From assembly GCA_001784115.1 (NCBI GenBank), contig MFPD01000009.1, positions 7,520 to 71,519 on the forward strand: DNA of 64,000 nucleotides, written 5' to 3'. Below the pieces are notes generated by a model. That model did no database searches and was not told the DNA's origin. It saw only the letters and a program-made list of their open reading frames with translations. The DNA is from Candidatus Levybacteria bacterium RIFCSPLOWO2_02_FULL_37_18. Its GTDB lineage: Bacteria; Patescibacteriota; Microgenomatia; Levybacterales; UBA12049. Positions 1 through 64,000 of the stretch are shown piece by piece (the first letter of the stretch is position 1; the number at the start of each line of letters is the position of its first letter). The translations under genes and the position numbers were made by a program.

Positions 1-11
1 CCGGTGTATAT

Positions 12-467
12 GTGAAGCAATGCGAAGATCAACTGACAAAAGGAAGTACTAGAAAATTCCTCACTCAGACGTACGGATATATTGGCTTGGCTTACTCTCT
101 TTCCAGAAAATACAAACTGGCAGTTTGTATGTTTGCTATGGCTAGTCACACTGCTGAGAAAATTTTCTCCCCGCCCAATCCTTATAATTTTTCCCACGTT
201 TTAAGTCTTGCGGAAATTGTATCTTTTTCCTACGCGGATGCTCTGCCTTTTTACCAACGCGCATTTGAGCTAAACGAAGGATTAAAAAATGAAGATTCGC
301 TCGATAAAGTTGAACATGAAATAAATCGTGAAAATATTATTGAAAGCGCAATTAATCACGGACTATTGGACTTTGCCAGACAAACGCTTTTAACAATTAC
401 CGACTTTCCTAATAACGGAGAAAAAGAAACCGCAAGACTCTGGATTTTTGACCGGTACCCCATATAA
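12..467 (+). CDS. hypothetical protein; the ORF track starts it at GTG 12 and the frame is open to the window edge, so it may be 5'-truncated
   Basis: 151-aa ORF from the six-frame track with no recognisable motif. It ends 360 bp before the next gene. Confidence 0.3.
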   Translation: MKQCEDQLTKGSTRKFLTQTYGYIGLAYSLSRKYKLAVCMFAMASHTAEKIFSPPNPYNFSHVLSLAEIVSFSYADALPFYQRAFELNEGLKNEDSLDKVEHEINRENIIESAINHGLLDFARQTLLTITDFPNNGEKETARLWIFDRYPI

Positions 468-834
468 TAAGACAAGTTTCTGAGAAAAAATGAGATAATT
501 AGGGGTACTATCAGTCAGAGAAAAATCATACCAAAAGAGATAAAAGGATTGTCAGGAAAAAAATATTCAAACTCTCAAAGAAGGTGGAAATCCAGATGTT
601 TTAAAAGCTCTTAAATATTTTGATCTTTCCTTTCCCAGAGGTCTTCCGAGAAGAGGAATTTTATTTGGAAGATAATCTACACGAGTTTCGCGTCCTCGAT
701 CAAGTCGAGGATGACAAGATGCGAAACCCGTAACCGGGAACGAATAAACTGATCAATATACAACGGTTACATTATAGGCTCTTGACAAATGCAGTAGAAT
801 ACATGTACGCTTCTTAAATAAGGCAGGCAATACA

Positions 835-3800
835 ATGCGTAAGAAACAATCGAGTATTGTCGTTTTTTGCTTTATTGCCGTTGTTTTTCTGCTCTTTATA
901 CAGAGAACTGCCTTTGCCTCACGAAGCAAATATTTTGATTTTGGCCCCTACTATAATAAACCTTACGTCCTTGGTGTTTCACTTTCTGTTTTAGAAAACC
1001 TTCCGGCAATTACCATACCAAAAGAAATCGTTCCTCCAAAAGCAACCGGCATTCTGCCGGGCAATCCGCTGCACGGACTTGAAACATTTGCCGAAAACAT
1101 TCAGCTCGGATTCACTTTTGATCCGGTTAAAAAAGAAGAACTCAGGTTGAATTTTGCGGAGGAACGCGTTGCCGAAGCGAAAACATTGCTTGAGGAAGGA
1201 AAAACAGAAGCAGCAAAAGAAGCAATGTATGAATATGACAACCACATTTCTACGCTCACCGACAATATCTCGCATTTGTCCCCCGAACAAAAAAAATCTC
1301 CTGAAAACCTTACCTTGATAAATAAAGCGGAAGAGGCTGCCGCGTCGCATGCAATACTCGCGCAAAGCCTAAGCACTAAGTCTTCTCCTGTGTATGCCGA
1401 AACGTGGAATCAAGCAGAAGAATCAAGCAGAAAACTTCTCGATACCGTTTCAGACATAAAAGGAGAACCGGCTGTGCCAGAGGAGCTAAAAACCGACATT
1501 CAAAAATTAAAAGAGTTCGGAATTGTTTCGGAAGAAGAAAGCAACAAACTTTACAGCTACAAAACAAGAAGTGAATTACGAAGTGAACTTGAAAAACTAT
1601 CAAGCTCCGGACAATTTCCTCTTTCTGAGCTGGCGAAACTCGACACCGGCATTGCCAAACGATATAAAGAATCGTACGATCAACAGCTCTCAAACCTGGA
1701 AGTCGTGGAATTAAAAACATATCAAACACTTGCCCAACCGTCTCAAGATATACTTGCGGATTTAGAAACTTGGAAAGAAGACACTTCAGTTCCGCCGCCA
1801 AACAATATACGACCCTATCTATGGTATAACCATGCACAAGATCTTGCAAAAGAAGTTGACTTATCAAACTTCTCTTCGGATCAACAGGCGCAGGTCGGAA
1901 AATTCTATCCTCAAGCCGTAACCGAAAATAAAACATACTCACCCCCGCCGGTTCCATCGGCAACACCAAGTCCAACACCCCCGCCGGTTCCATCGGGACC
2001 AACCCCATCGGTTTCGCCGACTTCCCCGTCCGTCTCTCCTTCTCCCCAACCAAGCGTTACGCCTGTATCCGCAGCACCTTATATCGGTGAAACAGCCGGA
2101 GCTATACCGGGTGATCCTGCATATTTTTTCAAACAATTTGGAGAACAAGCAAGATTCGCCTTTACTTTTGATCCTGCTCAAAAGGCAAGGCTTAAAATGC
2201 AAGAGGCGGATCGCCGTCTTGCCGAAGCAAGAAAACTGGCATACGATACAAAAAAAGCAAGTCTCTATGAAGCATCGCTTACCCGCTATCGGGAAACAAT
2301 CGTCGATGCCTCACGGTATCTTAAAAATATTTCCAATCCCCAAGAGGCAAAAGACGCTGCAGAACAGATGGAATCCCTTGCAGGACGGCATGAGATAGTT
2401 TTGGAAAAAGGACTCCTTCCTCCGCCCGCAAACAAAACAACTATTATTGGTGATATGATTCTGTCTGCAGAAGACGCAATGGATATAAGCGCTGACAAAC
2501 TCGACAAACCGGCGATTCCTCCTGCCCTTTCTCAGCGTCTCGATGATTTAAAAGCGCAAGGATTGATTCTACCAGAAGAAGCAAACGACTTAGTGATATC
2601 TTCTACGCGCCAACAAGCACGGGAGAAAATCAGAAAACTTGTTGACTTGGAAACATTTCCTCTTGCCGACGCGAAAAAACTTGACGAAGCACAAACGCTT
2701 ACCTCAACGTCTGACTACAATCAATTAGTTGAAGTACGAAAAATAGAAGAGTTGCAAAAACTGAGAGCTGCTCAAGCCGGATTTGCTCAAACTCCCTCCT
2801 TAAAAGCAAACGCACAAACGCTTTCACAACGAGAAATTATACTAACCAGCAGCATTGACACTTCTGTTATCAAACCCGGGGACTTGGCAGGAAGAGAAGA
2901 TCTTCTCAAGGTATATCAAACTATTTCAAAGAATGTCAAACCTATAAATAGTGGCCAGTTTGGTCCTGATGTAAAACCAGGAGTCACCCCAAGCGTAACG
3001 CCGACTCCCACGGGCACTGCTGCCCCGCGATCTTCCGATGCTGTCCTTACAACGTGTCCTATTGGAGCAACATTTAAGCAGTTTGAAGGTTGTGTATGGG
3101 AAGACGGTAAAAAAATAAATGACTATGATCAGTATAAATGCGGTGGTCCCAGACAATACTACTCGTTTGCGGTAAAAAAGTGTATTGCCTGGGAACCCGG
3201 GAAGGGATTTGGTGTTGATGCCGGTCCAATCTGTCCTGTCGGATACGCCTGGTCCTGGCAAACACAAAGTTGCCAAACCTCTCCACTTGTTGTTCCTACT
3301 CCTACAGCCCAACCCGAAGCAATAAATGAAAAAGAACGAAAAGAACGAGAAAAACAATGTCCGGAAGGTTCGACTTATAAATTCCCCGATGGATGCGTAT
3401 GGGACAAAGACGGCAAGTCTGTTTTAGATCCAAAAAGATACGACTGCCCAAGAGGACAATATTATTCGTTTGAAAAACTTGATTGTGTCCCATCGCCCAA
3501 AGAAGGACAACCGTACCCAAAAGATGCTGGTATTACGTGCAAGGAATCCAACGCTGTCTGGAGCTGGCCTGAGGGCGCCTGCAGGCCTATTACAGAACCA
3601 CAACCTCTTGCCCAGACAAAAGATTTTGAAGTCCCAAGACCATTTTTAGTTGCGCCCGACAGTCCGTTTTATTTTGTAAAACAACTTGGAGAAACGATCC
3701 AGCTTGCAACAGCGCTTACTCCGAAAGCAAAAGAAGAAGTACGAATTGCCCAGGCAAAAGAACGGCTAGCCGAAGGATATGATGCGATAATTAAAAAGGA

Positions 3801-6093
3801 TGAAACACAATTTAAAGAAAGCCTGTCGGAGTATACGACAAAAATGCAAGAATTATTTAACGATCTTTCAAAATCGTCACTCTCTTCCGAGGACAAAAAA
3901 AACGTAGGGCAACACTTAAGCAAGCAGGTTGTCGAACAAAACTTGCTGCTGCAAAATATTTCCGCGGTAGCAAGCGATGCGCAGGAAATAAGTATAAATT
4001 CGGCAGTATCTACCACGGTATTAGGAGTAGATAAAGCAGCTGATCTTTCCGGAGAGCCTCCCATTCCTGCTTATGTAAAAGAAAAACTGGAAGCGCTCCC
4101 TAAGGGAATGATTCCCGAGGAAGAAAAGAAAAAATTACTTAAAACGTCTTCCCGTGTTGAAGCAAGGCTCAAACTCGGAAGCCTTGTGTCAGACGGCGTT
4201 CTTACACAAACCGATACTGCTTTTCTGAATGATGATTTTGAAAAAGCTGATATCAACGCAAAAATCAAAACAGAAGAACTTAAAAAACTCGAAGAAATAA
4301 CAACAGTCACAAAACAAAAAGACGAAATAGAGAAAAAAGTTGAAAAGAATGAAAAGATTGTAAAACAGCTTGATGAGTTTGAAAAAACCTTTGAAGTTGG
4401 AAAAGAAGTGCCGGCTGACATCCGCCCGTATGTCAGGCTTACCCGAATCAACGAAATCGCGCAAACGATCCGCCCTGATATTGTAAAACTTGAAGACTTC
4501 TCCAATCGCAGGGACGTGATTTTGGCGGTTGCAACCTTACAGGAAGAGTTTAAGCCTACCAAACAAGCCTTTCAGCAGCTTGCCGACTTTAGAAGAAGAA
4601 ACCCGGGCGCCAGCTTACCTTATGATTTGGCCCGGATTGAGGCTCTGTCATATAGCCTGGGTGTAAGGGATCAGGCTTCTGCCTGTTACCTGCCCCCGCC
4701 CTTCCCGGCCTATACCCCTTGTCCGGCACCGGGGGCAGCCATTCCCATTGTCTCATATTTTGGGCCAGAGGCGGTAATAGCTGGCGAGTTCCGACCCGGC
4801 TGGCCGGGCTCAACTGGACCCAGCGGTCCTTCCGTTGACAAAGACGGCAAACCTTTTATTTACGGCCAAGGACCAAAAGCGGAGAGCTTTGGAGTTTGTG
4901 CCGAGGGCTTTCACTGGATGTACGACTCGGGTGGTTGGTGTATGAGCAACAGCGGCAGCTACACCTCATCAGGCAGCAATACTGCTTATGGCGGGCCGGT
5001 CGGCTCTGGTTATACTCCTTACAGCCCTTACTACAATGCCCCTGGAGTACCTCCTGCCAGTTATGGTTACCAAGATCCTGGCAGCTATCCAACCTATACA
5101 ACTGGTGGTAGCCCATATCCTTATCCACCGCCCAGTTACTATGGTGTGGCGCCAACAAACTATACAACAGATCCTCCTATCGGGACAGTGCCGGGAACAG
5201 GACCGGCTCCAACAGCATCAGGCCAGTGTCCTTCGGGATTTCACTGGATGCCGCCTTCTTATAATCAAGCTGGGTGGTGTATGGCAGACTCGGGAACCTA
5301 TGTGCCAGGCGGTCCTACCCCAACAGGACCTTATTCTCCAAATCTAAATCAAAGCAGTTGCGGTCCTGGATATTACTGGGATGGCCGGGGTTGTATTCGC
5401 ACAAGTCCTACCGATACTTATGGTTCTTGTAGTCCTCCGGGAGGCGGTTGCGGATACAATTCCTATTGGGATTATGGGAGCTGTTCCTGCAGAAGTTCAA
5501 GCATTTATACCGGCGGGGGTAACCCTACATCCGGTAATTCTTGCCAAGGAATCAGTTGTGGCGGAGGATCTTACTTAGACTACTCAACCTGCAGTTGCAG
5601 ATATTCTCCATCCGGACCTACCGGACCTAGTGGAATTGTCACTTCTCCCAATTGTTTCCCACCTGCTGGTGGATGCGGGTCAGGTTGGTTTGACAGCGGG
5701 TCTTGTTCATGTAAACAAGCTTCATCACAAGGATGCTACAACGTATCAGCCTCCAGTTGCGGAAGCGGATTTTATTGGGACTCTTCTGCATGTACATGTC
5801 GCTCAAGCAGCAGCACATCAACTTCAACAGGTTCTTCCGGCAGCACATCAACTTCTTCTTCTACTGGCTCATGTCCATCCGGATATCACTGGATGAGCGA
5901 TAATGGAGGTTGGTGTATGTCAGACGGGAGTTCAAGCAGCAGCACGTCTCCGCCACCTTCAACAACTACTACAACTACAACAGAATCGTCTCCGCCACCT
6001 TCAACAACTACTACAACTACAACAGAATCGTCTCCGCCACCTTCAACAACTGAAACAACCGCACCACCCCCTGCTCAGACGACGTCTCCATAA
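835..6093 (+). CDS. giant secreted modular surface protein (1752 aa). It has a signal peptide, three copies of a ~110-aa alpha-helical module, Pro/Thr/Ser linkers, two ~90-aa Cys-rich repeats, a Gly/Tyr/Pro/Ser-rich Cys-motif tail and a Ser/Thr tandem repeat.
   Basis: The N-terminus MRKKQSSIVVFCFIAVVFLLFIQRTAFA is a signal peptide. A module occurs three times (GFTFDPVKKEELRLNFAEERVAEAK / FAFTFDPAQKARLKMQEADRRLAEAR / FVKQLGETIQLATALTPKAKEEVRIAQAKERLAEG). A Cys-rich unit of the form CPxGxT(F/Y)KxxDGCVW...QYYSF occurs twice. The motif C(P/A)xG(F/Y)HWM...GWCM occurs three times, with several CGxGYYWD...C(T/S)C units. There is no LPXTG motif at the end. Confidence 0.75.
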   Translation: MRKKQSSIVVFCFIAVVFLLFIQRTAFASRSKYFDFGPYYNKPYVLGVSLSVLENLPAITIPKEIVPPKATGILPGNPLHGLETFAENIQLGFTFDPVKKEELRLNFAEERVAEAKTLLEEGKTEAAKEAMYEYDNHISTLTDNISHLSPEQKKSPENLTLINKAEEAAASHAILAQSLSTKSSPVYAETWNQAEESSRKLLDTVSDIKGEPAVPEELKTDIQKLKEFGIVSEEESNKLYSYKTRSELRSELEKLSSSGQFPLSELAKLDTGIAKRYKESYDQQLSNLEVVELKTYQTLAQPSQDILADLETWKEDTSVPPPNNIRPYLWYNHAQDLAKEVDLSNFSSDQQAQVGKFYPQAVTENKTYSPPPVPSATPSPTPPPVPSGPTPSVSPTSPSVSPSPQPSVTPVSAAPYIGETAGAIPGDPAYFFKQFGEQARFAFTFDPAQKARLKMQEADRRLAEARKLAYDTKKASLYEASLTRYRETIVDASRYLKNISNPQEAKDAAEQMESLAGRHEIVLEKGLLPPPANKTTIIGDMILSAEDAMDISADKLDKPAIPPALSQRLDDLKAQGLILPEEANDLVISSTRQQAREKIRKLVDLETFPLADAKKLDEAQTLTSTSDYNQLVEVRKIEELQKLRAAQAGFAQTPSLKANAQTLSQREIILTSSIDTSVIKPGDLAGREDLLKVYQTISKNVKPINSGQFGPDVKPGVTPSVTPTPTGTAAPRSSDAVLTTCPIGATFKQFEGCVWEDGKKINDYDQYKCGGPRQYYSFAVKKCIAWEPGKGFGVDAGPICPVGYAWSWQTQSCQTSPLVVPTPTAQPEAINEKERKEREKQCPEGSTYKFPDGCVWDKDGKSVLDPKRYDCPRGQYYSFEKLDCVPSPKEGQPYPKDAGITCKESNAVWSWPEGACRPITEPQPLAQTKDFEVPRPFLVAPDSPFYFVKQLGETIQLATALTPKAKEEVRIAQAKERLAEGYDAIIKKDETQFKESLSEYTTKMQELFNDLSKSSLSSEDKKNVGQHLSKQVVEQNLLLQNISAVASDAQEISINSAVSTTVLGVDKAADLSGEPPIPAYVKEKLEALPKGMIPEEEKKKLLKTSSRVEARLKLGSLVSDGVLTQTDTAFLNDDFEKADINAKIKTEELKKLEEITTVTKQKDEIEKKVEKNEKIVKQLDEFEKTFEVGKEVPADIRPYVRLTRINEIAQTIRPDIVKLEDFSNRRDVILAVATLQEEFKPTKQAFQQLADFRRRNPGASLPYDLARIEALSYSLGVRDQASACYLPPPFPAYTPCPAPGAAIPIVSYFGPEAVIAGEFRPGWPGSTGPSGPSVDKDGKPFIYGQGPKAESFGVCAEGFHWMYDSGGWCMSNSGSYTSSGSNTAYGGPVGSGYTPYSPYYNAPGVPPASYGYQDPGSYPTYTTGGSPYPYPPPSYYGVAPTNYTTDPPIGTVPGTGPAPTASGQCPSGFHWMPPSYNQAGWCMADSGTYVPGGPTPTGPYSPNLNQSSCGPGYYWDGRGCIRTSPTDTYGSCSPPGGGCGYNSYWDYGSCSCRSSSIYTGGGNPTSGNSCQGISCGGGSYLDYSTCSCRYSPSGPTGPSGIVTSPNCFPPAGGCGSGWFDSGSCSCKQASSQGCYNVSASSCGSGFYWDSSACTCRSSSSTSTSTGSSGSTSTSSSTGSCPSGYHWMSDNGGWCMSDGSSSSSTSPPPSTTTTTTTESSPPPSTTTTTTTESSPPPSTTETTAPPPAQTTSP
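5945..6052 (+). repeat. perfect 42-bp tandem repeat (2.6 copies) encoding ESSPPPSTTTTTTT at the C-terminus of the giant protein
   Basis: cgtctccgccaccttcaacaactactacaactacaacagaat starts at 5945, 5987 and 6029, giving a 42-bp period. Confidence 0.85.
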
Positions 6094-6121
6094 AAAACCG
6101 TTTGGGAGTTATCAAAGAAAA

Positions 6122-6201
6122 CGTCATCACGAGGTCGCCTGAGGCGACCGTGGTGATCTCGTAAGATTGTTTCTCCGCCAAATGGCGGATCCGCGATGAC
6201 G
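6122..6201. repeat. GTCAT-family palindromic element (gtcatcacgagg...ccgcgatgac) with an internal GC hairpin ggtcgcctgaggcgacc. It sits between convergent genes and is probably a bidirectional terminator.
   Basis: Inverted termini are visible in the sequence, and 15 or more related copies occur in this window. Confidence 0.7.
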
Positions 6202-6228
6202 CAGTTTTGAAACTCTTGGACGGTTACA

Positions 6229-7059
6229 CTATCTTGTATTTTTTCCACGCCCCTTAAGCCTGTACGTAACAGTTACCAAACCGGCGGCGGTCGCTACGAC
6301 TGCCGCAGCTACCACAGGATGATCTTTCATTACGGTCCATGCGGTTAATGCTCCAATCTCAAAGGGGTACAAGATTCCTTTCTTGTGCATTGTTTTTAAC
6401 ACTTTCTCCCAGATAATGGGCATGTTGAGTTGTATTAAAAGTTCCAGACGAACTTCTTCTTTTGTTTTAATAATCTCTGCTTGAGTCAGAGAGATTATTG
6501 GAATTGCTGCATCGGAAAACGTAACTGCGTGTATTGCCTCTGCAAACGGATGACCTACAAATTCACTGTTTTTTCGTAATGTTTTCTGTAGATGTTCACC
6601 AACTGCATGAAGTGGAGCTTGCATTGCGTTTGCACGTGCCTCGACTAATCTAAGTCCGTCTTCAAATGAGAGAGCCCCGGCAAAGACCAGAGCACTAATA
6701 AAGCCCACTCCTTGTTCTCCTGTTATGACTTCCGGAGTTTTATAGTCTATATTTTTTTCATTCAAAAAAAGACTGCCGACGTTATAAATAAATCTATTGA
6801 GATCCCGAAACAGAAGCTGTCCTTGATACTCTTTTGACTCGCTAAAAGCCATGTCGGCAAGGGGAATCTGTAAAAATCTCTCTGCCCTTTGATATATACC
6901 AAAAAATTCATGAGAACTTGCGTGTAGTGCTTTTGCTTTTTCGGTTATATCCTCGGAGCTTGGAATAATAAAACCTACCCGTTTTATTCCCCGCTCCGTA
7001 GTAACTACAAACGTTTCTGTTCTACTCGAAACAAAAGTCTCTCTTAAGCTTCGTGCCAT
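6229..7059 (-). CDS. FabD-like acyltransferase-fold protein (malonyl-CoA:ACP transacylase family) whose GHSxG nucleophile motif is replaced
   Basis: [34 protein letters not shown] aligns to FabD [33 protein letters not shown]. The catalytic Ser of GHSLG is absent (GEQGVG) and the N-terminal GQGSQ motif is degenerate. Confidence 0.4.
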   Translation of the reverse strand: [276 protein letters not shown]

Positions 7060-7120
7060 ACGTATAGTGAGAGGTATTATATAGAATCAAGGAAAATACT
7101 CAAGACTAAATTCAAAATGC

Positions 7121-7235
7121 TGGCCCTGACCCATTGTCCCCCGAGTCAGACTCGGAGTATCGTAGGCGCTGAGCCGTTTTACTTCTGAGTTCGGAAAGGG
7201 ATCAGGTAGTTCCAACTCGCTCAAAGGACCAGCAA
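7121..7235 (-). rRNA. rrf: 5S rRNA
   Basis: The reverse complement contains CCGAACTCAGAAGTAAAACGGCTCAGCGCC (the classic CCGAACTCAGAAGTGAAACG box). Its ends pair (gctggtcc...ggccagc). It lies directly downstream of the 23S. Confidence 0.7.
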
Positions 7236-7255
7236 AAACGACTTTTCTTTAGAGA

Positions 7256-7333
7256 ATGTCGTCCTGAGGAACATTGCGACGAAGGATCTTTAAAAAGATT
7301 CTTCGTTCTGCTTTTCAGAACTCAGAATGACAT
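7256..7333. repeat. GTCAT-family palindromic element (tgtcgtcctgagg...ctcagaatgaca)
   Basis: inverted termini; located in the 5S-23S spacer. Confidence 0.65.
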
Positions 7334-7535
7334 TGTGTTATGAATAGCTCCTTGAAAGTGAAGAGAAAGGTCCTGCAGTGCAGGATTTGATCTTTATAGA
7401 AAAACTACTCTTTGACCATTAGTACGGGTAGGCTTAACACTTTACAGTGCTTCCACCGCCCGCCTATCAACGTCGTAGTCTACAACGGGTCTCTCCCCCG
7501 ATTAAATCGGGGAACGAGATATTATCTTGAGGTTT

Positions 7536-7566
<31 letters not shown>

Positions 7567-7787
7567 AGTTAGGAATATAGCTACTCAGCGCTGCCCTTGT
7601 AAGGAACAACTGACACACCAGGGATTCCTCCAATCCAGTCCTCTCGTACTAGGATCGGATCCTCTCAAATCTCGAACGGTTATCCAGGATAGAGTCCGAA
7701 CTGATTCACATCGTTCTTAACCCAGCTCGCGTACCGCTTTAACGGGCGAACAGCCCGACCCTTGGAAGCTTCTCCACCTCCAGGATG

Positions 7788-8619
7788 CGATGCACATACT
7801 CTTTTGTTTCCAAAAGTGCAGACTATATCATCACCCCGAGTTACTCTCGGGGGTTGGCATATGATAACTCGTGTATTTTTTTATCTTGAGCTATCTCATC
7901 CGTCAGTTGACGGATTCAGTCGTTACGGGGTCAAGCTCTAGAAGACAGATGACAGAATACAGAAAACCTGCCTACCGACAGGCAGGCAGGACAGATTGCA
8001 GATAAAACAGATCAAAAACAGAAATTCTTAATAGGAGTATGTTTTCCAGTTTTTAATAAATTGCTGAAGTTGTTTAGATTCAATTTTATATCTATCAATC
8101 AGAATGTCACACAGCTTCTGATTAATACGACTAATTCTTTTTGCGAGAATTTTTACTACTTGAACATGAGTAATGAGTTCATCTGATGTTCCCATTGCTA
8201 TTTCAAGAAAACGCTTAAACTCTTTTTCAGATCTTTTTTTGCCAAATCCTTCAGCAATATGCGCTGGAATTGATTCTCCGCATTCGATTAGTTGACCTTT
8301 TAGTTTTCTATGACTCTCTGGAATTTGATTTGCTAAGTCATAAACTAGTGGCAATGCTTCCAAAGCATTCTTGTAAACTTGAAGATCTGTTACCTCTCGA
8401 ATCATGAGAATAGCGTATCATACTTCCGTACTTTCTGTTCTATCCGTTATCCGTCTTCTGTTCTCTGTCATCCGTCCTCAAAAACCGACTTCCCACGGTA
8501 TTGTCCATTGACTTTATCATAACTAGAGAAGATTCATTTAGTCAAGAGGAGTTCACCGTTATTAGCCAAATTTGCTTCAATAATTACTTATTGAAGGGCC
8601 CAAACGCTATTTGCGTTTT
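7788..8619 (-). mobile_element. group I intron-like insertion in 23S (832 nt) carrying a four-helix-bundle ORF
   Basis: Flanking exons read GATGTCGGCT | ... | CATCCTGGAGG, which matches E. coli 23S GTCGGCTC|ATCACATCCTGGGG. A group I S-element-like motif GATGATATAGTCTGC lies ~60 nt from the 3' boundary. Long ACAGAA-word inverted arms flank the ORF (7940-8000 and 8420-8480). Confidence 0.5.
8028..8405 (-). CDS. four-helix-bundle protein (TIGR02436, 23S rRNA intervening-sequence protein family)
   Basis: 125 aa with EALPLVYDLANQIPESHRKLKGQLIECGESIPAHIAEGFGKK...FKRFLEIAMGTSDEL, a family signature. It is encoded inside the 23S insertion. Confidence 0.7.
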   Translation of the reverse strand: MIREVTDLQVYKNALEALPLVYDLANQIPESHRKLKGQLIECGESIPAHIAEGFGKKRSEKEFKRFLEIAMGTSDELITHVQVVKILAKRISRINQKLCDILIDRYKIESKQLQQFIKNWKTYSY

Positions 8620-8867
8620 AGCCGACATCGAGGTGCCAAACCGCCACGTCGCTGTGAACGCTTGGTGGCGATTAGCCTGTTATCCCCGGGGTAGCTTATA
8701 TCCGTTAAGCTCCGTCGCTACCACTAGCGTGCGGAGGATCACTAACACCTGCTTTCGCATCTGCTCGACTTGTAGGTCTCGCAGTTAAGCTGGCTTATGC
8801 GTTTGCGCTATCAGTCCGATTTCCATCCGGACTTAGCCAACCTTTGTACAACTCCGTTGCAATGTAG

Positions 8868-9692
8868 GCAATATTGTTAAGAAAGTTAATCTAATTTGTA
8901 AAGAAAAGAAGTAACAATAAACGGAGATATCAACTTCTTTAGTCTACTAAAAGATGAGGCACGAATATAAATTTCTATACCATCAATTTGCCGTCTTGGA
9001 ATTGCTTCCAATCCAAACTTTTCTTTTAAAACCTGACAAAGAAGAGTAACCTCTTCGATGGTAAAATTATGAGTACATATCAATTTCCCCCAACACTCTT
9101 TTGATTTATACGATCCATCATCCATAAACCAGATAGCGAGTCCCAATTCTGTTAAAAGTTCATTTATATTTTTGGGTATTATCTTGGTTTTTGCTTGATA
9201 GAACAATTCTCTAAAGACAAGAAAGTCGGACAAGCTTAAAGTAGTGAAACCAAAACGCTCAAAGTTACCTCATCGGCATTTTTAATGCTATATTCTACTT
9301 TTAGTCTTGCTGACTTTCTATTTGGAGAAAGCTCGATATGACCATCTCCTAGAATAAGACCCACTAATACTTCCTTTTGTAAATTAGAAAGTTTTAGAGT
9401 CTTTTTATATTCTTCTAAGAGGGTTTGCCTCATCCTAGACACTTTCTATCCGAGCATTTCTGTCGGATTCTCATAGTCGCCTATGAGTTCAGACCATATC
9501 ATACTCTAGTATTAGAGCCCAACATATAGTCGTTGAGGGATCCTGCGCATTTAGCTGAAGGACTTCCCTGCTGATTAACTGCACCAGAAAGATTATCACT
9601 TCTATTTTATCAGAAGTACTTCTGGATACACCAGTTGTTCCAGCATATAGTTGGTTTGCAAATAGGAATTACTTCCTAATGGACCCATAATT
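8868..9692 (-). mobile_element. group I intron in 23S domain IV/V carrying a LAGLIDADG homing-endonuclease gene
   Basis: The 23S sequence is interrupted between GGGGAGGTTGACTCAA and CCTACATTGCAACGGAGTTGTACAAAGGTTGGCTAAGTCC. An S-element-like motif GTATGATATGGTCTGAAC sits at 9478-9495. The ORF lies in the 3' part. Confidence 0.55.
8886..9442 (-). pseudogene. LAGLIDADG homing endonuclease split into two ORFs (68 aa + 115 aa) by a TAA stop and a 1-nt frame change at 9233-9238
   Basis: Motif 1 LVGLILGDGHIE lies in ORF 9236-9442 and motif 2 LAIWFMDDGSYK in ORF 8886-9233. The two frames differ by one base. Confidence 0.7.
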
Positions 9693-9800
9693 GAGTCAAC
9701 CTCCCCAGTTAAACTGCCCGCCAGACACTGTCCCTTCGCCGGATTTTTATGCGGCAAAAAAGTAATGATTGCTCATTTCAAAGAGAGGTATTTCACTTTT

Positions 9801-9968
9801 GCTTGCACGAAGCAAAAGAAAATCCTAATTTCAAAATCCTAAATCCTAAATAAATTACACTTTCAAAAATCCAAATTTACAAACGTTTTAGAATTTTGAA
9901 CATTGTGATTTTGATATTATTTAGAATTTAGATATTAGTGCTTAGAATTTCCTTGTGCTCCGCACAAG
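9801..9968. repeat. AT-rich ~165-bp intervening-sequence-like insertion in 23S (L1-stalk / H76-78 region), copy 1
   Basis: gcttgcacgaagc...aaaatcctaatttcaaaatcctaaatcctaaataaattacac...atttagaatttagatattag...ccttgtgctccgcacaag. It is closed by hairpins and is almost identical to 11140-11298. Confidence 0.6.
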
Positions 9969-10149
9969 CTCCCTCCTATTCTCAACAGTTAAAATAAACC
10001 CTCAAATGCCAAGCTACAGTAAAGCTCCCGGGGTCTTTTTGTCCATGGATAACTAGGCCGCGTCTTCACAGCCATCTCAATTTCGCCGGGTAACAGATCA
10101 AGACAGTTATTCAGTCGTTCTACCTTTCGTGCGGGTCGGAACTCCAAAA

Positions 10150-10520
10150 GAAATTCAAAATTCAAAGTTCAAAATTGCAATGCAAAATTAAAAATTGAAG
10201 TACGTTTGTTTTTATACTCGATCGCTTTTTCAAGCCTCATAGTCGCCTATGAGTTCGGACTATATCATCCTCCACTTTATGGAATTCTGGCATGTAGTCT
10301 CTGAGGGTTCTCGCCTGAGGCGAGTCTTCCCTGCTGATTGACTCCACCAAACAGATTGTTACTTATCATCCTAGACTTAGATATCAGGATCTAAAGTACT
10401 GTCGGATACAGAGTAATTCCAGCATATAGCCAGATTTTGCACTTTACTTTTGTAGAACTCTTTCTCGACTGTTTTTGTTCTATTCCTAAGTGCTGTATCT
10501 TTCGATACATTCGGGCAAGC
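10150..10520 (-). mobile_element. compact ORF-less group I intron in 23S (1917-1931 region, CCTTGTCGGG...|...AGTTCCGACC)
   Basis: The rRNA motif CCTTGTCGGG (~10530) and AGTTCCGACCCGCACGAAAGG (~10120) are separated by ~370 nt. That stretch contains an R-like CAGAGACTACATGCC and an S-like GATGATATAGTCCGAAC (10255-10270) ~100 nt from the 3' end. Boundaries are approximate. Confidence 0.5.
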
Positions 10521-10562
10521 TTACGTGACCCGCAAACTTTTCGCCCGACAAGGAACTTCGCT

Positions 10563-10942
10563 CGATCAGATTGCCAAATCAATCTAAATGGACTATATCT
10601 TCCCCAGTTTTTATTGGAGTCTGACGTATAGTCTCTGAGGATTCTTAGAACTTTTGAGATTCTTAAAAATTGAGACAGAGAAACATCCTTCTCCATCAAC
10701 AAACCCTACAATCCAATTTGCAGTTCCAAGTCTTTCCTGCTGATTATCTCTACTGGTATCATTGTCACTTGGTGAACTCATCTATAATTCTAAGTTACCA
10801 TAGTAGATCCAGAATTGCAAGACTTTCCAGCATATGGTCAGATTTTCATTTTCATGCCTCGGCTAGACATGGGAAATGGAGGATTCTTCCACCAAATGGC
10901 GGACATACCTCACTATGGCAGCGGAGTTTTCTTTCAAACTCT
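10563..10942 (-). mobile_element. compact ORF-less group I intron in 23S, inserted at GGU|AGCGAAGUUCC
   Basis: Joining the 5' exon ...AACTGTTCTATGGT (ending in U) to the 3' exon AGCGAAGTTCCTTGTCGGG restores the conserved CTAAGGTAGCGAAATTCC. The intron ends in G (gatcg). It has an R-like CCTCAGAGACTATACG and an S-like GGAAGATATAGTCC (10590-10603). Confidence 0.55.
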
Positions 10943-11139
10943 ACCATAGAACAGTTATAGTTACTGCTGCCGTTCACTGGAGCTTTCGCCGCGAGCCTCC
11001 CCCTTGCGAGGGTCACCCACAACGATTAACTTACCAGCACTGGGCAGGTGTCAGCCCCTATACGTTAGCTTTCGCTTTTGCAGAGACCTATGTTTTAGAT
11101 AAACAGTCGCTAAATAAACTTTTGCTGTGGCCTCGCGCG

Positions 11140-11298
11140 GAACGCAAGAAAATCCTAATTTCAAAATCATAAATCCTAAATAAATTACACTTTCAAAAAT
11201 CCAAATTTACAAACGTTTTAGAATTTTGAACATTGTAATTTTGATATTATTTAGAATTTAGATATTAGTGCTTAGAATTTCCTTGTGCTCCGCACAAG
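11140..11298. repeat. AT-rich ~160-bp intervening-sequence-like insertion in 23S (helix 63 variable region), copy 2
   Basis: Near-identical to 9801-9968 and also preceded by CCTTGTGCGGAGCACAAGG on the rRNA-sense strand. The flanks match the E. coli ACTTCGGGAGAAGG...CTGTTTATTAAAAACA region. Confidence 0.6.
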
Positions 11299-11962
11299 GC
11301 AGGGCATCTCCCAAAGGTTACGCCCAGTTTTTTTGCCGAGTTCCTTGATCTGCTGTCTCCCGGTCGCCTTAGTCTTCTCGACCAACCCACCTGTGTCGGT
11401 TTACGGTACGGAATAAAAGAACACTCCTCACGAATCTTTTCTCGCGGACTGAAAGCTTAGAATGTTGTCCCCGCGTTTGACGCGGGAACTTCCCATCGCC
11501 ACTCAGTTAGACACTCTGACGGATTTTCCAATCAAAACTACTTTGTAACTTGGTGTCGCATATAGCGGCAAATCCTCTTCCACTCTGGTCAATCCTTGAG
11601 TTATAACGCATTCTCTTATGTAGTCGAATATCAACGACTTGTCCATCGGGTTACCCCGAGATTAGCTCGGAACACCCTTAGGGCCGACTCACCCTCCGCT
11701 GACTTACAGTGCGGAGGAAACCTTGGGTTTTCGGCGTCCCGGTTTCTCACCGGGATCTCGCTACTCATACCGGCATTCTCACTTCGTATCGCTCCACCAT
11801 GCCTTACAACACAGCTTCGCGGCAATACGAACGCTCCCCTACCGTCCGCCAAAGGCGGACCTCCATCTTCGGCAAAAGGCTTAATCCTCGTTACATTTTC
11901 GGCGCTACAAACCTGCCACGTTAGACGTGGACATCCTCCAGTGAGCTGTTACGCTTTCTTTA

Positions 11963-11993
<31 letters not shown>

Positions 11994-12226
11994 TTGTCTC
12001 TGGATTGTAACTTCCTTCAAAACTTAGCCTTTATTTAGAGGCCTTAGATGGGAGTCTGGGCTGTTTCCCTTTTGACTGATCAGCTTAGCCCGACCAGCCT
12101 GACTAGAACGAATATAATCTAGTATTCGGAGTTTGATTGGTTACGACAGCTTGCGCCGCCGAAGACCATTCAGTGCTCTACCCCTAGATCATTGTATCGT
12201 CCCGCTATACCAAAATATATTTCGGG

Positions 12227-12258
<32 letters not shown>

Positions 12259-12489
12259 ATTGCCTCTAACCTCAAGTCATCTCAACCCATTGCTACGGAT
12301 ACGAGTGCGGGCCTTCCCCCGACTTTCATCGGGGTTCACCCTGCTCAAGGTTAGCTCACCCGGTTTCGGGTCTATCCCAATGTACTAAGTAGCTCGGTTA
12401 GAGCTTGCTTTCACTACGCCTCCGCCAGAAACTGGCTTAAGCTTAAACGCACACTAAGATAACTCACCGGTTCATTCTTCAATAGGCAC

Positions 12490-12650
12490 GAGATCACCAG
12501 AGGACAGAAGACAGAATAACGGAAGACGGATATCAGATGACAGAGATACAAAACATCAAGATTTTAATCCTGATCTTCTGTCTTCTGTTTCTCTGCAATC
12601 TGTCCTCTGACTTCTGTACTCTGTCCTCCGGCTCTCTCTGCTTGTCAGCC
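12490..12650. repeat. helix-25-region IVS-like insertion made of ACAGAAGACAGAA / TTCTGTCTTCTGT words forming a long imperfect hairpin
   Basis: gaggacagaagacagaataacggaagacgg...ttctgtcttctgtttctctgcaatctgtcctctg, immediately upstream of the conserved CCCTCACGGTACTAGTTCACTATCGGTC 23S block. Confidence 0.5.
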
Positions 12651-12687
12651 GACAATTTCAGGTCTATTTCATCCCCCTCCCGGGGTG

Positions 12688-12726
<39 letters not shown>

Positions 12727-13364
12727 AGGTCTTGGTATTTAGTCTTGGAACGTGGTCGCCCCAGATTCCCACAGAGTACTTCCTCCATGGTACTTAGGTA
12801 CAAACTATCAGTGTCTTACATTTCGCATACAGGACTTTCACCCTCTATGGTCAGCTATTCCAAGCTGTTCTGCTATATAAAACACCAAATATCGTCTGCC
12901 CTGCAACCCCGAGCTGAGCTCGGTTTAGACTTCTCCCTTTTCGCTCGCCGCTACTTAGGGAATCTCTATGATTTCTTTTCCTCCGGGTACTTAGATGTTT
13001 CAGTTCCCCGGGTACCCTACCAAACACTATTATCAGCCAAAGGCTGAACTTTTATGTTTGGTTCCCGCGTTTGACGCGGTCGATTGCTCGATTCGGAAAC
13101 CGCCGGATTACAGGATTATGACTCCTACCCGACGAGTATCGCCGCCATATGCGTCCTTCCTCGGCCAAAACCTCCTAGGCATCCATTATCGGCATTATGA
13201 GTAGTCTTTTATAAAGACGCTCTACTCCATCCTGATTTCGATACTCAGGATGAAGTCCTTCTCTTCACTTGTCAAGGAGCGAATTGCGATAGCAATTCTC
13301 ATCTCTTTTATGTTTTTGAATAAACTCTCCTCAATACCAGGAGGGCTTGTTCAAAAACATAGGG

Positions 13365-13437
13365 TGGACCCGGGGGGAGTCGAACCCCCTACCTCCTCGT
13401 TGCAAACGAGGCGTTCAACCGGATAAACTTCGGGCCC
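13365..13437 (-). tRNA. tRNA-Ala (anticodon UGC)
   Basis: Reverse complement GGGCCCGAAGTTTATCCGGTTGAACGCCTCGTTTGCAACGAGGAGGTAGGGGGTTCGACTCCCCCCGGGTCCA. It has a 7-bp acceptor stem with G3-U70, a D-loop with GG, anticodon loop tTTGCAAa and T-loop TTCGACT. Confidence 0.85.
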
Positions 13438-13661
13438 GATGTATCCCGTTGAATCCACTAATTTACTTTTCAAACAGACCAAAAGAAAAACCGCTTTATC
13501 GAGGACACAGTAAGACCCTGCTAGGGTTTAAAGTGAACTATTGAGTAAAATTTCATCATAAAAACGATTTATCTTTAGCTGTAACAGACATCTTACCACA
13601 GGCTAAAATAGGTGTCAAGGCCTGAAAATATTGGTAACTGTTTACACTTCTGACACGATTT

Positions 13662-13746
13662 TGTCATCCTGAGCGTAGCCGAGTCAGACTCGGCGTAGCG
13701 AAGGATCTATTCGGTAAAAGTTCTGCTTTCAGCCTCCAGAATGACA
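13662..13746. repeat. GTCAT-family palindromic element (tgtcatcctgagcgtagccgagtcagactcggc...cagaatgaca) immediately 3' of rpoD; probably a terminator
   Basis: inverted termini plus a nested hairpin gccgagtcagactcggc. Confidence 0.7.
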
Positions 13747-13859
13747 ACTCTCTATCAGAACTGTGACCTATTACACGGCAATTGCTATACCAACCCAAGA
13801 TTAAAACACTTTGCAGAACTCCTTCGGGAAGCCGTCCATACTCTTTGAAGCCTCTTCAT

Positions 13860-15197
13860 TCATTCTCGACGGTACTCCTCTCTTAATTGATCCGTTTCTC
13901 TCGCCCGTCTTAGTTTTCTCAACGCCTTTCTTTCTATTTGCCGGGCCCGCTCTCCCGTAAGGCCTATTTTTTTGCCTATTTCCTCAAGTGAATGGGGATG
14001 CTCATTGCCTAAACCGAATCGGAGGGCAAGCACGGCGCTTTCATTTGGACTGAGTGTCTCAAACAAAGCCGCCAGTTCATCTTTTAATAATTCTCTGTCT
14101 GCAGCAGAAGGGGTATCCGCGCCATTATCCGCGATTCCGCCGATAATTTCCGAATCATCTTCATAGCTTACCGGTCGGTTGTACGAAACAACCGTTGTTA
14201 TTTGTAAGGTATACAACGCATCCCGCACCTGTTTCTCTGTACATCCTGCAACTTTCGCGATTTGCTTTGCCGTTGGACTTTGTCCCGATTTTGCCAGTTT
14301 TCTTTGCGCGCTATTTATTTTACTTACCATTTCCAAAAAATTAATAGGGTGTCGTATGGTTTTTGCATTGTTTGCAATCCCACGGATAATTGCTTGGAGA
14401 ATCCAATATGTCGCATATGTAGAAAATTTATATCCGCGTTGGTAATCAAACTTCTCAACCGAACGCATAAGTCCGCCATTGCCATCTTGAACAGCGTCTT
14501 TCAATGGAGAATGATTCGATTCGTATCTTTTAGCGATCGGAATTACCAAACGGAGGTTTGCTGCGATAATATGATTTTTTACCTCTATTCCTCTTCGAAT
14601 TGCCGCATCGACCATTCCTTCCAACATTCCTCTTTTTTCTCCTTCCGGCAAGGATTTTCCTGCCAAAAGACAAACTCCGGTAACGGTTTTTAGTGTTGCT
14701 CTTTCTGCTCTATGGGTTTGCCGGTCTTTCTGCACATCTGCAGACTCTTCTTCAATTGTAAGCATTACCAAATCACTTAGTCCTATCCTTGCAAGAAATG
14801 CCGTTGCGTCCTTTTCGGATACATGAGAAACCAATATGTCTCGTTCTTTTTTTTCTGGTTTTCCGTTTTTCCTCAAAAAGGTAACTTTAGTAACAGTTGC
14901 GCCCGGGTTATATAATTTTTTGACCATCAAGGCAGTTCTACCAAACGCGAGTTCTTGAAAAAGAACCTGTTCTTGCTCCGGGGTAAGAAGAGGGGTTCCG
15001 TTTATATCTCGAAGATACAATGCAAAGGTGTTATCATAAATACCTGCACTTCCTCCATCATTGTTTTCGATATCGGAGGCATCAAAAACAACTCCTCCCA
15101 ATGCAAATGCGTCATGATCCACAGGCTCGATTCCTTCACCTCGCCCATGCCTCCCGCGCGCTTGCTCCCGATCTGTTATTACCATAAAAGCAAGCAA
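13860..15197 (-). CDS. rpoD: RNA polymerase sigma-70 factor (RpoD-like)
   Basis: Regions 2-4 are present: IIAANLRLVIPIAKRY, FSTYATYWILQAIIRGI, SLEEIGKKIGLTGERARQIERKALRKLR. Confidence 0.85.
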   Translation of the reverse strand: MLAFMVITDREQARGRHGRGEGIEPVDHDAFALGGVVFDASDIENNDGGSAGIYDNTFALYLRDINGTPLLTPEQEQVLFQELAFGRTALMVKKLYNPGATVTKVTFLRKNGKPEKKERDILVSHVSEKDATAFLARIGLSDLVMLTIEEESADVQKDRQTHRAERATLKTVTGVCLLAGKSLPEGEKRGMLEGMVDAAIRRGIEVKNHIIAANLRLVIPIAKRYESNHSPLKDAVQDGNGGLMRSVEKFDYQRGYKFSTYATYWILQAIIRGIANNAKTIRHPINFLEMVSKINSAQRKLAKSGQSPTAKQIAKVAGCTEKQVRDALYTLQITTVVSYNRPVSYEDDSEIIGGIADNGADTPSAADRELLKDELAALFETLSPNESAVLALRFGLGNEHPHSLEEIGKKIGLTGERARQIERKALRKLRRARETDQLREEYRRE

Positions 15198-15330
15198 TTA
15201 TAGCACTTTCCTCTTTTTATTTCTTTTTTTGGGGATTTTTGGAAGGGTTGAAAAGGCAATACGACTTGAAAACGATCTTCAGTGACAGTGAGAAAAGCTA
15301 TGTCTTGGCACGAATTTTATTGCAATAAAA

Positions 15331-16254
15331 CTATTTTTTCTGATCAGATAACCAGCGCTCAAGTTCGAGTGCTGCCGCACAGCCAAATCCGGCTGCGGTA
15401 ATAGCCTGTTTGTATTGACTGTCATGAACATCACCTGCCACAAACACACCGGGAACATTAGTTAGATAATGATCGTGGACAACAATAAAGCCGTGGTCAT
15501 CAATGTGAATTCCCTTAAAGACAGCAGTATTGGGCACGTGTCCGATTGCCACAAACACACCGTCTGTTGGAAACTCACTTTCTCCTCCTGTTTGGGTATC
15601 TTTTAATTTTATGCCATTCACATTTTGATCGCCTAATATCTCTATAACTTCTTTATTGAACAAAAATTGTATCTTAGGATTATTCTTGGCTTTTTGCTGC
15701 ATTACCTGGCTTGCTTTAAGACTGTCTCGGCGATGGACAATAGTTACGCTCTCTGCGAAACGACTCAATACAAGCGCTTCTTCCATAGCAGAGTCCCCTC
15801 CTCCGACTACAACTACCTTTTTATTTCTAAAAAATGCGGCGTCGCATGGCGCGCACGAAGAAACACCACGGCCAATTTTTTCCATTTCTCCTTTTGCTCC
15901 AAGCCATTTTGTATCTGCGCCCGTTGCAATAAGTACCGACTTACTCTTGAATGTTTTATCTTCTGCATAAAGTGTGAATGGGTAAGAAGTAAAATCTCCG
16001 TTGGTAAAATCAACTTCTTCTATTATAGCTCCGTGTTTTTCTGCTTGTTTTCGCATCGCCGTCATTAAATCAGGGCCTTGAATACCTTCGGCAAACCCCG
16101 GGTAATTTTCAACAAGCGTTGTAAGCATGAGCTGTCCTCCCCATTTTCGTCCGGCAATGATGAGGGTTTTGAGATTAGTCCGAGTAGTATAAATAGCAGC
16201 GGTCAAACCAGCTGGACCACTACCTATAATAATTACGTCATATACTTGTTCCAT
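15331..16254 (-). CDS. trxB: thioredoxin-disulfide reductase
   Basis: FAD motif IIIGSGPAGLTAAIY, redox CAPCDA, NADPH motif VVVGGGDSAMEEA. Confidence 0.85.
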   Translation of the reverse strand: MEQVYDVIIIGSGPAGLTAAIYTTRTNLKTLIIAGRKWGGQLMLTTLVENYPGFAEGIQGPDLMTAMRKQAEKHGAIIEEVDFTNGDFTSYPFTLYAEDKTFKSKSVLIATGADTKWLGAKGEMEKIGRGVSSCAPCDAAFFRNKKVVVVGGGDSAMEEALVLSRFAESVTIVHRRDSLKASQVMQQKAKNNPKIQFLFNKEVIEILGDQNVNGIKLKDTQTGGESEFPTDGVFVAIGHVPNTAVFKGIHIDDHGFIVVHDHYLTNVPGVFVAGDVHDSQYKQAITAAGFGCAAALELERWLSDQKK

Positions 16255-16351
16255 AGTTTTAGTATAAACAAAAATGGCGAGTATACAATGCTGCCAAGTA
16301 CTAAGGTGAACTTTTGGACCGGCGACAAGAAAATTTCCGTATGCGAGCCAT

Positions 16352-16669
16352 TTAACTTGCTAGGACTTCATCTATTGCTTTTTTAAAATTATCTTTGCTT
16401 TGGGCTCCAACCATTGATTTTACCGGTTGTCCCTTTTTGAATATAAAAATACTCGGAATACTCATTACGTTATATTTTCCGGAATACTGTTGGTTGTCAT
16501 CTACATTTACTTTAACAACTTTAATTTTGCCTTCGTACTCCTTCGCAAGCTCCTCAATAATTGGACTTACTATTTTACACGGCCCGCACCAAAGAGCCCA
16601 GAAGTCAACGAGAACTGGAATCTCCGATTTAAGAACTTGTTCTTCAAATTGTGCGTCTGTAATATCCAT
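16352..16669 (-). CDS. trxA: thioredoxin
   Basis: WCGPCK active site, 105 aa. Confidence 0.9.
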   Translation of the reverse strand: MDITDAQFEEQVLKSEIPVLVDFWALWCGPCKIVSPIIEELAKEYEGKIKVVKVNVDDNQQYSGKYNVMSIPSIFIFKKGQPVKSMVGAQSKDNFKKAIDEVLAS

Positions 16670-16689
16670 ATAATAAATTAAAAATTTAA

Positions 16690-16800
16690 AGTTGAATTAG
16701 TTAGTTAGTTGGTTAGTTTATTATTAGTTCACTGTAGACTACTGTGAACTATGAACCGTGAACTAACTAACTGTGAATTAAACTTTGCAGTTTGCACTTT
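16690..16800. repeat. AGTTAGTT / GTGAACTGTGAAC word-palindrome element, intergenic copy
   Basis: tagttagttagttggttagtt...agttcactgtagactactgtgaact...aactaactaactg; the same words recur at 22855-22945, 24750-24815, 30780-30830 and 38215-38250. Confidence 0.65.
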
Positions 16801-16909
16801 TAATTTTAACTTTAAACTTTTACTTTTAACTGAGTATATTACAGGGTATCAAGAATATTTTTCCGGGTCAAGGGGAGATTTTGTACCCGTTTAGGATTTG
16901 ACAAAGGTT

Positions 16910-16992
16910 TGTCATTGCGAGGTCGCCTGAGGGGCGACCGAAGCAATCTCGAAAAAGAGATCGCCACGTCGCTTACGCTCCTCGCGATGACA
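16910..16992. repeat. GTCAT-family palindromic element (gtcattgcgaggtcgcctgaggggcgacc...ctcgcgatgaca)
   Basis: Inverted termini plus a GC hairpin. ORF 16839-17045 in the six-frame track is just a translation of this element. Confidence 0.7.
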
Positions 16993-17038
16993 AAATGAAG
17001 GGTATTTGGAAAATCTTGGGTGGGTACGAATCGACGTA

Positions 17039-17067
17039 TTGACAAACTTATTTATGTACTATATACT
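17039..17067 (+). promoter_or_regulatory. sigma-70-type promoter TTGACA-17-TATACT, about 9 nt before the Phd ATG (leaderless or near-leaderless)
   Basis: TTGACA at 17039-17044, a 17-nt spacer, TATACT at 17062-17067, ATG at 17077. Confidence 0.5.
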
Positions 17068-17076
17068 GTACTTTGT

Positions 17077-17370
17077 ATGCAACAGATAGTAAATATTACC
17101 CAAGCACGAAACAATCTGGCAAAACTGGTAGAAAAAGTAAAGACTACCAAGCAACCTGTTGTTATTGTCCAGGACAGCTTTCCCTCTGTTATCCTCTACC
17201 CCTATGATGAGGCGATAAAACAGGAAGAACAAAGGGAAAAGCTTTATAAAAGAGAACTCGAAGACCTCCTTCGGGAAGGAAAAAAAGCATTTAAGAGATA
17301 CCTCAAAAAAAAGGGTATAACCAAAAAATTAACAGAAGAGGAAACCTACGATATTATCAAGAATGCGTAA
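17077..17370 (+). CDS. Phd/YefM-family antitoxin
   Basis: MQQIVNITQARNNLAKLVEKVKTTKQPVVIV. It overlaps the downstream PIN gene by 8 nt. The track start at 17020 lies upstream of the promoter. Confidence 0.6.
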   Translation: MQQIVNITQARNNLAKLVEKVKTTKQPVVIVQDSFPSVILYPYDEAIKQEEQREKLYKRELEDLLREGKKAFKRYLKKKGITKKLTEEETYDIIKNA

Positions 17371-17743
17371 GGTTATTTTAGATACAAATGTCTTTCTCTC
17401 AGGCATTCTTTTTGGCGGGAATCCAGAAAAACTATTGAAACTTTGGCTTGAAAAACGCTTCATACTTTGCTTCTCCCCTATCTTAAAAGCAGAAATTATT
17501 CAAAAGCTTGAACTTAAATTTGAATTTGCAAAATATAGTATAAAAACCATTTCTCAAACTATTGACATGTTTTCAAAAAAATATATTCCAAAAAAGAAAG
17601 TAAAGATTTGCAAATATCCAAAAGGTAACTTTTTACTTGAACTTGCCCAAGAATCTCATGCAAACTATTTGGTTAGCGGAGATAAAACAGTTTTAGAGTT
17701 AAAAGAATACAAGGGAACTAAAATCCTATCTCCAAAAGAATAA
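17363..17743 (+). CDS. PIN-domain toxin (type II TA system)
   Basis: VILDTNVFLSGILFG at the N-terminus, acidic residues, and SGDK near the C-terminus (TIGR00305-like). Confidence 0.6.
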   Translation: MRKVILDTNVFLSGILFGGNPEKLLKLWLEKRFILCFSPILKAEIIQKLELKFEFAKYSIKTISQTIDMFSKKYIPKKKVKICKYPKGNFLLELAQESHANYLVSGDKTVLELKEYKGTKILSPKE

Positions 17744-17745
17744 TT

Positions 17746-19398
17746 CTACTCCAACCCTTCCCGCTTGGCGTGGAGGAATAAAAAGAGCTGTTCAAAGAAT
17801 GCGAAAATGCCTTTGAATGGAGTTTCGATAATAAAATCAAAGATAAAAATGAGAATATTTATCTGGGCAATGCCATCGGTCAGATGTCTGCCTACCCGAA
17901 TAATCGGCATAAAGAAAAAATCCACAATCGGCGTATTCCACCCTTGCCGTTCTTCAACCGTATACACTTTACTCATGAGCCCAATTCTGTATGACAAAAA
18001 CGAAACAATAGCCAAAAAGAAAATAAATACCCCTTTACTAATAAAATTAAAATGAACTTTTTGCAAAACCCACACAATTGCGCCAAATGTGACAAAAAAC
18101 GCAAAAAACCAAAGAAATCTAAACACTATATCCATGTTTTTATTTTTGTCACTTGATTTTTTTATAACAAACGGGTCACCAAGCCCAGGATTTTCTTCAA
18201 ATAATACTTTTTTAATATATTCCAAAATCCGTTTGGAATTTGCTTTTCTTGGCACTTTAATAAATAACCCTACAATAATCATTAACAACGGAGGAATTGT
18301 AATATTTACTATCATCGAACTCCACAGTACTGACCCATAGAAATAGTTTTCAAATGTGCCTTCTACGGCAAATGCAAAAAAAGCTTTGGTCAGAAGCAAA
18401 AATATAACACTTCGAATAATTGCGCGCCGTACTTTTGAAGAAATACTAGCATACCGAGACTCACACGCTTCCATGACGACTCGTTCCAGCTCTTTTTCAT
18501 TGGTTAACACTTCCCTAACCTTACCGGTACTAAAACGGGTAATGTCCTCAAGAATTAAAAATACGGCAGTTTTGCTTTTTATATACCCAAAAATGGCTTC
18601 TTTTTTTGGGTGGTTAAGCTGTTTTTGAATTTCTGAATAAATAGAAAAAAAAGATGATGAAATCTTTTCAAGATTTTTGGAAGTTACCGTGTCAAAAAAC
18701 TGAGAAAATAAATGAAACCGCAAAAACGCGATATCATCTTTGGCAAAAGCGCGTCTTATAGCTATAAAAACTTGGACATTTTTAGTTTGTTCATCCATTT
18801 CAGCTATCTGAATATGGTCTTTAATAATTTCAAACATAAATGCTCCTATCATTTCTTTTTCCCGCTGCTTGTTAAGCATGTGTTCTATGTCAGAAGACAG
18901 TAAATGATATATCCATTCGTTAATATTACTTTCCGAAAGAACCTCAACAGACAATAAATTCTCCCGCAGGCCAAGATAGAGATCAATTTTTTGAGAAACT
19001 GTTTCAATACTCGACTCTGACAAACTGTCTTCTTTAAAATACCTCGCCCAGGCAAGTTCCCGAATCAAAGGGCTGGCTATGGTTTTTCCTGTTCCGCCGA
19101 ATAAAATTCTTCTTTTGAGAATTCGCTCTATTGCTGCCCGAAGCACGACTTCTTCTTCTCTGTAATCCATTGCATTTCTAAATTTTTCATACCACGTCGC
19201 AACGCGGGAAATAAGGGGATTTACTTTTATCTTTTCGTCAACTGGGGCTGTATGATCATACTCAAAAGCTTTTACAAGCGAATTTGCTATTGGAGAAAGC
19301 TCCCGAGGAACAGAATCTTCTTTTGCTTCCTCTTCAATATGCACAGGAACACCAACATTAAGTTGTTGCCCGGATGAAGCGACATCGTGCTGTTGCAT
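17746..19398 (-). CDS. hypothetical polytopic membrane protein (550 aa)
   Basis: A soluble N-terminal half and four or more C-terminal TM helices. No motif recognised. Confidence 0.5.
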   Translation of the reverse strand: MQQHDVASSGQQLNVGVPVHIEEEAKEDSVPRELSPIANSLVKAFEYDHTAPVDEKIKVNPLISRVATWYEKFRNAMDYREEEVVLRAAIERILKRRILFGGTGKTIASPLIRELAWARYFKEDSLSESSIETVSQKIDLYLGLRENLLSVEVLSESNINEWIYHLLSSDIEHMLNKQREKEMIGAFMFEIIKDHIQIAEMDEQTKNVQVFIAIRRAFAKDDIAFLRFHLFSQFFDTVTSKNLEKISSSFFSIYSEIQKQLNHPKKEAIFGYIKSKTAVFLILEDITRFSTGKVREVLTNEKELERVVMEACESRYASISSKVRRAIIRSVIFLLLTKAFFAFAVEGTFENYFYGSVLWSSMIVNITIPPLLMIIVGLFIKVPRKANSKRILEYIKKVLFEENPGLGDPFVIKKSSDKNKNMDIVFRFLWFFAFFVTFGAIVWVLQKVHFNFISKGVFIFFLAIVSFLSYRIGLMSKVYTVEERQGWNTPIVDFFFMPIIRVGRHLTDGIAQINILIFIFDFIIETPFKGIFAFFEQLFLFLHAKREGLE

Positions 19399-19417
19399 AA
19401 AGTGGGAGTATTATATA

Positions 19418-19753
19418 TCAAATGTATTGTTTTCGGTATAGGCCAAGGAATTGAAGTATTTTTTTAAGCATTCGCATGATTACTCCTGGTTTTTTTTCTC
19501 CGTGAGTCAAAGCTTCTGTGACAGTATCTCCATCAGGATTGCCAGCTTCTTGTTGCTCCATGAGAAGTCTTTGCCGAGCAGCCAGCAGCGCTGGTGTTTT
19601 CTGGTTGGTTGGTTGAGACTCTCTATCAACTTGTTGGAGAGTTTCATTGGAAACTACTTGAGGTATGGCCTCATGAGATTCTGGGACAGGACGGGGATTA
19701 ACCGAGGCAACTTCTGCTGACCCTGGTTCGTTCATAGACCTATTGTACCACAC
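19418..19753 (-). CDS. hypothetical protein (111 aa, low complexity)
   Basis: ORF only. Confidence 0.3.
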   Translation of the reverse strand: MWYNRSMNEPGSAEVASVNPRPVPESHEAIPQVVSNETLQQVDRESQPTNQKTPALLAARQRLLMEQQEAGNPDGDTVTEALTHGEKKPGVIMRMLKKILQFLGLYRKQYI

Positions 19754-20463
19754 TACTCTGCTGTTGCTTCGGGACCTTTATTGTGGAAAGCGGCAATAAA
19801 TTCTTTAATTTTTTCCTTATCAAGACTTTCTAATTTCTCTATTTTCCCCCAAGCAGTTACGGCAATAGGAGCGTCTAAATTTAGACGAGGAACAATAATA
19901 AGCCGCTTCCAATCTTTTAAGAAACTCGATAATTCAGAAACCAGTTTTTTACACTCGTTGGAAGAAAATGAACTGGGTAATTCTACTTCTTTTGCTGGAG
20001 GATTCTCTGGCGTAAATGCACTCATGGTTGGATCTTTTAACTCAATGTTCATCCTATGCAGTGGTGCAGCTGACTCTGTTGCAGTAGGATTGTTTTGAAC
20101 ATCTTCTCCTTCATGAGCATAAGCATTTGAAATTGGAAATTTGAAATTGGAAATTTGAAATTTCTTTTCGCAATTATAAGAAATTACAACGTATCCATGC
20201 TCCAAAGAATGAATTAAGTATCCATCTGATAAAACCCTATCATACACTCCCGGTTTTGCCCAGATGGGAAAATGTTTCCCGGACGTCGGCGGGTTTGAAT
20301 TATATTTTATACCTGAAATATCCGAAACATGATCTCGACCTATATCGGAAATCGCTTGTCCTGGAAGCGGTTTATTCGACTCAGTTATTGCCCACCACAA
20401 AATTCCTACAATGAAGAGAATACCTACAACACTTGCTATAATTATTTTACTACTCGTTTTCAA
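19753..20463 (-). CDS. DUF3105-family membrane-anchored protein with an in-frame GAAATTTGAAATT repeat insertion
   Basis: PPTSGKHFPIWAKPGVY, SLEHGYVVISYNC, RLIIVPR, IAVTAWG. The segment EKKFQISNFKFPISNAYAHE is encoded by the 20110-20170 repeat. Confidence 0.6.
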   Translation of the reverse strand: MKTSSKIIIASVVGILFIVGILWWAITESNKPLPGQAISDIGRDHVSDISGIKYNSNPPTSGKHFPIWAKPGVYDRVLSDGYLIHSLEHGYVVISYNCEKKFQISNFKFPISNAYAHEGEDVQNNPTATESAAPLHRMNIELKDPTMSAFTPENPPAKEVELPSSFSSNECKKLVSELSSFLKDWKRLIIVPRLNLDAPIAVTAWGKIEKLESLDKEKIKEFIAAFHNKGPEATAE

Positions 20464-20699
20464 TTTTGAATTTTCAATTTTGAATTTTCAATTTCTTTTG
20501 CATCATACCCTACCCTTTTTATTATTGCAATAATATGTTTGGGAGAAATTTTTTGCGGGTCGAAAGCAACTTCTGTTTGTTGTCTGGCATAGCTGGTGTT
20601 TGAACTGAATACTCCTTGGGTATCCTCCAATTCCCCATCGATATTCATCGAACAACTGACACAGTGCATACCGATAATGTTTAAATTAATTTTATTCAT
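20460..20699 (-). CDS. copZ: heavy-metal-associated copper chaperone (CopZ-like)
   Basis: GMHCVSC metal-binding motif. The C-terminal tail EIENSKLKIQN is encoded by the word repeat. Confidence 0.75.
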   Translation of the reverse strand: MNKINLNIIGMHCVSCSMNIDGELEDTQGVFSSNTSYARQQTEVAFDPQKISPKHIIAIIKRVGYDAKEIENSKLKIQN

Positions 20700-20758
20700 A
20701 TATGAACAACTTTTAATTTCGAGCTATAGTTTTGAGTTTTGCCTTTTGAGTTTTGAGT

Positions 20759-21805
20759 TTATATGACGCGGATGCGTCCTTTGTACATCCCCATTCCGCA
20801 CATAAACGCGATTTCTGTAGTATTTGTTGGCGCAGTAAACTGTACTGTGTCAGAATTTCCAGGCGTAACTATCTTTTGAATTCCGAGTGTTGGAATGGTA
20901 AATGCCTGTGCGCATCCTCCTCCGCCGTTATTTACTAAATGTAATGTCACTGTCGAACCGGACTTAACCGCAAAATCATTCGGCGAATACCCGTCCGATC
21001 TAATAGTAATCGTTACATCGGAAACCGCAGAACCTTCAACTCTATTTTGAGCAAACGCCAAAGAATCACTACAAAATGTAATCGAGCAATATACGTCTTT
21101 TGCCAGTGAGTCTAACGTAATTGTACTTCCCGATAAAGCAAGTACATTATTAATGTTAAAAACTGTCAGAAGCATGATTGAGTATGCGGCAATTTTGGCA
21201 AATTGATGCGCAAACACCTCTCCAAGTCGCGTTGTAAAATACCCAAGGAGAAAAAATACAGGCGTTGTCCCAAGGGTAAAAGCAAACAAAATCAGAGCTC
21301 CTGTGATTGGACTGCCGCTGGCAATAGAAAGTGCCATCATGGCTTGCGTTGTTCCGCATGGAATAAAAACAGTAAATACACCCAAAAGTGCCGGCGCAAA
21401 CAAACCGGAACTTCTCGATTCTTTTCTGACAAAACGAGTAAGCAACCGCGGGGGTTGAATAACAAAGTACCGGAAAATTGGATGAACATGGAGCAAATTA
21501 AGCGCAGTCCCAACCATAAAAATTGCAACCGTAATCTGCAGAATTACCTGAGTCTTTAAAGAAAGCTGGAAAAACGAACCCAGATACCCTAATAAAAATC
21601 CAAGAATCGTATAGCTTATAAGCTTAGCTGCTAAAAATGAGACTATGGGAAGTGCGTGTCCTCCTGATTTTGTTTTTTCAACCAACTTTTCTTGCGTTCT
21701 CTGGGCAATTGTAGATGCCAAAAGCCCGCCCTGGATTGCCATACACGTCAAACCGCCTGTAAACAAACCGGTCAAAAACGCGGAAACAAATGGCAGATTA
21801 TTCAT
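20759..21805 (-). CDS. polytopic membrane protein (DsbD_2/CcdA-like TM region) fused to a C-terminal cupredoxin-like domain
   Basis: TM region with FIPCGTTQAM. The C-terminus VTITIRSDGYSPNDFAVKSGSTVTLHLVNNGG...FTAPTNTTEIAFMCGMGMYKGRIRVI resembles the Cupredoxin_1 family. Confidence 0.55.
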   Translation of the reverse strand: MNNLPFVSAFLTGLFTGGLTCMAIQGGLLASTIAQRTQEKLVEKTKSGGHALPIVSFLAAKLISYTILGFLLGYLGSFFQLSLKTQVILQITVAIFMVGTALNLLHVHPIFRYFVIQPPRLLTRFVRKESRSSGLFAPALLGVFTVFIPCGTTQAMMALSIASGSPITGALILFAFTLGTTPVFFLLGYFTTRLGEVFAHQFAKIAAYSIMLLTVFNINNVLALSGSTITLDSLAKDVYCSITFCSDSLAFAQNRVEGSAVSDVTITIRSDGYSPNDFAVKSGSTVTLHLVNNGGGGCAQAFTIPTLGIQKIVTPGNSDTVQFTAPTNTTEIAFMCGMGMYKGRIRVI

Positions 21806-21826
21806 ACGTTTAATTCAACAGCTTAT

Positions 21827-21909
21827 CGTCATTGCGAGGAGCTTGCGACGAAGTAATCTAATCCAATTTCAGAGATTGCTTCTCCCGCTGAGCGGGATCG
21901 CAATGACAA
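21827..21909. repeat. GTCAT-family palindromic element (cgtcattgcgaggagcttgcgacgaag...cccgctgagcggg...cgcaatgaca)
   Basis: inverted termini; lies between copA and the downstream gene. Confidence 0.7.
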
Positions 21910-21915
21910 TTGCGA

Positions 21916-24393
21916 TTATATTTTAATCCTTACTCTCTTTAATTGCAATGAGTTTAAGACTACGGAGATAGAACTCATTGCCATAGCAGCTGATGCAAAA
22001 ATCGGGTTCATAAGAATATTAAAAAATGGATACAGTGCGCCCATGGCAACGGGAATAAGGATAATGTTGTATCCAAATGCCCAAAACAGATTAAGTTTTA
22101 TTGTCCACATTGTTTTTTTAGACAACTCAATTGCGGTGGCAACAGATCGCAGATCTTTATTAATTAACGTTATATCTGCCGCCTCAATTGCCACATCTGT
22201 CCCCGTCCCCATTGCAATTCCAACATCTGCTGCTGCCAAAGCCGGAGCGTCATTAATGCCATCACCTATCATCGCAACGACATGTCGTTGCTTGGAATTT
22301 CCAATTTCCAATTTCCAATTTCCAATCATCAAATTTGTTGATTTGTTGATTTGTTGATTTGACATTTGTAATTCTCTAACGATCTTTTCTTTTTCCTGAG
22401 GCAGTACTTCCGCATACACCTTTTCAATCTCCACTTGTTTTGCGATTGCTTCTGCGGTCCTTTTATTATCTCCCGTTATCATAACCGGTTCTATTCTCAT
22501 CTTTTTGAGAACCACTACTGCCTCTTTTGCAGAATCTTTAATTGTATCTGCAACCGCAATTAAACCTGCTAATTCTCCATTTACCCCTAACATCATTACT
22601 GTCTTCCCTTCGTTCTCCAATTCTTCAATCTTCAATCTTAAATCATCAATCTTTAGACTTTCTCTCTCCATCAATTTCCTATTCCCAAACACAACTTTTA
22701 ACTTTGAATTTTGAACTTTTAATTCTCCTTCCACTCCGTGTCCGGGTATGGCTTTAAATTGTGTAATTGGTTGAACTTTTATATTCTGTTCCTCTGCTTT
22801 TCTAATAATTGCTTCCGCTAAGGAATGTTCTGAACCCTTTTCTAGCGACGCAGTAATCTGTAGAATTTGATTAGTTAGTTGGTTAGTTCGTTTATCGTTC
22901 ACAGTAGATTTTTCTTTACTGTGAACTGTGAACTGTGAACTGTGAACTATATCCGTCACCTCTGGTTTCCCCTTAGTCAGCGTCCCTGTCTTATCAAAAA
23001 CCACTGTATTCACTCTATGCACAGTTTCCAAAGCCTCTGCATCTTTAATCAAAATTCCATTTTCTGCTCCTTTACCAGTCCCCACCATAATTGCCGTGGG
23101 AGTGGCTAGTCCCATGGCGCACGGACAGGCAATTATCAAAACCGCAATCATGTTTAAAAGCGCAAACAAAGGCGATCCAAAAATGTACCAAATAACAAAT
23201 GTCAAAATTGCAAGCATAATAACAATTGGAACAAAATACGAAGAAATCAAATCAGCCATCCTCTGGATGGGCGCTTTACTCCCCTGCGCTTCTTCAACCA
23301 GTTTTATTATCTGAGAGAGCATTGTATCTTTCCCAACTTTTGTAGCTTTATATAAAAACGTTCCGGACTTATTTATGGTAGCCCCAATTACCATATCCCC
23401 TTTTGCTTTATCAACAGGAATACTTTCTCCGGTTACCATTGATTCGTCAATTGAAGATTCTCCCTCGATAATCTGCCCATCAACCGGAATCTTCTCCCCC
23501 GGCCGAACCCGAATAACATCTTCCACCACAACTTCTTCGATCGGAATATCAACTTCAGCATACTTCTCGTCATTGCGAGGAATCCCGCAATGGCGGGATG
23601 ACGCGGCAATCCCATCCAATTTTAGAGATTGCTTTGCTCCGCTCGCAGTGACAGACGAGCGAAGCACTCGTGCAGTCCGCGCTTGGAGACCAATCAATTT
23701 TTTTATTGCCTCGGAAGTCCCAGCTTTTGCTTTTGCTTCAAAATATCTTCCCAAAATAATAAGACCAATAATAATTGTGGAGACATCAAAATACGGCTCT
23801 GGTTTTATTCCTATACGCTCGACTATAAATGGAAATAGCGTTACAAATGTTGAATAGAAAAATGCAACGGTTGTTCCCAAAACAACAAGCGTATCCATGT
23901 TCGCGTTTCTATGCCTTATAGCAAGAATTGTTGCCTTATAAAACATAAGACCTGCCCAAAACTGAACAGGAATCGCTAGTATTAGCTGAATATAAAAGTT
24001 TTGGAGAATTTGAGGAGATGTATTCATGATTCCAGGAAAACTCCCCCACACAATAAGCCCTCCTAAAAATAAACTGACAAACACTTTTTGCTTGAGCTTT
24101 TGAAGTTCTTTTTGTTTGTTCTCCGAATCCCCGCTCAGCGGGGCGAAGTGGGATTTTTCTTCCTCAAAATTCGCCTCATATCCAACAGACGAAATCGCTT
24201 TCGCAAGATCTTGTTCTGAAACTTCTGATTCCTGTTGAATCGTAGCTTTTCCGGTTGCCAAATTCACAACCGCACTACTTACTCCTGGAACTTTTTTAAG
24301 TGCCCTTTCTGTCACCCCCACACAACTCGCACAATGCATACCGCGCACTTGAAAAATGCGCTTTGTTAGTTTGTTAGTTCGCTCATCGTTCAT
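21916..24393 (-). CDS. copA: Cu+-exporting P1B-type ATPase carrying about five in-frame palindromic-repeat insertions
   Basis: N-terminal HMA GMHCASC. Conserved motifs: TGES, CPC ([12 protein letters not shown]), [17 protein letters not shown]. Repeat-derived inserts: TNKLT (N-terminus), [92 protein letters not shown]. Confidence 0.9.
23568..23653. repeat. GTCAT-family element inserted in-frame inside copA (between the actuator-domain KTARV and PIEEV motifs)
   Basis: cgtcattgcgaggaatcccgcaatggcgggatgacg...gctcgcagtgaca; translated as [31 protein letters not shown]. Confidence 0.75.
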
Positions 24394-24444
24394 CGTAAGG
24401 AATTTTTTAACGCACTGATCATACGTGCTAATTTATTACATGTT

Positions 24445-24774
24445 TCATAGGCTTTCTTGAATTCTTCTTCTGTTATGTAATTCCTTTATGTAATTCCTTT
24501 TTAAACCAATAGTTAAAATTGCAACGCATTCATAACAAGACCCTCTTGAAAGATCCAAGAAGTGTCTGAAATCCTTTTTAGTTCTACTACTCCCTTCTGC
24601 AATTGCAATATTAAGAACAATTAAAACAACTGCTCTTCTCAACTGGCTAATTAAAGCGAAAATCTCATCTTTTGGCCATTTTTGAGTAAGTAGATAGATC
24701 GTATTAACAAACCCTAGCCCTTCCTGATAAACTCGTAATTTTTCGAATTTAAACATACTGTGAACAGTGAACAA
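24445..24774 (-). CDS. four-helix-bundle protein (TIGR02436 family; a second, non-rRNA copy)
   Basis: KFEKLRVYQEGLGF...ISQLRRAVVLIVLNIAIAEGSSRTKKDFRHFLDLSRGSCYE. The N-terminus MFTVHS is supplied by the GTGAAC word repeat. Confidence 0.6.
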   Translation of the reverse strand: MFTVHSMFKFEKLRVYQEGLGFVNTIYLLTQKWPKDEIFALISQLRRAVVLIVLNIAIAEGSSRTKKDFRHFLDLSRGSCYECVAILTIGLKRNYIKELHNRRRIQESL

Positions 24775-24820
24775 ACTAACTGCGAACTAATAACTAGTCA
24801 CGAATAACTAGAATCCTTTA

Positions 24821-25090
24821 TTATTTCCAACGATTATAAAGCCAAATCGCTGCATACGTTGTTACCCATGTCATTGCACTTATGGTAATAAGTCCCCAAA
24901 TCGCAGAACCCATCGAAATTGCTGTTTTTACCTGAAGGCTCTCTAAGCTTAGGCTATGCACCCATGACTGCGCGATTCCAAACAACAAATCCGGCGCAAC
25001 GTACGAAATTAACAAACAAAGTATATAAAATACCGCTGTAACCGCAGTTACAGCATTTGCAAACGCTTTTGCATTAAGCATGTTTTCCAC
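24821..25090 (-). CDS. small membrane protein, hypothetical
   Basis: two TM helices; motif VAPDLLFGIAQSWVHSL. Confidence 0.45.
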   Translation of the reverse strand: MENMLNAKAFANAVTAVTAVFYILCLLISYVAPDLLFGIAQSWVHSLSLESLQVKTAISMGSAIWGLITISAMTWVTTYAAIWLYNRWK

Positions 25091-25274
25091 CCCCTTTTTC
25101 TGTATCTTTATGTTTATGATGATCTTTCATCATAAACAACATCATAAGCGGACAAATAAGAAACACTGCAAAAGGCAATATGCCCGGAAGATTGTTGCCT
25201 TGGGTAAATAGCACTATCAAAAGCGCAAATGCAATTCCTGCCCACACCTGCCACATTGTCAAAAATTTCTTCAT
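25074..25274 (-). CDS. DUF2933-family small membrane protein with a His/Lys-rich C-terminal tail (family often linked to metal resistance)
   Basis: FLICPLMMLFMMKDHHKHKD. Confidence 0.55.
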   Translation of the reverse strand: MKKFLTMWQVWAGIAFALLIVLFTQGNNLPGILPFAVFLICPLMMLFMMKDHHKHKDTEKGGGKHA

Positions 25275-25290
25275 TTTCTCACCTCCCAGT

Positions 25291-26127
25291 CTATATCTTT
25301 TTCCCTATCTTATAAAGAACAAAAAGAATAATGAACACAAAAACACTATTGAGCATAAGGTTTCCTCCGACATACTGATTAACAGAATAAGCAGTCCCTG
25401 TAATTACTTTGGTGAATCCATACACATCACCCATTCCGAGTTTTCCAATGGCTTTTAGATACAAAATCATCAATCCGGTCAAAGCAAAAATAATACCGGC
25501 TATTACATTACTCACAATAATAGTTCTTTCCTGACCTAAAAACTTAAAACCAAACAATGGTTTTCGCAAAAACATAAATCCCTTCATCTTTCCTGCAAAA
25601 AAAACAGCAATAAACAAAAGCGGCATAACCATTCCCAATACGTACATACCCCCAATTGCTAAAGCTCCAAAAAAATTAGGAGAAAGAAAAGTCAACGTGA
25701 GTATTCCGATAAGAACCGGAGCGCAGCAGGCGCTTGTAATACCTGAGAAAATGCCTAATGTAAACACGGATGCTATGTCTGTCTTTTTTGCTGTATCATG
25801 TCCGGGAAATTGCGGCATGGGAAGCTTTATTCCTAAAAATGTGATAGCTGCGACAATCAGCATGACTATTCCGCCCAAAACATAAACAGTGTCGTGATAG
25901 ACAAAAAGCGCTTTTGATAAAGCCGCCACTCCCAAAACAGCAGGCAGCATCACGACAAAAATTCCCAGCCCAAACACCAACGTCATAAAAACAACTTTTT
26001 CTTTTTCCTTAAATACGTTTCCTAAATAAGCCGGAAGAAGAAACGAAATACAACATGGCGCAAACAGAGCCACCATTCCGGCAATGAATGCGGCAATGAG
26101 TGACGTTTGAAACAAAAGTCCTTCCAT
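25291..26127 (-). CDS. CcdA/DsbD-like thiol-disulfide transporter (cytochrome c biogenesis TM region family)
   Basis: Six or more TM helices with FAPCCISFLLPAYLG and SACCAPVLIG Cys motifs. Confidence 0.6.
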   Translation of the reverse strand: MEGLLFQTSLIAAFIAGMVALFAPCCISFLLPAYLGNVFKEKEKVVFMTLVFGLGIFVVMLPAVLGVAALSKALFVYHDTVYVLGGIVMLIVAAITFLGIKLPMPQFPGHDTAKKTDIASVFTLGIFSGITSACCAPVLIGILTLTFLSPNFFGALAIGGMYVLGMVMPLLFIAVFFAGKMKGFMFLRKPLFGFKFLGQERTIIVSNVIAGIIFALTGLMILYLKAIGKLGMGDVYGFTKVITGTAYSVNQYVGGNLMLNSVFVFIILFVLYKIGKKI

Positions 26128-27071
26128 TACGTACTACAACCTCCTCCCCGAATGTTAAAACCAGGCAGGTTTTGTACTGCAAGGCTTATTTTTTGAGAAC
26201 CGGCAGCCGAAGAATATTCTGCAGATAAAGCACGTTTGGGATCAACATGTTTCCATTCTATTTTTTGTTTGTTCATATACGCAGCCAACTCTACATATTG
26301 CTTCGGAAACCAAAAAGAGTTAAGCATGAGGATATCCTTATATATTTGCTTTTCGGAAATTCCCTGAGAAACGGCAATCTCGATATATCCGAGTGCTGCC
26401 ATACCGTGATTACAGTCAGGAAACTCGGTTGAATTATTGCAACAGGGCCGAAATACATTTTGAGCTATTTTTTCAACGAGTTCTTGTTGTTTAGTGCTTA
26501 GTTTTATAAGCTCTTTTGAACTGTAAACTTCTCGTGTTGATCTTTGTCCCAGTGTCCATCCGCCAGTTGAGGCATATGTCATTGGGTTGCCTTTCCCATA
26601 GGTTGCCATTGATCCTTCCTCAAGTATTTTATTTTTATTTACCAGCCCAAACGCCCATAATGTATTTACCATAAAATGTGCATTGCCCTCATTAATCATC
26701 ATATGATCTTTGGAAGAAGCAGTAAGATACTTCATCATATCCTTACTCATCTTCTCATTTACAAACAATTGTTCATATTTTTGCTTGTCAATCACACCCG
26801 ATTCCAAAAGTTTACTGCCAATATCGCTCAAGGTAACGCCTAAAACATATCCTTTTTGCGGCAGAACCTGCTGTTTTAAAATCTGGACTAACTCATCGGG
26901 ATTTTTAGCGGTCTTGGCAAGCTTGATAATGTGATCATTAAAATTTCTCTTGAGTATATAGTACTCGATAAGGGAAGAAGCCATAACCGAATAAGCCATA
27001 AGCAGAATCACCATCCATAAGGGTATTGCTTTGGCACATGCTTTTTTCCAAGGAATTGATCTTTTTAACAT
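26127..27071 (-). CDS. membrane-anchored hypothetical protein with a Cys cluster (RPCCNNSTEFPDCNHG)
   Basis: N-terminal TM helix and a 314-aa periplasmic-like domain. Confidence 0.45.
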   Translation of the reverse strand: MLKRSIPWKKACAKAIPLWMVILLMAYSVMASSLIEYYILKRNFNDHIIKLAKTAKNPDELVQILKQQVLPQKGYVLGVTLSDIGSKLLESGVIDKQKYEQLFVNEKMSKDMMKYLTASSKDHMMINEGNAHFMVNTLWAFGLVNKNKILEEGSMATYGKGNPMTYASTGGWTLGQRSTREVYSSKELIKLSTKQQELVEKIAQNVFRPCCNNSTEFPDCNHGMAALGYIEIAVSQGISEKQIYKDILMLNSFWFPKQYVELAAYMNKQKIEWKHVDPKRALSAEYSSAAGSQKISLAVQNLPGFNIRGGGCST

Positions 27072-27073
27072 AA

Positions 27074-27568
27074 TTACTTAACCACTGTTCCGGTTACGGT
27101 AAAAGTGAGTTTGGGATTTGATTTGTCATTTGTTTCTGCCGAAACGAATCTGTTAATAGGACCTACTCCTTGCGGGCCGTGGAAAGCCGGATCAAAAATA
27201 ACAGTCAGTTGTGCTTGCTTGCCAGGCATAACTTCGCCTGTCCACGAAGAAACAGTGCTCATACCAAAATCAGGGCTTTCGGCACCTTCAATGCTGACTC
27301 TGGCTTTTGTACAATGGCATGAAGTTTTTATATTATAAAGTTTGAGAACATCTTTTCCCGTGTTCTGAATTGAAAATGTTTTTGTAACATTTCCTTTATG
27401 CATGGGAATATTTCCCCAGTCAAAACTGTTTGAATTTAAAAGCTGCGCTTTTGCATTTTCAGAAGCTGTAATTTGAGGACTATTGGTTGCAGACAATATA
27501 TAAACACCACCAATTAAAATAACAACTGTGGCAAAAATACAACCAATAATAAACCACTTTCCGCTCAT
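27074..27568 (-). CDS. DUF1573 domain protein
   Basis: FDWGNIPMHKGNVTKTFSIQNTGKDVLKLYNIKTSCHCT, with an N-terminal anchor. Confidence 0.6.
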   Translation of the reverse strand: MSGKWFIIGCIFATVVILIGGVYILSATNSPQITASENAKAQLLNSNSFDWGNIPMHKGNVTKTFSIQNTGKDVLKLYNIKTSCHCTKARVSIEGAESPDFGMSTVSSWTGEVMPGKQAQLTVIFDPAFHGPQGVGPINRFVSAETNDKSNPKLTFTVTGTVVK

Positions 27569-27589
27569 ACTTATAAATGTATAACCTGC

Positions 27590-27859
27590 CTATTTATTCT
27601 TCCGAAACACTTCCATTATCTCCGCAATTGCTTCTTCTCCTTTTCCTTCTTTAATTTTGTTAGTTGCGCAGGTCGTAAGATGATTTTCTAAGATAAGACT
27701 GTCTATCTCAAAAAGTGCTTTTTGAACCGCTTGTGATTGATGCAGGATATCGATGCAATACTCCTGCTCCTCTACCATTTTCAGAACCTTTTCTAGATGC
27801 CCCCTGGCAATTTTGAGTCTATGAACAGTTCTCTCTCTTGAATTATTAAGTTTAAACAT
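27590..27859 (-). CDS. csoR: CsoR/RcnR-family metal-sensing transcriptional repressor
   Basis: RLKIARGHLEKVLKMVEEQEYCIDILHQSQAVQKALFEI...HLTTC, giving a C-H-C ligand spacing. Confidence 0.75.
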   Translation of the reverse strand: MFKLNNSRERTVHRLKIARGHLEKVLKMVEEQEYCIDILHQSQAVQKALFEIDSLILENHLTTCATNKIKEGKGEEAIAEIMEVFRKNK

Positions 27860-27896
27860 ACTATCTTCCTCGTTATTTGTTTATTTGAAATTCTCG

Positions 27897-27944
27897 TAGT
27901 CCCCCTCCAGGGGATATAATAATATACTGAAGATATTTTGTCAA
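27897..27944 (-). promoter_or_regulatory. promoter of the csoR-led copper operon (TTGACA-17-TATTAT) with an overlapping GC inverted repeat, the putative CsoR operator
   Basis: Reading the minus strand: TTGACA (27944-27939), a 17-nt spacer, TATTAT (27921-27916). Then ATCCCCTGGAGGGGGACTA (27915-27897), containing the inverted repeat TAgTCCCC-tcca-GGGGAtAT, ~40 nt before the ATG. Confidence 0.5.
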
Positions 27945-28031
27945 GAGTGATACATAAGGTGAAGAAAACAAATTTTCGCACGTCGCAGATTTCAAGACAG
28001 TATAGTATGGTTGTATAGTGAAAAATTGGGA

Positions 28032-28061
28032 TTGACAACACATTGTTTAATTGCGTAGAAT
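28032..28061 (+). promoter_or_regulatory. sigma-70-type promoter TTGACA-18-TAGAAT ending 6 nt before the dsbA-like ATG (leaderless)
   Basis: TTGACA 28032-28037, TAGAAT 28056-28061, ATG 28068. Confidence 0.5.
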
Positions 28062-28067
28062 AAACCG

Positions 28068-28925
28068 ATGCCCGTACACAAAAAATCTGACACCATTGAC
28101 ATCGTCATCCCAAAACCGCAAAAGAAAGACAATTACACTTCCCTTCTGGTTATACTTCTTATCATTGCTTCTTTTTTGCTTGGAAGTTTATGGACTAAAG
28201 TACAGTATCTGGAACAATCTCCTAAAACAACTACTGCTGATACTACTGCTGGTACCGCAAACACAGCCCAGACTCAACAACCTGTTGCTGCTCAACCGCA
28301 AAAACCCTCAATCAGCCTTAATACTATCAAGGCACTTTTTAATGACAAAAATATCACCTTTGGCGATAAAAACAGTAAAAACTTATTCGTTGAAGTCGCG
28401 GATCCAAGCTGCCCGTATTGCCATGTCGCAGCCGGTTTAAATTCTACCCTTAATAATCAGCTGGGACCGCAGTTTAAACTGGAAAAAGACGGCGGCACGT
28501 ATATTGCGCCGGTTTTAAAAATGAAAGAACTGGTTGATTCTGGAAAAGCTGCTATGGTCTGGATTTATACCAGAGGCCATGGCAACGGAGAAATGGGCAC
28601 TAAAGCTTTATACTGCGCTAATGAAAAAGGTAAATTCTGGCCCGTACACGACAAACTCATGACCAACGAAGGTTATGACATGGTCAATAATACTGTTAAA
28701 AATGACAAAGCCAAATCTGGTGAATTGTCTGATTTTTTAGCAGACGTATTTGACAGATCAGATTTAAAAAAATGCTTGGACAGTGGAAAATATGACGCAA
28801 AAATTAGTGAAGATGTAGCTCAAGCTTCAAACTTGGGAGTCAATGGCACACCCGGATTCTTTATAAACACTACTAATTTTGCCGGAGCGTATTCGTGGAA
28901 AGATATGCAATCCGCTATTCAATAG
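28068..28925 (+). CDS. DsbA-family thiol:disulfide oxidoreductase, membrane-anchored
   Basis: CPYC active site, GTPGFFIN cis-Pro loop region, N-terminal TM helix, Thr/Ala/Gln linker. Confidence 0.75.
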   Translation: MPVHKKSDTIDIVIPKPQKKDNYTSLLVILLIIASFLLGSLWTKVQYLEQSPKTTTADTTAGTANTAQTQQPVAAQPQKPSISLNTIKALFNDKNITFGDKNSKNLFVEVADPSCPYCHVAAGLNSTLNNQLGPQFKLEKDGGTYIAPVLKMKELVDSGKAAMVWIYTRGHGNGEMGTKALYCANEKGKFWPVHDKLMTNEGYDMVNNTVKNDKAKSGELSDFLADVFDRSDLKKCLDSGKYDAKISEDVAQASNLGVNGTPGFFINTTNFAGAYSWKDMQSAIQ

Positions 28926-28934
28926 AGTTCTTTT

Positions 28935-29747
28935 TTATCCATGCTCTAAAAAGGAAACGACAAACCATATAAGAATAACCCCTAAAATAAGTAACAGACT
29001 TTCCAAAAAAGCGAACCCATGTCTTCTTTCGTGATGAATCTCCGGAATAAGATCAGAAAGAGCAATATAGATAAAAAAACCCGCAGTTAATGCAAGAAGG
29101 ACGGGTATATATCCTGTTAACAGGCTACCTAAAAAATACGTTAACAGCGCTCCAATAAACGAAACAGTAGCGCTTGCGACATTTACCCATATTATTCTTT
29201 TTTTTGAAAGTCCTTTACGAAGCATTAATCCAAAATCTCCTATTTCCTGAGGCACTTCATGAGCAAAAACGGCCAGAGCAGTAATTATTCCAAGCTGAGC
29301 ATTTGTCATAAAAGTAGCGGCAATCACAATTCCATCAATAAAATTATGCATCGTGTCTCCAATTATTATTAACGGAAGGGTAGATTTTGATTCTTTTGTA
29401 TGTTCGTGAAATTCTTCATGATGATGAAACCAATGAATAAAACGTTCTATAAGAAAAAACAGAAGAATACCAATAAGCGTCAAGGAAAAAACATTTATAT
29501 CCGATTCCTCTCCTTCATAAATTGCTTCAGGTAAAAGATCAAAAAATGCAGTTCCCAATAAAACTCCTGCGGCAAATGAAGCTAAAAAATGAGAAACTTT
29601 TAGAGCAACCTTTTCCCTAAAAAGAAGAATCATTCCTCCAATAAGAGCTCCTATGCTTCCAATAAAAGTAAATACAAGAATGTTAACTAATTCTGGCAAT
29701 TGCTGCATATTCCAAAAAACTATGAAACGAAAGACCCGATGCTCCAA
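28935..29747 (-). CDS. zupT: ZIP-family divalent-metal transporter (ZupT-like)
   Basis: HNFIDGIVIAATF, HEVPQEIGDFGLM, and a His-rich loop HWFHHHEEFHEH. Confidence 0.75.
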   Translation of the reverse strand: MEHRVFRFIVFWNMQQLPELVNILVFTFIGSIGALIGGMILLFREKVALKVSHFLASFAAGVLLGTAFFDLLPEAIYEGEESDINVFSLTLIGILLFFLIERFIHWFHHHEEFHEHTKESKSTLPLIIIGDTMHNFIDGIVIAATFMTNAQLGIITALAVFAHEVPQEIGDFGLMLRKGLSKKRIIWVNVASATVSFIGALLTYFLGSLLTGYIPVLLALTAGFFIYIALSDLIPEIHHERRHGFAFLESLLLILGVILIWFVVSFLEHG

Positions 29748-30096
29748 TTAAACCAACAGTTGGATGCTTATGAGTAGCGTATTCATCTTCATGAGCTGTA
29801 TGAATTATTGCAAGTTTTTCCAAAATATGAATGAGTAAAAACCCAAATACAACTGCTATGAGGGCCGGAGTAATATCAAGTTTATTTTCAAAAGTAAGAG
29901 AAAATATTTCTGGCAGAATTTCAAAAAAACAAACTGCGATTAAAACTCCTGCAGTAAAACTCATGATCATGTGCAGCTTATCTTTGAATCGAAGCGCAAA
30001 CAGACCTCCAAGGATAGTAGATAAAAACGTAGCTAAAGCTAATAGCAACACTTGCATAGTAAGGATTGTATCACATACCAATGTCAAACCCATCAA
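29683..30096 (-). CDS. ZIP-family N-terminal fragment (137 aa). Either a truncated tandem paralog or a possible pseudogene.
   Basis: Homologous to the first ~60% of the downstream ZIP gene (LLALATFLSTILGG..., HEDEYATHKH loop, GLIGASGLSFHSFLEYAAIA). It overlaps the next ORF by 65 nt. Confidence 0.4.
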   Translation of the reverse strand: MMGLTLVCDTILTMQVLLLALATFLSTILGGLFALRFKDKLHMIMSFTAGVLIAVCFFEILPEIFSLTFENKLDITPALIAVVFGFLLIHILEKLAIIHTAHEDEYATHKHPTVGLIGASGLSFHSFLEYAAIARIS

Positions 30097-30129
30097 ATTT
30101 TTGATGTGTGGTGTTCAATTTGACAAAAA

Positions 30130-30426
30130 TCATTTTTTTACTGATTTGATAGTGGTAGAATGTATGGCATTAGCGGTATTTTTGAGTTCTTTTACCTTCC
30201 ACATAAACAATGCTCCTTTGTTGCGAGCTTTACTGTCAACTACATACGAAAGGGCTTTTTCAAGAATGGATCTATGAACTGTTTTGGCTAACTTAATATA
30301 CAAACCTCTATGCTTGTAATCATTAAGCTCTTCCGCAAGGTACATACCAAACGACTGAAACTCCCGCGAAATATACTTATCCTCTATTGGATTAAACTTT
30401 TTTAGTATCTGTTTTACCGACCGCAT
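30130..30426 (-). CDS. hypothetical protein (98 aa)
   Basis: ORF only. Confidence 0.3.
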   Translation of the reverse strand: MRSVKQILKKFNPIEDKYISREFQSFGMYLAEELNDYKHRGLYIKLAKTVHRSILEKALSYVVDSKARNKGALFMWKVKELKNTANAIHSTTIKSVKK

Positions 30427-30439
30427 ATAATTTTTAATG

Positions 30440-31063
30440 TCATTTTGTATTACATTTATTCATTGCAGCATGCAGATCCTGCTCTAAGGCCAGTTGAATT
30501 GCCTTTGAAGTGTGAACAAGAAGCTGTTTCACTTTCGATCTATCTTGCCCAATAAAACTTCCCAACACATAATCCTCCACCCCTTTAGAATTTGAGATTT
30601 GAAATTTGAAATTTGAAATTTTTTGGGGTTTTCCTATTCCCATTCTAAATCTCCAAAACTCCCCTGTTCCTAAAGACTCTATGATTGATTCCAGCCCCCT
30701 ATGCCCTGCCGTCCCTCCCCCAAATCGAATTCTTAAAGTCCCAAGAGGTAAATCTATATCATCGTGTATAATCCAAATATCCGAACTATGAACTGAGAAC
30801 TGTGAACTAATAACTGATACTGCCATTCCCGAGTTATTCATATATGTCTTTGGTTTGGCAAGAATCACTTTCTCCAAACTACCATGATGAGGTTGCCATT
30901 CAAGCTCGGCAATATCGCTTTTGAATTTAACAGAATTTTCCCATTCTGTTTTTCTTTCCGGTTCAAAATCCTTTAAGAATTTCTCAACTGCCATAAAACC
31001 AATATTATGTCGTGTTTTTTCGTACTTAGAACCAGGATTCCCTAATCCAACAATCAACTTCAT
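30440..31063 (-). CDS. pth: peptidyl-tRNA hydrolase with repeat-derived segments
   Basis: MKLIVGLGNPGSKYEKTRHNIGF, catalytic His, LRIRFGGGTAGHRGL. ISNFKFQISN is inserted relative to E. coli Pth, encoded by 30590-30640. SSQFSVHSSD is encoded by the GTGAAC words at 30780-30830. Confidence 0.8.
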   Translation of the reverse strand: MKLIVGLGNPGSKYEKTRHNIGFMAVEKFLKDFEPERKTEWENSVKFKSDIAELEWQPHHGSLEKVILAKPKTYMNNSGMAVSVISSQFSVHSSDIWIIHDDIDLPLGTLRIRFGGGTAGHRGLESIIESLGTGEFWRFRMGIGKPQKISNFKFQISNSKGVEDYVLGSFIGQDRSKVKQLLVHTSKAIQLALEQDLHAAMNKCNTK

Positions 31064-31076
31064 ATCTGTATTATGT

Positions 31077-31706
31077 TTATCTCCTATCGAAAAGTTTTTT
31101 AACAGTTTCATCAGAAATTTGTGTGAATTCTTCATAAAACTGCCCCACAGCCCCAAATTCACTCGAAACCTCCAGAAAAACCATCCTATCAAAGTATTTC
31201 GATATACCTCTAAATGTATCATTTGATATAACCGGCACTGCTAAAATGAGTCCTTTTACTTTTTTCTTCTTAAGATACTTTGCTGAAACGAGCACGGTTG
31301 CTCCAGTTGCTATTCCGTCATCAACCAACAGTACGGTTTTATTTCTAAACGATGGCGCTTTTTTTTCTCCTCGAAGTATTTTCTCTCGCTCACTGCGCTC
31401 TTGATCTTTTACCCTCATCTCCTTTCTTCTCACTTCCCGACTCACGTCTAACCTCTTGCATAATTCCTCATCCCAATAAACTGTTTTCTCCGGTCCAACT
31501 GCTCCAATGGCAAGCTCTGGATTAATAGGTAAACTGATTTTTTTAACTACAATAATATCCAGAGGTAAAGAAAGCATGTCTGCAATAATTTTGGCAACAA
31601 CTACCCCGCCCCTGGGAATACCCAAAACCAACACATCTTTTTTATTTTTAAACTCAACCAGCTTTTCAGCCAGTAATTCCCCTGCTTCTTGACGATTTGT
31701 AAACAT
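31077..31706 (-). CDS. type I phosphoribosyltransferase-domain protein
   Basis: PRPP-binding loop VLLVDDGIATGATV. Confidence 0.65.
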   Translation of the reverse strand: MFTNRQEAGELLAEKLVEFKNKKDVLVLGIPRGGVVVAKIIADMLSLPLDIIVVKKISLPINPELAIGAVGPEKTVYWDEELCKRLDVSREVRRKEMRVKDQERSEREKILRGEKKAPSFRNKTVLLVDDGIATGATVLVSAKYLKKKKVKGLILAVPVISNDTFRGISKYFDRMVFLEVSSEFGAVGQFYEEFTQISDETVKKLFDRR

Positions 31707-31805
31707 CTTAGTTAATTTTTAATTCGAAATTTGTAATTTTTAATCAATTTATAATGTTTTAATTTTTAAACATTTAGTTTTGATTTCAAATTTAAAATTA
31801 AAAAT

Positions 31806-33248
31806 TTAAAATTCTATTCCCAGCTGTTCTTTCTTTTCTGTTTCTCTTCTTGATACCTCTGATACTTTTGAATCCTTTGATATCTCTTCGTGTTTCCATA
31901 TCTTTACTTTTCCATACTCTCCGTCAAACCCGGGATCAATGACAATATCGCCTTTTCTAACTAACAGAATTCCATGGGCAATTTTACTGCCGCCAATCTT
32001 AGATATATCTTCTATTGGAACTTTTAGAAGAATCTCTATCTCAGAACCCAATTCCAAAGTTAATTGTTTATACAACCCTTTAGTTTTAACACTAAAAACA
32101 GTTGACTCTAAGCTTTCTGCAACAATCTCCAAGAGCGGGACGAGTTTTACAAACGGCGGATGATTCTTTCGTTTATCCGTATACCATTTTATCTCCCTCG
32201 GGCTGATTTTTACTTCGAGCCTGTCGAGAAGTTCTTTATCGCATAACTGTTGAACGCGAAATAGAACTCCTTCTGTTAATCTTCTCTTGCAAATAGGACA
32301 TATATCTCCTTCTTTTTTTAATTCCTCCGGCCCTCTGACTACCCCGCAATTCCTATGTCCGGAAAAATGATATTTCCCTTCCTCGGGATAGAATTCAACT
32401 GTGTATTTAATCCTATTGTCATTGCGAGGAGCTTGCGACGTGGCAATCCCCTCTGGATTAGATTGCTTCGCTCCGCTCGCAATGACGGGGCGCTGAACTT
32501 TCTTTCTCATTATCGCTCTTCTGATATTTTCATAACTTGCTTCTGCAAGTTCAAATACCGTTGCCTCACGCCCCATTTTGGGTAATGAATGTGCATCAGA
32601 AAAGGATAGGATCGAACGATTCATAAGCTCTGGAATCTGCCAGTTCATTTCCGGATCCGATGAAAGCCCTGTCTCGATTCCATAAATACATGGAGTAAGG
32701 TCTTCGAATGCTTCTTCCAATGAATCATAACCAGAAGCCGATCCATAAATCCCAAAGTGAGGCGTCCAGGCATGACAGGGAATAAGCATACACCGCTCGT
32801 CTATTTCTAAGATCAATTGAAAAAGATTTTTTGAGGAAATACCAATTATCGGCCTTCCGTCAGCAGATAAATTTGCTCCTCGTTTTAATAATTCTTTTTG
32901 GATTTTTTCTGCTATTTCTAAATTCGGCGCGAAAACCAAATTATGAATTCTTCTTAGCTTCCCTTTTTCAGAATAAATCGAACTTATTTCTGTAGATAAA
33001 ATAAACAACGGTTCTTTTGTTTCGGATTTCGGATTTCGGATTTCGGATTTGAGGCAATAGAGTCCTTCTGTTGCCTCCTCCAACTGAGCTCGTATTTCCT
33101 TAAGCCAAAGAGTATGCGTCCAATCGCTTGCCGTTAAAATATCGAGTCCTTTTTGCTGAGCAGCTTTGGCCATTTGGGGAAGATCCATGTCTTTTGATAC
33201 AGCACGGGAATATTTGGAGTGTAAGTGGAAATCTGCAACGTAATCCAT
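31806..33248 (-). CDS. PHP-domain (polymerase/histidinol-phosphatase fold) protein with two in-frame repeat insertions
   Basis: N-terminal DFHLHSKYS. LKSEIRNPKSETK is encoded by the (TTCGGA)n repeat at 33020-33050. VIASGAKQSNPEGIATSQAPRNDNR is encoded by the GTCAT element at 32419-32487. Confidence 0.65.
   Translation of the reverse strand: MDYVADFHLHSKYSRAVSKDMDLPQMAKAAQQKGLDILTASDWTHTLWLKEIRAQLEEATEGLYCLKSEIRNPKSETKEPLFILSTEISSIYSEKGKLRRIHNLVFAPNLEIAEKIQKELLKRGANLSADGRPIIGISSKNLFQLILEIDERCMLIPCHAWTPHFGIYGSASGYDSLEEAFEDLTPCIYGIETGLSSDPEMNWQIPELMNRSILSFSDAHSLPKMGREATVFELAEASYENIRRAIMRKKVQRPVIASGAKQSNPEGIATSQAPRNDNRIKYTVEFYPEEGKYHFSGHRNCGVVRGPEELKKEGDICPICKRRLTEGVLFRVQQLCDKELLDRLEVKISPREIKWYTDKRKNHPPFVKLVPLLEIVAESLESTVFSVKTKGLYKQLTLELGSEIEILLKVPIEDISKIGGSKIAHGILLVRKGDIVIDPGFDGEYGKVKIWKHEEISKDSKVSEVSRRETEKKEQLGIEF
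32419..32487. repeat. GTCAT-family element inserted in-frame in the PHP-domain gene
   Basis: gtcattgcgaggagcttgcgacgtggcaatcc...cgctccgctcgcaatgac. Confidence 0.75.
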
Positions 33249-33263
33249 TTCCTGGTTATTGTA

Positions 33264-34013
33264 TCACACCAGTTCTATACTCATTCCATCTTCTACTGCA
33301 ATGGTATTTGAAAAAATTGTCTTTGCTGCTTTTTCCGCTTCTTTTCTTTGCTCAAATGAGCGATATTGATTTGCGTCAAAATGAGTTAGAACAAGCTTTT
33401 TAATTCCTGCATCTTTAGCAAGCCTTGCTGCCTCTGTGGGGCTTACATGTCCCCATTCTTTTTCATCTTTTTGACCCGGAAGAAGTGAACATTCATGAAT
33501 TAATACATCAGCGTTTTTAAACAATGAGTAGCTATTATCGCAAACTCCCGTATCTCCAGAGTAGCAGATTATTTTTCCCTCTAATTCAAACCGATATCCA
33601 AATCCACGATACGAATGAAAGAGCTCCAGACACGTGACTTTCAACGGAACCGTATACTCTCCTTCTGAAAGCTCGTGGATATCAACCCGCATTCTGAGTT
33701 TGTTTGGCGCAATGGTAAAAGGAGGAGCAACCAATAAGTCAAATGCTTCTTTTTTTATTTCCGGCACATAAATATCCAAACCTTGTTTAAAATTGAACTT
33801 GTTAAGAACGTGGAATCCGGAAACATGATCTATATGAAAATGGCTGATGAACAAATAGATTGGCTTGTCTTCTTTTATAAACGAATCCAGTTTATACAAT
33901 CCATTCCCCGCATCAAACACCACATACTGATCTTTACTATCAATTAAAATACACGGCGTATCCCCTGTCGGACTACTAAACCATCCATTCGTACCAAGAA
34001 AATACATTTTCAT
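33264..34013 (-). CDS. metallo-beta-lactamase-fold hydrolase (RNase Z-like)
   Basis: HFHIDHVSGFH matches HxHxDH; 249 aa. Confidence 0.6.
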   Translation of the reverse strand: MKMYFLGTNGWFSSPTGDTPCILIDSKDQYVVFDAGNGLYKLDSFIKEDKPIYLFISHFHIDHVSGFHVLNKFNFKQGLDIYVPEIKKEAFDLLVAPPFTIAPNKLRMRVDIHELSEGEYTVPLKVTCLELFHSYRGFGYRFELEGKIICYSGDTGVCDNSYSLFKNADVLIHECSLLPGQKDEKEWGHVSPTEAARLAKDAGIKKLVLTHFDANQYRSFEQRKEAEKAAKTIFSNTIAVEDGMSIELV

Positions 34014-34072
34014 TCTTTAAATTCTATCACAAAATTGGTATAATATAGGTATGAGTGAGACATAATTCACAT

Positions 34073-34155
34073 TGTCATGCTGAATTTATTTCACCGAGTC
34101 AGACTCGGTTTCAGCATCTCCATTTTATAGATTCTGAATCAAGTTCAGAATGACA
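34073..34155. repeat. GTCAT-family composite palindromic element (gtcatgctgaa...ccgagtcagactcgg...ttcagcatc...ttcagaatgacat)
   Basis: nested hairpins, intergenic. Confidence 0.65.
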
Positions 34156-34378
34156 TTTATGTCCCAGTCATAATATATTTGTATGGGAATGACAAACGTT
34201 ATTTTAAAAGTGAAAATCCCCGGAATCCCCTCAAAAAATTTGAAGGAATAGAGCGTGCAGCCCCTGTTTTATTTGGCGAAAAAGGCGATAGCTTACTTTT
34301 GGGCGCTTTTACCCTCGAAGCACTTGGCTTAACCTTATATCCCTTCCAGAGAAAACTCTACAAAGCCATTCTCAGGCT

Positions 34379-36217
34379 TTAAGCTAAAACTCTATACTTC
34401 TTCCCCTGCTGCTGGTACATCTTAATTAACTCTTCGACAGTTGTGGCATCTTCTGCCCTGCGGTCGGAGGTTCGAAAGGAAACTAAGCGCGGAAAGCGGA
34501 GTGCATAACCCGATTCTTTTTCGCCCGTTGAACTAACTGAGACGCCGGCTGTATGAATTGGACTTCGGGTAATTTCGTCCGCCAAAACTTCAATAACAAT
34601 CTTTGGCTCTACCCATTGAGTCGGCTCTATCAAAGAACAAACTCGTGCCGGCTTACTTTTCACTTTTAACTTTTCACTTTTAACTTTTATTTCCCGCCAT
34701 TCTTCATCAGATAATCCCGTACCGATTTTAGAAACGCTTACAAACATATCCTTTTTTTTATCATACACCCCTACCAATAGCGCTCCTGCCCCAAATGCAG
34801 TCCGCTTTCCTTTCCCGGAAATATATCCTAAAATCACACAATCAATTGTGTCTTGGAGCTCTCCTGCGCTGTGTCGCTTTAATTTTACCCAGTTAAAATT
34901 CCGTCCGCCTGCTTCGTACAAACTATCAAGTCTCTTTATTACTACCCCTTCCAAACCTTTAGAAATTGCATCTTCCAACAAAAGCCCTAGTTTTTTTGGA
35001 TCCGAAACAGTATAATTTTTAGACGGGATAAGAACCCCATCTTCACGAATGGTTTCCTTTAAAATTTTTATTCGTTCTTCCAAAGGATTGTCTATTAAAG
35101 ACTCACCGTTTTTATACAAAATGTCAAAGACAAATGCTTTAAGAGGCAACTTTTTTGCCATTTCTTCAATACCATGCTTTCGCCTCCGTTTGGTAGTTTC
35201 CTGAAAAGGCAAAAATTCTTCGGATTCCACATTATATGCTAAAGCTTCGGTATCTAAAATCGCGGTTTTTGCTTTTACTTGAACTCTTGTTGCCTCGATT
35301 AATTCAGGAAACATATGTGTCATATTTTCTAAATTGCGCGAGAACATCTTCACCTCATCTTGACCTACGAGGTTTTGTGCGTTCAGCCCCGTAGGTCTAC
35401 GATCCAAGTGTATTTGAACTCTGAATCCATCGTATTTATACTGCACGTCAACAGTACCCATTTTTTCAATAGCTTTTTCTGGTGTGGGGAGTCGTTCACA
35501 GAGTTCCGAACGAATTGGTTTGCCGACGGCAACTTTGAGATGTTCGACTGCACCAATTCCATGTTCAAATAATGTCTTTGCAATCAATCCAAGATCCGAC
35601 GTACGATTATAAGCTCCCTCCAACAATTTCCGTTTGCTTTTGTTTCCCAATTTAGCCATTGCCAGACCGTCAAGAATCGTCGGGTCTCCAATTCCCAAAC
35701 GAAGATTTCCCAAAGGAATTCTGACAATAAATTTAGCTGATTTCTCGTCTGCCTTTTGTAAAAGCTGGCATAAAAGGGTTATTCGTTTCTCAACCGTCCC
35801 CTCCCCGCTTGTTTTTGCAATTTCTGTCATAATTTCGAACACACTTAAAACTGTCATTATGGCTTGTCCAGAATCCGTCTTCTTAGAGATTCTGGAGTCG
35901 CTACACTCCCCAGAATGACGATCGATTAGTTGCTCCGCAACTAATCCCATATCTCCCTTTTTTTGATAAAGCTTTAAAACTTCATCTTTTGTTACTCCAT
36001 AAGCAAGAGCAATTGCCTGCGCAACTGTTTTGTCAGCCATTCCGATTTCAAAAGAAGAAAAAAACGGCGCAATTCGGCCTTGGGTTAGATATACCACCTG
36101 CTCTATTTCTTTATTTGAACAATGTTTAAACAACTCTGAAAGTATATCTATCAGAGCAAGTCTCGAAGAAGTCGCTTCCAATTTCTCAAAATACTCACTA
36201 AGCTTTGAAAACGTCAT
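34379..36217 (-). CDS. ATP-dependent DNA ligase with an in-frame AAAAGTGAAAAGTTAAAAGT word insertion
   Basis: Adenylation motif KYDGFRVQIH. SEKLKVKSKPAR is encoded by the 34653-34695 repeat. Confidence 0.75.
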   Translation of the reverse strand: MTFSKLSEYFEKLEATSSRLALIDILSELFKHCSNKEIEQVVYLTQGRIAPFFSSFEIGMADKTVAQAIALAYGVTKDEVLKLYQKKGDMGLVAEQLIDRHSGECSDSRISKKTDSGQAIMTVLSVFEIMTEIAKTSGEGTVEKRITLLCQLLQKADEKSAKFIVRIPLGNLRLGIGDPTILDGLAMAKLGNKSKRKLLEGAYNRTSDLGLIAKTLFEHGIGAVEHLKVAVGKPIRSELCERLPTPEKAIEKMGTVDVQYKYDGFRVQIHLDRRPTGLNAQNLVGQDEVKMFSRNLENMTHMFPELIEATRVQVKAKTAILDTEALAYNVESEEFLPFQETTKRRRKHGIEEMAKKLPLKAFVFDILYKNGESLIDNPLEERIKILKETIREDGVLIPSKNYTVSDPKKLGLLLEDAISKGLEGVVIKRLDSLYEAGGRNFNWVKLKRHSAGELQDTIDCVILGYISGKGKRTAFGAGALLVGVYDKKKDMFVSVSKIGTGLSDEEWREIKVKSEKLKVKSKPARVCSLIEPTQWVEPKIVIEVLADEITRSPIHTAGVSVSSTGEKESGYALRFPRLVSFRTSDRRAEDATTVEELIKMYQQQGKKYRVLA

Positions 36218-36474
36218 CAGTAAATACTCCCCCTATAATCAATGTTCCAAATATAGATAATTTTTTGTGTATTATCAATCTCAAAAATGGCTCTTATATC
36301 CCCGGTCCGAAGCCTGAAGCTGTTTTTTGTATTAACTAAATGTTTGATATCAAGATTTGTATCTTTGGGATTCTTGGAAAGAAGTTCAAGTTTATTAAGG
36401 ATTCGTTTTCTGTCATTTTGATGAATTCTCTTAAGCTTTTTTAAAACCGAAGGATGATATAAGAGCTTATGCAT
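36217..36474 (-). CDS. RelE/ParE-family toxin
   Basis: RLRTGDIRAIFEIDNTQKIIYIWNIDYRGSIY; 85 aa; overlaps the upstream antitoxin. Confidence 0.6.
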   Translation of the reverse strand: MHKLLYHPSVLKKLKRIHQNDRKRILNKLELLSKNPKDTNLDIKHLVNTKNSFRLRTGDIRAIFEIDNTQKIIYIWNIDYRGSIY

Positions 36475-36751
36475 TGTTTATGCCAGTTCTTTTTTTAAGA
36501 TTATCCGAAGAAACCCATTTCACCTTTTTTTTGTCATAAGACTCAAATTCCTGCGCTTTAAAACTATCCATATAATCTTCTGCCATATCTGCAAGTTTTT
36601 GATACTCTTCAAGACTCAAAAGCACAGCCTGAGGCTTTGAGCGATATAAAATAAACAAAGGACCATAAGACGACTGAACCTCTTTTAAAAGCTTTTTTGC
36701 ATTTTCTCGCATATCGGAAATAGTTTTAATGTTTTTCGCTGATGGAATCAT
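36467..36751 (-). CDS. Phd/YefM-family antitoxin
   Basis: 94 aa, 8-nt overlap with the RelE gene, typical architecture. Confidence 0.55.
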   Translation of the reverse strand: MIPSAKNIKTISDMRENAKKLLKEVQSSYGPLFILYRSKPQAVLLSLEEYQKLADMAEDYMDSFKAQEFESYDKKKVKWVSSDNLKKRTGINNA

Positions 36752-36839
36752 ATTAGCCTATTTAATCTTACCTTTTTATACAATTTATTCTTAGATTTGT
36801 CAATATAAAGACATTATAGGTTGATTTCTTCTTTGAACG

Positions 36840-37469
36840 ATGGTAGAATTTCTTTCTATGACAGAACAAACACCAAATTCAGAAGAAAGACAACCACAAA
36901 GAGAAACAATTCCTCCTGAGATCGCAAGACCAATTTGCTGGGGGCTAAATCAAATGTTCGGAAAACCTCTTGAGGGAGCACTTCTTTTGCTAGAAATTTT
37001 CGATCTTCCCAATTATGCGCTCCAAAACCAAAAAGATCGAGAAAGAATTGAAAGAGCAAGGGCTGGCCTTACCAAAATGCAAGAATTTCTTTCCGGTATT
37101 GCCACGGCACAAACAGTAGAAGTAGAGACAGATAGAACAGGAATGTTTATAGCTAAACTCGTTTATTCCGGGAAAGATAATACTTCTCCTTCTCAAGGAG
37201 CATCTTTAAGTGGGGATTTAAAAAGAAATTTCTCGCTAGGACTTATGCATGAGGCAGGAAACGCGCTTGCTCCAACGACAGAAATGGAACTGTTAGCAAC
37301 AGCATCAGGAAACCTTATGATAAAAGGCGTTGCTAATCAAGTTTTTCAAAAGACGCAGGCTATTTCTATAACAATTAAAGAACTTGCTCTTGCTCCCCGG
37401 CTTGACGCCACTGTAAATGAAGACGGAACTATAACTCTTACTCCGGTTGATACTAACGCACAAACATAA
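36840..37469 (+). CDS. hypothetical protein (209 aa)
   Basis: ORF only; located between the TA pair and the fic gene. Confidence 0.4.
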   Translation: MVEFLSMTEQTPNSEERQPQRETIPPEIARPICWGLNQMFGKPLEGALLLLEIFDLPNYALQNQKDRERIERARAGLTKMQEFLSGIATAQTVEVETDRTGMFIAKLVYSGKDNTSPSQGASLSGDLKRNFSLGLMHEAGNALAPTTEMELLATASGNLMIKGVANQVFQKTQAISITIKELALAPRLDATVNEDGTITLTPVDTNAQT

Positions 37470-37473
37470 AACC

Positions 37474-38526
37474 CTAGGCAATAATATATTTTGTGCCTTT
37501 GGTGACGCCGTGTTTTTTAATAATCCCTGCTTCTAACAAAGGCTTCAGCTCATTTAAAATAGTATCCTCAGAAATCATCGGAAACAGACTTTCAAATGCC
37601 TGGTTTTGTAAATAACCTGTTTTTTGAATATATTCAATAATTTTCAACTGGCGCTCACTCAACAGTATCGGCTTACCGCCCAGCTTTTCTTTAATCTTGG
37701 CATCAATTGATATTTTTTCTACCTTTTCTTTGATCTTAGACAGCTCAATACACAGCCCTTCGGTAAAATATTCCAGCCACTGCGTTAAGTCCCATTCTCT
37801 TTTATCTACACTTTGCAAGGCTTCATAATATCTATCGGCATTAGTATCAAAATGTTCTTCCAAAGAAAAGAACTTTCTAATATCATACCCCTCTTTAAAC
37901 AAAATTAGAGTCGATAGCGCCCGTGCTACCCTGCCATTTCCATCTAAAAAAGGGTGAATTCTCACCAATTCGTAATGAACAACACCTGACTTCAAAACTG
38001 GATGTATATCTTGACTTTCTAAGCTGTTTATAAATACCAATAAACTCTTTATTTGCACATGAATAGAGGCAGCAACAGGAGGCCTAAAAGAAACCTCCCC
38101 GGTTCGGCTATTTTTAACTACCACCTGGGTAGTTCTATAAACTCCGCTTTTATCCTCTCCTAAAATCTTATCAACTGTTATTTTATGAAGAGTTTTTATC
38201 GTCCCCTCATCAACTGTGAACTGTGAACTGTCAACTATGAACTTACTTATATAATCAATTACCTTTCTATAATTAATTACTTCCTGAATATCTCTATCCC
38301 TGGCTACCACTTCCTGCCCCATTAAAACTTTTTCTGCCTGAGAAAGATTTAGTTCATTTCCCTCAATATGAGTTCCATGATGAACAGTACGCACCATAGC
38401 ATCTTTACGGAATTCTTTTTCGTAGTAAGGCAGAAGCGGAGCGTGATCAATAACTTCCTTACAAGCCTCAATAATGCCGATATTTTTAAGAATTTTGTTG
38501 GTGATGGTGAATTTGGGAACGTACAT
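37474..38526 (-). CDS. fic: Fic/Doc-family protein (putative AMPylator) with a C-terminal winged-helix domain and one in-frame GTGAAC-word insertion
   Basis: Fic motif HPFLDGNGRVARAL. VDSSQFTVDEG is encoded by 38215-38250. Confidence 0.75.
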   Translation of the reverse strand: MYVPKFTITNKILKNIGIIEACKEVIDHAPLLPYYEKEFRKDAMVRTVHHGTHIEGNELNLSQAEKVLMGQEVVARDRDIQEVINYRKVIDYISKFIVDSSQFTVDEGTIKTLHKITVDKILGEDKSGVYRTTQVVVKNSRTGEVSFRPPVAASIHVQIKSLLVFINSLESQDIHPVLKSGVVHYELVRIHPFLDGNGRVARALSTLILFKEGYDIRKFFSLEEHFDTNADRYYEALQSVDKREWDLTQWLEYFTEGLCIELSKIKEKVEKISIDAKIKEKLGGKPILLSERQLKIIEYIQKTGYLQNQAFESLFPMISEDTILNELKPLLEAGIIKKHGVTKGTKYIIA

Positions 38527-38575
38527 CTTGTATCAACTGCTTCACTTTTGAACTGTTCTGTAGTATTATACAGCT

Positions 38576-38848
38576 ATGGCTAAAAAACCGCAAAAAAAAC
38601 AGGAGAATAAACAGCTACACGTTGAGGTCATTAAGCAGATGGTCACACTCTCTACCTCTGGTTTTGGTTTAGTAGCAGCTTTGGCTTGGAATAGCGTTAT
38701 CCAGGAATTTATCAATGAATATATCAAGAAATTCCTTCCTCAAGGCAGCGGAATTATTTCGCTTTTAATGTATGCTCTTGCTGTTACTATTTTAGCTGTA
38801 TTTGTAACTTACCAGTTAGGTCAAATAATTGATACAGAAAAAAAATAA
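38576..38848 (+). CDS. small two-TM membrane protein, hypothetical
   Basis: 90 aa with a Lys-rich N-terminus. Confidence 0.4.
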   Translation: MAKKPQKKQENKQLHVEVIKQMVTLSTSGFGLVAALAWNSVIQEFINEYIKKFLPQGSGIISLLMYALAVTILAVFVTYQLGQIIDTEKK

Positions 38849-39042
38849 ATAAAATATGGTGTTTTTGAGAGAACATTTTAGAAGAGGGCTACATTTTGTT
38901 CCAAAAACAATTACAAAAGAACCAGAAGCTGCCAGAAGCGGGGACGGAGATACTGTAATATTTGTACCTCAAAACGTAGGAGAAGCCTATCAGACAGTAG
39001 AACAAGGGTATAAAAATCAATTTTTCATCACTTCCTAAATTT

Positions 39043-39171
39043 TCATTTTTTCGAAGACCTTTTGCGGGTAGCCCAAGAGACATAGATCAGTACTGCGGCA
39101 CTAATGATCATCAATGATGTTGCAATTGATGCTAAATCAACTCCTTTTAACCATAATTGTGCATCACTCAT
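39043..39171 (-). CDS. unannotated 42-aa single-TM membrane peptide preceded by a strong Shine-Dalgarno sequence
   Basis: GGAGG four nt upstream of the ATG. Encodes MSDAQLWLKGVDLASIATSLMIISAAVLIYVSWATRKRSSKK. Confidence 0.4.
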   Translation of the reverse strand: MSDAQLWLKGVDLASIATSLMIISAAVLIYVSWATRKRSSKK

Positions 39172-39360
39172 TTTTCCTCCTTAAAAAAATATAATGATAT
39201 AACTAATGCACTTACCATATTACCTATAAACTCATTACAGTCAAGAGATCAAGGTCTGAAGATAATTTTGGAACAACAAAAAGCCCAATAAACCACGCAA
39301 CCGCAATATTATTAAAGAATGTAGAAAGCGCTTTCTCTTGATCTGAATTGAGAAAAAATC

Positions 39361-40389
39361 TCATTGAATAATAATCAACTCTTTCAAAACCTTCGGAATC
39401 TCGTCGCAGAGATCAGAAGCATTAAAATAGGGACCGACTTTTCTAAACAAGTTGTCTCCGGCTTTTTTGTTGATAAAACTCCCTGCCTTGGCAGCCAAAA
39501 ATACATCATTTTTACAACTCAAGGCTGCAACAAGACCAGCGAGTACATCTCCCGTACCTCCTTTGGTCATCCCCGCATTCCCCCCTGCTACTTCTACACA
39601 CTCCGTTGGCGAACATACAACATCCTTTTCCCCTTTGAATAAAATCACGCAATTATATTCTCTTGCTACTCTACTTACGATGTCGTTGCGAGAGCGGACT
39701 GAACGAAGTGAAGGAGCTCGCCTGCTTGACAGGCATGTGGGCGAGGCAATCTCTTTTTTGTCATTCCGAACTTGATTCAGAATCTCCTGAGATTGCTTCG
39801 CCAAGTACCGTATGGTACCTGGCTTCGCGGAGTTTACACTGAGCTTGTCGAACGTGCTCGCAATGACAATGTCGAACAAGTTCTCAAACTCTTTATCATG
39901 AGGAGTAACAATGGCATTTCCATGCAACTGTTTTAGCCACTCAGGATCCATAGTCTGAAGTGAACCCGCATCGATAACCCATTTTTTATTGGGAAATTTT
40001 TCAAGAAGTCTGTGGGTCAATTCTCTGGTTGGTTCTTCATCTTGGCTTTTTCCATCTTCTCTTGTAAGTCCGGGACCAATTAAAACCGCGTCAGATTGTT
40101 TTATGTATTCTTCAACATTTTCTCTCGGAACTACAATGCAATCAAAAAACTGTTCTTTGAGTTTTTGAGCAATTGCATTATTTTCCTCAACTGATGAATA
40201 AAAAACCATGTCAACAATTCGGGAAGCTATTTTCAATGCCCATAATGATGCCCCGTGGAATAAGTGAGAACCGCCTATAATTGTCAGCTTACCACTCATC
40301 CCCTTGTGAGAATCAGGAGGCGGAATATAGAGATTCTTTAATTCTTCTGGATTAAACTGTTTCGTATGAAATTTAATTTTTAGATTCAT
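39361..40389 (-). CDS. nnr: NAD(P)H-hydrate dehydratase (YjeF C-terminal / Nnr2 family) with a ~190-bp in-frame composite repeat insertion
   Basis: GGTGDVLAGLVAALS motif. The insert ...AKPGTIRYLAKQSQEILNQVRNDKKEIASPTCLSSRRAPSLRSVRSRNDIVSR is encoded by 39682-39869. Confidence 0.7.
   Translation of the reverse strand: MNLKIKFHTKQFNPEELKNLYIPPPDSHKGMSGKLTIIGGSHLFHGASLWALKIASRIVDMVFYSSVEENNAIAQKLKEQFFDCIVVPRENVEEYIKQSDAVLIGPGLTREDGKSQDEEPTRELTHRLLEKFPNKKWVIDAGSLQTMDPEWLKQLHGNAIVTPHDKEFENLFDIVIASTFDKLSVNSAKPGTIRYLAKQSQEILNQVRNDKKEIASPTCLSSRRAPSLRSVRSRNDIVSRVAREYNCVILFKGEKDVVCSPTECVEVAGGNAGMTKGGTGDVLAGLVAALSCKNDVFLAAKAGSFINKKAGDNLFRKVGPYFNASDLCDEIPKVLKELIIIQ
39682..39869. repeat. composite GTCAT-family, CCTGCTTGACAGGCA-palindrome and GTCATTCCGAACTTGATTCAGAATC element, in-frame inside nnr
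   Basis: Termini tgtcgttgcgag...ctcgcaatgaca with nested hairpins. Confidence 0.7.
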
Positions 40390-40461
40390 TGCTACATTGC
40401 TCTATTGCTACATTGCTAAAAACTATCAAACAATTTAACAATCTAACAATGAAACAATTGG

Positions 40462-41544
40462 TTATTCTTTTATCAATTCTATCACACTCATTTGTTTTTT
40501 AATTTTTTGCGGAATAAATTCCTCATGGGTGGTTGTGAGAATTGTTTGTTGCTTACCCAGCAAATTCAAAACATGAATAATGTGCTCCTCATCCAATTCC
40601 GAAAATATATCATCAAGTAAAAAAAGGGGGGGTTGTTCTAAAGATTTTTCTACAAACAACAATTGCAACAGTTTTAACTGCAACACAACCAACCGCTGCT
40701 GGCCTCTTGAGCCGAATGTTTTGACTTCGTGAGTTGTTTGCCTGGAGTTGTTGTACAAACAAACCGTAAAATCATCTCTATGCGGTCCGACCAATGTCAC
40801 TCCTGCTCCCTCCTCTGCTTTTTTATATTGCTCCAGGCGATCATGCGAAATTATACTCTTGTCATACAATAAAGCACAATCAAACACTTCTTTTGTCTCG
40901 TTATTTAAAAATCGAATACATGCTTCTCTTTTTTTTGTAATAATCTGCCCGTTTTGAATAAGCAGATTATCCCAGTATTCAAACTGTTTTTCCTGATACT
41001 TACCGGTTTGCCTAACCAACTCAAGCAACGCATTTCTTTGTCTTAAAGCTTTTGCATACGAAATACCCGCTAATCTATAATCTCTATCTGTTTGTTCAAG
41101 TACGTTATCTAAAAACTCTCTTCTGATTCCCGGTGAACCGGAAATAATCTCTAAATCTAAAGGAGAAAACAAAACTGTTACTAAATTACCCGCAAAATCA
41201 ACTCGCCTTTTTGGAACTTTATTAACCAAAAACTTTTTTGACGGCTGCCTGCCTTCAAACTCCCCACTTGAAATAACTACTTCAAGGTTGATTTCATTAT
41301 TGGTCCCGATTGAATCGGGATTGGTACTAGCAGAGGCGCGTCCAACCTGTTTTTCAAACATAATCATGTCTGTATCTTTTTGCGTTTTAAAACTTTTTCC
41401 GGTGGATAATAAAAAAATAGCTTCAATAAGATTTGATTTACCGGATGTATTGGGACCGATGATAACTGTAGTATTCTCAGAAAAAGTGAACTCAGATTTC
41501 GAATAGCTTCTGAAGTTTTGGAGAAAAAGATGGCCAAGTATCAT
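40462..41544 (-). CDS. recF: DNA replication and repair protein RecF
   Basis: MILGHLFLQNFRSY start, Walker A GPNTSGKSNLIEAI, C-terminal LLDDIFSELD. The track ORF runs to 41580; the internal start at 41544 is preferred. Confidence 0.8.
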   Translation of the reverse strand: MILGHLFLQNFRSYSKSEFTFSENTTVIIGPNTSGKSNLIEAIFLLSTGKSFKTQKDTDMIMFEKQVGRASASTNPDSIGTNNEINLEVVISSGEFEGRQPSKKFLVNKVPKRRVDFAGNLVTVLFSPLDLEIISGSPGIRREFLDNVLEQTDRDYRLAGISYAKALRQRNALLELVRQTGKYQEKQFEYWDNLLIQNGQIITKKREACIRFLNNETKEVFDCALLYDKSIISHDRLEQYKKAEEGAGVTLVGPHRDDFTVCLYNNSRQTTHEVKTFGSRGQQRLVVLQLKLLQLLFVEKSLEQPPLFLLDDIFSELDEEHIIHVLNLLGKQQTILTTTHEEFIPQKIKKQMSVIELIKE

Positions 41545-41669
41545 GTAAATCCGAAATTCTAATATCGAAATTTGAAACAAATTCTAAATTCGAGTATCCA
41601 AATATTTAAAAATGTTTTGTATCTTTGTCATTTGATATTGTTTCGTATTTCGGATTTTGTGCTTCGAGT

Positions 41670-42377
41670 TTATTCAATGACCGTCCCTACAAACTCCTGA
41701 TCATGAAAGAACTTAAAGATATTATCCAAGTTTTTGCCATTTAAAACCGCTACTTTAAGTCCCAATTCCTGAGCTTTTTTTGCCGCAATCGGATCAAATG
41801 GCACATTCATGCCGGGATCCCATGTATCTCCTACAATCTTTCTAAAGTCAACCCAGGAAATTTTATCAATTGGTTTTGCGTCGGAAAACTCCCCTGGATC
41901 TTTATCAAAAACCTGGTCAATGTTGCTTAAATTTACGATCTTTTTAACTCCATAATCTTCTGCTAAGAGTACCGCGCAGTAATCTGTTGACCATCCCGGT
42001 TTCCATCCGGCAGCCACCACAACCTGCTCTGTAACTTTTCGGATAATTTCATAATGTTTTAAAATAAATGGATGTGCTATGTCTTTAAAAATAGTCCTGA
42101 CAAGCTGAGCGTTTAAACGGGTTGCATGAATCCCGAGCCAATCCAAGTCATCGGCAGAAAGCGCGTGTCCCAAAACTGTTTCTCCCGCATCTCTATATTT
42201 TCGAGCAGTTGATCCCCCTCCCACGACTAAAAAAAACTGACGTCCTTTATGGTACGTCAGTTGGTTTTTCACAAACCCGTTAAGGTTAATAAGAAAGTCT
42301 GTATCAATCCCGTCATTAGGAACAATTAAAGATCCTCCTACGGAAATAATAACCTTATCCGGATATGTGGTACCCAT
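41670..42377 (-). CDS. pyrH: UMP kinase (amino-acid-kinase family). The internal start MGTTYP is preferred over the track start at 42641.
   Basis: VIISVGGS and FFLVVGGGSTARKY motifs; ~235 aa from the internal start. Confidence 0.55.
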   Translation of the reverse strand: MGTTYPDKVIISVGGSLIVPNDGIDTDFLINLNGFVKNQLTYHKGRQFFLVVGGGSTARKYRDAGETVLGHALSADDLDWLGIHATRLNAQLVRTIFKDIAHPFILKHYEIIRKVTEQVVVAAGWKPGWSTDYCAVLLAEDYGVKKIVNLSNIDQVFDKDPGEFSDAKPIDKISWVDFRKIVGDTWDPGMNVPFDPIAAKKAQELGLKVAVLNGKNLDNIFKFFHDQEFVGTVIE

Positions 42378-42419
42378 TACGTGTAATAGTATCACACAAC
42401 CTGACAAAAAAACAACAAA

Positions 42420-43274
42420 ATGGTAATTTTGCATTTTGGCACGGTTTTGTGTATTATTGCCCTCGTGGTCGCCGAAACAAAGACTAATCAACCTCCTTCT
42501 GTGACAACTCAAGGCCATGAGATGCTTGCTGCATTCCGCAATGGAATTGCAGATGGTACAATAACAGTTCCACCAGGTCTTACACGTACAAAAGCAGAAT
42601 TTCTTATCTTCTCTCTTTCCCTGCTGCAAACACAAGAACATGGCTTATTGCCTCCAAAACCCAAACTCAGAAGTCCCAATGAATATTTGGAAGAAATATA
42701 CCGGCTTAGAATGGACTATATTGATAGTATGGAACGACCATACATGCATTCCCTTTCCACGAAAGCAGATCAAGCGATTGCTTTCTACGTGGAAAAATTT
42801 GGCGCGTTGCAAAAAGCAACAGCGGAAAAAATTCGCTCTGACCCGCAGGCAATTCACCAACCTTCGGGGACTATTACAATAACAATTCCGGCAGGCTCAG
42901 ATGAATCTCTTGATATCGAGCTTTCCACTGCGGAAAATAAAGACAAGGTTACCGTCTTCTATCACAAACGACAGAAAAATTACGCCGGTATTGTCGATCT
43001 AATTGATCACGTTTCCATAGACGCAGCAGGCTCAGCTTTTATAAAACGGGTATTTTGGGATATTCCGTCTGGAAGATTTATTCCAACAGCAGGATATCTT
43101 CCGCGAAATGATAACGACCACAGGGCTATGACGGAAAAAGAAGCTATGTATACAGAAAACCTTTTTCTTTTTTACCTTGCAAACAGGCAGAAAAATCCTT
43201 ATGCTCCAAGAAAAGATGATTGGGCTATTCCCGACACCTGGATCAAAAGCAGGAACTCCTCACGCCGATTTTGA
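42420..43274 (+). CDS. hypothetical signal-anchored secreted protein (284 aa)
   Basis: N-terminal hydrophobic segment, no motif; divergent from pyrH. Confidence 0.4.
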   Translation: MVILHFGTVLCIIALVVAETKTNQPPSVTTQGHEMLAAFRNGIADGTITVPPGLTRTKAEFLIFSLSLLQTQEHGLLPPKPKLRSPNEYLEEIYRLRMDYIDSMERPYMHSLSTKADQAIAFYVEKFGALQKATAEKIRSDPQAIHQPSGTITITIPAGSDESLDIELSTAENKDKVTVFYHKRQKNYAGIVDLIDHVSIDAAGSAFIKRVFWDIPSGRFIPTAGYLPRNDNDHRAMTEKEAMYTENLFLFYLANRQKNPYAPRKDDWAIPDTWIKSRNSSRRF

Positions 43275-44435
43275 TTCAATAAAATTTTTAATTTCCTTCT
43301 TAAACCGCTCTTTGGAGAATTTTTGAGCTTGTTTTTTGCATGCAGCAGTCATGCTTCGATGATTCGAATCATCGAAGTGTTTGATTGCGCTGATCAAACT
43401 TTCCTCCGTGAGCTCGTCAAAAAACACTCCTGTCTTATCCTCTACTACCGACTCCAAAAGCCCACCTCCTCTGTACGCAATCACAGGAGTACCCACACTC
43501 ATTGCTTCAACCGGCGTAATACCAAAATCTTCATCAGTCGCAGCAAAAATATACGCTTTCGAGTTTTTCATAAGCTCAAACTTCTCTTCATCCGTTACCT
43601 CCCCAAGAAACTCGATATTGTCCAAACGAAGTCGAGAAGTGTCATTCTGAACTTGTTTCAGAATCTGCTCGTATCCAGCGAATCCTTTTCCAAAAATTTT
43701 TAAAGGAACACCTAATTCGCCACAGGCTTTTATAATTAGGTCAATATGTTTCGGCCGCGCCAACCTACCGCCGGCGAGAAAATAGGCATTAGGTATTAGG
43801 TATTTCGTATTAGGTATTTTTTTGTTCTTTTCCTTAATACTTAATACTTTATACTTAATACTTTCCGTGTCGACTGGCGGATATATTACTGTCGAATCAC
43901 GGTTATAGAGCTTTTTTATCCGTGACGCTACCTCCCTCGAGTTGGCGATAAAATAATCTACATTTTCACTGCTCTCAACATCAACTCTCCGTAAAAATTG
44001 ATTAAGAACCGTTCCCAGTATGTTAAATAGCGGGTTTTTCTTCCATTCTCTGGCAGTTTCATATCCATATAAATACCTCGGCGGCGTATGACAATAGCAG
44101 GCCTGCAGAGCAAACTTCTTGTCAATCATATTAGGAGAATAAGCTCCTGTGGCTGAAACTATTACAACGTCATATTCGGAAAAGTCAAAGGATTTAAAAA
44201 GTAAGGGACTTAAGAGACGCAAGGGACTTATCAATTTGTGTCTAAATGGAACCCATCTTGCCCAACTCTCCCTTATCTCCCAATTCTTGAACCTTTCTCT
44301 ATGCGGCCCTAAAAACTGAGGTAAATATACAGTTGTGTAAACCGGCGCATCGGGATACAATTCATGCAATACCTCCAACACCCTTTCTGCGCCCCCGTAC
44401 TCTTTGATGTAGTCGTGAACTAAAGCTATTCTCAT
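43260..44435 (-). CDS. GT4-family glycosyltransferase with two in-frame repeat insertions
   Basis: EDFGITPVEAMSVGTPVIAYRGGG, the GT4 EX7E region. ESIKYKVLSIKEKNKKIPNTKYLIPNA is encoded by the TAGGTATT/AATACTTA palindrome at 43780-43870. QILKQVQND is encoded by 43641-43667. Start at MRIALVHDY. Confidence 0.7.
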   Translation of the reverse strand: MRIALVHDYIKEYGGAERVLEVLHELYPDAPVYTTVYLPQFLGPHRERFKNWEIRESWARWVPFRHKLISPLRLLSPLLFKSFDFSEYDVVIVSATGAYSPNMIDKKFALQACYCHTPPRYLYGYETAREWKKNPLFNILGTVLNQFLRRVDVESSENVDYFIANSREVASRIKKLYNRDSTVIYPPVDTESIKYKVLSIKEKNKKIPNTKYLIPNAYFLAGGRLARPKHIDLIIKACGELGVPLKIFGKGFAGYEQILKQVQNDTSRLRLDNIEFLGEVTDEEKFELMKNSKAYIFAATDEDFGITPVEAMSVGTPVIAYRGGGLLESVVEDKTGVFFDELTEESLISAIKHFDDSNHRSMTAACKKQAQKFSKERFKKEIKNFIESKSA

Positions 44436-45163
44436 AAACTGTTTACAAACTCTGTAACTTCTCTCGAAAGAACTTCGACATCTACCTTCGACCAATTATG
44501 ACCTCCGGGCATGATTTTGAGTTGCGCTTTTGGATTCAGTTTAACAATTTTCTCCCCCACTTCTTTTGGCACTAAAACATCATCTTTTCCTTCAAGCACA
44601 AGAATTGGCATTGAGAGCTTCTCTATTATTTTTGACAGATTTATTTTTAGCATAAACCGAACTTCTCTGAATAGTAAGTGAGGATAGAAAAGGATATGAA
44701 AGGTAAAATCAATTGCAATTCTTCTTAAAGACTTTACCGGGTACCTATTCCTACCTACCAAAAGAGTTAATACATGCCGAAACCATGTGATCAGCCAGAC
44801 AAAATTGGATCTTCCAAAATCAATTCCAATAGTATCGATTAGCACAAGCGCTTTTACTTTTTTTGGATAATAATAGGCAAGTCCGGCTGCCACAATCCCT
44901 GAAAACGAATGTCCTAAAACGACTGCGGAAGAAACCTTTTGGGCATCCATAAATTGAGCAAGGGTATCACTCGAAGCCTTTAAATCGTCAACGCCTTGTA
45001 TGTATGGAGCTAAAACATGAAAATGGCTGCTCAATTCTTGAATGCTGTCTTTGTAAGTAAACGGGCTCACTCCCCAACCATGAATAAACAAAAACGGCTC
45101 TTTGCTGGAATCACCGTACTCAGCGTACACAAACTTTCTCCCTTTGTACTCAATAGTTTTCAC
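44432..45163 (-). CDS. alpha/beta-hydrolase fold protein
   Basis: GHSFSG nucleophile elbow, 243 aa. Confidence 0.65.
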   Translation of the reverse strand: MKTIEYKGRKFVYAEYGDSSKEPFLFIHGWGVSPFTYKDSIQELSSHFHVLAPYIQGVDDLKASSDTLAQFMDAQKVSSAVVLGHSFSGIVAAGLAYYYPKKVKALVLIDTIGIDFGRSNFVWLITWFRHVLTLLVGRNRYPVKSLRRIAIDFTFHILFYPHLLFREVRFMLKINLSKIIEKLSMPILVLEGKDDVLVPKEVGEKIVKLNPKAQLKIMPGGHNWSKVDVEVLSREVTEFVNSL

Positions 45164-45240
45164 CTCGTTTGATTATACGTTCTTTGTTTTATTTTTACTA
45201 TTCGTAGAAACTGCAAAATATTGTTATTACTGAGCCTAAA

Positions 45241-46311
45241 TTACAATAACCCCAACTGTTTATCCTCCGAAGCCTTCGGCGAAGGAGGACTCTTCTCTTG
45301 TTTCTTGTTACTTGTCTCTTGCTGCTTTGAAACTCGTTTCAAAAGGCTATTGAATCCCAATTCCTCAAAAAACTCCTTTGCCTTATTTACGTCAAAACCT
45401 TTTATATTACACTTTTCTATATCTAACCGAATAGGGGCATCGCAGACAACAGTGGCTAGTTTTTTAGCTAAACTTGCTTGCTCTGTATCGGTTGCCAAAC
45501 GCTCTGAAATTTTGGGAGGCAGTTCTCCTAAGTTTTTATACAGATTTTCAAATGTTTTATATTTCTTAAGCAAATTACTTGCAGTCTTTGGCCCAATGCC
45601 AGCAACCCCAGGATAATTATCCGAAGCATCCCCTACTAGTGCTTTGTAATCTACAATCTGCGAAGGTTTAACTCCATACTTCTCCTCCACCTTCTGCTCA
45701 TCATACAAAACAGTATTTGTTAATCCTACTATTGGCGCTAACACTCGAACATGAGAGTTAACTAGTTGCAACAAATCCCGATCCCCTGAGACAATAATCA
45801 CCTCCAGAGGACTGAGGACAGAGGATGGAAAACTGATAGCAGATAAAACAGAAGAAACAGAATCTGTCTTATCTGTAATTTCTGTTTTTCCGCTGTCTGT
45901 CCTGCCTGCCGGCAGGCAGGTCTTCTGTATTCTGTATTCTGTATTCTGAAAAGCCTGAAAAGCTAATGTCCCAATCAAATCATCCGCCTCATACCCGTCT
46001 AATTCAAAAATCGAAACCCCCATTTTTTCTAAGGCATCGTGAACCAAAATAATCTGGGGCACAAAATCATCTGCCAGTTTTGGCCTGGTTGCGTGATACC
46101 CAACGTACATTTCTTGCCGAAATGTTGGTTTTGCCCTGTCAAAACACACGGCAATGTGCGCTGGTTTTAAGTCTTCGATAATTTTTAAAAACATGGAGAA
46201 AAACCCATAGACGGCGCTTACTACTTCTCCAGATGAACTGGTTAGAGGAGGCAAGGCATGATACGCCCTGTGAAGTATTGCGTTGCCGTCAATTAATATA
46301 AATCTTTCCAT
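45241..46311 (-). CDS. 5'-3' exonuclease (Pol I N-terminal / FEN-like domain only) with a ~130-bp in-frame CAGAATACAGAA / CCTGCCTGCCGGCAGGCAGG insertion
   Basis: MERFILIDGNAILHRAYHAL, ...GYEADDLIGTLA, VSGDRDLLQL. The insert NTEYRIQKTCLPAGRTDSGKTEITDKTDSVSSVLSAISFPSSVLSP is encoded by 45810-45960. The C-terminus ASEDKQLGLL derives from the hairpin cctccgaagccttcggcgaaggagg. Confidence 0.75.
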   Translation of the reverse strand: MERFILIDGNAILHRAYHALPPLTSSSGEVVSAVYGFFSMFLKIIEDLKPAHIAVCFDRAKPTFRQEMYVGYHATRPKLADDFVPQIILVHDALEKMGVSIFELDGYEADDLIGTLAFQAFQNTEYRIQKTCLPAGRTDSGKTEITDKTDSVSSVLSAISFPSSVLSPLEVIIVSGDRDLLQLVNSHVRVLAPIVGLTNTVLYDEQKVEEKYGVKPSQIVDYKALVGDASDNYPGVAGIGPKTASNLLKKYKTFENLYKNLGELPPKISERLATDTEQASLAKKLATVVCDAPIRLDIEKCNIKGFDVNKAKEFFEELGFNSLLKRVSKQQETSNKKQEKSPPSPKASEDKQLGLL

Positions 46312-46547
46312 AAAAGTAAAAGTAATTGTTAAACTGTTTCCGCCTGTCCCGTACATTCGCCCCTTAAGTAGTCGGCGAGGAAATTATATCAGATTTCATA
46401 ATCTATATTCCCCCGAGGAGATCAAAAACGAAATATTGAGCTTTTATCTTGTGGGATAATAGGTCGGATTGCCTTCTTGGATACCTTGGCTTGAATTATA
46501 AGGAGCTTCCTTTTTGATATGAAGATACTGCACCTGCCTGACATAAT

Positions 46548-47258
46548 TTAAAACATAGCTCCCAAAGTAAAGATTTGGTAAAAAATAGTGTATAAAGCTA
46601 CAAGTGCAATCAGGGCAATTTTAATATTTTTATGATTCATGGAAATCCAAAAACTCGGATACGAATCATAGATTCCAACAAAATATAAAGAAGATGCCAA
46701 GTTAAGTCGATGCCAGTCTCTAATAAGCTCGTACATACTTTCCGGATATTTGCCGCTAAATAGTACGACAAACGAACTTCCCGCTACTCCTATAAATGTT
46801 ACATATTCAATAATCGTCATGTAGAAATAAAACGGAATAAGGAGTATAAGCCTTGCAAATCCTCCAAAAAGAGGTACTGCAAATAATCTATTGGGAGTTT
46901 CTGGCTTTGGGATATCAAGGGTAAAATCTCCATTTGTAGAAAGGTCAAATCCCGGATATGTATTGGTAAGTCCGAAAAAATACAAAGAAATTTTCATGCT
47001 CATAACTTGAACACCCACAACAAGAGAATATGCAGTGTTCCAATATTTCCCTGAAAACAAAACTACAAAGGGATTTATGATAAATACCACAATGAGAAGC
47101 GCAATTCCCAAGAAAAAAAGCATAATGTATTGCGGAATGCAAATAAAAAACTTAATCAAAAACCCAAGTATTGGAATTGCGTAGATGCGATTGGGGTTTT
47201 GAATATAAACAACAGAGAACGAAGGATACAGATCAGAAGGAAGCTTCATTAATTTCAT
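46548..47258 (-). CDS. polytopic membrane protein with duplicated FSGKY(P/W) motifs (DUF4389-like)
   Basis: Two internal repeats, VVLFSGKYWNTAYSLVVG and VVLFSGKYPESMYELIRD. Confidence 0.45.
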   Translation of the reverse strand: MKLMKLPSDLYPSFSVVYIQNPNRIYAIPILGFLIKFFICIPQYIMLFFLGIALLIVVFIINPFVVLFSGKYWNTAYSLVVGVQVMSMKISLYFFGLTNTYPGFDLSTNGDFTLDIPKPETPNRLFAVPLFGGFARLILLIPFYFYMTIIEYVTFIGVAGSSFVVLFSGKYPESMYELIRDWHRLNLASSLYFVGIYDSYPSFWISMNHKNIKIALIALVALYTIFYQIFTLGAMF

Positions 47259-47373
47259 TAATTTTAATTAAAAATTATTCTTCTCCATCTGTCAAGATGT
47301 AAATCTCGAGTCTGGTGCAAAACTCGTGGCGATGACAGATGTATGTCAGGAGTGTAAACAGTTATGTCGAGCA

Positions 47374-48009
47374 TTACGAAGATAGCTTGCGGTATACAGA
47401 AGCTGTGGCGACAATGCTTAAAGGAATCGTAATTAAAACTCCTACTCCAAATGCCAAAGCAGAAAACATTACAATTACCCCTAATAATAGAAAAAACAAA
47501 AATAAGTTCCACTTAACCCCTTGTGTAATTTTTGAGCTTATTTCAAACGCGCCAAAAGCTGTGGCTTTTTTCTCAACTATTGCAAATGGAAAAAATCTAA
47601 ATTGAATCGCCCAGATAATTCCGGGAATAATAAACAAGATCGTTCCAACCGAAACAATAGAAACATATAGAAAAGTCCCGATTAAAAACGAAAATAATAA
47701 AGCATAATGGGCATACAAATCAGAAAACTTTGGCTTTTTATCTTCAACTAATTTTAATGCAATCTTAATACTCCCGAGTAAAATAACCAATTGCACAACC
47801 CACGCTAAAACAAAAACAAGAAACGACAAAAATGGAGCTGTATCGTTAAAGGATTTAGCTAAGGCTTGTGAAACAAAGTAAATAACAAACACAATCCCCC
47901 AAACGCCTGAAATAAGCAGGAAATTTTCTTTTACCAAATTCCAACCGGTTTTAATTGCTTCTTGTTTAGAAAACGAGCGGGAAGATTGCAACACGAAATA
48001 ATACCTCAC
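47374..48009 (-). CDS. hypothetical polytopic membrane protein (211 aa)
   Basis: 5-6 TM helices. Confidence 0.45.
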   Translation of the reverse strand: MRYYFVLQSSRSFSKQEAIKTGWNLVKENFLLISGVWGIVFVIYFVSQALAKSFNDTAPFLSFLVFVLAWVVQLVILLGSIKIALKLVEDKKPKFSDLYAHYALLFSFLIGTFLYVSIVSVGTILFIIPGIIWAIQFRFFPFAIVEKKATAFGAFEISSKITQGVKWNLFLFFLLLGVIVMFSALAFGVGVLITIPLSIVATASVYRKLSS

Positions 48010-48107
48010 TATCAGTATTCCACAAAAAAATGGAGTTTGTCAAATGGTTTATGTCATTGTGAATGGCCTTTAGCCCTATGGCAATCTTTTATTCATCTTA
48101 GATTGCT

Positions 48108-49997
48108 TCACTTAGTTCGCAATGACGGTGAGCGGGAATTCTGTGCTTTTGCAAGAGCAAGAGCTTTTCCTTCCTTTGGCCCGATGAGTTTTATAAAGTC
48201 ATCGGATTCTATAGTTTCTCTTTTCAATAGTTCGGCGGCTAGTAAATCAAGTTTATCTCGAAGCTTTGATAAAACCGACGCTGCATTTTTATAACACATA
48301 TCAGTAATTTTTTTCACTTGCCCGTCGATTTTTGCTGCCATTTCGTCAGAAACATGCTGTTGTTCGTAATACATTCGTCTGTCAGATGCTTCCAAATTTA
48401 AAGGTCCAAGCTCACTCATACCGTATTCGACTACCATCATTCTCGCAACTTGAGAAGCTTTGGCAATATCATCGGATGCGCCTGTTGTCATTTCGGCAAA
48501 CACAAGTTGCTCTGCTGCTCTTCCGCCAAGCATAACAGCTACCTGCTCGAGTAGGTGCGTTTTAGTCTCGTGTACTCTTTCGATTTGCTCCATCATGGTA
48601 TGACCCAACGAAAGCCCCCTGCTCACAATTGAAATGCGGTGAACAGGATCAACATGAGGCATGTACCACGAAACCAACGCGTGTCCTGCCTCGTGATACG
48701 CAGTCATTTTTCTGTCCGCGTCTGATTGTAACCTCTTTTTTTCCGGACCTAATTTGACCTTTGTCGCTGCTTCTTCCAAATCTCTCATGTCGATAAACTT
48801 CTTATTGAGTCTCGCTGCTAAAATTGCAGCTTCGTTTAACATGTTTTCTAAATCAGCTCCCGAAAACCCAACAGTCCTTTTTGCAGCTTTCTCCCAATCA
48901 ACATCCGGGGCAAATGGCTTCCCTTGGGCATGAATATTCAAGATTGCTTTTCTTCCGACAACATCCGGCATATCCAAAGCAATTCTCCTGTCAAACCGTC
49001 CCGGTCGAATAAGTGCAGGATCGAGGACGTCAGGACGGTTTGTAGCTGCCATTACTATAAGTTGTTCGTTGGGGGTAAATCCATCCATTTCAACAAGAAT
49101 CTGGTTAAGCGTTTGTTCGCGCTCGTCATGTCCACCCATTAAGCCTACTCCGCGCTGTCTGCCGATTGCGTCAATTTCGTCGATAAAAATAATCGCTGGT
49201 TGAGCCTTTTTAGCGGTAGAAAAGAGGTCGCGAACCCTTGAGGCCCCGACACCTACCAACATTTCCATAAATTCAGATCCAGCCATTGAAAAAAATGTAA
49301 CTCCGGCTTCTCCTGCCGTACTGCGGGCCAAAAGGGTTTTTCCTGTTCCAGATGGGCCAATCATTAAAACTCCTTTTGGGGTTCGTGCTCCCATGGCTTT
49401 GTATTTTGCCGGATTTTTAAGAAAATCAACAATTTCTGTCAGCTCCTGTTTTGCCTCATCCACTCCTGCCACATCTGCAAACGTAACTTTTGGGCTGTCC
49501 TTGCTAAATAATTTTGCCCTCGACTGGCCAAAACTAAAAATATTTTCTTGCGCACCTCTGGCCTGCCGAAAAATAAAATAAAAAAACGCAATCATCAAAA
49601 CAACCGGCAAAATTGAAGATATAAGATTAATCCAATTCGTAACGCCTGATTCGTCTTTTACCACAACTTTGGTTTTTTCTAAAGATACTCCCGCGTCTTT
49701 AAAGAGTTGGTAGACATTAGAACCTACTTCTTTATTTGTATGAAGTGTTGCTCCCCGCTTGGTAGTAACGCTAATTTTGTTATCAACAATAGTAATCTGG
49801 GAAATCTCATCTTTTTTTACACTTTCGATTATTTCGGAAATCGGCACTGTTTTTCGATCTTCTAAAGGAGCGCTTAATCCAACCAAAAGAAAAAGGCTAA
49901 AGAGGAGTAAAAAACCGTATAATAAAATATTTTTCCAGGAGAGATTAAATTTAAACTTAACTATTTTTCGCTTATGCTTTTTCCCATTCGTAGCCAT
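48108..49997 (-). CDS. ftsH: ATP-dependent zinc metalloprotease FtsH. Its last ~7 codons are supplied by a half GTCAT element.
   Basis: Walker [15 protein letters not shown] region, HEAGHAL zinc site. The C-terminus SPSLRTK is encoded by tcaccgtcattgcgaactaag (48099-48128). Confidence 0.9.
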
Positions 49998-50008
49998 AAT
50001 GTATTAAA

Positions 50009-50045
50009 TGTCATTCTGAGTCATTCTGAACTTGATTCAGAATCT
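50009..50045. repeat. GTCAT-family hairpin doublet (tgtcattctgagtcattctgaacttgattcagaatc)
   Basis: seen in sequence. Confidence 0.6.
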
Positions 50046-50144
50046 AATTTTTGAATTTTGAGTTAAAATTGAGTATAGCACAACTTATATTCATTTCCAA
50101 GCATTTTTATCAAAACGTAACAGTTAACTCTTCTAACACGGTCT

Positions 50145-50228
50145 TGTCATTGCGACCCCGAGTGAATCAAGGGGGAAGCAATCTCACAAGATCGCCACGG
50201 TCGCCTGAGGCGACCTCGCGATGACAGT
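50145..50228. repeat. GTCAT-family palindromic element (tgtcattgcgacc...cggtcgcctgaggcgacc...tcgcgatgaca)
   Basis: Inverted termini and a GC hairpin identical to the copy at 6122-6201. Confidence 0.7.
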
Positions 50229-50309
50229 TTTATGTCAGAACCCTAAACAAAATTAAATACCCAAACTGACATTGCTTTTTTCTCTCAAATCTGATACTAT
50301 TATAGGCCT

Positions 50310-51170
50310 ATGCGAGAAGGACGACGAGCGGTTTTAACAGTTTTTACAGGTTTAAGTACTATTGCTTGTGGTATTTCCCCAGATACGCCAATGGGCGTTG
50401 CGCCTTATCCAACCTCAACAAGATCAATCCCGAGTGAACTCTCACCTGTACCCTCTGATCGAGAAGTTATTCTAAGCTACGTCTCAACACTTTCAATTCA
50501 AAAAGATCCTACCGAAGTAGGCCGTTGGGCAAATATTAGGTCTTTAAATCCTCCAATCCGAAAACAGGAAATAACTGATAATGATAAATCACTTGCCGAA
50601 AGACGTTTAGTTGCCGTCCTAAACGAAATGAACAGATCAAATATCAAGCCATTTAGAGACGCGCATGATGTTCTTACCTCTCACCGGAATAAAGATGCCT
50701 CTATCGGAGTATATAAGAATCTTTCGTCTGTATTGAAAACAGAAGATGCGTACCAAATGGTTGCTCTACCTTTGTATAAAAATGATTCCGTAGAAATTCA
50801 TATTGGATTAGACACTAAACATATCCTCGAAACAGATTTATTAGTACTTGCAACCGAGATTGTTCATGAAGTAACCCATCTTCAAGAATATCTTGGCTTC
50901 CTTACCGCTCTCGATCCTTCTCACGGTCCATTTGAGAAATTTATAGAACTTAAAGGAATAGAAACAAATGACCAGATTCGATTTGAAGGTGAACTTGTTG
51001 CATATAAAATTCAGGCCGAATCTTACATGCATGCAATTGCTCAAGGACATACTATTACTTCTCGGTTTGACGATGAATTAGCCGCTACCCTCATTCGCGC
51101 AAACGGAGACATACATACCCCTGCCTATCAAGAACTAATAAAAAAACTTTCTCCCGAAAGCCGAATATAA
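50310..51170 (+). CDS. hypothetical secreted or lipoprotein-like protein with an HExxH motif
   Basis: MREGRRAVLTVFTGLSTIACG signal/lipobox-like N-terminus. TEIVHEVTHLQEY. The ATG sits 8 nt after TATTAT, i.e. leaderless context. Confidence 0.45.
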   Translation: MREGRRAVLTVFTGLSTIACGISPDTPMGVAPYPTSTRSIPSELSPVPSDREVILSYVSTLSIQKDPTEVGRWANIRSLNPPIRKQEITDNDKSLAERRLVAVLNEMNRSNIKPFRDAHDVLTSHRNKDASIGVYKNLSSVLKTEDAYQMVALPLYKNDSVEIHIGLDTKHILETDLLVLATEIVHEVTHLQEYLGFLTALDPSHGPFEKFIELKGIETNDQIRFEGELVAYKIQAESYMHAIAQGHTITSRFDDELAATLIRANGDIHTPAYQELIKKLSPESRI

Positions 51171-51198
51171 CCCCTTTTTCTCTCGTACTTCTCTCATT

Positions 51199-52302
51199 TT
51201 GGAGTATGAAAAACTCAAACCTGATATAATAACTGCCTTAAAAGAAAAAGCTATGGCAGACCGAAAAGAAAACCCTCAGTTTACCCACAAGGTCCCATCT
51301 CCGAAAAGACCGGAAAATACACCCATGTATCTTCAATTTCTAGAATTGTACGCTCGATCGAGACAGCCCAAAGACGGAACACTGCAGGAACACATCAAAA
51401 AAGACCTAAATAGAATTGCTTCATCAGCTCCCAATCAAGCACTTACAACATATATTAAAGGCGATGTTGTATTTGATGCATCGCTAAATGGAAAACCGCC
51501 TAATCCAGAAACGCAAGAAAATCTTAAAAGACAATGCTCTATTAATACCCCACATGGACTCCTCATTTATAATCACAACACAAAAGAAGGAACTTCTCCA
51601 TTGTTACCAAAGAAGAAGAATACATTCTCTCTGTCAGAATATCAAGATAAACTATTTATGGTTTTTATAAGACATGCTCTTCTTGCAGAAGCTACGCAAA
51701 ACCCTCGTCATCTCATTATTGAGGAGGAGGAACTTAACGAAGCAATAGATGATGAAGAATCAGAAAAACCTCCCAATACAAAAGTTTTTGTGGCGCAAAT
51801 TAGAGAAAGATTAGGAGATCTGGGTAAAAAAGGTGATAAACGTTTTAAACACAAGCTTATCCAAAGAATACCAAACACAAGAAATTATTTTTTTCCAACA
51901 GAAGAATTCCCGGAGATTCCTTTTGATGAAGATTCTATGCTCACTTGTCCTACTCTTTTAGGTGAAGTAAAACTTGACCCTTTAACCAACAGCGCGTTTT
52001 CTCCTGCCAAGCCAGGAATCCCCATTCCTCTTTCTCCAAAAGAAGTAGAGATTATTCTTGATCTATTTACAGATCCGGGATATCACAAATTTGCTAACAA
52101 AACTAAAAAAGAAAAATCAGTAATATCGGTTCGGGTAAACAAATTGAACAAAAAATTTGGACCAAAGAAGATTAAGATTATAGAGAGTAAAAAAGGGCTG
52201 GGCTGGCGGTTTGTCCCGCCTAAAAAAGAAGCAGAAAAAGATTCACAATCAGATGTTGTATTCCTGACTTCTGTCACTAACCACACTCTAGCCTCAAATT
52301 AA
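51199..52302 (+). CDS. hypothetical protein with a C-terminal OmpR/PhoB-type winged-helix DNA-binding domain and no receiver domain
   Basis: LSPKEVEIILDLFTDPGYHKF...VISVRVNKLNKKFGPKKIKIIESKKGLGWRFV, compared with the trans_reg_C consensus LTPKEFxLL...VDVHIRRLRKKL...IxTVRGvGYRF. The acidic N-terminal part has no match. Confidence 0.5.
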   Translation: MEYEKLKPDIITALKEKAMADRKENPQFTHKVPSPKRPENTPMYLQFLELYARSRQPKDGTLQEHIKKDLNRIASSAPNQALTTYIKGDVVFDASLNGKPPNPETQENLKRQCSINTPHGLLIYNHNTKEGTSPLLPKKKNTFSLSEYQDKLFMVFIRHALLAEATQNPRHLIIEEEELNEAIDDEESEKPPNTKVFVAQIRERLGDLGKKGDKRFKHKLIQRIPNTRNYFFPTEEFPEIPFDEDSMLTCPTLLGEVKLDPLTNSAFSPAKPGIPIPLSPKEVEIILDLFTDPGYHKFANKTKKEKSVISVRVNKLNKKFGPKKIKIIESKKGLGWRFVPPKKEAEKDSQSDVVFLTSVTNHTLASN

Positions 52303-52557
52303 AGGTTTTTGGGACACTAAATGATACAAGTCGGGAATTATTTGTAATTCCTTAATACTTCTTTAATACTTCTTTGTCAAACCGTGTCTACCTGACACGA
52401 TCAAACCAACCCCATCTTTTCTTTCACTTATCTCATTGTCTACTAACAAAAACCATGATACGCTTTTTGTATGACTTTTAATATATCTGAGACCCTTAAT
52501 TCTAACTGAAAGGTGTATATGATCCACTAGCTCACCTACAAAAATATTTCAGAAGAA

Positions 52558-52677
52558 CTATGATTGACCTAACGCAAACTCTTGCTCAAGCACAAATCGC
52601 CTTCGCTTTGGCAGTAATCGCTCTTGCGGTTGTCTATTACGTTTTTGCTAAAAAACCCACACGCACCAAGCGCTAGA
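52558..52677 (+). CDS. possible 39-aa single-TM peptide
   Basis: MIDLTQTLAQAQIAFALAVIALAVVYYVFAKKPTRTKR; no clear RBS. Confidence 0.25.
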
Positions 52678-52689
52678 TTAGTCCCATCT

Positions 52690-52830
52690 TTTCGTAACAG
52701 GTCACAGTTCTAACATAAAACTGTCATTCTGAGACTGAAAGCAGAAGAATCTTTTACCGAATAGATCCTTTACTACGCTCAGGATGACGAGATCGTGTCG
52801 GAAGCGTGAACAGTTACAGTTCTTAGACAA
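52690..52830. repeat. ~140-bp GTCAT-containing repeat unit (direct-repeat partner of 54765-54995)
   Basis: atcacagttctaacataaaactgtcattctgagactgaaagcagaagaatcttttaccgaatagatcctttactacgctcaggatgacgagatcgtgtcggaagcgtgaacagttac. Confidence 0.7.
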
Positions 52831-52869
52831 ACTTTAAAAATAAATTCAGACTTGTTATAATATAAGCCT

Positions 52870-53766
52870 ATGTCTGGAGAAGAGCGCCAAAGAAAAGCTC
52901 ATTCAAGAGAATTTGCTCGCCGACCTCTTATTGTTGGAGGGGCAGTGGGCGCAGGAGCCTTAGGTACGCTCGCCACTCATTTTTGGGAAACTCGACCCAA
53001 ATCAGACGAACAAGTAATTCAAGACTATATTGATCATCTTGGACTAAAACCTAATACGCAAGAACAAACCCTATGGCAACGAACTCATCAAAATATCCAT
53101 TTTACAAATCAACCATTAACTTCTTCTGCTTTAAATAAAGGGACCGACAACGTACTTAAAGTTATACATGTCATTAAATCATCTAATATTGAAGACTTTT
53201 CAGAGTTGGCAACATTTTTTACAAATTATAAATCTGCTGGGCAACTATCTGCTGTAGTTCATCCAAGAGTTGATGCATTAGTTCCAGCGCGTACAGGTTC
53301 CGGTTTTAATCCATCAACAAACAAGACCGAATGGCAAATTCAAGTTTCTCCGCACCATATTCTTACAGATACAAACGCTTTAACGGTAGCAGTTAAACTA
53401 ACCGAACAATTAGATTTTGTCCAAAGTCTTTCTGCCTACGAACAGGGTCTTGTTAATCTTCACACTCCATTCGATAGATTTCAAGAAGTGAGAAAAAAAC
53501 TTGATAACGATCAAGAACTAACAAGATTACATGCCAAGGGACTTGGGAGGGCAATTCATGCCTATATTTACGCTTATGCTTTTTTGGGAAATATGCGCAG
53601 TGAAATAAAAATAGATATGAAAAAACATGCTGCAGAATTTATTAAACGTGGCGCTGATGAAACTTCTCCGTCATGGATTTTTTATTGGCTTTCGTACAGG
53701 AAAGAAATGCTTGCAAAAATCCCTCAACCGGCTCCCGGAAATCCTGGAAGAACCTCACAACTATAA
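52870..53766 (+). CDS. hypothetical protein with a twin-arginine-like N-terminus (RRPLIVGGAVGAGALG)
   Basis: 298 aa. The ATG follows TATAAT + 8 nt, the same start context as the 50310 gene. The same TTTTCTCTCGTACTTC(T/C)CTCATT block follows the stop. Confidence 0.45.
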   Translation: MSGEERQRKAHSREFARRPLIVGGAVGAGALGTLATHFWETRPKSDEQVIQDYIDHLGLKPNTQEQTLWQRTHQNIHFTNQPLTSSALNKGTDNVLKVIHVIKSSNIEDFSELATFFTNYKSAGQLSAVVHPRVDALVPARTGSGFNPSTNKTEWQIQVSPHHILTDTNALTVAVKLTEQLDFVQSLSAYEQGLVNLHTPFDRFQEVRKKLDNDQELTRLHAKGLGRAIHAYIYAYAFLGNMRSEIKIDMKKHAAEFIKRGADETSPSWIFYWLSYRKEMLAKIPQPAPGNPGRTSQL

Positions 53767-54738
53767 TCCCATTTTCTCTCGTACTTCCCTCATTGTCTCT
53801 TCTGCTAACTGCCTGCAAGCGTTGTTTGAACTTTCGATAACTTCATCTACTAATTTTGTATTTGCTTCGAATTCTTTTCGTTTTTCGGCAAAAGGCTTAA
53901 GTTCTTTAAAAATAGCATTTGCAAGAACCTCTTTTAACTCAGAGTACCTAATTTTTTTGTCCTTATAATCCTGCATAAATTTACTATACACTTCTTTACC
54001 TGCGAACAACCGCAGAAGCGAAAACAAATTCGCAACTCCACCACTCTCTGGGATATCTCCTCCAACTTCCCCACTATCCGTTGGCGCACTTGCTAATCGC
54101 TTTTGAATAGTTGCTAAATCATCTGTTAAGTTGATGAATGAACCCTCAATAGATTTACTCATCTTTCCAGTTCCAGAAAGTGAGGGAACATACTCTCCGG
54201 GTGTTTTGAACCGAACAGGTTCCGGGAATGTATCACCGAACATAGAGTTAAATTTTCTGGCAATTTCCCGCATTACTTCCAAATGCGGTTTCTGGTCTAT
54301 TCCTACGGGAACGAGTTCTCCTTTATATAAAAGCACGTCTGCTGCCATTAAAACCGGGTAATACAACAAACCCATATTCACATACTTTGGATACTGGGCT
54401 TTTTTGTCTTTATACGTTGGCAAATCTTCAAGACGCGAAACCGGATAAATGGTTGAGAGTAAATATGCAAGCTCTGTGTGTTGTGGAACTCGCGACTGAA
54501 TCTCGAGTAAGCACTTCTTTGGATCCAAACCTGCTGCCAGATAATCAAGAACAATATTTCGAATTGACACCCCAAGGGTGTCAGGCTCGTACGGAACAGT
54601 AATGGTGTGCAAATCAACAACAGAAAACACACAATCATATTTGTCTTGCAACTCAAGCATCCCTTTTACAGCACCCATGTAATTTCCCAAATGCAATCTC
54701 CCCGTCGCCCGTATTCCAGAATAAACTCTTTTTTTCAT
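53761..54738 (-). CDS. trpS: tryptophan--tRNA ligase
   Basis: Class I HIGH-type motif HLGNYMG and KMSKS. Confidence 0.85.
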   Translation of the reverse strand: MKKRVYSGIRATGRLHLGNYMGAVKGMLELQDKYDCVFSVVDLHTITVPYEPDTLGVSIRNIVLDYLAAGLDPKKCLLEIQSRVPQHTELAYLLSTIYPVSRLEDLPTYKDKKAQYPKYVNMGLLYYPVLMAADVLLYKGELVPVGIDQKPHLEVMREIARKFNSMFGDTFPEPVRFKTPGEYVPSLSGTGKMSKSIEGSFINLTDDLATIQKRLASAPTDSGEVGGDIPESGGVANLFSLLRLFAGKEVYSKFMQDYKDKKIRYSELKEVLANAIFKELKPFAEKRKEFEANTKLVDEVIESSNNACRQLAEETMREVREKMGL

Positions 54739-54764
54739 AACTCTTGATATTGTATCATAGTAAC

Positions 54765-54995
54765 AGATCACAGTTCTAACATAAAACTGTCATTCTGAGA
54801 CTGGAAACAGAAGAGTCTTTTACCGAATAGATCCTTTACTACGCCGAGTCTGACTCGGCTACGCTCAGGATGACGAGATCGTGTCGGAAGCGTGAACAGT
54901 TACAACATTGAAGTTATTGTTCGAGGCTACAAGCCGAGAACTACAAACACTGGAAACTTCTCGCTACGCCACGTCTGACGTGGCTACGCTCGAAG
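54765..54995. repeat. GTCAT-family repeat unit, a second copy of 52690-52830 with an extra nested hairpin (ccgagtctgactcgg) and a 3' extension carrying ctacgccacgtctgacgtggctacgc
   Basis: About 95% identity over the shared ~120 bp, and a 17-bp hairpin insertion. Confidence 0.7.
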
Positions 54996-55079
54996 AATAA
55001 AGTTTGTGTTAGAAGAGTAAACTGTTACGTAAATTCTTACCAAATTTTTTTAAGGTATTGTGATACAATAATAATCTTC

Positions 55080-56339
55080 ATGGACACACAAGCCCAAAAA
55101 GCCAGATACCCAGCGCTTACATATCGTGATTTTAGACTGCTCTGGTTTGGCCAATTTATTGCCAATACCGGTATTCAAATGCAGTTTGTAGCGGTTAACT
55201 GGCATTTGTACCGTCTTACAGACTCTCCTGTTGCTTTAGGACTTTTGGGTCTTTTTCGGTTTTTACCAATTATTATTTTTTCTTTAATAGGAGGAAACTT
55301 TGCCGATGCTCACAATAGAAAAAGAATACTCATTCTAGCATCTGCTTCTCTTTCGATTTTATCTTTTTTCCTTGCGTTTTCAACCCTCTCAGAAACAATA
55401 AATCCATTTATTATGTATACTGTTTCAATTCTTATTGCCGTTGCGTCTTCATTTGATATCCCGGCCAGACAAGCGTTTGTTCCTAATTTAGTCAAAAAAG
55501 AACACTTACCTAACGCAATAAGTTTGAATGTTGTCATGTTTCAAGCTTCTCTTGTCGTAGGCCCAGCCTTAGCAGGTATTCTTATTGCCCAATTAGGAGA
55601 AGGGTATGTCTATGGTTTAAGCGCAGTTTCGTTTGCAGGCGCATTACTAGCTCTTTTTTTGATTAAGACAACCGGCGAGCCAAAAGGAGAAAAACCGGAA
55701 ATTTCCATCGCAGCAATTGCAGAAGGTATTACTTTTATTAAATCACAAACTCTTATCTGGTCAACTATGTTATTGGATTTTTTTAGCACATTTTTTGCCT
55801 CTGCCACTGTGCTTTTACCAATTTTTGCCAAAGATATTCTTCATGTCGGGCCCCAAGGATTTGGCGTTTTAGCAGCCTCCCCAGCCATTGGAGCAGTTGT
55901 TGCCGGTTTTGTGTTTGCCCATTTTGGCATTTTACGAAAACAGGGTACTATTCTTTTAGTCTCGGTTGGTCTATTTGGAATTGCTACGATATTTTTTGGC
56001 ATCTCGAACTCGTTTTTGCTTTCGTTTCTTTTTCTTTTTATTGTCGGAGCCGGAGATTCAATCAGCGCAATTATTAGAAATACAATCAGACAAGCTGTAA
56101 CCCCGGATTACATTCGAGGCAGAATGAGCGCGGTTTCCATGATATTTTTTATGGGAGGACCGCAATTGGGAGAATTCGAAGCGGGACTATTAGCAGCGTG
56201 GATAGGGGCACCATTTTCTGTAGTATTAGGAGGAATTGGGACATTAATAGTGGTAGGCCTGGTAGCCTTTGGTATCCCAAAAGTAAGAAACTATCAGGGA
56301 CACGAGCACCTTATTCCCCAAAACGAAAAAGTAAAATAA
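55080..56339 (+). CDS. MFS-family transporter
   Basis: 12 TM helices; GGNFADAHNRKR loop 2-3 motif. Confidence 0.7.
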   Translation: MDTQAQKARYPALTYRDFRLLWFGQFIANTGIQMQFVAVNWHLYRLTDSPVALGLLGLFRFLPIIIFSLIGGNFADAHNRKRILILASASLSILSFFLAFSTLSETINPFIMYTVSILIAVASSFDIPARQAFVPNLVKKEHLPNAISLNVVMFQASLVVGPALAGILIAQLGEGYVYGLSAVSFAGALLALFLIKTTGEPKGEKPEISIAAIAEGITFIKSQTLIWSTMLLDFFSTFFASATVLLPIFAKDILHVGPQGFGVLAASPAIGAVVAGFVFAHFGILRKQGTILLVSVGLFGIATIFFGISNSFLLSFLFLFIVGAGDSISAIIRNTIRQAVTPDYIRGRMSAVSMIFFMGGPQLGEFEAGLLAAWIGAPFSVVLGGIGTLIVVGLVAFGIPKVRNYQGHEHLIPQNEKVK

Positions 56340-57767
56340 TTACCACACCCACTCTTTTTTCATCTTACTAAACTCTCCTTCCATAATTGCTTCTCTGATT
56401 TTTTTAACCAGATGCACAATAAAATACATATTATGATAACTTGCCAACCGATATGCGAGGAGTTCGTTTGCTTTGAATACATGGTTAACATAGCCTCGCG
56501 TGAACTGCTTACACACCTTACACTCGCAGTCTTTAGAAAGCGGTTGGTTACTTCTTACATAGATACTTCTATTTATATCGAGCCGAAACCTACCTTTTGC
56601 TTCTGATTCCCATGGAGGGACAAACACAATGCCGTACCGGCCAAAGCGCGTTGGAATCACACAATCAAACGTATCCATCCCACATTCTATTGCCGAAAAA
56701 ATATCATCAATTTCTCCAATACCTAATAAATGCCTGGGTTTTTCTTCGGGAAGAAACGGATGCACCCAGGAAAGAACGTCCCGCATTTCTTTTTTCGTTT
56801 CTCCAACCGAAACTCCCCCAATTGCAATTCCATCAAACGGAAGCGAACTGATAAACTTCGCCGACTCTTCCCGAAAATCTTTGCATACACCACCTTGAAC
56901 AATACCGTAAAGCGCTTGCTCTCTTCCCGTGTCATGCCGAACTTGTTTCGGCATCTCCTCACCGGCACTAGTAGATACCGAAACGCCTTGCCTGCTGACA
57001 GGCAGGAGTTCAGGATGACAGCGATAGAATTCAGCTAGTGATCTCTCCGCCCACTTATGCGTCCGCTCCATCGCCTCTTTTGTGTATTCACGTGTAGAAG
57101 GATACGGCGCGCATTCATCAAAACACAAAATAATATCTGCTCCTAATTTTTTTTGGATTTGAATAGATAGTTCTGGAGTAAGCTCGTGTAATGAACCATC
57201 AATATGAGATCTAAAAACAACTTTGTCGTTGGTAATCTTAACAAGAGAAGGATTTTTATCTATAGAGGATTCCTGATCATTCCCAGGAGAACTGAAAGTC
57301 GGCCTTGTATTTTTCTGAGTATTTTCATCCGGTGGCCGACTTTCACTTAGTGAGGACGGGAAAAAGTTTATAATTTTTTCAAAAGGTTGCCGAACGTCTC
57401 CTGAGGCATGCGTCAGGAATCCGCCGCCCCTTGCAGCAATTCTTTTTGCCAACGAAAAGACCTGAAACCCACCGCTGTCTGTTATAGTCGGCCCATACCA
57501 ATTCATAAACTTTCCCAAACCTCCGAATTCCTGTACCACGTCTTCTCCAGGACGCAAATGCAAATGATATGTATTGCCAAAGAGTAATTCAACACCAATT
57601 TCTCTAAGTTCGTCAGGGCTTAATCCCTTTACTGTTGCCTGTGTCCCAACCGCAACAAAAGCAGGAGTCTCAATATCACCATGAGGAGTATGAATCTGAC
57701 CAACCCGCGCTTTTGTTTTAGAATCTTTTGATATAACTTTAAATGAAAATGAACTATTTTTCTTCAT
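56340..57767 (-). CDS. tgt: queuine tRNA-ribosyltransferase with two long in-frame palindromic insertions
   Basis: DSGGFQVFSL; Zn site CxCxxC...H (CECKVCKQFTRGYVNH). The ~75-aa insert ...PSSLSESRPPDENTQKNTRPTFSSPGN is encoded by the palindrome GAAAGTCGGCC...GGCCGACTTTC at 57295-57345. VSRQGVSVSTSAG is encoded by CCTTGCCTGCTGACAGGCAGG at 56993-57013. Confidence 0.8.
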   Translation of the reverse strand: MKKNSSFSFKVISKDSKTKARVGQIHTPHGDIETPAFVAVGTQATVKGLSPDELREIGVELLFGNTYHLHLRPGEDVVQEFGGLGKFMNWYGPTITDSGGFQVFSLAKRIAARGGGFLTHASGDVRQPFEKIINFFPSSLSESRPPDENTQKNTRPTFSSPGNDQESSIDKNPSLVKITNDKVVFRSHIDGSLHELTPELSIQIQKKLGADIILCFDECAPYPSTREYTKEAMERTHKWAERSLAEFYRCHPELLPVSRQGVSVSTSAGEEMPKQVRHDTGREQALYGIVQGGVCKDFREESAKFISSLPFDGIAIGGVSVGETKKEMRDVLSWVHPFLPEEKPRHLLGIGEIDDIFSAIECGMDTFDCVIPTRFGRYGIVFVPPWESEAKGRFRLDINRSIYVRSNQPLSKDCECKVCKQFTRGYVNHVFKANELLAYRLASYHNMYFIVHLVKKIREAIMEGEFSKMKKEWVW

Positions 57768-57774
57768 GCAAACT

Positions 57775-57860
57775 CTAAATTCTAAATCCTAAATTCTAAA
57801 TAATTACAAAATTCAAAAAAGTGAGTTTTGGATTTAAGAATTGTGATTTATTTAGAAATT
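57775..57860. repeat. AT-rich CTAAATTCTAAATCCTAAAT...ATTTAGAAATTAGGATTTTAG palindromic element, related to the 23S IVS copies
   Basis: Shares the ctaaatcctaaat / atttagaatttag words with 9801-9968 and 11140-11298. Confidence 0.55.
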
Positions 57861-59295
57861 AGGATTTTAGTTTAAGAACTTCGTTCTTAAACTGTTCTCC
57901 TCTCACTTTATAATTCGGGAACATGTCAAAGCTTGAACATGCCGGAGAAAGAAGTACTACGTCTCCCGGCTCTGCAATTTTAGAAGCAGTTGTCACAATC
58001 GTCTTCATATCCTTAGCTCCCTCGATCATATACTTAATATTTGATACATGATACTTAATACTTTCTTTTATCCGTGGCCATTCAAGACCAATTCCTATAA
58101 TTGCTTTTATATTTTTTTTAGAACTGATAACTCGACCAAGTTCTGTAAAGTCCGAACCTTTATGCGCTCCGCCTAAAATTAAAATCTCGGGTTCTTTAAA
58201 CGCTTCTATTGCCGCAATAGCAGTTTCCGGAGTTGTAGAAAAAGAATCGTCATAATATTTTACTCCTCCAACTTCTCCAACCAATTCCAATCGGTGTTCT
58301 AATCCCCTAAATTCTCTAAGAACACTCACTATTGCTTTTGTCGACACTCCCGCAAGTTTAGCTGCCATCACTGCCGCACATACATTTTCCCAGTTGTATT
58401 TACCAAGCAGCAAAATATCCCTAGTATCTATAATTTCGACTTCAGAAAACTCAGAAGACTCAGTGGACCGGTAATTCAGAGATGTCTGATTATCAGAATT
58501 TCTGAGCTTCTGATTTACTGATGTGCCGAGTTTTCCGAGTATTCTGAGAATAACTTTTCCATTCCTCACAAAACAACCTTCTTCACATTCTCTTTCACGA
58601 CTAACTTGATATATTCTCCCCTTTGTGTGAGTATCTGATTCGTGCGTTGCAGGATAGTCTCTATTTAAAATGGCAAAGTCATCTTTGGTTTGAAACCGAA
58701 GAATGTTTCGTTTGGAATTAACATACTCTTCGAGACTCTCGTGATAATTTTGATCTGCCAGTTCTTTCTTGTCTGGCGCCAAATGTTCTTGTGTCACCAT
58801 AAGTATTACTGCAATATGCGGGCTTTTTGTAAGGTCTTCAAGCTGGTAACTGGAGAGTTCTAACACTACTTTTGAATGAGCATTTAGTGTGTCCAAAAAT
58901 TCAAATGGAGGCCTACCAATATTACCACCTATATAAGCATCAAAGCCTTGTTTTTTACACATTTCATAGATTAAAGCAGCTGTTGTCCCCTTTCCTTTTG
59001 TTCCAGTGATACCAATAATAGGACAAGGACATAAATCAAAAAAAAGTTTGGTTTGAGAGGTAATTGCTACTTCTTTTTGTTTGGCTTGAACAATTTGGGG
59101 TAGATTTCTCTTAATTCCTGGTGATCTGATCATCATGTCATACCCCTTAAGGTTCTTCAAGTAATCTTTCCCCTGATTTTGATCAAGACCGGTAACCTCT
59201 GCACCATGTTTTTTAAGATATGCTATACTTGATAATCCCTCTATCCCCATCCCAATTACCGCAATTTTTTTATCTTTTAAGTCAATCATATTCAT
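57859..59295 (-). CDS. murD: UDP-N-acetylmuramoylalanine--D-glutamate ligase with an in-frame TCAGAA-word palindromic insertion
   Basis: GITGTKGKGTT P-loop, DSFSTTPET. The insert TSVNQKLRNSDNQTSLNYRSTESSEFSEVEIID is encoded by 58441-58555. Confidence 0.8.
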   Translation of the reverse strand: MNMIDLKDKKIAVIGMGIEGLSSIAYLKKHGAEVTGLDQNQGKDYLKNLKGYDMMIRSPGIKRNLPQIVQAKQKEVAITSQTKLFFDLCPCPIIGITGTKGKGTTAALIYEMCKKQGFDAYIGGNIGRPPFEFLDTLNAHSKVVLELSSYQLEDLTKSPHIAVILMVTQEHLAPDKKELADQNYHESLEEYVNSKRNILRFQTKDDFAILNRDYPATHESDTHTKGRIYQVSRERECEEGCFVRNGKVILRILGKLGTSVNQKLRNSDNQTSLNYRSTESSEFSEVEIIDTRDILLLGKYNWENVCAAVMAAKLAGVSTKAIVSVLREFRGLEHRLELVGEVGGVKYYDDSFSTTPETAIAAIEAFKEPEILILGGAHKGSDFTELGRVISSKKNIKAIIGIGLEWPRIKESIKYHVSNIKYMIEGAKDMKTIVTTASKIAEPGDVVLLSPACSSFDMFPNYKVRGEQFKNEVLKLKS

Positions 59296-59315
59296 ACAAC
59301 TAATATACCAGTATA

Positions 59316-60165
59316 TTAGTTGTGATCCAAATTCACAGTTTCTACCATATCAATAAACCTAGACTCTATAAGCTTCTCTGCTATTATACTAAATGTATCT
59401 TTCTCTCCTGTTATGTAGAATCGATATGATGGAATCCCTTTAGATGCAATAACCCCTTCTGCACATAGAATTCTCTTAACTTGTTGTGCAATCGCTTCCC
59501 CGCTATCTAAAGTCTCAACATTAGTACCCAAAATTTCTTGAATCTGATTTTTTATGAGCGTAAAATGAGTACAACCCAACGCTATAGCGTTGGGTTGTAC
59601 TTTTATAAAAGGCTTAAGAACTTGTTTTAAAATATTTCTAAACTTATTGCTGTTAATTTCTGCTTTTTCAATAAGAGGAACAAGTTTATCTGTACCTATG
59701 TTTATTACCTCACAATCACTCGCAAACTGCTTAATTAAGTTTTTTTGATACTCCCCACTTGCCGCTGTTCGTTTAGTAGAAAGAATACCAATTCGTTTGT
59801 TCTCTGACCTTTCAACCGCAGTTTTTATAACTGGAACTGTACCCACAATGGGAATTTTGGGAAAATCTTCACGCAGTTGGTCTAAACAAGACACTGTAAT
59901 AGTATTACAAGCCAATACAATTAGCTTACAATGTTTTTTATGAGGAATTGAACTAATCCCCCCCCCTCTTAGCTAGAAAATATATTTCTTCCTCTGATTT
60001 GCTTCCATAAGGGCAATTTTTAGAATCAGCTATATAAATTGTTGATTCATTAGGCATTTGTGAGGCTATTTCTTTCCAAATGGACAAACCGCCAACCCCT
60101 GAATCTAGTATCCCAATCGGCTGATTATTATCTATCCTTGTCATCATAAACTGTGAAATTGTCAT
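59316..60165 (-). pseudogene. murI: glutamate racemase murI interrupted by a frameshift in a C9 homopolymer (59962-59970)
   Basis: The N-terminal ORF ([14 protein letters not shown]...[18 protein letters not shown]) ends at TAG right after G9 on the coding strand. Removing one G gives continuous ...[28 protein letters not shown]..., joining the 199-aa C-terminal ORF that carries the ACNT and GCTH catalytic Cys motifs. Confidence 0.6.
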
Positions 60166-60229
60166 CCTGAACTCGTTTCAGGATCTTTTTGAGGGGAAAC
60201 GAGATGCTGAACTAAATTCAGCATGACAT
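60160..60229. repeat. GTCAT-family palindromic element (gtcatcctgaactcgtttcaggatc...gctgaactaaattcagcatgaca)
   Basis: inverted termini. Confidence 0.65.
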
Positions 60230-60247
60230 GGAGAAAGGTTATTCTGT

Positions 60248-60504
60248 TGCGGGGTCGGTATCGAAACCGAACTGTGAGATTATGCAACTGTTTCTCTGAT
60301 TACTCAGAGTGTCGGACTATATCATGTCCGGTGTAACAACCGAACCTCAGCGTATAGTCTCTACGGTGTCCCCGATTAAATCGGGGTTCCCTCGGTGTTC
60401 TCCTCCAATTAAAGTAGGAATTCACCGATATAGCTGAGTTCTCTTTCATTATTACTAATAAAAGGGCCCAATTTGAGCCTCACGTGCACCTTACACTACC
60501 CCGC
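60248..60504 (-). tRNA. candidate tRNA (anticodon CAU after splicing; Ile2/Met type) interrupted in the anticodon loop by a ~191-nt compact group I intron
   Basis: 5' half GCGGGGTAGTGTAAGGTGCACGTGAGGCT (7-nt acceptor, D-arm, anticodon stem TGAGG, U33). 3' half CATAATCTCACAGTTCGGTTTCGATACCGACCCCGCA (T-loop TTCGATA; acceptor ACCCCGC pairs perfectly with GCGGGGT). The intervening 60285-60475 has a group I R-like TAGAGACTATACG and an S-like GACATGATATAGTCCGAC, and ends in G. The mature tRNA would be unusually short (~66 nt). Confidence 0.35.
60285..60475 (-). mobile_element. compact group I intron-like element of the same family as the ORF-less 23S introns
   Basis: Shared motifs CGGACTATATCAT and CGTATAGTCTCT with 10230-10300 and 10600-10640. 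Confidence 0.5.
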
Positions 60505-60616
60505 GTGTAATCTACATACTAACAAATTCAAAAACATTAGTCAATAAAAATTGCATAAAATATATAGTTAATAAATCCTTATTGACACATAGCACTATAA
60601 ATTTCATAATTAAAAC

Positions 60617-61015
60617 ATGCGTTATTCTCCATCGGTAAAGAATTCCGTCAGACAATTTCGTAGAAAAGGCTGGAGCTTAAACCAAATAAAGGCAGAAACT
60701 CGAACTCCGATAACAACTATTAGAACCTGGATTTCAGATATTGTCTTATCAAAAGAGCAGCAAGATATTTTGGAAAAAAGAATTCAAACTGCTCTTCAAG
60801 GAGGAAGAGCACGTGTTCAGACCTTATGGAAAGAAGAAAGGTTGCAGAAAGAAAAGATATTGCTTCAAAAAGGGAAAGCTAGTATTGCAAATTTAACTCG
60901 AAGGGAATTTTTTATTGCAGGAATCGCTCTCTACTGGGCTGAAGGGTTTAAAAATCTACATGAACGCCGGCTCGGCTTTTGTAATTCAGATCCGGAAATG
61001 ATTCTTTTTTGCTAA
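60617..61015 (+). CDS. HTH-domain protein fragment (possible remnant of a transposase or integrase-associated gene)
   Basis: N-terminal FRRKGWSLNQIKAETRTPITTIRTWI has a resolvase/IS30-like HTH pattern. It ends abruptly (MILFC), next to a tRNA gene. Confidence 0.3.
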   Translation: MRYSPSVKNSVRQFRRKGWSLNQIKAETRTPITTIRTWISDIVLSKEQQDILEKRIQTALQGGRARVQTLWKEERLQKEKILLQKGKASIANLTRREFFIAGIALYWAEGFKNLHERRLGFCNSDPEMILFC

Positions 61016-61321
61016 GAAAAGCACTTAGAATAAACAAGGAAAGCCTAATAGCGAGGCTTACTCTCAATGCGTCCTATAAATCATGAACTAAAGAGTTGGA
61101 GGAATATTGGTCTAATTTTACTGGTATACCATTACATCGATTTACAAAAACCTTTTATCAAAATACAGCATGGAAGAAACAATATAACACTAGAAACAAT
61201 ATAACACTGACAATTATCATGGTGTATTAAGAATTCATGTAAAAGATAGTCTTAATTGTTTATTAACAATGCGAGGGTGGATTCAAGGAATGAAATCTGC
61301 TAAAATGAGCAAGTGTGTTTA

Positions 61322-61393
61322 GCCAGGGTAGCTCAATGGTGGAGCAGAGTCTTCATAAGGCTACGGCTGTGGGTCCGAATCCCACCCCTGGTA
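61322..61393 (+). tRNA. tRNA-Met (anticodon CAU; elongator or Ile2 type)
   Basis: GCCAGGGTAGCTCAATGGTGGAGCAGAGTCTTCATAAGGCTACGGCTGTGGGTCCGAATCCCACCCCTGGTA. Cloverleaf with a 7-bp acceptor stem and anticodon loop TTCATAA. It lacks the initiator features C1-A72 and three G-C pairs in the anticodon stem. Confidence 0.8.
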
Positions 61394-61576
61394 CATAGTC
61401 CCGAGTGGCGGGGCGGTGCGAATATATGACGAAAACAAATAAACCCGTTACAATGTACATACATGAGCAAAACAAACACAATGATGGAAATGGTGCAACC
61501 CTCTTTTCGGAGGATTGTGATTTAGTTTCTAAACACTATTTCCCAAATCTCCTTTCAGGAGGTTTTTTATTGAAAA

Positions 61577-62359
61577 ATGAACAAAACAGTAGTTTTAATT
61601 TCAGATTACGGAGCTGGTGATCCTTCTTTTACCGAAGTAATTCTCAAATTAAGAGCTTTGCTTCCTGACGTGTATTTTATCCCTCACGCTACTCCGCCGT
61701 TTAGCACCATAAATACTGGTTTTTGGATTAATCAAATTGCTCTTGAATCTGGAATTGCACATACGTATATCTATTCCAATACTGCTCCGCGAAAAGAGAA
61801 TCCTCACGCCCAAAAAGAAAATGATGGAGAAAAACTCATGTACGTAAAACTTACCAACGGATTTGAGATTATGGCTGTAAATGCAGGCTATGTATTCTCC
61901 TTTGTCAAACCATTTATCAAAGAGTTTTATTATGTTAATGTCAACAACAATGGTTCACAATTCAGATCGAGAGATAATTACCCCATGGTAGTAGCCAAAA
62001 TGGTAAAAGAAAACATATCTTTTTTAGACAAAAAGGAGGAGAAAAGCATTATTCCCGACTATCCGGATAATATGATTGCTTCTATTGACGGATATGGCAA
62101 TATAAAAACAACAATCAGAAAGTCAAAGGTGAGTTTTAAATTTGGAGAAACAGTCACCATTACCATTAACAATAAAACCTTAAGCGCTATCTATTCTGAC
62201 GGCATATTTAACGCGGAAAATAGTATTCTCGTAGTTGCTCCAGGCTCTTCCGGATACGATGACAGATTTATCGAAATAGTATTTCTGGGCGGAAGCGCTG
62301 CTAAACTCTTTGACAACCCAATAGTTGAAACCCCTTTTATCCTCCAAAAAACAAAGTAA
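61577..62359 (+). CDS. SAM hydrolase / SAM-dependent halogenase family protein (DUF62; 5'-fluoro/chloro-adenosine synthase-like fold)
   Basis: VVLISDYGAGDPSFTEVILKL N-terminal motif and ILVVAPGSSGYDDRFIEIVFLGGSAAKLF C-terminal motif. Confidence 0.6.
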   Translation: MNKTVVLISDYGAGDPSFTEVILKLRALLPDVYFIPHATPPFSTINTGFWINQIALESGIAHTYIYSNTAPRKENPHAQKENDGEKLMYVKLTNGFEIMAVNAGYVFSFVKPFIKEFYYVNVNNNGSQFRSRDNYPMVVAKMVKENISFLDKKEEKSIIPDYPDNMIASIDGYGNIKTTIRKSKVSFKFGETVTITINNKTLSAIYSDGIFNAENSILVVAPGSSGYDDRFIEIVFLGGSAAKLFDNPIVETPFILQKTK

Positions 62360-62675
62360 CCCATTTCTGCCACGTTTGTATCTTAATTCGTTTTTTAGCA
62401 TTTGCTGCTTTTTGTTCTTGCGGGATTAAGATTTCTGACTCGTTTGGCTTTGCCATAAAGAGTTTATTGCGCGCCTGAGTTTCTATGTATTCTGTTTTTT
62501 TGACCTCTGAAAGCTGCTTTTTTAAGATTTCATTTTCTTTTTTCTCTTTTCCAAGCGTGATCCGCGCTTGAACAAATAAGTCCTGTTTTTTCCACAATGA
62601 ATAAATTGAAGTAACCAAATTATTAATAATAATTACGCACAAGATAAGGGTAAGAATTGAAAGGACTTTTTTCAT
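62337..62675 (-). CDS. FtsB/DivIC-like septum-formation protein (N-terminal TM helix plus coiled coil)
   Basis: MKKVLSILTLILCVIIINNLVTSIYSLWKKQDLFVQARITLGKEKKENEILKKQLSEVKK. Confidence 0.5.
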   Translation of the reverse strand: MKKVLSILTLILCVIIINNLVTSIYSLWKKQDLFVQARITLGKEKKENEILKKQLSEVKKTEYIETQARNKLFMAKPNESEILIPQEQKAANAKKRIKIQTWQKWVTLFFGG

Positions 62676-62721
62676 ATTGACTGCCAGCCTCATTTGTGAT
62701 ATTATAGGATAGTTATTTGAA

Positions 62722-63582
62722 ATGAAGCTGATTAGTATTACCGATGCCCACCAACAATTTAAAAACTACCTGACCCAAAACAACCATTCGGCCTCAACTA
62801 TTGTAGCATACAGTAAGGATATTGCCCAACTAGTTGCCTTTTTGGCTGAAATTAAAAAAGCACAAATAACCGAAGTTTCCAAGGAAGACATTGAAAGCTT
62901 TCTTGAAAAACTTTCTAAAACCGGCTATACTCCCAAGTCAATTTCACGCAAAATCAATTCAATTCGCACATTTTATAGGTTTTTAAAATCCCAGGATTAT
63001 ATCAATCAAGATCCCTCCCTTTTAGTTCCTCATCCCCGGTATGAACTTGCTCCCCCGCGCATTCTAACCCCAACAGAATATAGAGCGCTAAGGGATGCAG
63101 CCAGAAACGAAGCTAGAATGTTTGCGGTAATAGAACTGTTGCTCCAAACCGGCATTCGTATTGGGGAGCTTGCCAGCATTCGTCTTTCGGATATCCAAGG
63201 CGATGAACTGGTTATAAAACCATTTGAAAAACACGAGGAAAGAAGAGTTCCCTTAAATAAATCCGCTAAAGATGCGTTAGAACGGTATCTTAAAATAAGA
63301 CCTCAAGTTCCGGAAGAAAGAATTTTTATCACCAAATCAGGCAAACCGTTTTTAGTCAGAAATATTAGAACAGCAGTTGAAAGGTATTTCAGGCTTGCAG
63401 AAATCAAAAATGCTAAAGTCAATGACCTCAGACACACTTTTGTTGCCCATCACCTAAAACACGGCGTATCTTTAGTGCTTTTATCCAAAATCTTAGGCCA
63501 CAAGCGATTATCAACAACTGAAAGATACCTCGAATACGTCCCCGACCGTGGCAAAGAAACCTCAACCATGACGGAACTGTAA
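62722..63582 (+). CDS. xerD: tyrosine site-specific recombinase XerC/XerD
   Basis: R...HxxR...Y catalytic set: ELLLQTGIRIGELASI, HDLRHTFVAHHLKHG, LLSKILGHKRLSTTERY. Confidence 0.8.
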   Translation: MKLISITDAHQQFKNYLTQNNHSASTIVAYSKDIAQLVAFLAEIKKAQITEVSKEDIESFLEKLSKTGYTPKSISRKINSIRTFYRFLKSQDYINQDPSLLVPHPRYELAPPRILTPTEYRALRDAARNEARMFAVIELLLQTGIRIGELASIRLSDIQGDELVIKPFEKHEERRVPLNKSAKDALERYLKIRPQVPEERIFITKSGKPFLVRNIRTAVERYFRLAEIKNAKVNDLRHTFVAHHLKHGVSLVLLSKILGHKRLSTTERYLEYVPDRGKETSTMTEL

Positions 63583-63584
63583 CC

Positions 63585-63815
63585 ATGACAGCTGAATTTT
63601 CTCAACCTATCGATATAAGACAAACAATGGTAGGAAAAGTTCCGGATGATATTATCAAACGCTTAAATGAAAAAGGACTTCAATTAGATTATGGAAATCA
63701 CATTCCCTCATTTTTAGTTTTATCAGAGTATTTTGGTGGTAATCCCCGGTTCACCTTAGAATTTCTACATAGAGGTTTAAAAACAATTACCATGACCTAT
63801 ACTGACTATTGGTAA
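63585..63815 (+). CDS. hypothetical protein (76 aa)
   Basis: ORF only; follows xerD with a 3-nt gap. Confidence 0.3.
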   Translation: MTAEFSQPIDIRQTMVGKVPDDIIKRLNEKGLQLDYGNHIPSFLVLSEYFGGNPRFTLEFLHRGLKTITMTYTDYW

Positions 63816-64000
63816 GATCGGCTTTCAATCTATAACCAAAGGGCAGAAAAAATATACCACAAATTGATATTCCTAAAACTCTTCAAGTACTTACTGAATT
63901 TGAAGATGAAAAACATTTGGATGAAATTGCAACAAAATTAAAAGCAATTGCCCAAAAAGAAGATATTGCTAGTTCTGTTGAGGAAATTACCCGTCTTAGC

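Follow-up and report, generated by a model that had tools for sequence, protein, structure and literature searches.

A long reading frame in the 64-kb window examined here (the window being the whole stretch of DNA that was analysed) most likely encodes a protein of the cell surface or envelope. The reading that we prefer, to which we give a probability of about 0.45, is that this protein is exported by the Sec pathway, stabilised by disulfides and held at the surface non-covalently, and that the aromatic hairpins at its C-terminal end recognise a conserved ligand, probably a glycan of the wall.

A conserved gene family of Microgenomates

The reading frame encodes exactly OGH44703.1, annotated "hypothetical protein" from a Candidatus Levybacteria MAG, in agreement with an earlier note on this DNA that had assigned it to the CPR. 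The mature protein has a mass of about 186.5 kDa and a pI of 5.1. The parts of the gene are listed below, with the evidence in brackets. They include every sequence element that the earlier note had described, at the positions it had given: a signal peptide, Pro/Thr linkers, two Cys-rich repeats, three HWM...GWCM copies, several CG.GYYWD-type units and a perfect 42-bp tandem repeat.

835..6093, +, whole gene, ATG start, 1752-aa precursor
835..918, +, Sec-type signal peptide (aa 1-28), predicted cut after AFA (sequence; layout conserved in orthologs)
919..1035, +, conserved mature N-terminal peptide (aa 29-67), motif D-x-G-P-Y-Y ... L-G ... L-P (alignment)
1036..1929, +, helical module M1 (aa 68-365) (DUF5667 match at aa 72-163)
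1930..2079, +, Pro/Ser/Thr/Val-rich linker 1 (aa 366-415) (composition)
2080..2964, +, helical module M2 (aa 416-710), second DUF5667 copy (Pfam, module repeat comparison)
3040..3279, +, Cys repeat A (aa 736-815), C741/C753, C769/C783, C800/C813 (AF2, alignment)
3355..3588, +, Cys repeat B (aa 841-918), C842/C854, C871/C884, C902/C916 (repeat comparison, AF2)
3640..4404, +, first part of helical module M3 (aa 936-1190), third DUF5667 copy (Pfam, AF2)
4405..4749, +, conserved junction (aa 1191-1305), including the Pro-rich loop C1284-x11-C1296 (alignment)
4897..4944, +, HWM hairpin 1, CAEGFHWMYDSGGWCM (aa 1355-1370) (HMM domain E=9e-30)
4963..5220, +, Tyr/Pro/Gly/Ser-rich segment (aa 1377-1462) (alignment)
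5227..5283, +, HWM hairpin 2, CPSGFHWMPPSYNQAGWCM (aa 1465-1483) (HMM domain E=1.8e-12)
5359..5799, +, five CG.G(aromatic)..D...C(.C) units (aa 1509-1655) (unit list)
5872..5919, +, HWM hairpin 3, CPSGYHWMSDNGGWCM (aa 1680-1695) (HMM domain E=5e-11)
5945..6070, +, 42-bp tandem repeat encoding ESSPPPSTTTTTTT, in the Pro/Thr-rich C-terminal tail (repeat search)

Orthologs of OGH44703.1 (n=32) are 49-58% identical to it, and the conservation and invariant-column statistics given below refer to an alignment of 30 orthologs. As judged from sequence, the family is restricted to Microgenomates (CPR) and its architecture is conserved; full-length orthologs of the same architecture are carried by more than 30 independent assemblies, which come from several sites. 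Identity is about 55% across Levy-, Davies-, Blackburn-, Gottesman- and Woykebacteria, which span several candidate phyla. The only closed genome, an 820-kb Daviesbacteria chromosome, carries a full-length ortholog at a single locus, and the gene takes up about 0.65% of that genome. Its share of the genome, its single locus and its conservation across phyla therefore make it a good candidate for a core surface component.

An NCBIfam scan of the 1752-aa protein matched zero families, and we found no literature on Cys-rich surface proteins of Microgenomates. For now OGH44703.1 is one among many large hypothetical secreted CPR proteins. We know of no cultivated member of the Microgenomates, and of no protein identified as building their surface or making their cell contacts. 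The other ORFs of the window comprise no paralogs and no copies of the N-terminal motif. Comparison of the flanking ORFs (12-467 and 6229-7059) revealed no shared neighbours at three ortholog loci or at any of the 8-kb motif loci. A promoter and terminator scan gave counts at or below the shuffled expectation, with no convincing site upstream of the gene.

Predicted export and absence of a known anchor

The precursor begins with a basic n-region (MRKKQSS), followed by an h-region (IVVFCFIAVVFLLFI) and a c-region ending in a small-x-small cleavage site (QRTAFA|S). Assigned by rule, these features (basic n-region, h-region of 10-15 residues, small-x-small site) are those of a Sec/SPase I secreted protein. 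The only hydrophobic window of the whole protein lies here, at aa 3-29 (Kyte-Doolittle >1.6). In 30/30 aligned orthologs the n/h/c layout is the same, and a small-x-A site lies four to six residues ahead of an invariant YYDFGPYY. The signal peptide carries no lipobox (L-[AS]-[GA]-C) at its end; the sole N-terminal Cys, C12, sits in VVFCFI within the h-region and is not conserved among orthologs.

The mature N-terminal peptide that follows (aa 29-67) has a mean pairwise identity of 0.59, with D35, G37, P38, Y39, Y40, L46, G47, L56 and P57 invariant, and is kept by all divergent members of the family.

At the other end, the protein terminates in ...PPPAQTTSP, with no hydrophobic window outside aa 3-29. 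As the earlier note had held, no sortase or SLH signal was found. An LPXTG-type C-terminal signal is absent, a loose regular expression giving only internal chance matches, and no SLH, CW_binding, LysM, GW, CWB2 or similar model in Pfam or NCBIfam was matched (whole protein at E<=1, parts at E<=10). Homology to known adhesin or S-layer domains, which would have spoken against the surface protein proposed in that note, was found neither in Pfam or NCBIfam nor in the PDB or by Foldseek.

Predicted disulfides

All 38 Cys of the mature protein lie in pairs of 11-16 residues or in units of four, and the mature Cys count is even in 28/30 orthologs. The window also encodes a membrane-anchored DsbA-like CPYC protein and a DsbD-type protein. 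From these sequences and the AF2 model of the mid-protein repeats we infer that the Cys are oxidised in pairs and that the protein is extracellular and disulfide-stabilised. It looks exported, as first proposed, by its signal peptide, its single hydrophobic window, its Cys content and the DsbA-like protein of the window. Such a protein would mean that an anaerobic groundwater symbiont depends heavily on forming disulfides outside its cytoplasm.

Helical modules and linkers

Three helical modules (aa ~68-365, 416-710 and 936-1283) show pairwise identities of 23-28% (E=2e-13 to 8e-21). The earlier note had recognised a three-fold helical module but left it anonymous; the three repeats are present, and they are three copies of Pfam DUF5667 (PF18915). 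This model matched OGH44703.1 in three stretches with 157.7 bits (E=1.1e-46), each of the three regions being above the gathering score of 27 bits, which places the protein in the family. Module 1 by itself scored 73.5 bits, and every ortholog carries PF18915. The AF2 model of M3 is an antiparallel helical bundle (model residues 10-210, block pLDDT 72-89), as for a DUF5667 protein. The modules differ from the Pfam domain in being about 300 aa each, three times its length, and in being triplicated and fused to Cys-hairpin arrays. They resemble no PDB entry by sequence or by Foldseek, which returned for the AF2 model only generic designed helical repeats and nothing at E<0.03. To our knowledge DUF5667 has no assigned function, and we found no mention of it in the literature.

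The linkers that had been noted as Pro/Thr-rich are rich in Pro, Ser, Thr and Val; the composition of aa 370-425 is P36 S20 V11 T11, that is, 36% Pro. Linker 1 is variable in length, with 47% gaps in the ortholog alignment.

The mid-protein six-Cys repeats

Repeats A (C741..C813) and B (C842..C916) are 41% identical (E=1.5e-14), and all 12 of their Cys are invariant in the 30 orthologs. The Cys spacings are 11, 15, 13, 16 and 12 in repeat A and 11, 16, 12, 17 and 13 in repeat B. AF2 modelled this domain as one beta-hairpin per consecutive Cys pair (pLDDT 78.8), three of them in repeat A. The mid six-Cys profile, searched exhaustively with HMMER against 1.84 billion representatives, returned nine proteins, all from the OGH44703.1 family. 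Foldseek of the model against the PDB gave no match at E<0.03 (TM-scores 0.1-0.18), and no match above chance level came from searching PDB sequences with the HWM unit or with the profiles of the whole family and of the Cys domain. With no Pfam match above threshold and none in the PDB, the Cys patterns belong to no named domain, as the first reading of the sequence had suspected.

The nearest approach to a known family was CBM14/peritrophin-A (PF01607), also a six-Cys module of similar size. It scored 15.4 bits (E=0.022), below its gathering score of 22.1, with weak matches in 8/12 family members (best E=3.5e-4); one of the weak Foldseek matches was to 8in6, a tandem CBM14 protein. In hhalign against eight CBM14 sequences, from the PDB and from a database search that yielded four proteins, the hairpin C-P-x-G-x-x-(F/Y)...C-x-W can be aligned, but with a probability of 3.7% over 19 columns, and the CBM14 profile is shallow and of limited sensitivity. 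In CBM14 the gap between Cys 2 and Cys 3 is about 5 residues, whereas it is 15-16 residues in OGH44703.1, for which AF2 suggests sequential Cys pairing. CBM14 membership was therefore rejected on the Pfam cut-off, the profile-profile test and the six-Cys spacing; the resemblance is at the level of the hairpin only.

Ladders of small disulfide-closed beta-hairpins with C-x-x-G-aromatic motifs are also seen in the EGF-like, TNFR and furin-like repeats of eukaryotes, and megalin, Pfs25, TNFR2, HER3, R-spondin and netrin filled the weak Foldseek list. None of these matches had E<0.03, their TM-scores were 0.1-0.18, and there was no Pfam match; moreover OGH44703.1 is bacterial and confined to Microgenomates. 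We regard the likeness as an analogy, homology not being demonstrated, and the protein was not placed in these families.

The C-terminal region

By alignment, conservation peaks in the junction and the HWM hairpins, with identities of 0.75-0.82 as against 0.23-0.45 in the linkers. The junction (aa 1191-1305) is gapless, with a mean pairwise identity of 0.75 and many invariant columns, and all divergent members keep it. Neither the CxC units nor the mid Cys domain is present in Woykebacteria-type and other divergent members, which retain the junction and two to five HWM hairpins. In HWM hairpin 1 the residues H, W, M, Y, D, G, G, W, C and M and the Cys pair are invariant in the 30 orthologs. 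The segment at aa 1377-1462 is of low complexity yet conserved in sequence (identity 0.69 over aligned columns), with near-invariant Y, P and G columns. Four of the five CG.G units have four Cys and end in C-x-C, and the number of units varies from 0 to 6 among orthologs. About 470 residues are of low complexity and probably non-globular, and the AF2 model of the junction with the first HWM unit is of low confidence (pLDDT 30-60).

A search with the C-terminal region returned solely C-terminal fragments from the OGH44703.1 family. The wider search for HWM...GWCM that the earlier note had recommended was made with a DNA pattern targeting HWM hairpin 3. In 185,579 reference genomes all 44 matches fell within this gene family, where about 0.01 would be expected by an arithmetic estimate. 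In metagenomes there were 89 matches, 63 accompanied by other parts of the family and 26 in edge-truncated tails. By these searches the mid six-Cys repeat and the HWM hairpin are two sequence families found nowhere else in the 1.84 billion representatives or the 185,579 reference genomes, respectively, and both could be used as lineage markers. A common origin of the mid-domain and C-terminal hairpins is unsupported, because cross-HMM domain scores were about 0 bits.

The invariant or near-invariant His, Met and Asp of each HWM unit could instead form metal (for example copper) sites, the protein sequestering or sensing metal at the surface. A copper ATPase, a cupredoxin-DsbD fusion and a DUF3105 protein are encoded in the same window, but at 14-18 kb from the gene rather than next to it, and none neighbours the orthologs. 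No metal-binding family was matched, and the Cys are better explained as disulfides because of their even counts and hairpin spacing. We consider a metal site highly improbable.

A model for surface retention

In the reading that we prefer, export and signal-peptide cleavage would be followed by closure of each Cys pair into an aromatic beta-hairpin by an extracytoplasmic DsbA-like oxidoreductase. The helical modules and linkers would form an extended spacer, like beads on a string, and the binding end would be the C-terminal array of junction, Tyr/Pro-rich segment, HWM hairpins and CG.GYYWD units. This array would grip a conserved polymer non-covalently through multivalent aromatic contacts. 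Cell-wall glycan, the cell's own or a partner's, is the most likely polymer, the richness of the hairpins in W, Y, F and H and their weak resemblance to CBM14 (Pfam matches in 8/12 members, the hhalign hairpin and 8in6) giving a lead in this direction. Were the hairpins shown to bind glycans, they would amount to a small binding module of a new type. As the anchor, the conserved N-terminal peptide is an equal candidate to the C-terminal end.

The design would be akin to that of Gram-positive surface proteins in which a helical N-terminus and a proline-rich linker are followed by aromatic hairpin repeats at the C-terminus. Pneumococcal choline-binding proteins (PspA/CbpA, CW_binding_1) likewise have a signal peptide and no LPXTG, and hold a wall polymer non-covalently by short aromatic beta-hairpins. 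The likeness is one of analogy: OGH44703.1 has no PF01473 match even at E<=10, its hairpins are disulfide-closed and its lineage is unrelated.

The protein might alternatively project from an episymbiont as a host-attachment adhesin, its Cys-hairpin arrays recognising some particular host-cell structure. Its secretion, its large size and its modular, repeat-rich build would suit such a role; the length of the PT linkers and the number of C-terminal units vary, the 42-bp copy number differs between near-identical strains, and CPR cells from the same groundwater datasets have been observed attached to hosts (preprint 10.1101/2020.05.14.094862). This variation, however, lies in linkers and unit number and not in hairpin sequence. 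No part of the protein is better conserved than the hairpins that would do the binding, which is unexpected if hosts and receptors differ, and the literature that we consulted ascribes CPR attachment to type IV pili. A single locus, about 55% identity across Levy-, Davies-, Blackburn-, Gottesman- and Woykebacteria and a conserved binding end would fit a conserved role in structure, or a ligand that is itself conserved, more readily than an adhesin specific to the host, which we hold to be unlikely.

A second alternative is that OGH44703.1 is the lattice-forming S-layer protein of these Microgenomates. S-layer proteins rarely have many Cys and are usually poorly conserved, which speaks against this reading. 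No SLH or other S-layer domain was matched, and the low-complexity residues and long PT linkers suit a fibril or tether over a two-dimensional lattice. The mass and pI, on the other hand, are within the usual S-layer range, the protein appears to be exported with no covalent anchor, and its gene is at a single locus and conserved in the lineage. CPR cells from groundwater lack an outer membrane and bear an S-layer, which was imaged in a preprint (10.1101/2020.05.14.094862) that does not identify its protein. We judge a lattice-forming role decidedly unlikely.

A bolder reading, which we consider unlikely, would make OGH44703.1 the long-sought main envelope protein of Microgenomates, whether of an S-layer or of surface fibrils, and HWM...GWCM together with CG.GYYWD an undescribed class of bacterial disulfide-stapled aromatic hairpins that bind wall glycan. 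If so, a single CPR lineage would have invented its own prokaryotic equivalent of the small Cys-rich modules, carbohydrate-binding or EGF/TNFR-type, that eukaryotes have.

Assembly integrity and the 42-bp repeat

A perfect tandem repeat and low-complexity DNA inside the gene, and frameshifts that split some of the orthologous genes in the C-terminal region, might indicate a chimera of misassembled repeats, an outcome that the earlier note had considered. A chimera is refuted as regards architecture because the architecture is conserved in more than 30 independent assemblies, the order of modules being alike at several sites and on the closed chromosome; the internal repeats other than the 42-bp unit have also diverged in DNA (71-88%). 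We give an artefact virtually no credence.

The 42-bp repeat is present at 5945-6051 in 2.5 copies with 100% match, and a diverged third copy (76% identical) runs to 6070. Variation in repeat number, which had been proposed as a check, was seen among assemblies: the copy number is 2.5 versus 1.5 between near-identical assemblies, as assembled, and near-identical proteins of 1738 aa are short of exactly one 42-bp unit.

Architecture of the giant protein

The gene for the giant protein occupies 835–6093 on the forward strand, starts with ATG and encodes 1752 amino acids. Its N-terminus has the n/h/c layout of a Sec-type signal (MRKKQSS-IVVFCFIAVVFLLFI-QRTAFA|S), which is the sole hydrophobic 19-residue window in the protein. 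An LPXTG-type signal and a lipobox were looked for, and neither was present. The ORF, the signal peptide and the lack of a sortase motif had been described in the earlier note, and all three were borne out. The protein is thus predicted to carry an export signal with no covalent or membrane anchor.

The three-fold helical module reported in that note is real. Three modules of about 300 residues (amino acids ~68–365, 416–710 and 936–1283) were 23–28% identical when compared within the protein (E = 2e-13 to 8e-21), and Pfam assigned three copies of DUF5667 (PF18915; 157.7 bits, E = 1.1e-46). An NCBIfam scan of the protein found zero families, and DUF5667 was not mentioned in the literature searched. 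The AF2 model of module 3 was a confident antiparallel helical bundle over amino acids ~940–1140 (pLDDT 72–89 in 10-residue blocks), with low confidence past ~1140. Foldseek comparison of this model with the PDB returned generic designed helical repeats only (best E = 0.37). Each module contains one SHOCT-like motif, for example DLKAQGLILPEEANDL, which may be an oligomerisation element; one divergent ortholog gave a weak SHOCT match (E = 0.0026, under the cut-off).

SHOCT-like motifs, one per module (window; amino acids)
~1500–1560; ~222–240
~2540–2600; ~570–588
~4080–4140; ~1083–1100

The mid Cys domain consists of two 6-Cys repeats, C741–C813 and C842–C916, which are 41% identical (E = 1.5e-14), in line with the two Cys-rich repeats listed in the earlier note. 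In the AF2 model (pLDDT 78.8, pTM 0.67) six beta-hairpins were predicted, each between two consecutive cysteines, which points to putative sequential disulfide stapling. Foldseek found no significant match for this model; its weak list comprised EGF, TNFR, furin-like and laminin-EGF repeats and one tandem CBM14 protein (8in6). At a permissive Pfam threshold CBM_14 scored 15.4 bits (E = 0.022), below the cut-off of 22.1 bits, and weak matches were seen in 8 of 12 family members (best E = 3.5e-4). When aligned by hhalign with eight genuine CBM14 sequences, only a 19-column hairpin, CPxG..F..C.W, was matched (probability 3.7%), and the Cys spacing differs from that of CBM14. Membership was rejected on these grounds, and the likeness to the chitin-binding hairpin of CBM14 is a resemblance at the hairpin level. 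The Cys patterns had no Pfam match above threshold and none in the PDB, consistent with the earlier note, which did not recognise them from named domains. When 1.84 billion representatives were searched exhaustively with HMMER, the domain was recovered in nine proteins; the four checked against Pfam each had two or three DUF5667 copies, and in the longer matches the domain lay at the family-typical position.

A low-complexity composition (21% Ser, 15% Gly, 14% Pro, 13% Thr, 8% Tyr) marks the last 470 residues, where three HWM units (C(P/A)xG(F/Y)HWM...GWCM) are joined by five CG.G(aromatic)..D...C units. Four of the five finish with C-x-C. These numbers agree with the three copies and several CG units previously counted. 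The HWM units were significant repeats of one another (domain E-values 9e-30, 2e-12 and 5e-11); a relationship to the mid-domain hairpins was not detectable. A database search with amino acids 1335–1660 returned nothing but C-terminal pieces of family members, differing in unit number, and the region had no relative in Pfam or PDB. Two orthologs, P0015 and P0030, carry in their last ~25 residues an extra amphipathic peptide, TEKNILQF(A/I)L(E/D)(M/I)L(F/L)G(N/K)LR, behind the Pro-rich tail, which may be an alternative anchor; the others terminate ...PAPxxSP.

The perfect 42-bp tandem repeat was confirmed by Tandem Repeats Finder at 5945–6051 (2.5 copies, 100% matches), reaching 6070 if a diverged third copy is counted. 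In the 90%-identity cluster of OGH44703.1, three proteins of 1738 amino acids are short of exactly one ESSPPPSTTTTTTT unit, and another has one Ser fewer in the Ser/Thr run. The variation in repeat number suggested in the earlier note is thus seen among assembled proteins, and may be either a true polymorphism or an assembly collapse. Other internal DNA repeats were 71–88% identical, which marks them as old duplications.

Distribution of the family

The protein is identical to OGH44703.1, annotated as hypothetical in a Candidatus Levybacteria MAG; OGH34455.1 is a one-residue variant. There were 32 orthologs, mostly full length and 49–58% identical, in Daviesbacteria, Blackburnbacteria and Levybacteria MAGs, and PF18915 was present in all 32. 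A DNA pattern back-translated from HWMxDxGGWCM, for which our own arithmetic gives ~0.01 chance occurrences in 596 Gb, matched 44 stretches in a collection of 185,579 species. Each of the 44 lay either in an ORF recognised by the family HMM or in a short tail piece belonging to that gene, and informatively named carriers were Davies-, Levy-, Blackburn-, Woyke- and Gottesmanbacteria. The closed 820,589-bp Daviesbacteria chromosome had a single locus. Metagenomes yielded 89 stretches; 63 ORFs had other family parts, and the remaining 26 were all cut at the locus edge. These ortholog, motif-scan and metagenome comparisons indicate that the gene is real and restricted to Microgenomates; in the closed genome, which permits a check, it occupies one locus. 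Misassembly is refuted by the many genome and metagenome loci, the closed chromosome included, and the probability that the protein is an artefact is negligible.

Among loci L004–L047, many contigs with the gene bear the title 'uncultured Gammaproteobacteria bacterium'; the titles 'Dehalococcoidia' and 'Planctomycetia' occur once each. Such names look like wrong labels, placeholders or mis-binning; one of the contigs titled as Gammaproteobacteria encodes P0010, an ortholog assigned to Daviesbacteria by NCBI. In the MAG loci L017, L028, L033 and L044 the ortholog gene is broken into two frames that overlap, the break lying in or close to the C-terminal repeats; P0020 (1554 amino acids, aberrant end) is one such case, and in L021 a 136-residue tail ORF is all that remains. 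Either assembly frameshifts or real decay would account for these cases.

Conserved core and proposed function

In an alignment of 30 sequences all 12 mid-domain cysteines, C1284/C1296 and the first HWM unit were invariant. The mature Cys count was even in 28 sequences (range 22 to 54).

Mean pairwise identity
HWM units: 0.79–0.82
Junction, amino acids 1191–1305: 0.75
Cys repeat A: 0.70
Tyr-rich segment: 0.69
Helical modules: 0.53–0.60
Linkers: 0.23–0.45 (~50% gaps)

The cysteines lie in paired hairpins, in a conserved, lineage-restricted architecture whose C-terminal end is most conserved. In divergent members (a Woykebacteria MAG and two others) the mid Cys domain and C-x-C units are wholly absent, and the N-terminal peptide, three helical modules, junction and 2–5 HWM hairpins are retained. 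The invariant core therefore comprises signal peptide, conserved N-terminal peptide, three DUF5667 modules, junction and HWM hairpins.

We propose that oxidation of each Cys pair after export would staple an aromatic hairpin, that the helical bundles and PT linkers would form an extended spacer free to drift in length, and that the C-terminal hairpin array would bind some conserved polymer, with a wall glycan the probable candidate, and thereby hold the protein on a surface. We give this reading a probability of about 0.45. In pneumococcal choline-binding proteins a helical region is combined with a proline-rich linker and, at the C-terminus, with repeats of aromatic hairpins, a design that the giant protein would share by analogy, although the Pfam test for that family was negative.

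Cryo-TEM of the same groundwater system showed CPR cells that bore an S-layer and lacked an outer membrane, with pili where they touched hosts (preprint 10.1101/2020.05.14.094862). A host-specific adhesin is unlikely; against it stand the marked conservation of the putative binding end and a literature in which attachment is pili-based. The size and pI fit an S-layer lattice protein, but the many cysteines, long linkers and low-complexity region do not; this role is improbable. Metal binding by the His/Met-rich HWM units is very improbable.

The sequence was publicly available before, listed as a hypothetical or DUF5667 protein, and CPR bacteria commonly have large secreted proteins of hypothetical status. 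What the analysis adds is a family confined to Microgenomates and found at a single locus, two Cys-hairpin sequence families without relatives elsewhere among the collections searched, the conserved core, and evidence of repeat-number variation. The protein would be a modular, non-covalently retained surface protein, a kind already known; it would be of greater note if it proved to be the main envelope protein, its hairpin a new type that binds glycan.

Genomic surroundings

An unannotated 276-aa ORF converges on the gene, which lies beside rRNA genes: a 5S gene and a 23S gene that contains introns. No 16S gene is adjacent. No conservation of neighbouring genes was found among orthologs. A thiol and copper handling cluster lies at 15334–24393 (reverse strand).

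Features of the window
7118–7233, reverse: 5S gene
7412–13209, reverse: 23S rRNA gene, two Rfam pieces
8031–8405, reverse: 23S-rRNA intervening-sequence protein ORF inside the 23S gene (PF05635)
9470–9703 and 10236–10532, reverse: two group I introns in the 23S gene
13363–13437, reverse: tRNA-Ala
13863–15197: sigma-70 gene, after tRNA-Ala
15334–16254, reverse: TrxB-like reductase
19756–20463, reverse: DUF3105 protein
20762–21805, reverse: DsbD_2 membrane protein fused to a cupredoxin domain
21919–24393, reverse: copper-type P-type ATPase with HMA domain
28068–28925, forward: membrane-anchored DsbA/Thioredoxin_4-like protein, CPYC active-site motif
34382–36217, reverse: ATP-dependent DNA ligase (N, M and C domains)
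37477–38526, reverse: Fic/DOC protein

The DsbA-like protein, the DsbD_2-cupredoxin fusion and the TrxB-like reductase suggest that the organism has the means to form extracytoplasmic disulfides, and the DsbA-like protein could plausibly oxidise the 19 disulfides predicted for the giant protein. A Fic protein is also encoded upstream of the ortholog in L003. On the Daviesbacteria contig L001, ~6 kb downstream of the ortholog, a 5984-aa gene at 19590–21517, running off the locus, matched MerR, NYN, Hint/intein and Peptidase_S74.

What the first reader, a model, noticed from the sequence alone, without database searches (positions are those of the whole stretch)
6122..60229. GTCAT...ATGAC palindromic element family at terminator positions, with modular nested hairpins
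At least 16 copies were found, at 6122, 7256, 13662, 16910, 21827, 23568, 32419, 34073, 39682, 43641, 48099, 50009, 50145, 52723, 54787 and 60160. They share the termini GTCATTGCGAGG / GTCATCCTGAG / GTCATTCTGAA and the reverse complements. Their interiors differ by inserted GC hairpins: GGTCGCCTGAGGCGACC (three copies), CCGAGTCAGACTCGG (four copies) and CCCGCTGAGCGGG.

Most intergenic copies sit directly 3' of genes or between convergent genes, consistent with a terminator/REP-like role. The pair 52690-52830 and 54765-54995 is a ~95%-identical direct repeat. One copy has gained a 17-bp hairpin, which shows how the family diversifies by nesting.
Basis: seen in the sequence. Interest (0 to 1): 0.6.

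Follow-up and report, generated by a model that had tools for sequence, protein, structure and literature searches.

The report
CGTC-tagged hairpin repeats colonising CPR genes
The window, from an ultra-small groundwater (CPR) bacterium, holds about 20 copies of a known kind of small hairpin repeat, the DNA partner of the Ssn single-strand nuclease, and seven copies sit in frame inside housekeeping genes.

Summary
All 16 listed copies are at their coordinates, the terminal motifs are far above chance, and I found four more loci (20 in all).

The unit is not the whole palindrome but a single "arm". It has an unpaired (C/T)GTC tag, a hairpin that opens with A-T and T-A pairs, and a short C-tail. 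Arms usually come in inverted pairs with the tags outward. Arm stems covary strongly across phyla.

This is the anatomy of the "CGTC-tagged REPs" (Di Nocera 2013). These include Neisseria dRS3/NTS and Rickettsia RPE-4/-6, and are now known as Ssn-related motifs, which small GIY-YIG ssDNA nucleases bind and cut (Chenal 2025).

- Both arm flavours of the window bracket Ssn-like genes in 80 metagenome loci (49-fold and 18-fold local enrichment).
- The published SRM search pattern finds none of the window's copies.
- The window holds no ssn, RAYT or transposase gene.

"Terminator positions" is only partly right: seven loci are in frame inside genes (CopA, Tgt, FtsH, DNA ligase, others), five lie between divergent genes and one is in the 23S-5S spacer. 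A RAYT is the wrong mobiliser to look for. Verdict: a new member of a known kind, notable for its host (Levybacteria-like CPR) and heavy gene colonisation.

The parts
690..715 (-). Single compact arm (GTCATCCTCGACTTGATCGAGGACGC). Intergenic.
   Evidence: Covariance-model hit, E = 0.095. Sequence read.
6123..6200 (.). Inverted dimer of degenerate type A arms with GC distal stems. Lies between convergent ORFs (835-6093 on + and 6229-7059 on -).
7258..7331 (.). Inverted dimer (type C arm plus B-like arm) in the 23S-5S rRNA spacer.
13634..13774 (.). Composite element. Outer 22-nt inverted repeats (GTAACnGnTnACnnTTCTnACA) enclose a dimer at 13663-13745, which carries the 15-nt hairpin. Lies 3' of the sigma-70 gene and upstream of tRNA-Ala.
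16911..16991 (.). Type A inverted dimer. The left arm has a GTCGCC...GGCGAC distal stem. Intergenic, upstream of the Phd/PIN toxin-antitoxin pair.
21828..21907 (.). Type A inverted dimer just 3' of copA (- strand) and 5' of the DsbD-like gene.
23569..23650 (.). Type A dimer in frame inside copA (aa 248-275, [28 protein letters not shown]).
   Evidence: It is an insertion relative to A. fulgidus CopA.
32418..32486 (.). 69-nt type A dimer in frame inside the PHP/MJ0043_C-domain gene (aa 255-277, VIASGAKQSNPEGIATSQAPRND).
   Evidence: The NCBIfam match is split into 2 stretches.
34074..34154 (.). Type B heterodimer. The left arm loop carries CCGAGTCAGACTCGG. Lies 3' of the DNA ligase gene.
35853..35919 (.). 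CGTC-tagged dimer in frame inside the ATP-dependent DNA ligase gene (about aa 100-122).
   Evidence: It is not a net insertion relative to S. solfataricus ligase.
39682..39867 (.). Cluster of arms (A, B, A) in frame inside the NAD(P)HX dehydratase gene (aa 175-236).
   Evidence: It is an insertion of about 58 aa relative to TM0922.
43641..43666 (+). Single type B arm in frame inside a GT4 glycosyltransferase gene (QILKQVQND).
   Evidence: best covariance-model hit, 40.1 bits.
48053..48126 (.). Type A dimer overlapping the 3' end of ftsH. The arm supplies the last codons and the stop (PSLRTK*).
50010..50045 (+). Single type B arm with a 10-nt tandem duplication of its tag end (GTCATTCTGA GTCATTCTGA). 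Lies between divergent genes.
50117..50255 (.). Composite element: outer inverted repeats plus a type A dimer at 50146-50225 with GC distal stems.
52694..52818 (.). Composite element: outer repeats plus a dimer at 52723-52788. A 113-nt stretch here is absent from two otherwise 99.96%-identical strain contigs.
54760..54904. Composite element, the near-identical sister of 52694-52818 (92% and 100% over the two ungapped blocks), with 20 extra nt (CTACG plus the 15-nt hairpin). Inner dimer at 54789-54874. Lies between divergent genes.
54964..55029 (.). Partial copy: a hairpin (CTACGCCACGTCTGACGTGGCTACG) plus one outer repeat.
56931..57019 (.). Type B dimer in frame inside tgt (aa 250-279, CHPELLPV...EEMPKQVRHD).
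   Evidence: It is an insertion relative to Z. mobilis Tgt. A relative with 61% identity carries a B dimer at the same site.
60161..60227 (.). Type B heterodimer between divergent genes. Its left arm is the only element that fits the terminator-like pattern.

Best explanation
The elements are members of the CGTC-tagged REP superfamily, also called Ssn-related motifs. The working unit is one arm, read as single-stranded DNA. It consists of an unpaired (C/T)GTC tag, a hairpin whose first two pairs are A-T and T-A, and a short tail that starts with C. Arms mostly occur as inverted pairs with the tags outward.

In other genomes the same arm types bracket a roughly 97-aa single-domain GIY-YIG gene (ssn). 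Its characterised relatives bind the hairpin in ssDNA and cut just upstream of the tag. I therefore read the window's dimers as non-autonomous, MITE-like derivatives of arm-ssn-arm units. They would be spread and reshuffled through single-strand nicking plus host repair or replication.

Copies survive wherever they do no harm: in spacers, and inside genes when they fall in frame in tolerant surface loops or at the C-terminus. The arm has one or two stop-free frames on each strand, which makes this feasible.

What is shown:
- anatomy, excess over chance and stem covariation
- distribution across phyla
- in-frame gene insertions
- association of both arm types with Ssn-like genes elsewhere
- one strain-level indel at an element

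What is inferred:
- that an Ssn enzyme acts on these copies in this genome
- that Ssn drives transposition at all
For: **Motif excess.**

**Arm anatomy.** Tag, 8-bp stem opening with A,T, 5-nt loop and C-tail are seen.

**Covariation.** I used 30 arms. Of these, 24 were partners from other phyla, chosen by their ends only. In this set 93% of cells pair, 7 of 8 pairs show compensatory changes, and 0 of 500 shuffles reach the observed score. Slid controls give 19-55% paired.

**Heterodimers.** The two arms of one dimer differ from each other while each stays self-complementary.

**Literature match.** The CGTC REP definition matches, including intragenic units, RPE-4/-6 and dRS3 (PMC3733652). NTS/SRM and SsnA biochemistry are described in PMC11893778.

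**Association with Ssn-like genes:**
- I read four of the five Ssn-like ORFs found in arm-bearing loci, and all four are bracketed by arms.
- In 80 metagenome Ssn loci, compact arms occur at 4.2 per kb within 200 nt of the gene and at 0.087 per kb beyond 500 nt. In 24 of 69 loci there is a + arm upstream and a - arm downstream.
- The type A motif occurs at 1.71 versus 0.096 per kb, in 22 of 80 loci.

**Gene insertions.** Related Levybacteria Tgt proteins carry A- or B-dimer peptides at two hot spots.

**Strain indel.** A 113-nt indel lies at 52720-52832.
Against: - There is no ssn gene in the 64 kb (gene tables), and I could not scan the rest of this genome.
- The one Ssn gene found in the same aquifer samples sits next to an ATPase that is 83-85% identical to Nitrospirota proteins, so it belongs to another organism.
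- The published SRM search pattern matches none of the window's arms.
- Type A and C arms have longer, imperfect stems that fall outside the 8-9 bp stem / 4-5 nt loop definition. The DNA energy model prefers the long whole-dimer hairpin for them.
- Transposition by Ssn has never been shown. The authors showed nuclease activity and an effect on transformation only.
- The single strain indel ends in the outer repeats, 27-29 nt outside the tags. It is bounded by an 8-nt direct repeat, so simple slippage explains it equally well.
Confidence: 0.75

Rival explanations
1. GTAG-type REP/REPIN elements mobilised by a RAYT (Y1/HUH transposase).
For: The architecture of small hairpins in inverted doublets is the same as that of REPINs. 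REPs also sit downstream of genes (PMC3733652).
Against: The tag is (C/T)GTC, not GTAG. The window holds no RAYT or IS200-like gene. Di Nocera et al. found that no RAYT gene is flanked by CGTC units. The arm types here bracket GIY-YIG genes instead.
Confidence: 0.05
2. Locally evolved RNA elements: intrinsic terminators or mRNA-stabilising hairpins selected at gene ends, not mobile DNA.
For: Six loci follow a gene in the same direction or lie between convergent genes. The left arm of 60161 fits the hairpin-plus-T-run pattern. The copy at 7258 lies in a transcribed rRNA spacer. Di Nocera et al. argue that many REPs act as RNA.
Against: Seven loci are inside ORFs and six lie between divergent genes. 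Only one element in 44-64 kb fits the terminator pattern, and terminator-like sites are not above shuffles (21 versus 15.6 +/- 3.9). The same 26-nt sequence recurs in many phyla and in viral contigs, which local evolution does not explain. SsnA acts on ssDNA, not RNA. A secondary RNA role for some copies is not excluded.
Confidence: 0.1
3. Conventional MITEs of a DDE insertion sequence. The 125-145 nt composite (22-nt outer inverted repeats plus an inner dimer) would be the real mobile unit and would insert with an 8-bp target duplication.
For: Four or five loci share outer inverted repeats. The 113-nt strain indel is bounded by the 8-nt direct repeat ACAGTTCT.
Against: Most loci (15 of 20) lack the outer repeats. 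The 8-nt repeat lies inside the outer repeat itself, so the indel does not excise a unit bounded by terminal inverted repeats. No transposase is present. Internal compensatory covariation of the arms is not expected of DDE terminal repeats.
Confidence: 0.07
4. Selected protein modules: the intragenic copies persist because the encoded peptides are useful.
For: The ORFs stay open. Tgt relatives carry inserts at the same two loops.
Against: The same DNA occurs in non-coding positions and is read in different frames and orientations. The inserts at the Tgt hot spots belong to unrelated repeat families in different relatives. This points to tolerant loops rather than to a selected peptide.
Confidence: 0.03

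Closest known systems
CGTC-tagged REPs (Di Nocera, De Gregorio & Rocco 2013, BMC Genomics 14:522). Includes Neisseria dRS3 and Rickettsia conorii RPE-4/RPE-6.
   Same: - Unpaired CGTC/TGTC tag.
- Stem opening with A,T. The compact type B arms have an 8-bp stem and a 5-nt loop.
- Short tail.
- Inverted dimers predominate, and many are heterodimers.
- Intragenic in-frame units occur, as in R. conorii.
- No transposase gene lies next to the repeats.
   Different: - The host phylum (Patescibacteria/CPR) is not among the five phyla listed.
- The tail is CTn/CCn rather than CCA.
- The stems are AT-rich.
- Type A and C arms have long imperfect stems with tandem G.A mismatches or variable GC distal stems.
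- The intragenic share is unusually high (7 of 20 loci).
- Some copies sit inside a larger composite with 22-nt outer inverted repeats.
NTS / Ssn-related motifs with SsnA GIY-YIG ssDNA nucleases (Chenal et al. 2025, Nat Commun 16:2388)
   Same: - GTCAT tag followed by a hairpin and then ATC, compared with the NTS sequence CGTCATTCCCGCGMAVGCGGGAATCYRG.
- The same arm types bracket roughly 97-aa single-domain GIY-YIG genes in an arm-gene-arm layout.
   Different: - The published SRM regular expression finds 0 of the window's arms.
- NTS copies are rarely intragenic (2% in N. meningitidis), against 35% of loci here.
- No ssn gene lies in the window, and cleavage was not tested.
Rickettsia palindromic elements (RPE), in-frame 'selfish DNA in protein-coding genes'
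   Same: Palindromic repeats inserted in frame into housekeeping genes of a small-genome, host-dependent bacterium. By the account of PMC3733652, RPE-4/-6 belong to the CGTC superfamily.
   Different: RPE-1 elements are longer (about 100-150 bp) and unrelated in sequence. I made no direct sequence comparison with RPE-4/-6.
GTAG REPs / REPINs with RAYT transposases
   Same: Small hairpins in inverted doublets, hundreds of copies per genome, and a single-copy enzyme gene flanked by the repeats.
   Different: The tag differs (GTAG) and so does the enzyme class (HUH/Y1 transposase rather than GIY-YIG nuclease). GTAG REPs are largely extragenic.

Membership tests
CGTC-tagged REP superfamily | Unpaired 5' tag CGTC (TGTC or CCTC also accepted). 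| tested here: met
   Every copy starts (C/T)GTC. Examples are CGTCAT at 6122, 21827, 23568 and 35919(-), and TGTCAT at 13662, 16910, 34073, 50145 and 60160.
CGTC-tagged REP superfamily | Stem of 8-9 bp whose first two positions are A and T, with a loop of 4-5 nt. | tested here: inconclusive
   Met by the compact type B arms: 8 bp, AT first, 5-nt loop. Type A and C arms keep the AT start but have a 5-bp perfect stem followed by imperfect or variable distal parts and longer loops.
CGTC-tagged REP superfamily | 3-nt unpaired tail, consensus CCA. | tested here: inconclusive
   A tail is present and starts with C (CTn, sometimes CCn), but it is not CCA.
CGTC-tagged REP superfamily | Units mostly arranged in inverted dimers, often heterodimers. 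| tested here: met
   Fifteen of 20 loci are inverted dimers or clusters with the tags outward. The dimers at 34074 and 60161 are heterodimers. The same holds in other genomes.
CGTC-tagged REP superfamily | No dedicated transposase gene flanked by the repeats; intragenic units occur. | tested here: met
   No transposase in the window. Seven intragenic loci.
Ssn-related motif (SRM) | Matches the published degenerate search sequence HGTCWYN(0-2)YYVSBRHN(0-5)WNVSBRGN(0-2)RNCYNB. | tested here: not met
   Zero matches in the window on either strand. Shuffles give a mean of 0.09.
Ssn-related motif (SRM) | The motif flanks genes for single-domain GIY-YIG (cd10448) Ssn nucleases. | tested here: met
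   Tested for the arm types, not for this genome. Compact arms are enriched 49-fold and the type A motif 18-fold within 200 nt of 80 Ssn-like genes, with the arm-gene-arm layout in 24 of 69 loci. The proteins carry PF01541 only and are about 97 aa long. Assignment to cd10448 itself was not testable.
Ssn-related motif (SRM) | A cognate ssn gene is present in the same genome. | not testable with these tools
   None in the window. The candidate from the same samples is Nitrospirota-like.
Ssn-related motif (SRM) | Bound and cut as ssDNA, upstream of the tag, by the cognate enzyme. | not testable with these tools
   This needs biochemistry.
GTAG REP / REPIN-RAYT | GTAG tag, and a RAYT gene flanked by the repeats. 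| tested here: not met
   The tag is (C/T)GTC. No Y1 transposase in the window.
Intrinsic terminators | GC-rich hairpin followed by a T-run on the strand of the upstream gene. | tested here: not met
   Only 60164-60184 fits the pattern in 44-64 kb, and no upstream gene lies on that strand.
MITE of a DDE insertion sequence | Terminal inverted repeats plus a fixed-length target-site duplication. | tested here: inconclusive
   The plain dimers show no target duplication. The composites have 22-nt outer inverted repeats, and one indel is bounded by an 8-nt direct repeat that lies inside the repeat itself.

The most novel reading that the evidence does not exclude
Arm-ssn-arm units are autonomous mobile elements of a new mechanistic class: single-strand transposition driven by a GIY-YIG nuclease. 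The ssn-less dimers are their MITEs. This family moves between very distant hosts (CPR, Bacteroidota, Spirochaetes, Nitrospirota, Rickettsiales, phages). In reduced genomes such as this CPR bacterium, it is a major source of new peptide segments in essential proteins, possibly mobilised in trans by an enzyme from a co-resident organism or phage.
Probability: 0.25. Interest if true: 0.8.

Novelty: new member of a known kind. Interest (0 to 1): 0.45.

Why it matters
- The family was left in 2013 as 'REPs without a transposase'. In 2025 it gained a biochemical partner (Ssn), but no demonstrated mobility.
- This window adds AT-rich and long-stem arm variants that the published search pattern misses, so current censuses undercount the family.
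- It extends the family to CPR/Patescibacteria, with the same arm also seen in many other phyla and in viral contigs.
- A streamlined genome tolerates these hairpins in frame in CopA, Tgt, FtsH, DNA ligase and other proteins. This parallels the Rickettsia RPE story in an unrelated, host-dependent lineage.
- In practice, these repeats probably break CPR assemblies and create spurious 'hypothetical protein' calls.

Tried and rejected
- **Rfam at gathering threshold.** No family covers the elements.
- **RAYT, transposase or GIY-YIG in the window.** None found.
- **Literature search by encoded peptide strings.** Nothing found.
- **Published SRM pattern.** Zero hits.
- **Strain comparison across about 20 near-identical contigs.** Only one element-related indel, so there is little power to see mobility.
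- **Linking an Ssn gene to this genome.** The Ssn gene P0001 occurs in the same aquifer samples and is bracketed by near-identical type B arms. Its neighbouring ATPase is 83-85% identical to Nitrospirota proteins, so I rejected it as this organism's gene.
- **NCBIfam and PDB searches with the Ssn-like protein.** Nothing useful.
- **Ligase copy as an insertion.** Not supported: the region aligns to S. solfataricus ligase with only a 3-aa length difference.
- **'Gain of a 17-bp hairpin'.** Rejected in favour of a 20-nt difference that is probably a loss.
- **Whole-palindrome pairing as the conserved structure.** Rejected for type B arms because heterodimers keep the arm-internal pairs, not the arm-to-arm pairs.

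Full report
**Observation**

Every start coordinate in the finding carries a GTCAT- or GTCGT-tagged element. With one mismatch allowed, the three terminal motifs occur 8, 11 and 14 times. Dinucleotide shuffles give 0.19, 0.77 and 1.8, and none of 100 shuffles reaches the observed counts.

- a CGTC-tagged dimer inside the DNA ligase gene (35853-35919)
- a dimer inside tgt (56931-57019)
- a partial copy at 54964-55029
- a single arm at 690-715

I count 20 loci in 64 kb.

**Anatomy**

The repeated unit is a single arm, not the whole palindrome.
- **Type B (compact):** (C/T)GTC-AT-nCYGAA-5 nt-TTCRGn-AT-CT. This is an unpaired tag, an 8-bp stem that opens with A and T, a 5-nt loop and a short tail.
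- **Type A:** GTCATTGCGAGG...GAAGCAATCT.
- **Type C:** GTCATCCTGAG...GAAGGATCT.

Types A and C keep the tag, the AT start and the ATC end. Their stems are longer and imperfect, and their distal parts are often replaced by unrelated GC stem-loops.

Most loci are inverted pairs of arms with the tags outward. A few are single arms (690, 43641, 50010). One is a cluster (39682-39867).

Four or five loci sit inside a larger composite with 22-nt outer inverted repeats, GTAACnGnTnACnnTTCTnACA.

**Is the hairpin real?**

I took the arms that partner a type B arm in other genomes, choosing them only by their end motifs, and added six arms from the window. On these 30 arms:
- 93% of cells pair.
- 7 of 8 pairs show changes on both sides.
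- No shuffle of 500 reaches the observed covariation.
- Sliding the partner by 1-3 columns drops pairing to 19-55%.

The two arms of one dimer often differ from each other while each stays self-complementary, for example CCTGAA/TTCAGG next to GCTGAA/TTCAGC at 60161-60227. So the local arm hairpin is what is conserved. ssDNA folding agrees for type B arms. For type A dimers the energy model prefers one long hairpin.

**Host and surroundings**

The window matches NCBI assemblies GCA_001783775.1 and GCA_001782445.1, and about 20 near-identical groundwater contigs. The nearest named Tgt relatives are Candidatus Levybacteria/Microgenomates at about 60% identity. The organism is therefore a CPR/Patescibacteria bacterium.

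The window also holds a 23S rRNA gene with group I introns, a 5S rRNA gene, two tRNAs and ordinary housekeeping genes. It holds no RAYT, transposase or GIY-YIG gene.

**Position relative to genes**

Seven loci lie inside long ORFs that remain open:

| Gene | Residues | Note |
|---|---|---|
| CopA | aa 248-275 | insertion vs solved homologue |
| MJ0043_C-domain protein | aa 255-277 | |
| DNA ligase | about aa 100-122 | not a net insertion |
| NAD(P)HX dehydratase | aa 175-236 | insertion vs solved homologue |
| GT4 glycosyltransferase | aa 277-285 | single arm |
| FtsH | C-terminus | the arm supplies the last codons and the stop |
| Tgt | aa 250-279 | insertion vs solved homologue |

The other 13 loci are intergenic:
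- one lies between convergent genes (6123)
- five follow a gene in the same direction (690, 13634, 21828, 34074, 52694)
- one is in the 23S-5S spacer (7258)
- six lie between divergent genes (16911, 50010, 50117, 54760 with its partial neighbour 54964, and 60161)

In 44-64 kb only one element fits a hairpin-plus-T-run pattern, and terminator-like sites are not above shuffles. The 'terminator position' reading is therefore only partly true.

**Related proteins**

An alignment of 18 Levybacteria-type Tgt proteins (389-486 aa) shows two insertion hot spots.
- A relative with 61% identity carries a B-dimer peptide (CHPEFISGS...EMPKRVRHD) at the same site as the window.
- Another relative carries a B dimer at the first site (SFGIS...EMLKQVQHD) and an A dimer at the second (SSRAKRGDL...EIASSFTPRND).
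- Others carry unrelated low-complexity inserts.

Colonisation of tolerant loops by these repeats is thus recurrent in the clade.

**Distribution**

The hits came from:
- Bacteroidota (for example Pedobacter), Treponema and Gastranaerophilales
- Saccharibacteria, Gracilibacteria, Shapirobacteria and Falkowbacteria
- Elusimicrobiota, Ignavibacteria and Nitrospirota
- Rickettsiales, Sphingomonadales and Burkholderiaceae
- one contig binned as Nanoarchaeota

The same pattern occurs in 88 IMG/VR stretches, with up to 9 copies on one 30-kb contig. In 72 of 159 matches a partner arm of the same geometry lies inverted within 120 nt. The partner is usually of another stem type, including GC-rich canonical ones such as GTCATTGCGGGCTTGACCCGCAATC.

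**Comparison with the literature**

Di Nocera et al. 2013 defined CGTC-tagged REPs as follows:
- tag CGTC/TGTC
- 8-9 bp stem starting A,T
- 4-5 nt loop
- 3-nt tail
- mostly inverted dimers, many of them heterodimers
- intragenic units
- 'no dedicated transposase'

They equated these repeats with Neisseria dRS3 and R. conorii RPE-4/-6.

Chenal et al. 2025 showed that the Neisseria version (NTS, CGTCATTCCCGCGMAVGCGGGAATCYRG) is bound as ssDNA by SsnA, a 94-aa single-domain GIY-YIG nuclease, and cut just upstream. They also showed that 71% of ssnA homologues have such motifs in their flanks, and that the NTS-ssnA-NTS layout looks like an insertion sequence.

The window's type B arms meet the CGTC definition. 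Types A and C are long-stem variants. The published SRM search pattern, however, matches none of them. The paper's main text mentions neither Patescibacteria nor Bacteroidota.

**My own test of the Ssn link**

- Among the arm-bearing loci, a 96-aa GIY-YIG ORF family turned up in five. I read four of them, and each gene is bracketed by arms: three by type B and one by type A.
- In the reverse direction, 80 metagenome loci encoding relatives of these proteins show compact arms at 4.2 per kb within 200 nt of the gene, against 0.087 per kb beyond 500 nt.
- In 24 of 69 loci a + arm lies upstream and a - arm downstream within 150 nt.
- The type A motif shows 1.71 against 0.096 per kb, in 22 of 80 loci.

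So both arm flavours of the window are Ssn-associated types, and the gene sits where the spacer of a dimer would be.

**Is there an ssn in this genome?**

This remains unknown. One Ssn gene (P0001) comes from the same aquifer samples and is flanked by type B arms nearly identical to the window's. Its neighbouring ATPase is 83-85% identical to Nitrospirota proteins, so I assign it to another organism.

**Evidence for recent change**

The strain contigs are 99.9% or more identical to the window. The only element-related difference is a 113-nt stretch (about 52720-52832) missing from two contigs. It is bounded by the 8-nt direct repeat ACAGTTCT, which lies inside the outer repeat. This fits either insertion or slippage.

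The sister copies 52694-52818 and 54760-54904 differ by 20 nt (CTACG plus a 15-nt hairpin). The diverged copy at 13634-13774 also has the 20 nt, so loss is more likely than gain.

**Mechanism**

- *Shown:* a structured, tagged ssDNA-type hairpin family, widely distributed and tied to Ssn-like genes, that tolerates in-frame residence in genes.
- *Inferred:* the dimers are non-autonomous derivatives of arm-ssn-arm units. They would be nicked upstream of the tag on each strand when single-stranded and copied or moved by host replication and repair. Selection then keeps only harmless copies.
- *Why in-frame residence is possible:* each arm orientation has one or two stop-free frames.

Whether Ssn actually transposes anything is untested anywhere.

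**Verdict**

This is a real feature. It is a new member, with variant arms, of a known repeat kind. The interest lies in the host, the gene colonisation and the gap in the published search pattern, not in a new principle.

Noticed in passing
window 7141-7155 (inside the 5S rRNA gene, 7118-7233, - strand): The 15-nt hairpin CCGAGTC(A/T)GACTCGG, nested in the elements at 13679, 34094 and 54844, is identical to the native helix IV/loop D hairpin of this genome's 5S rRNA. A few flanking bases (CGTAG/CTACG) are also alike. This could be capture of a 5S fragment by template switching, or coincidence. It is unexplained.
   Followed up: partly
window 7412-13209: The 23S rRNA gene is split. There are at least two group I introns (9470-9703 and 10236-10532) and a 167-nt repeat that is 95% identical (9802-9968 and 11132-11298), both copies within the 23S region.
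   Followed up: no
window 33017-33050; 9820-9929; 11150-11259; 41547-41650; 57770-57867: A second, unrelated AT-rich repeat family (AAATCC/GGATTT-type units). One copy lies in frame in the MJ0043_C-domain gene (peptide KSEIRNPKSETK). The same kind of peptide fills the Tgt insertion hot spot in several related Levybacteria (alignment A3).
   Followed up: partly
window 22871-22948 (inside copA) and 16701-16764; also 30785-30815 and 38213-38243: A third repeat family made of GTGAACT/ACTGTGA heptamer runs plus TTAGTTAGTTGG. The copy in copA is in frame (about aa 482-507, ...[24 protein letters not shown]...). CopA therefore appears to carry two unrelated repeat-derived inserts.
   Followed up: no
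window 57249-57443 (tgt aa 109-173): A second, 65-aa insertion in Tgt relative to Z. mobilis Tgt. Its DNA has degenerate arm-like stretches (GGATTCCTGACGCATGCCTCAGGAGACG, ...CCTGGGAATGATC). Relatives share a related insert (LSHVADDAR...TFSSSASGQ). It may be an older, decayed element.
   Followed up: partly
window 50010-50029: A 10-nt tandem duplication of the tag end of a single arm (GTCATTCTGA GTCATTCTGA). This is the region where SsnA-type enzymes are reported to cut.
   Followed up: no
L274 / L304 (same aquifer samples as the window): A 99-aa Ssn-like GIY-YIG gene lies between type B arms nearly identical to the window's, and its stop codon lies inside the downstream arm. The neighbouring ATPase points to a Nitrospirota host. 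Co-resident, unrelated organisms therefore share the same arm types.
   Followed up: yes
IMG/VR loci L158/L173 and L151/L161: Two viral contigs carry 8-9 copies of the type B arm in 23-30 kb. They could be vehicles for spread between phyla, or host DNA mis-called as viral.
   Followed up: no
window about 27881 and 27991: Strain-level indels of 23 nt and 9 nt in an intergenic region. These are the only other length differences among the near-identical contigs.
   Followed up: no
window 17020-17743; 36217-36751; 37474-38526: Toxin-antitoxin pairs (Phd/PIN and PhdYeFM/ParE) and a Fic-domain gene lie close to several elements.
   Followed up: no

Follow-up and report, generated by a model that had tools for sequence, protein, structure and literature searches.

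The window, by which we mean the whole 64,000-nucleotide stretch of DNA analysed here, carries one 23S rRNA gene, located on the minus strand at approximately 13209..7412, and a 5S rRNA at 7233..7118. The exon sequence of the 23S gene is well conserved in the Rfam alignment, and the gene is interrupted repeatedly: besides the insertion described below, three other group I matches are found in it, together with hairpin insertions at two places and a LAGLIDADG ORF that is broken. The insertion of interest spans 827 nt, with boundaries set by reading the minus strand, by exon continuity with intron-free 23S genes and by four sister introns that occupy the identical site in other genomes (Table 1). 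The original prediction had placed an 832-nt element here, starting at 7788; the insertion itself stands, whereas its start and length had to be corrected, five exon bases having been included. With its boundary shifted by these 5 nt, the insertion does interrupt the conserved strand of the peptidyl-transferase region, as had been claimed. We take the site to be U2511/C2512 in helix 90 (E. coli numbering), adjoining the peptidyl-transferase centre. This numbering is our own, with the modified bases Cm2498, ho5C2501, m2A2503 and psi2504 as anchor points, and applies to the U2511 site only; a Shigella 23S copy (L073) is indel-ridden and was not used as numbering reference for the other insertions. 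The identical arrangement, each time with 864-nt spacing, recurs in six independent assemblies, and the insertion is therefore not an assembly artefact.

Table 1. Position, strand and basis of the features of the insertion and of related copies in the window.
Feature	Position	Strand	Basis
23S 5' exon end, GCACCUCGAUGUCGGCU	8620..8636	-	Direct reading; Rfam LSU alignment; P1 pairing table
Whole putative group I intron, 827 nt, AAAACGC start, GUAUGUG end	7793..8619	-	Exon continuity; sister introns; fold
P1 loop extension (AAACGC/GCGUUU), guide GGCC (8600..8597) and P2 hairpin (CUUCAAUAA-GUAA-UUAUUGAAG)	8575..8619	-	
P3 5' strand (UUGGC), J3/4, P4 (ACGGU/ACCGU), P5 (UCC/GGA), P5a (UUGAC/GUCAA)	8495..8569	-	
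P6 (GGG) and P6a (GUC) 5' strands, base of the cassette-bearing arm	8487..8494	-	
Cassette 5' arm, purine-rich GACAGAR/GACGGAU heptamer array, outer end GAGGACGGAUGACAGAG	8406..8486	-	
125-aa four-helix-bundle ORF (PF05635/TIGR02436, S23p family), pI 9.2	8028..8405	-	
Cassette 3' arm, pyrimidine-rich YUCUGUC array complementary to the 5' arm, outer end UCUGUCAUCUGUCUUCU	7933..8027	-	
Ribozyme 3' half, P6a' to terminal G: P6a'/P6' (GAC CCC); J6/7 and P7 5' strand (GUAA-C-GACU, C bulged); P7.1 (AUCCGUC/GACGGAU); P7.2 (AUAGCUC/GAGUUAU); P3' (GCCAA); P8 (CCCCGAG/CUCGGGG); J8/7 (UGAUGAUAU); P7' (AGUCU); P9 (CUUUUG/CAAAAG); terminal G	7793..7932	-	Rfam alignment, fold, covariation
23S 3' exon start, CAUCGCAUCCUGGAGG	resumes at 7792	-	Direct reading
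23S 3' exon start, C2512 onward, CAUCGCAUCCUGGAGGU	7776..7792	-	Direct reading
ORF-less GACAGAR-heptamer hairpin in a 23S hairpin loop, Rfam position ~583	12494..12632	-	Rfam alignment insertion
Distant PF05635 paralog (E 6.6e-24), different flanking heptads	24445..24774	-	Profile match
Second ORF-less arm copy with CCUGCCUGCC..GGCAGG hairpin	45805..45948	+	Word matches, autocorrelation

Ribozyme core and sister introns

Anatomy and covariation together support the insertion as a group I intron, which would be removed by splicing. At the 5' splice site, exon GGCU pairs with the guide GGCC through a U.G wobble in P1, and the guide tracks the exon, GGCC standing for GGCU in the 23S gene and GCGG for CCGU in the 16S sister introns. 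The terminal base of the intron is a G before CAUCGC, and a G likewise ends nine of nine sister introns. When these nine sister introns were compared ORF-less, P3, P4, P6, P6a, P7 and P9 were found paired in 98.4% of cells, the value for shuffles being 85%; pairing from P3 to P7 is thus present, and the removal of the element as a group I intron, proposed in the original prediction, is supported at the level of sequence. Sliding the partner columns brought pairing down to 34-39%, a control over which the actual columns hold an advantage, as the structure string was taken from the window sequence. In this set of only nine sequences, in which the helices were first located by eye, double (compensatory) changes occur at 13 of 27 core pairs, and the covariation score, 0.471 vs. 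0.188, was matched in 0 of 500 shuffles. Double changes affect four of the five pairs of P3, A-U is replaced by U-A in P4 in three of the four 16S introns, P6a appears as GUC/GAC, GUU/AAC, GUA/UAC and GCU/AGC, and P2 also covaries between sister introns. In P7, where A-(C)-GACU pairs with AGUCU, the G-C pair by the bulged base, which belongs to the predicted guanosine-binding site, is invariant in all nine introns, and the pair beside the bulged base varies between A-U and G-C among them.

An unconstrained fold of the whole element (-258 kcal/mol, z = -11) recovers P2, P4-P5, P6 with the cassette arms, P7.1, P7.2, P8 and P9, the arms forming one long stem atop P6. Rfam aligns P8, J8/7, P7' and P9 of the intron, with UGAUGAUAUAGUC matching the J8/7-P7' consensus, and the S-like motif that had been noticed near the 3' end (UGAUGAUAUAGUCU, 7833..7820) is what aligns to J8/7-P7' of Intron_gpI (RF00028). 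Scoring the element against this model, a check that came with the original prediction, gave a divided outcome: the 3' core was aligned, but the score of 26.6 bits (E 1.4e-4 in an 871-nt search) lies below the gathering score of 50. None of the sister introns reaches the gathering threshold of Intron_gpI either. Most likely, the scores are sub-threshold because a cargo of 550-700 nt splits the core and because P7.1 and P7.2 are inserted into it. P7.1/P7.2-like hairpins can also be seen by eye in sister introns, and their presence, the one feature from which the subgroup was assigned, suggests subgroup IA. A twintron, i.e., a second ribozyme core, was considered for UUGACU...AGUCAA with AUGAUAA upstream of the ORF, and was rejected upon comparison with the sister intron L057, in which these strands correspond to P5a.

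The four genomes with an insertion at the identical site (839-944 nt, same core) are L057 and three from named CPR lineages, L012 (Patescibacteria), L060 (Saccharibacteria) and L108 (Niyogibacteria). In all four, a LAGLIDADG_2 ORF (E 1e-35 to 1e-46) lies in the P6 loop between AAUACCGUGGGAAG and CCCCGUAACGACU, and no IVS arms occur in these elements. The cassette of the window lies between exactly the same two sequences. Given that a LAGLIDADG_2 gene fills the P6 slot of the sister introns, the cassette appears to have replaced the endonuclease here. A Pfam search of the 125-aa ORF yielded no homing-endonuclease domain of the LAGLIDADG, GIY-YIG, HNH, His-Cys or PD-(D/E)XK type, PF05635 and one sub-threshold match being the only ones returned.

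The cassette and its copies

The cassette has an IVS-like layout, in which terminal inverted repeats give a long stem and the ORF is held in the loop. The inverted arms detected by repeat search are 27 nt long with 81% complementarity, and the arms have a lag-7 autocorrelation of 0.47-0.48, compared with about 0.3 at other lags. The ACAGARRACRGA pattern occurs 18 times in the window where 1.9 occurrences are expected, a count reached in 0 of 100 shuffles. Both the bracketing of the ORF by inverted arms made of ACAGAA words and the existence of a second, non-rRNA paralog, as initially reported, were confirmed by repeat search and Pfam, respectively. The 5' arm is closed by the conserved UAUGAUACGCUAUUCUC immediately before the AUG, with no Shine-Dalgarno sequence visible, and this pre-AUG sequence recurs in seven other sequences (L131, L132 and L137-L141). 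By our own reading, UAUGAUACGCUAUUCUC may be a -10-like element; the promoter scan called no promoter at this stretch. The 3' arm contains, at 7990..7967, a terminator-like, G+C-rich hairpin (CCUGCCUGCC..GGCAGG) with a run of U after it. This hairpin stands in sense orientation within an essential rRNA gene, an observation that we count against the explanation favoured below.

The product of the ORF matches PF05635 with 63.8 bits (E 1.9e-17; cut-off 33.8) and TIGR02436 with 63.2 bits (E 2.3e-17; cut-off 24). Its AlphaFold2 model (pLDDT 94.2) consists of four helices and resembles 2GSC (XCC0516) in Foldseek, with a TM of 0.79-0.87 and 28% identity, 2RLD being matched as well; the initial assignment to the 23S-IVS four-helix-bundle family holds on the Pfam and NCBIfam matches and on this structural likeness. 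The dN/dS values against homologues, 0.05-0.14, indicate that the ORF is under purifying selection. Comparison with the second paralog, which had also been recommended, showed the two to be only 29% identical and to have different flanking heptads and neighbourhoods: the paralog (24774..24445) adjoins a copper-type P-type ATPase with an HMA domain and has its reading frame shifted by a tandem duplication of 13 nt at 24499..24474.

Outside the window, the cassette was found at two 16S intron sites. Two unrelated introns that interrupt the same 16S gene in L141 share a 544-nt P6-plus-cassette segment that is 99% identical, whereas their cores are about 50% identical. Three 16S-intron cassettes have 80-81% identity to that of the window and the L134 cassette has 71%, against 45-59% for the cores. 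Five intergenic copies with arms were also found (L007, L009, L132, L144 and L145). Within the window, two arm copies are ORF-less. The hairpin at 12632..12494 has a lag-7 autocorrelation of 0.52-0.60 and is held in a loop that we take to be helix 25, a classical IVS position, and the copy at 45805..45948 is read in frame within an opposite-strand gene for a 5'-3' exonuclease. The 99% identical copies of L141 and the copies across varied sites show that the cassette moves independently of the intron; the cassette encodes no nuclease or recombinase. A metagenome scan with the cassette-intron junction TCTGTCTTCTNAGNTTGACCC returned two chance matches in unrelated genes, and a viral scan with the arm end AGGACGGATGACAGAG returned eight contigs, of which none has a four-helix-bundle ORF or a matching 3' arm. 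In cyanobacterial plasmids, PF05635 genes are flanked by other heptamers (GGGAACA, GGGAARA and GGGTGTR), GGGAACA being the word of a Nostoc homologue. A literature search for heptamer arrays around PF05635 genes retrieved the Coxiella note alone (PMC4990558).

Probable nested elements and alternative explanations

The 23S gene very probably hosts two nested selfish elements, an IA-like group I intron and, in the P6 arm of that intron, an IVS-type cassette. The portable IVS-type cassette and its occupancy of the P6 slot were absent from the original prediction. The intron transcript would fold into the P1-P9 core and use the U.G of P1 and the terminal G, and removal of the intron with ligation of the exons at the predicted junction GAUGUCGGCU-CAUCGCAUCC would restore helix 90. 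Pairing of the two cassette arrays would lengthen P6. The cassette, being a hairpin in its own right, fits tolerant RNA hairpin loops and would leave the fold of the host RNA undisturbed. RNase III may then cleave the long arm duplex, in the manner of classical IVSs; alternatively, transcription of the ORF could begin at the -10-like element before the AUG and give a leaderless message. The protein, which is basic and Avd-like, may bind nucleic acid, perhaps that of its own heptamer arrays, and intron-to-intron spread of the cassette could proceed by recombination across the P4'/P6 and P6'/J6-7 sequences, which are conserved.

It is unlikely that the four-helix-bundle protein is instead an intron-specific helper, i.e., a maturase, an RNA chaperone or a substitute for the endonuclease in mobility. 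Such a role would agree with the slot, which is used for endonuclease/maturase genes in the sister introns, with the purifying selection on the ORF, and with the basic pI (9.2) of the protein and its structural similarity to Avd, a member of a solved DGR ribonucleoprotein complex. However, the intergenic copies encode proteins that are 66-85% identical to the intron ORF and have the same arms, and a 31.6% homologue (tblastn) with the same arm ends lies in a helix-45 IVS with no intron nearby; since homologues occur outside introns, the function of the protein cannot be tied to this intron, and no nuclease motif appeared in the Pfam search. We consider it very improbable that the intron has been inactive since the cassette replaced the endonuclease gene and that this 23S copy is non-functional or poorly functional: the multiple interruptions of the gene and the terminator-like hairpin inside the intron are what one might expect of such a copy, but all core helices are intact, the exons of the one 23S gene of the window are well conserved, the arrangement is unchanged in six assemblies, and CPR genomes usually have one rRNA copy with many insertions (PMC11270868). 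Hardly credible, finally, is a classical IVS made up of the whole 827-nt element, excised by RNase III without religation to leave the 23S rRNA fragmented in helix 90, for although the ORF family and heptamer arms are of IVS type, the arms can form a long duplex and the Rfam group I score is below threshold, the arms pair together and not with the ends of the element, they are flanked on each side by some 130 nt that build a group I core with covariation, the ends have a U.G splice site, an exon-matched guide and a terminal G, the same-site sisters have LAGLIDADG genes and no IVS arms, and the site belongs to one strand of a core helix rather than to a hairpin loop.

Beyond the two nested elements of this locus, PF05635 genes in general might be the cargo of a widespread and hitherto undescribed class of hairpin mobile cassettes, each made of a heptamer array, a gene and a complementary array, a wider reading that we offer tentatively, as possible rather than probable. 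Under this reading, classical IVSs would be the subset that landed in rRNA hairpin loops; other cassettes would have colonised ribozyme loops, with displacement of endonuclease genes, as well as intergenic DNA and, in ORF-less form, protein genes; and a ring-forming, Avd-like protein would recognise its own arrays, as RNA or DNA, for processing, regulation or movement. The GACAGAR arm ends common to CPR, Azospirillum and Coxiella fit this wider reading, and so do the differing heptamer words on cyanobacterial plasmids and around the paralog of the window, the recent inter-intron copying and the purifying selection.

IVSs and S23p proteins have been known since about 1990. The origin and spread of IVSs and the role of S23p form a long-standing question, which this locus and its relatives make tractable, given the purifying selection on the protein, the recent movement of the cassette, to which its 99% identical copies attest, and arm ends that are kept across phyla while the protein is down to approximately 30% identity. 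Together, selection, recent movement and conserved arm ends open both protein-heptamer recognition and processing by RNase III to direct testing. The locus further shows that another kind of selfish element can take over the slot of the endonuclease in a group I intron. Moreover, the standard Rfam model finds too few introns of one CPR family, which affects published counts of "non-intron" rRNA insertions.

Comparison with known systems

LAGLIDADG homing endonucleases are known as the cargo of group I introns in CPR rRNA genes (Tsurumaki et al., 2024, PMC11270868, which cites an earlier CPR study). Table S3 of this survey, which used the Rfam model, lists PF05635 ORFs in group-I-classed insertions, three in 16S and two in 23S, as well as 15 "non-intron" 16S insertions with PF05635 ORFs, and the survey gives no anatomy for the PF05635-bearing cases (PMC11270868). 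PF05635 ORFs in CPR group-I-like rRNA insertions are, therefore, already tabulated. As the Rfam model, at its gathering score, misses the intron family described here, the 15 "non-intron" 16S insertions may belong to it. The CPR LAGLIDADG introns share with the window the host clade, the kind of ribozyme and the location in the 3' functional part of 23S; their cargo is an endonuclease, whereas that of the window is a cassette with its own heptamer arms.

In subgroup IA introns, e.g., that of the phage T4 td gene, an ORF is looped out of P6. Introns of this type resemble the window intron in having P7.1/P7.2 between P7 and P3' and an ORF in the P6 arm, but the window differs from them by its CPR rRNA host gene and its non-endonuclease cargo, and its IA assignment is drawn from P7.1/P7.2 only. 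Avd (PDB 4DWL, 8UBB) is like the window protein a basic four-helix bundle, with a TM of about 0.7-0.8 but only 11-13% identity, and PF05635 has been described as a Pfam family resembling Avd (PMC10053308). A DGR was considered and rejected, since the 25 large window ORFs scanned include no reverse transcriptase and Avd is a relative in fold only; no template or variable repeats were seen. Rickettsia palindromic elements are hairpin repeats inserted in frame in protein genes. The copy at 45805-45948 is comparable to them in lying in frame in a protein gene, that of the 5'-3' exonuclease; there is, however, no sequence relation, and the window hairpin is a stripped-down version of a protein-coding cassette.

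Among classical IVSs, the helix-45 IVS of Coxiella burnetii is a substrate of RNase III whose S23p ORF is preceded by GACAGAT/GACAGAA heptamers; this homologous ORF is in decay and seems not to be expressed (PMC4990558). A function of the protein is thus not universal; in contrast to the decaying Coxiella ORF, that of the window is under purifying selection. In the helix-45 IVS of Azospirillum lipoferum 4B (L149), a PF05635-type ORF is found and the arms begin with GAGGACGGAUGACAGAG, 17 nt identical to the window arm. Classical IVSs have in common with the window cassette the protein family, the layout of a stem with the ORF in its loop and the heptamer GACAGA(T/A/G). On the one hand, they reside in hairpin loops of the mature 23S rRNA (helix 9, 25 or 45), a situation which, within the window, is that of the ORF-less copy at 12632..12494 only. 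On the other hand, the ORF-bearing copy of the window resides in P6; being in the P6 loop, it would be removed together with the intron, and fragmentation of the mature rRNA at this site would not be required.

The insertion and its group I anatomy

The 23S rRNA gene of the window is heavily interrupted by group I matches, two hairpin insertions and the element under study (see table), and insertions are abundant in the rRNA genes of the candidate phyla radiation (CPR) (PMC11270868). Read on the minus strand, the exon sequence runs ...GGCACCUCGAUGUCGGCU up to the insertion and continues as CAUCGCAUCCUGGAGG after it; the insertion is present as originally predicted, with a length of 827 nt, 5 nt less than first given. 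We take it to sit in helix 90, with U2511 and C2512 on its two sides (E. coli numbering, for which Cm2498, ho5C2501, m2A2503 and psi2504 are the anchors). The stretch had been called universally conserved; it does vary beside the insertion site, as position 2512 is U instead of C in many Gemmatimonadota, some Dehalococcoidia and others (comparison loci L011, L016, L019-L023 and many more), frequently accompanied by G at position 2513 (GGCU-UAUCAC or GGCU-UGUCAC). The exact ORF protein was found on 22 contigs, including GCA_001782355.1, GCA_001782445.1 and an 'ANAN16' aquifer scaffold, and the identical layout and spacing of the element in six independent assemblies argues against a chimeric assembly.

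Features of the 23S rRNA region and of related sequences (window coordinates)
Feature	Position	Strand	Remarks
Bacterial 23S rRNA gene	~13209..7412	minus	Rfam
5S	7233..7118	minus	Rfam; downstream of 23S
tRNA			Rfam; upstream of 23S gene
ORF-less arm copy	12632..12494	minus	insertion in 23S hairpin loop, Rfam model position ~583
Weaker group I match in 23S	10876..10566	minus	Rfam
Group I match above threshold in 23S	10532..10236	minus	Rfam
Group I match above threshold in 23S	9703..9470	minus	Rfam, 51.6 bits
Insertion under study	8619..7793	minus	
Four-helix-bundle ORF	8405..8028	minus	
PF05635 paralog	24774..24445	minus	beside copper-type ATPase gene
ORF-less GACAGAR-heptamer hairpin	45805-45948		in frame in ORF 46356..45241 (minus), 5'-3' exonuclease (FEN-type) gene

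Rfam Intron_gpI scores the element at 26.6 bits versus a gathering score of 50 and aligns only P8, J8/7, P7' and P9 well. Rfam alone would leave group I identity unsettled; it is the comparative data that settle the anatomy. A scan of one genome per species, in which a base other than C had to follow the 5' exon, returned insertions of 839-944 nt at exactly the same site in four genomes (L012, Patescibacteria; L057; L060, Saccharibacteria; L108, Niyogibacteria; all MAGs), its other hits being mostly point variants and chance matches. The contexts of ORF homologues yielded related introns in 16S rRNA genes (L134, L137-L141), situated after U1406 or after GCCGU near position 1070. All core helices can be drawn in nine introns. 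When the ORF-less sequences are aligned with MAFFT and P3/P7 is entered as a pseudoknot, 98.4% of the cells in the core helices of these nine introns are paired, versus 85% in shuffles and 34-39% with the partner columns slid; both sides change in 13 of the 27 pairs, and the covariation score (0.471 versus 0.188) was reached by none of 500 shuffles. The guide sequence tracks the exon: where the exon has GGCU (23S) the guide has GGCC, and where it has CCGU (16S) the guide has GCGG. A pair in P4 switches from A-U to U-A among the sister introns, and in P7 the pair flanking the bulge is A-U in some introns and G-C in others, next to an invariant G-C pair. The 5' exon ends in a U paired with G, the last intron base is G, and most core helices reappear when all 827 nt are folded without constraints (z = -11). 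With P3-P7 pairing and covariation both present, the group I reading of the original prediction is supported, and we infer that the element splices. The presence of P7.1 and P7.2, additional hairpins that separate P7 from P3', suggests subgroup IA.

The cassette in the P6 slot and elsewhere

The P6 slot, i.e., the segment between AAUACCGUGGGAAG (P4'/P6) and CCCCGUAACGACU (P6'/J6-7/P7), is occupied in all four same-site sister introns by a LAGLIDADG_2 gene of ~195 aa and in the window by the four-helix-bundle ORF instead, which profile matches confirm as a clear member of PF05635/TIGR02436. The inverted ACAGAA-word arms reported around it are real and far beyond chance: a purine-rich GACAGAR/GACGGAU heptamer array upstream of the ORF and a complementary array downstream together lengthen P6 as a single long imperfect duplex. 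Likeness to the endonuclease-bearing intron L057 extends on the left to UUUUGAG, the start codon of the L057 gene included, and resumes on the right at UUGACCCC; the cassette has thus taken the place of the endonuclease gene.

In sense orientation inside the rRNA gene, the 3' arm of the cassette contains a terminator-like G+C-rich hairpin followed by a U run (7967-7990), common only to this cassette and the ORF-less copy at ~45890-45925; cassettes of other genomes are without it. Downstream of its core, the neighbouring intron (9703..9470) bears a broken LAGLIDADG_2 gene (region 8847-9689, minus), one frame of which ends ...VSLL (stop) and whose 115-aa TTG-start ORF (9233..8886) represents the C-terminal half of the domain only.

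The cassette is a mobile unit in its own right. Close homologues of its protein (66-89% identical) have two kinds of setting: 16S introns, where they occupy the P6 arm (L131, L134, L137-L143), and, with the same arms on either side, the gaps that separate ordinary protein genes (L007/8, L009, L132/3, L144, L145/6). One contig, L141 (JGI Ga0213870_1004650), carries two different group I introns in a single 16S gene (141-881 and 1329-2080; after GCCGU near position 1070 and after U1406), whose 544-nt P6-plus-cassette segments are 99% identical and whose ribozyme cores are ~50% identical, the CCGU 5' exon and GCGG guide sequence being common to both sites. Between the window cassette and three of the 16S cassettes, identity is 80-81%, and with that of L134 it is 71%, whereas identity between the cores is only 45-59%. 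As for the ORF-less copies, one lies in a 23S hairpin loop that we take to be helix 25, and the other splits the 5_3_exonuc_N match of the exonuclease in two and adds ~50 residues (...QNTEYRIQKTCLPAGRTDSGKTEITDKTDSVSSVLSAISFPSSVLSPLEV...).

The protein, its expression and its paralog

Against six homologues, the most distant one excepted, dN/dS of the ORF is 0.05-0.14, so the protein is maintained. Its AF2 model is a four-helix bundle (pLDDT 94.2) that is most similar to XCC0516 (2GSC), next to BT_0352 (2RLD) and then to Avd of diversity-generating retroelements (DGRs), also as it occurs in the solved structure of the DGR ribonucleoprotein. A scan of the 25 large ORFs of the window turned up no reverse transcriptase. 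The protein is basic (pI 9.2), and nucleic acid binding is the most economical guess. The 17 nt ahead of the AUG, UAUGAUACGCUAUUCUC, are kept in intron-borne copies and some free-standing ones (L132/L133; largely L145); they include a TG followed by a -10-like TAnnnT, and a Shine-Dalgarno sequence is absent. A promoter scan called no site there. A transcription unit that is self-contained and leaderless would fit such a sequence; alternatively, RNase III could release the ORF from the intron.

A tandem duplication of 13 nt (AAGGAATTACATA twice, 24474-24499) shifts the reading frame of the paralog. With one copy taken out, the full-length protein is recovered; it ends ...ALKNSLR, and its stop codon overlaps the ATPase gene start (ATGA; region 24390-24445). 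The flanks of the paralog use different 7-nt words, namely TAGTTAT/TAGTTCG upstream (24775-24840) and GAACTAA/CAAACTAA downstream (24350-24395), the latter being the first codons of the ATPase ORF (24393..21916). Further inside, the ATPase has a 13-residue peptide similar to the 11-residue one at its start, and this recurrence suggests that repeats were inserted in frame.

Published surveys and classical intervening sequences

At the gathering score, Intron_gpI has no match in L012, L057, L060, L108, L134 or L137-L143, which carry cargo in P6, and surveys relying on this model will label P6-cargo introns of this type 'non-intron' insertions. PF05635 ORFs in CPR 16S and 23S insertions were reported by Tsurumaki et al., whose Table S3 counts 3 (16S) and 2 (23S) in group-I-classed insertions; a further 15 (16S) and 2 (23S) stand in insertions that no intron model matches (PMC11270868). 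The co-occurrence of PF05635 with group I introns is thus already catalogued, and many of the 'non-intron' cases may belong to the same intron family because Rfam misses it at the gathering score. In the literature, no description was found of the nested architecture, the endonuclease-gene replacement, independent cassette mobility or the identity of the cassette with a classical intervening sequence (IVS), nor of heptamer arrays round PF05635 genes as a general architecture.

Other 7-nt repeats, again in inverted arrays, surround PF05635 genes of cyanobacterial plasmids (L147, L148, L151): GGGAACA/TGTTCCC in Nostoc, GGGAARA/TYTTCCC in Geminocystis and GGGTGTR/YACACCC in N. punctiforme; the flanks of one Calothrix PF05635 gene (L150) have no such arrays. 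The window 23S gene also contains a 141-nt hairpin insertion with AAAUUCU/UUUAGGA words (~9820-9960, minus) and a run of AAUUUUG-type words near an intron end (~10150-10200, minus), and heptamer-based hairpins seem general in this genome. In two IMG/VR contigs (L154, 1940-1990; L155, 1300-1350), a GACAGAU/GACGGAA/GACAGAG heptamer run immediately precedes the start of a phage gene; neither a four-helix-bundle ORF nor an inverted arm to match is present in the vicinity.

The 23S gene of Azospirillum lipoferum 4B carries a helix-45 IVS encoding a homologous protein (tblastn of plasmids; L149, plasmid AZO_p2), the arms of which start GAGGACGGAUGACAGAG and end UCUGUCAUCCGUCUUCU, with the same ends as the window arms, and the words of which, GACAGAG/GACGGAU, are those of the window. 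The Coxiella helix-45 IVS is reported to have GACAGAT/GACAGAA heptamers ahead of its S23p ORF, to fold into a 28-bp stem and to be cleaved by RNase III (PMC4990558). Together, the shared arm ends and the Coxiella heptamers show the cassette to be the IVS element, nested here in a ribozyme loop rather than an rRNA loop. The Coxiella S23p ORF is decaying, whereas the window ORF is maintained; the hairpin in the exonuclease gene resembles the Rickettsia palindromic elements in sitting inside a protein gene.
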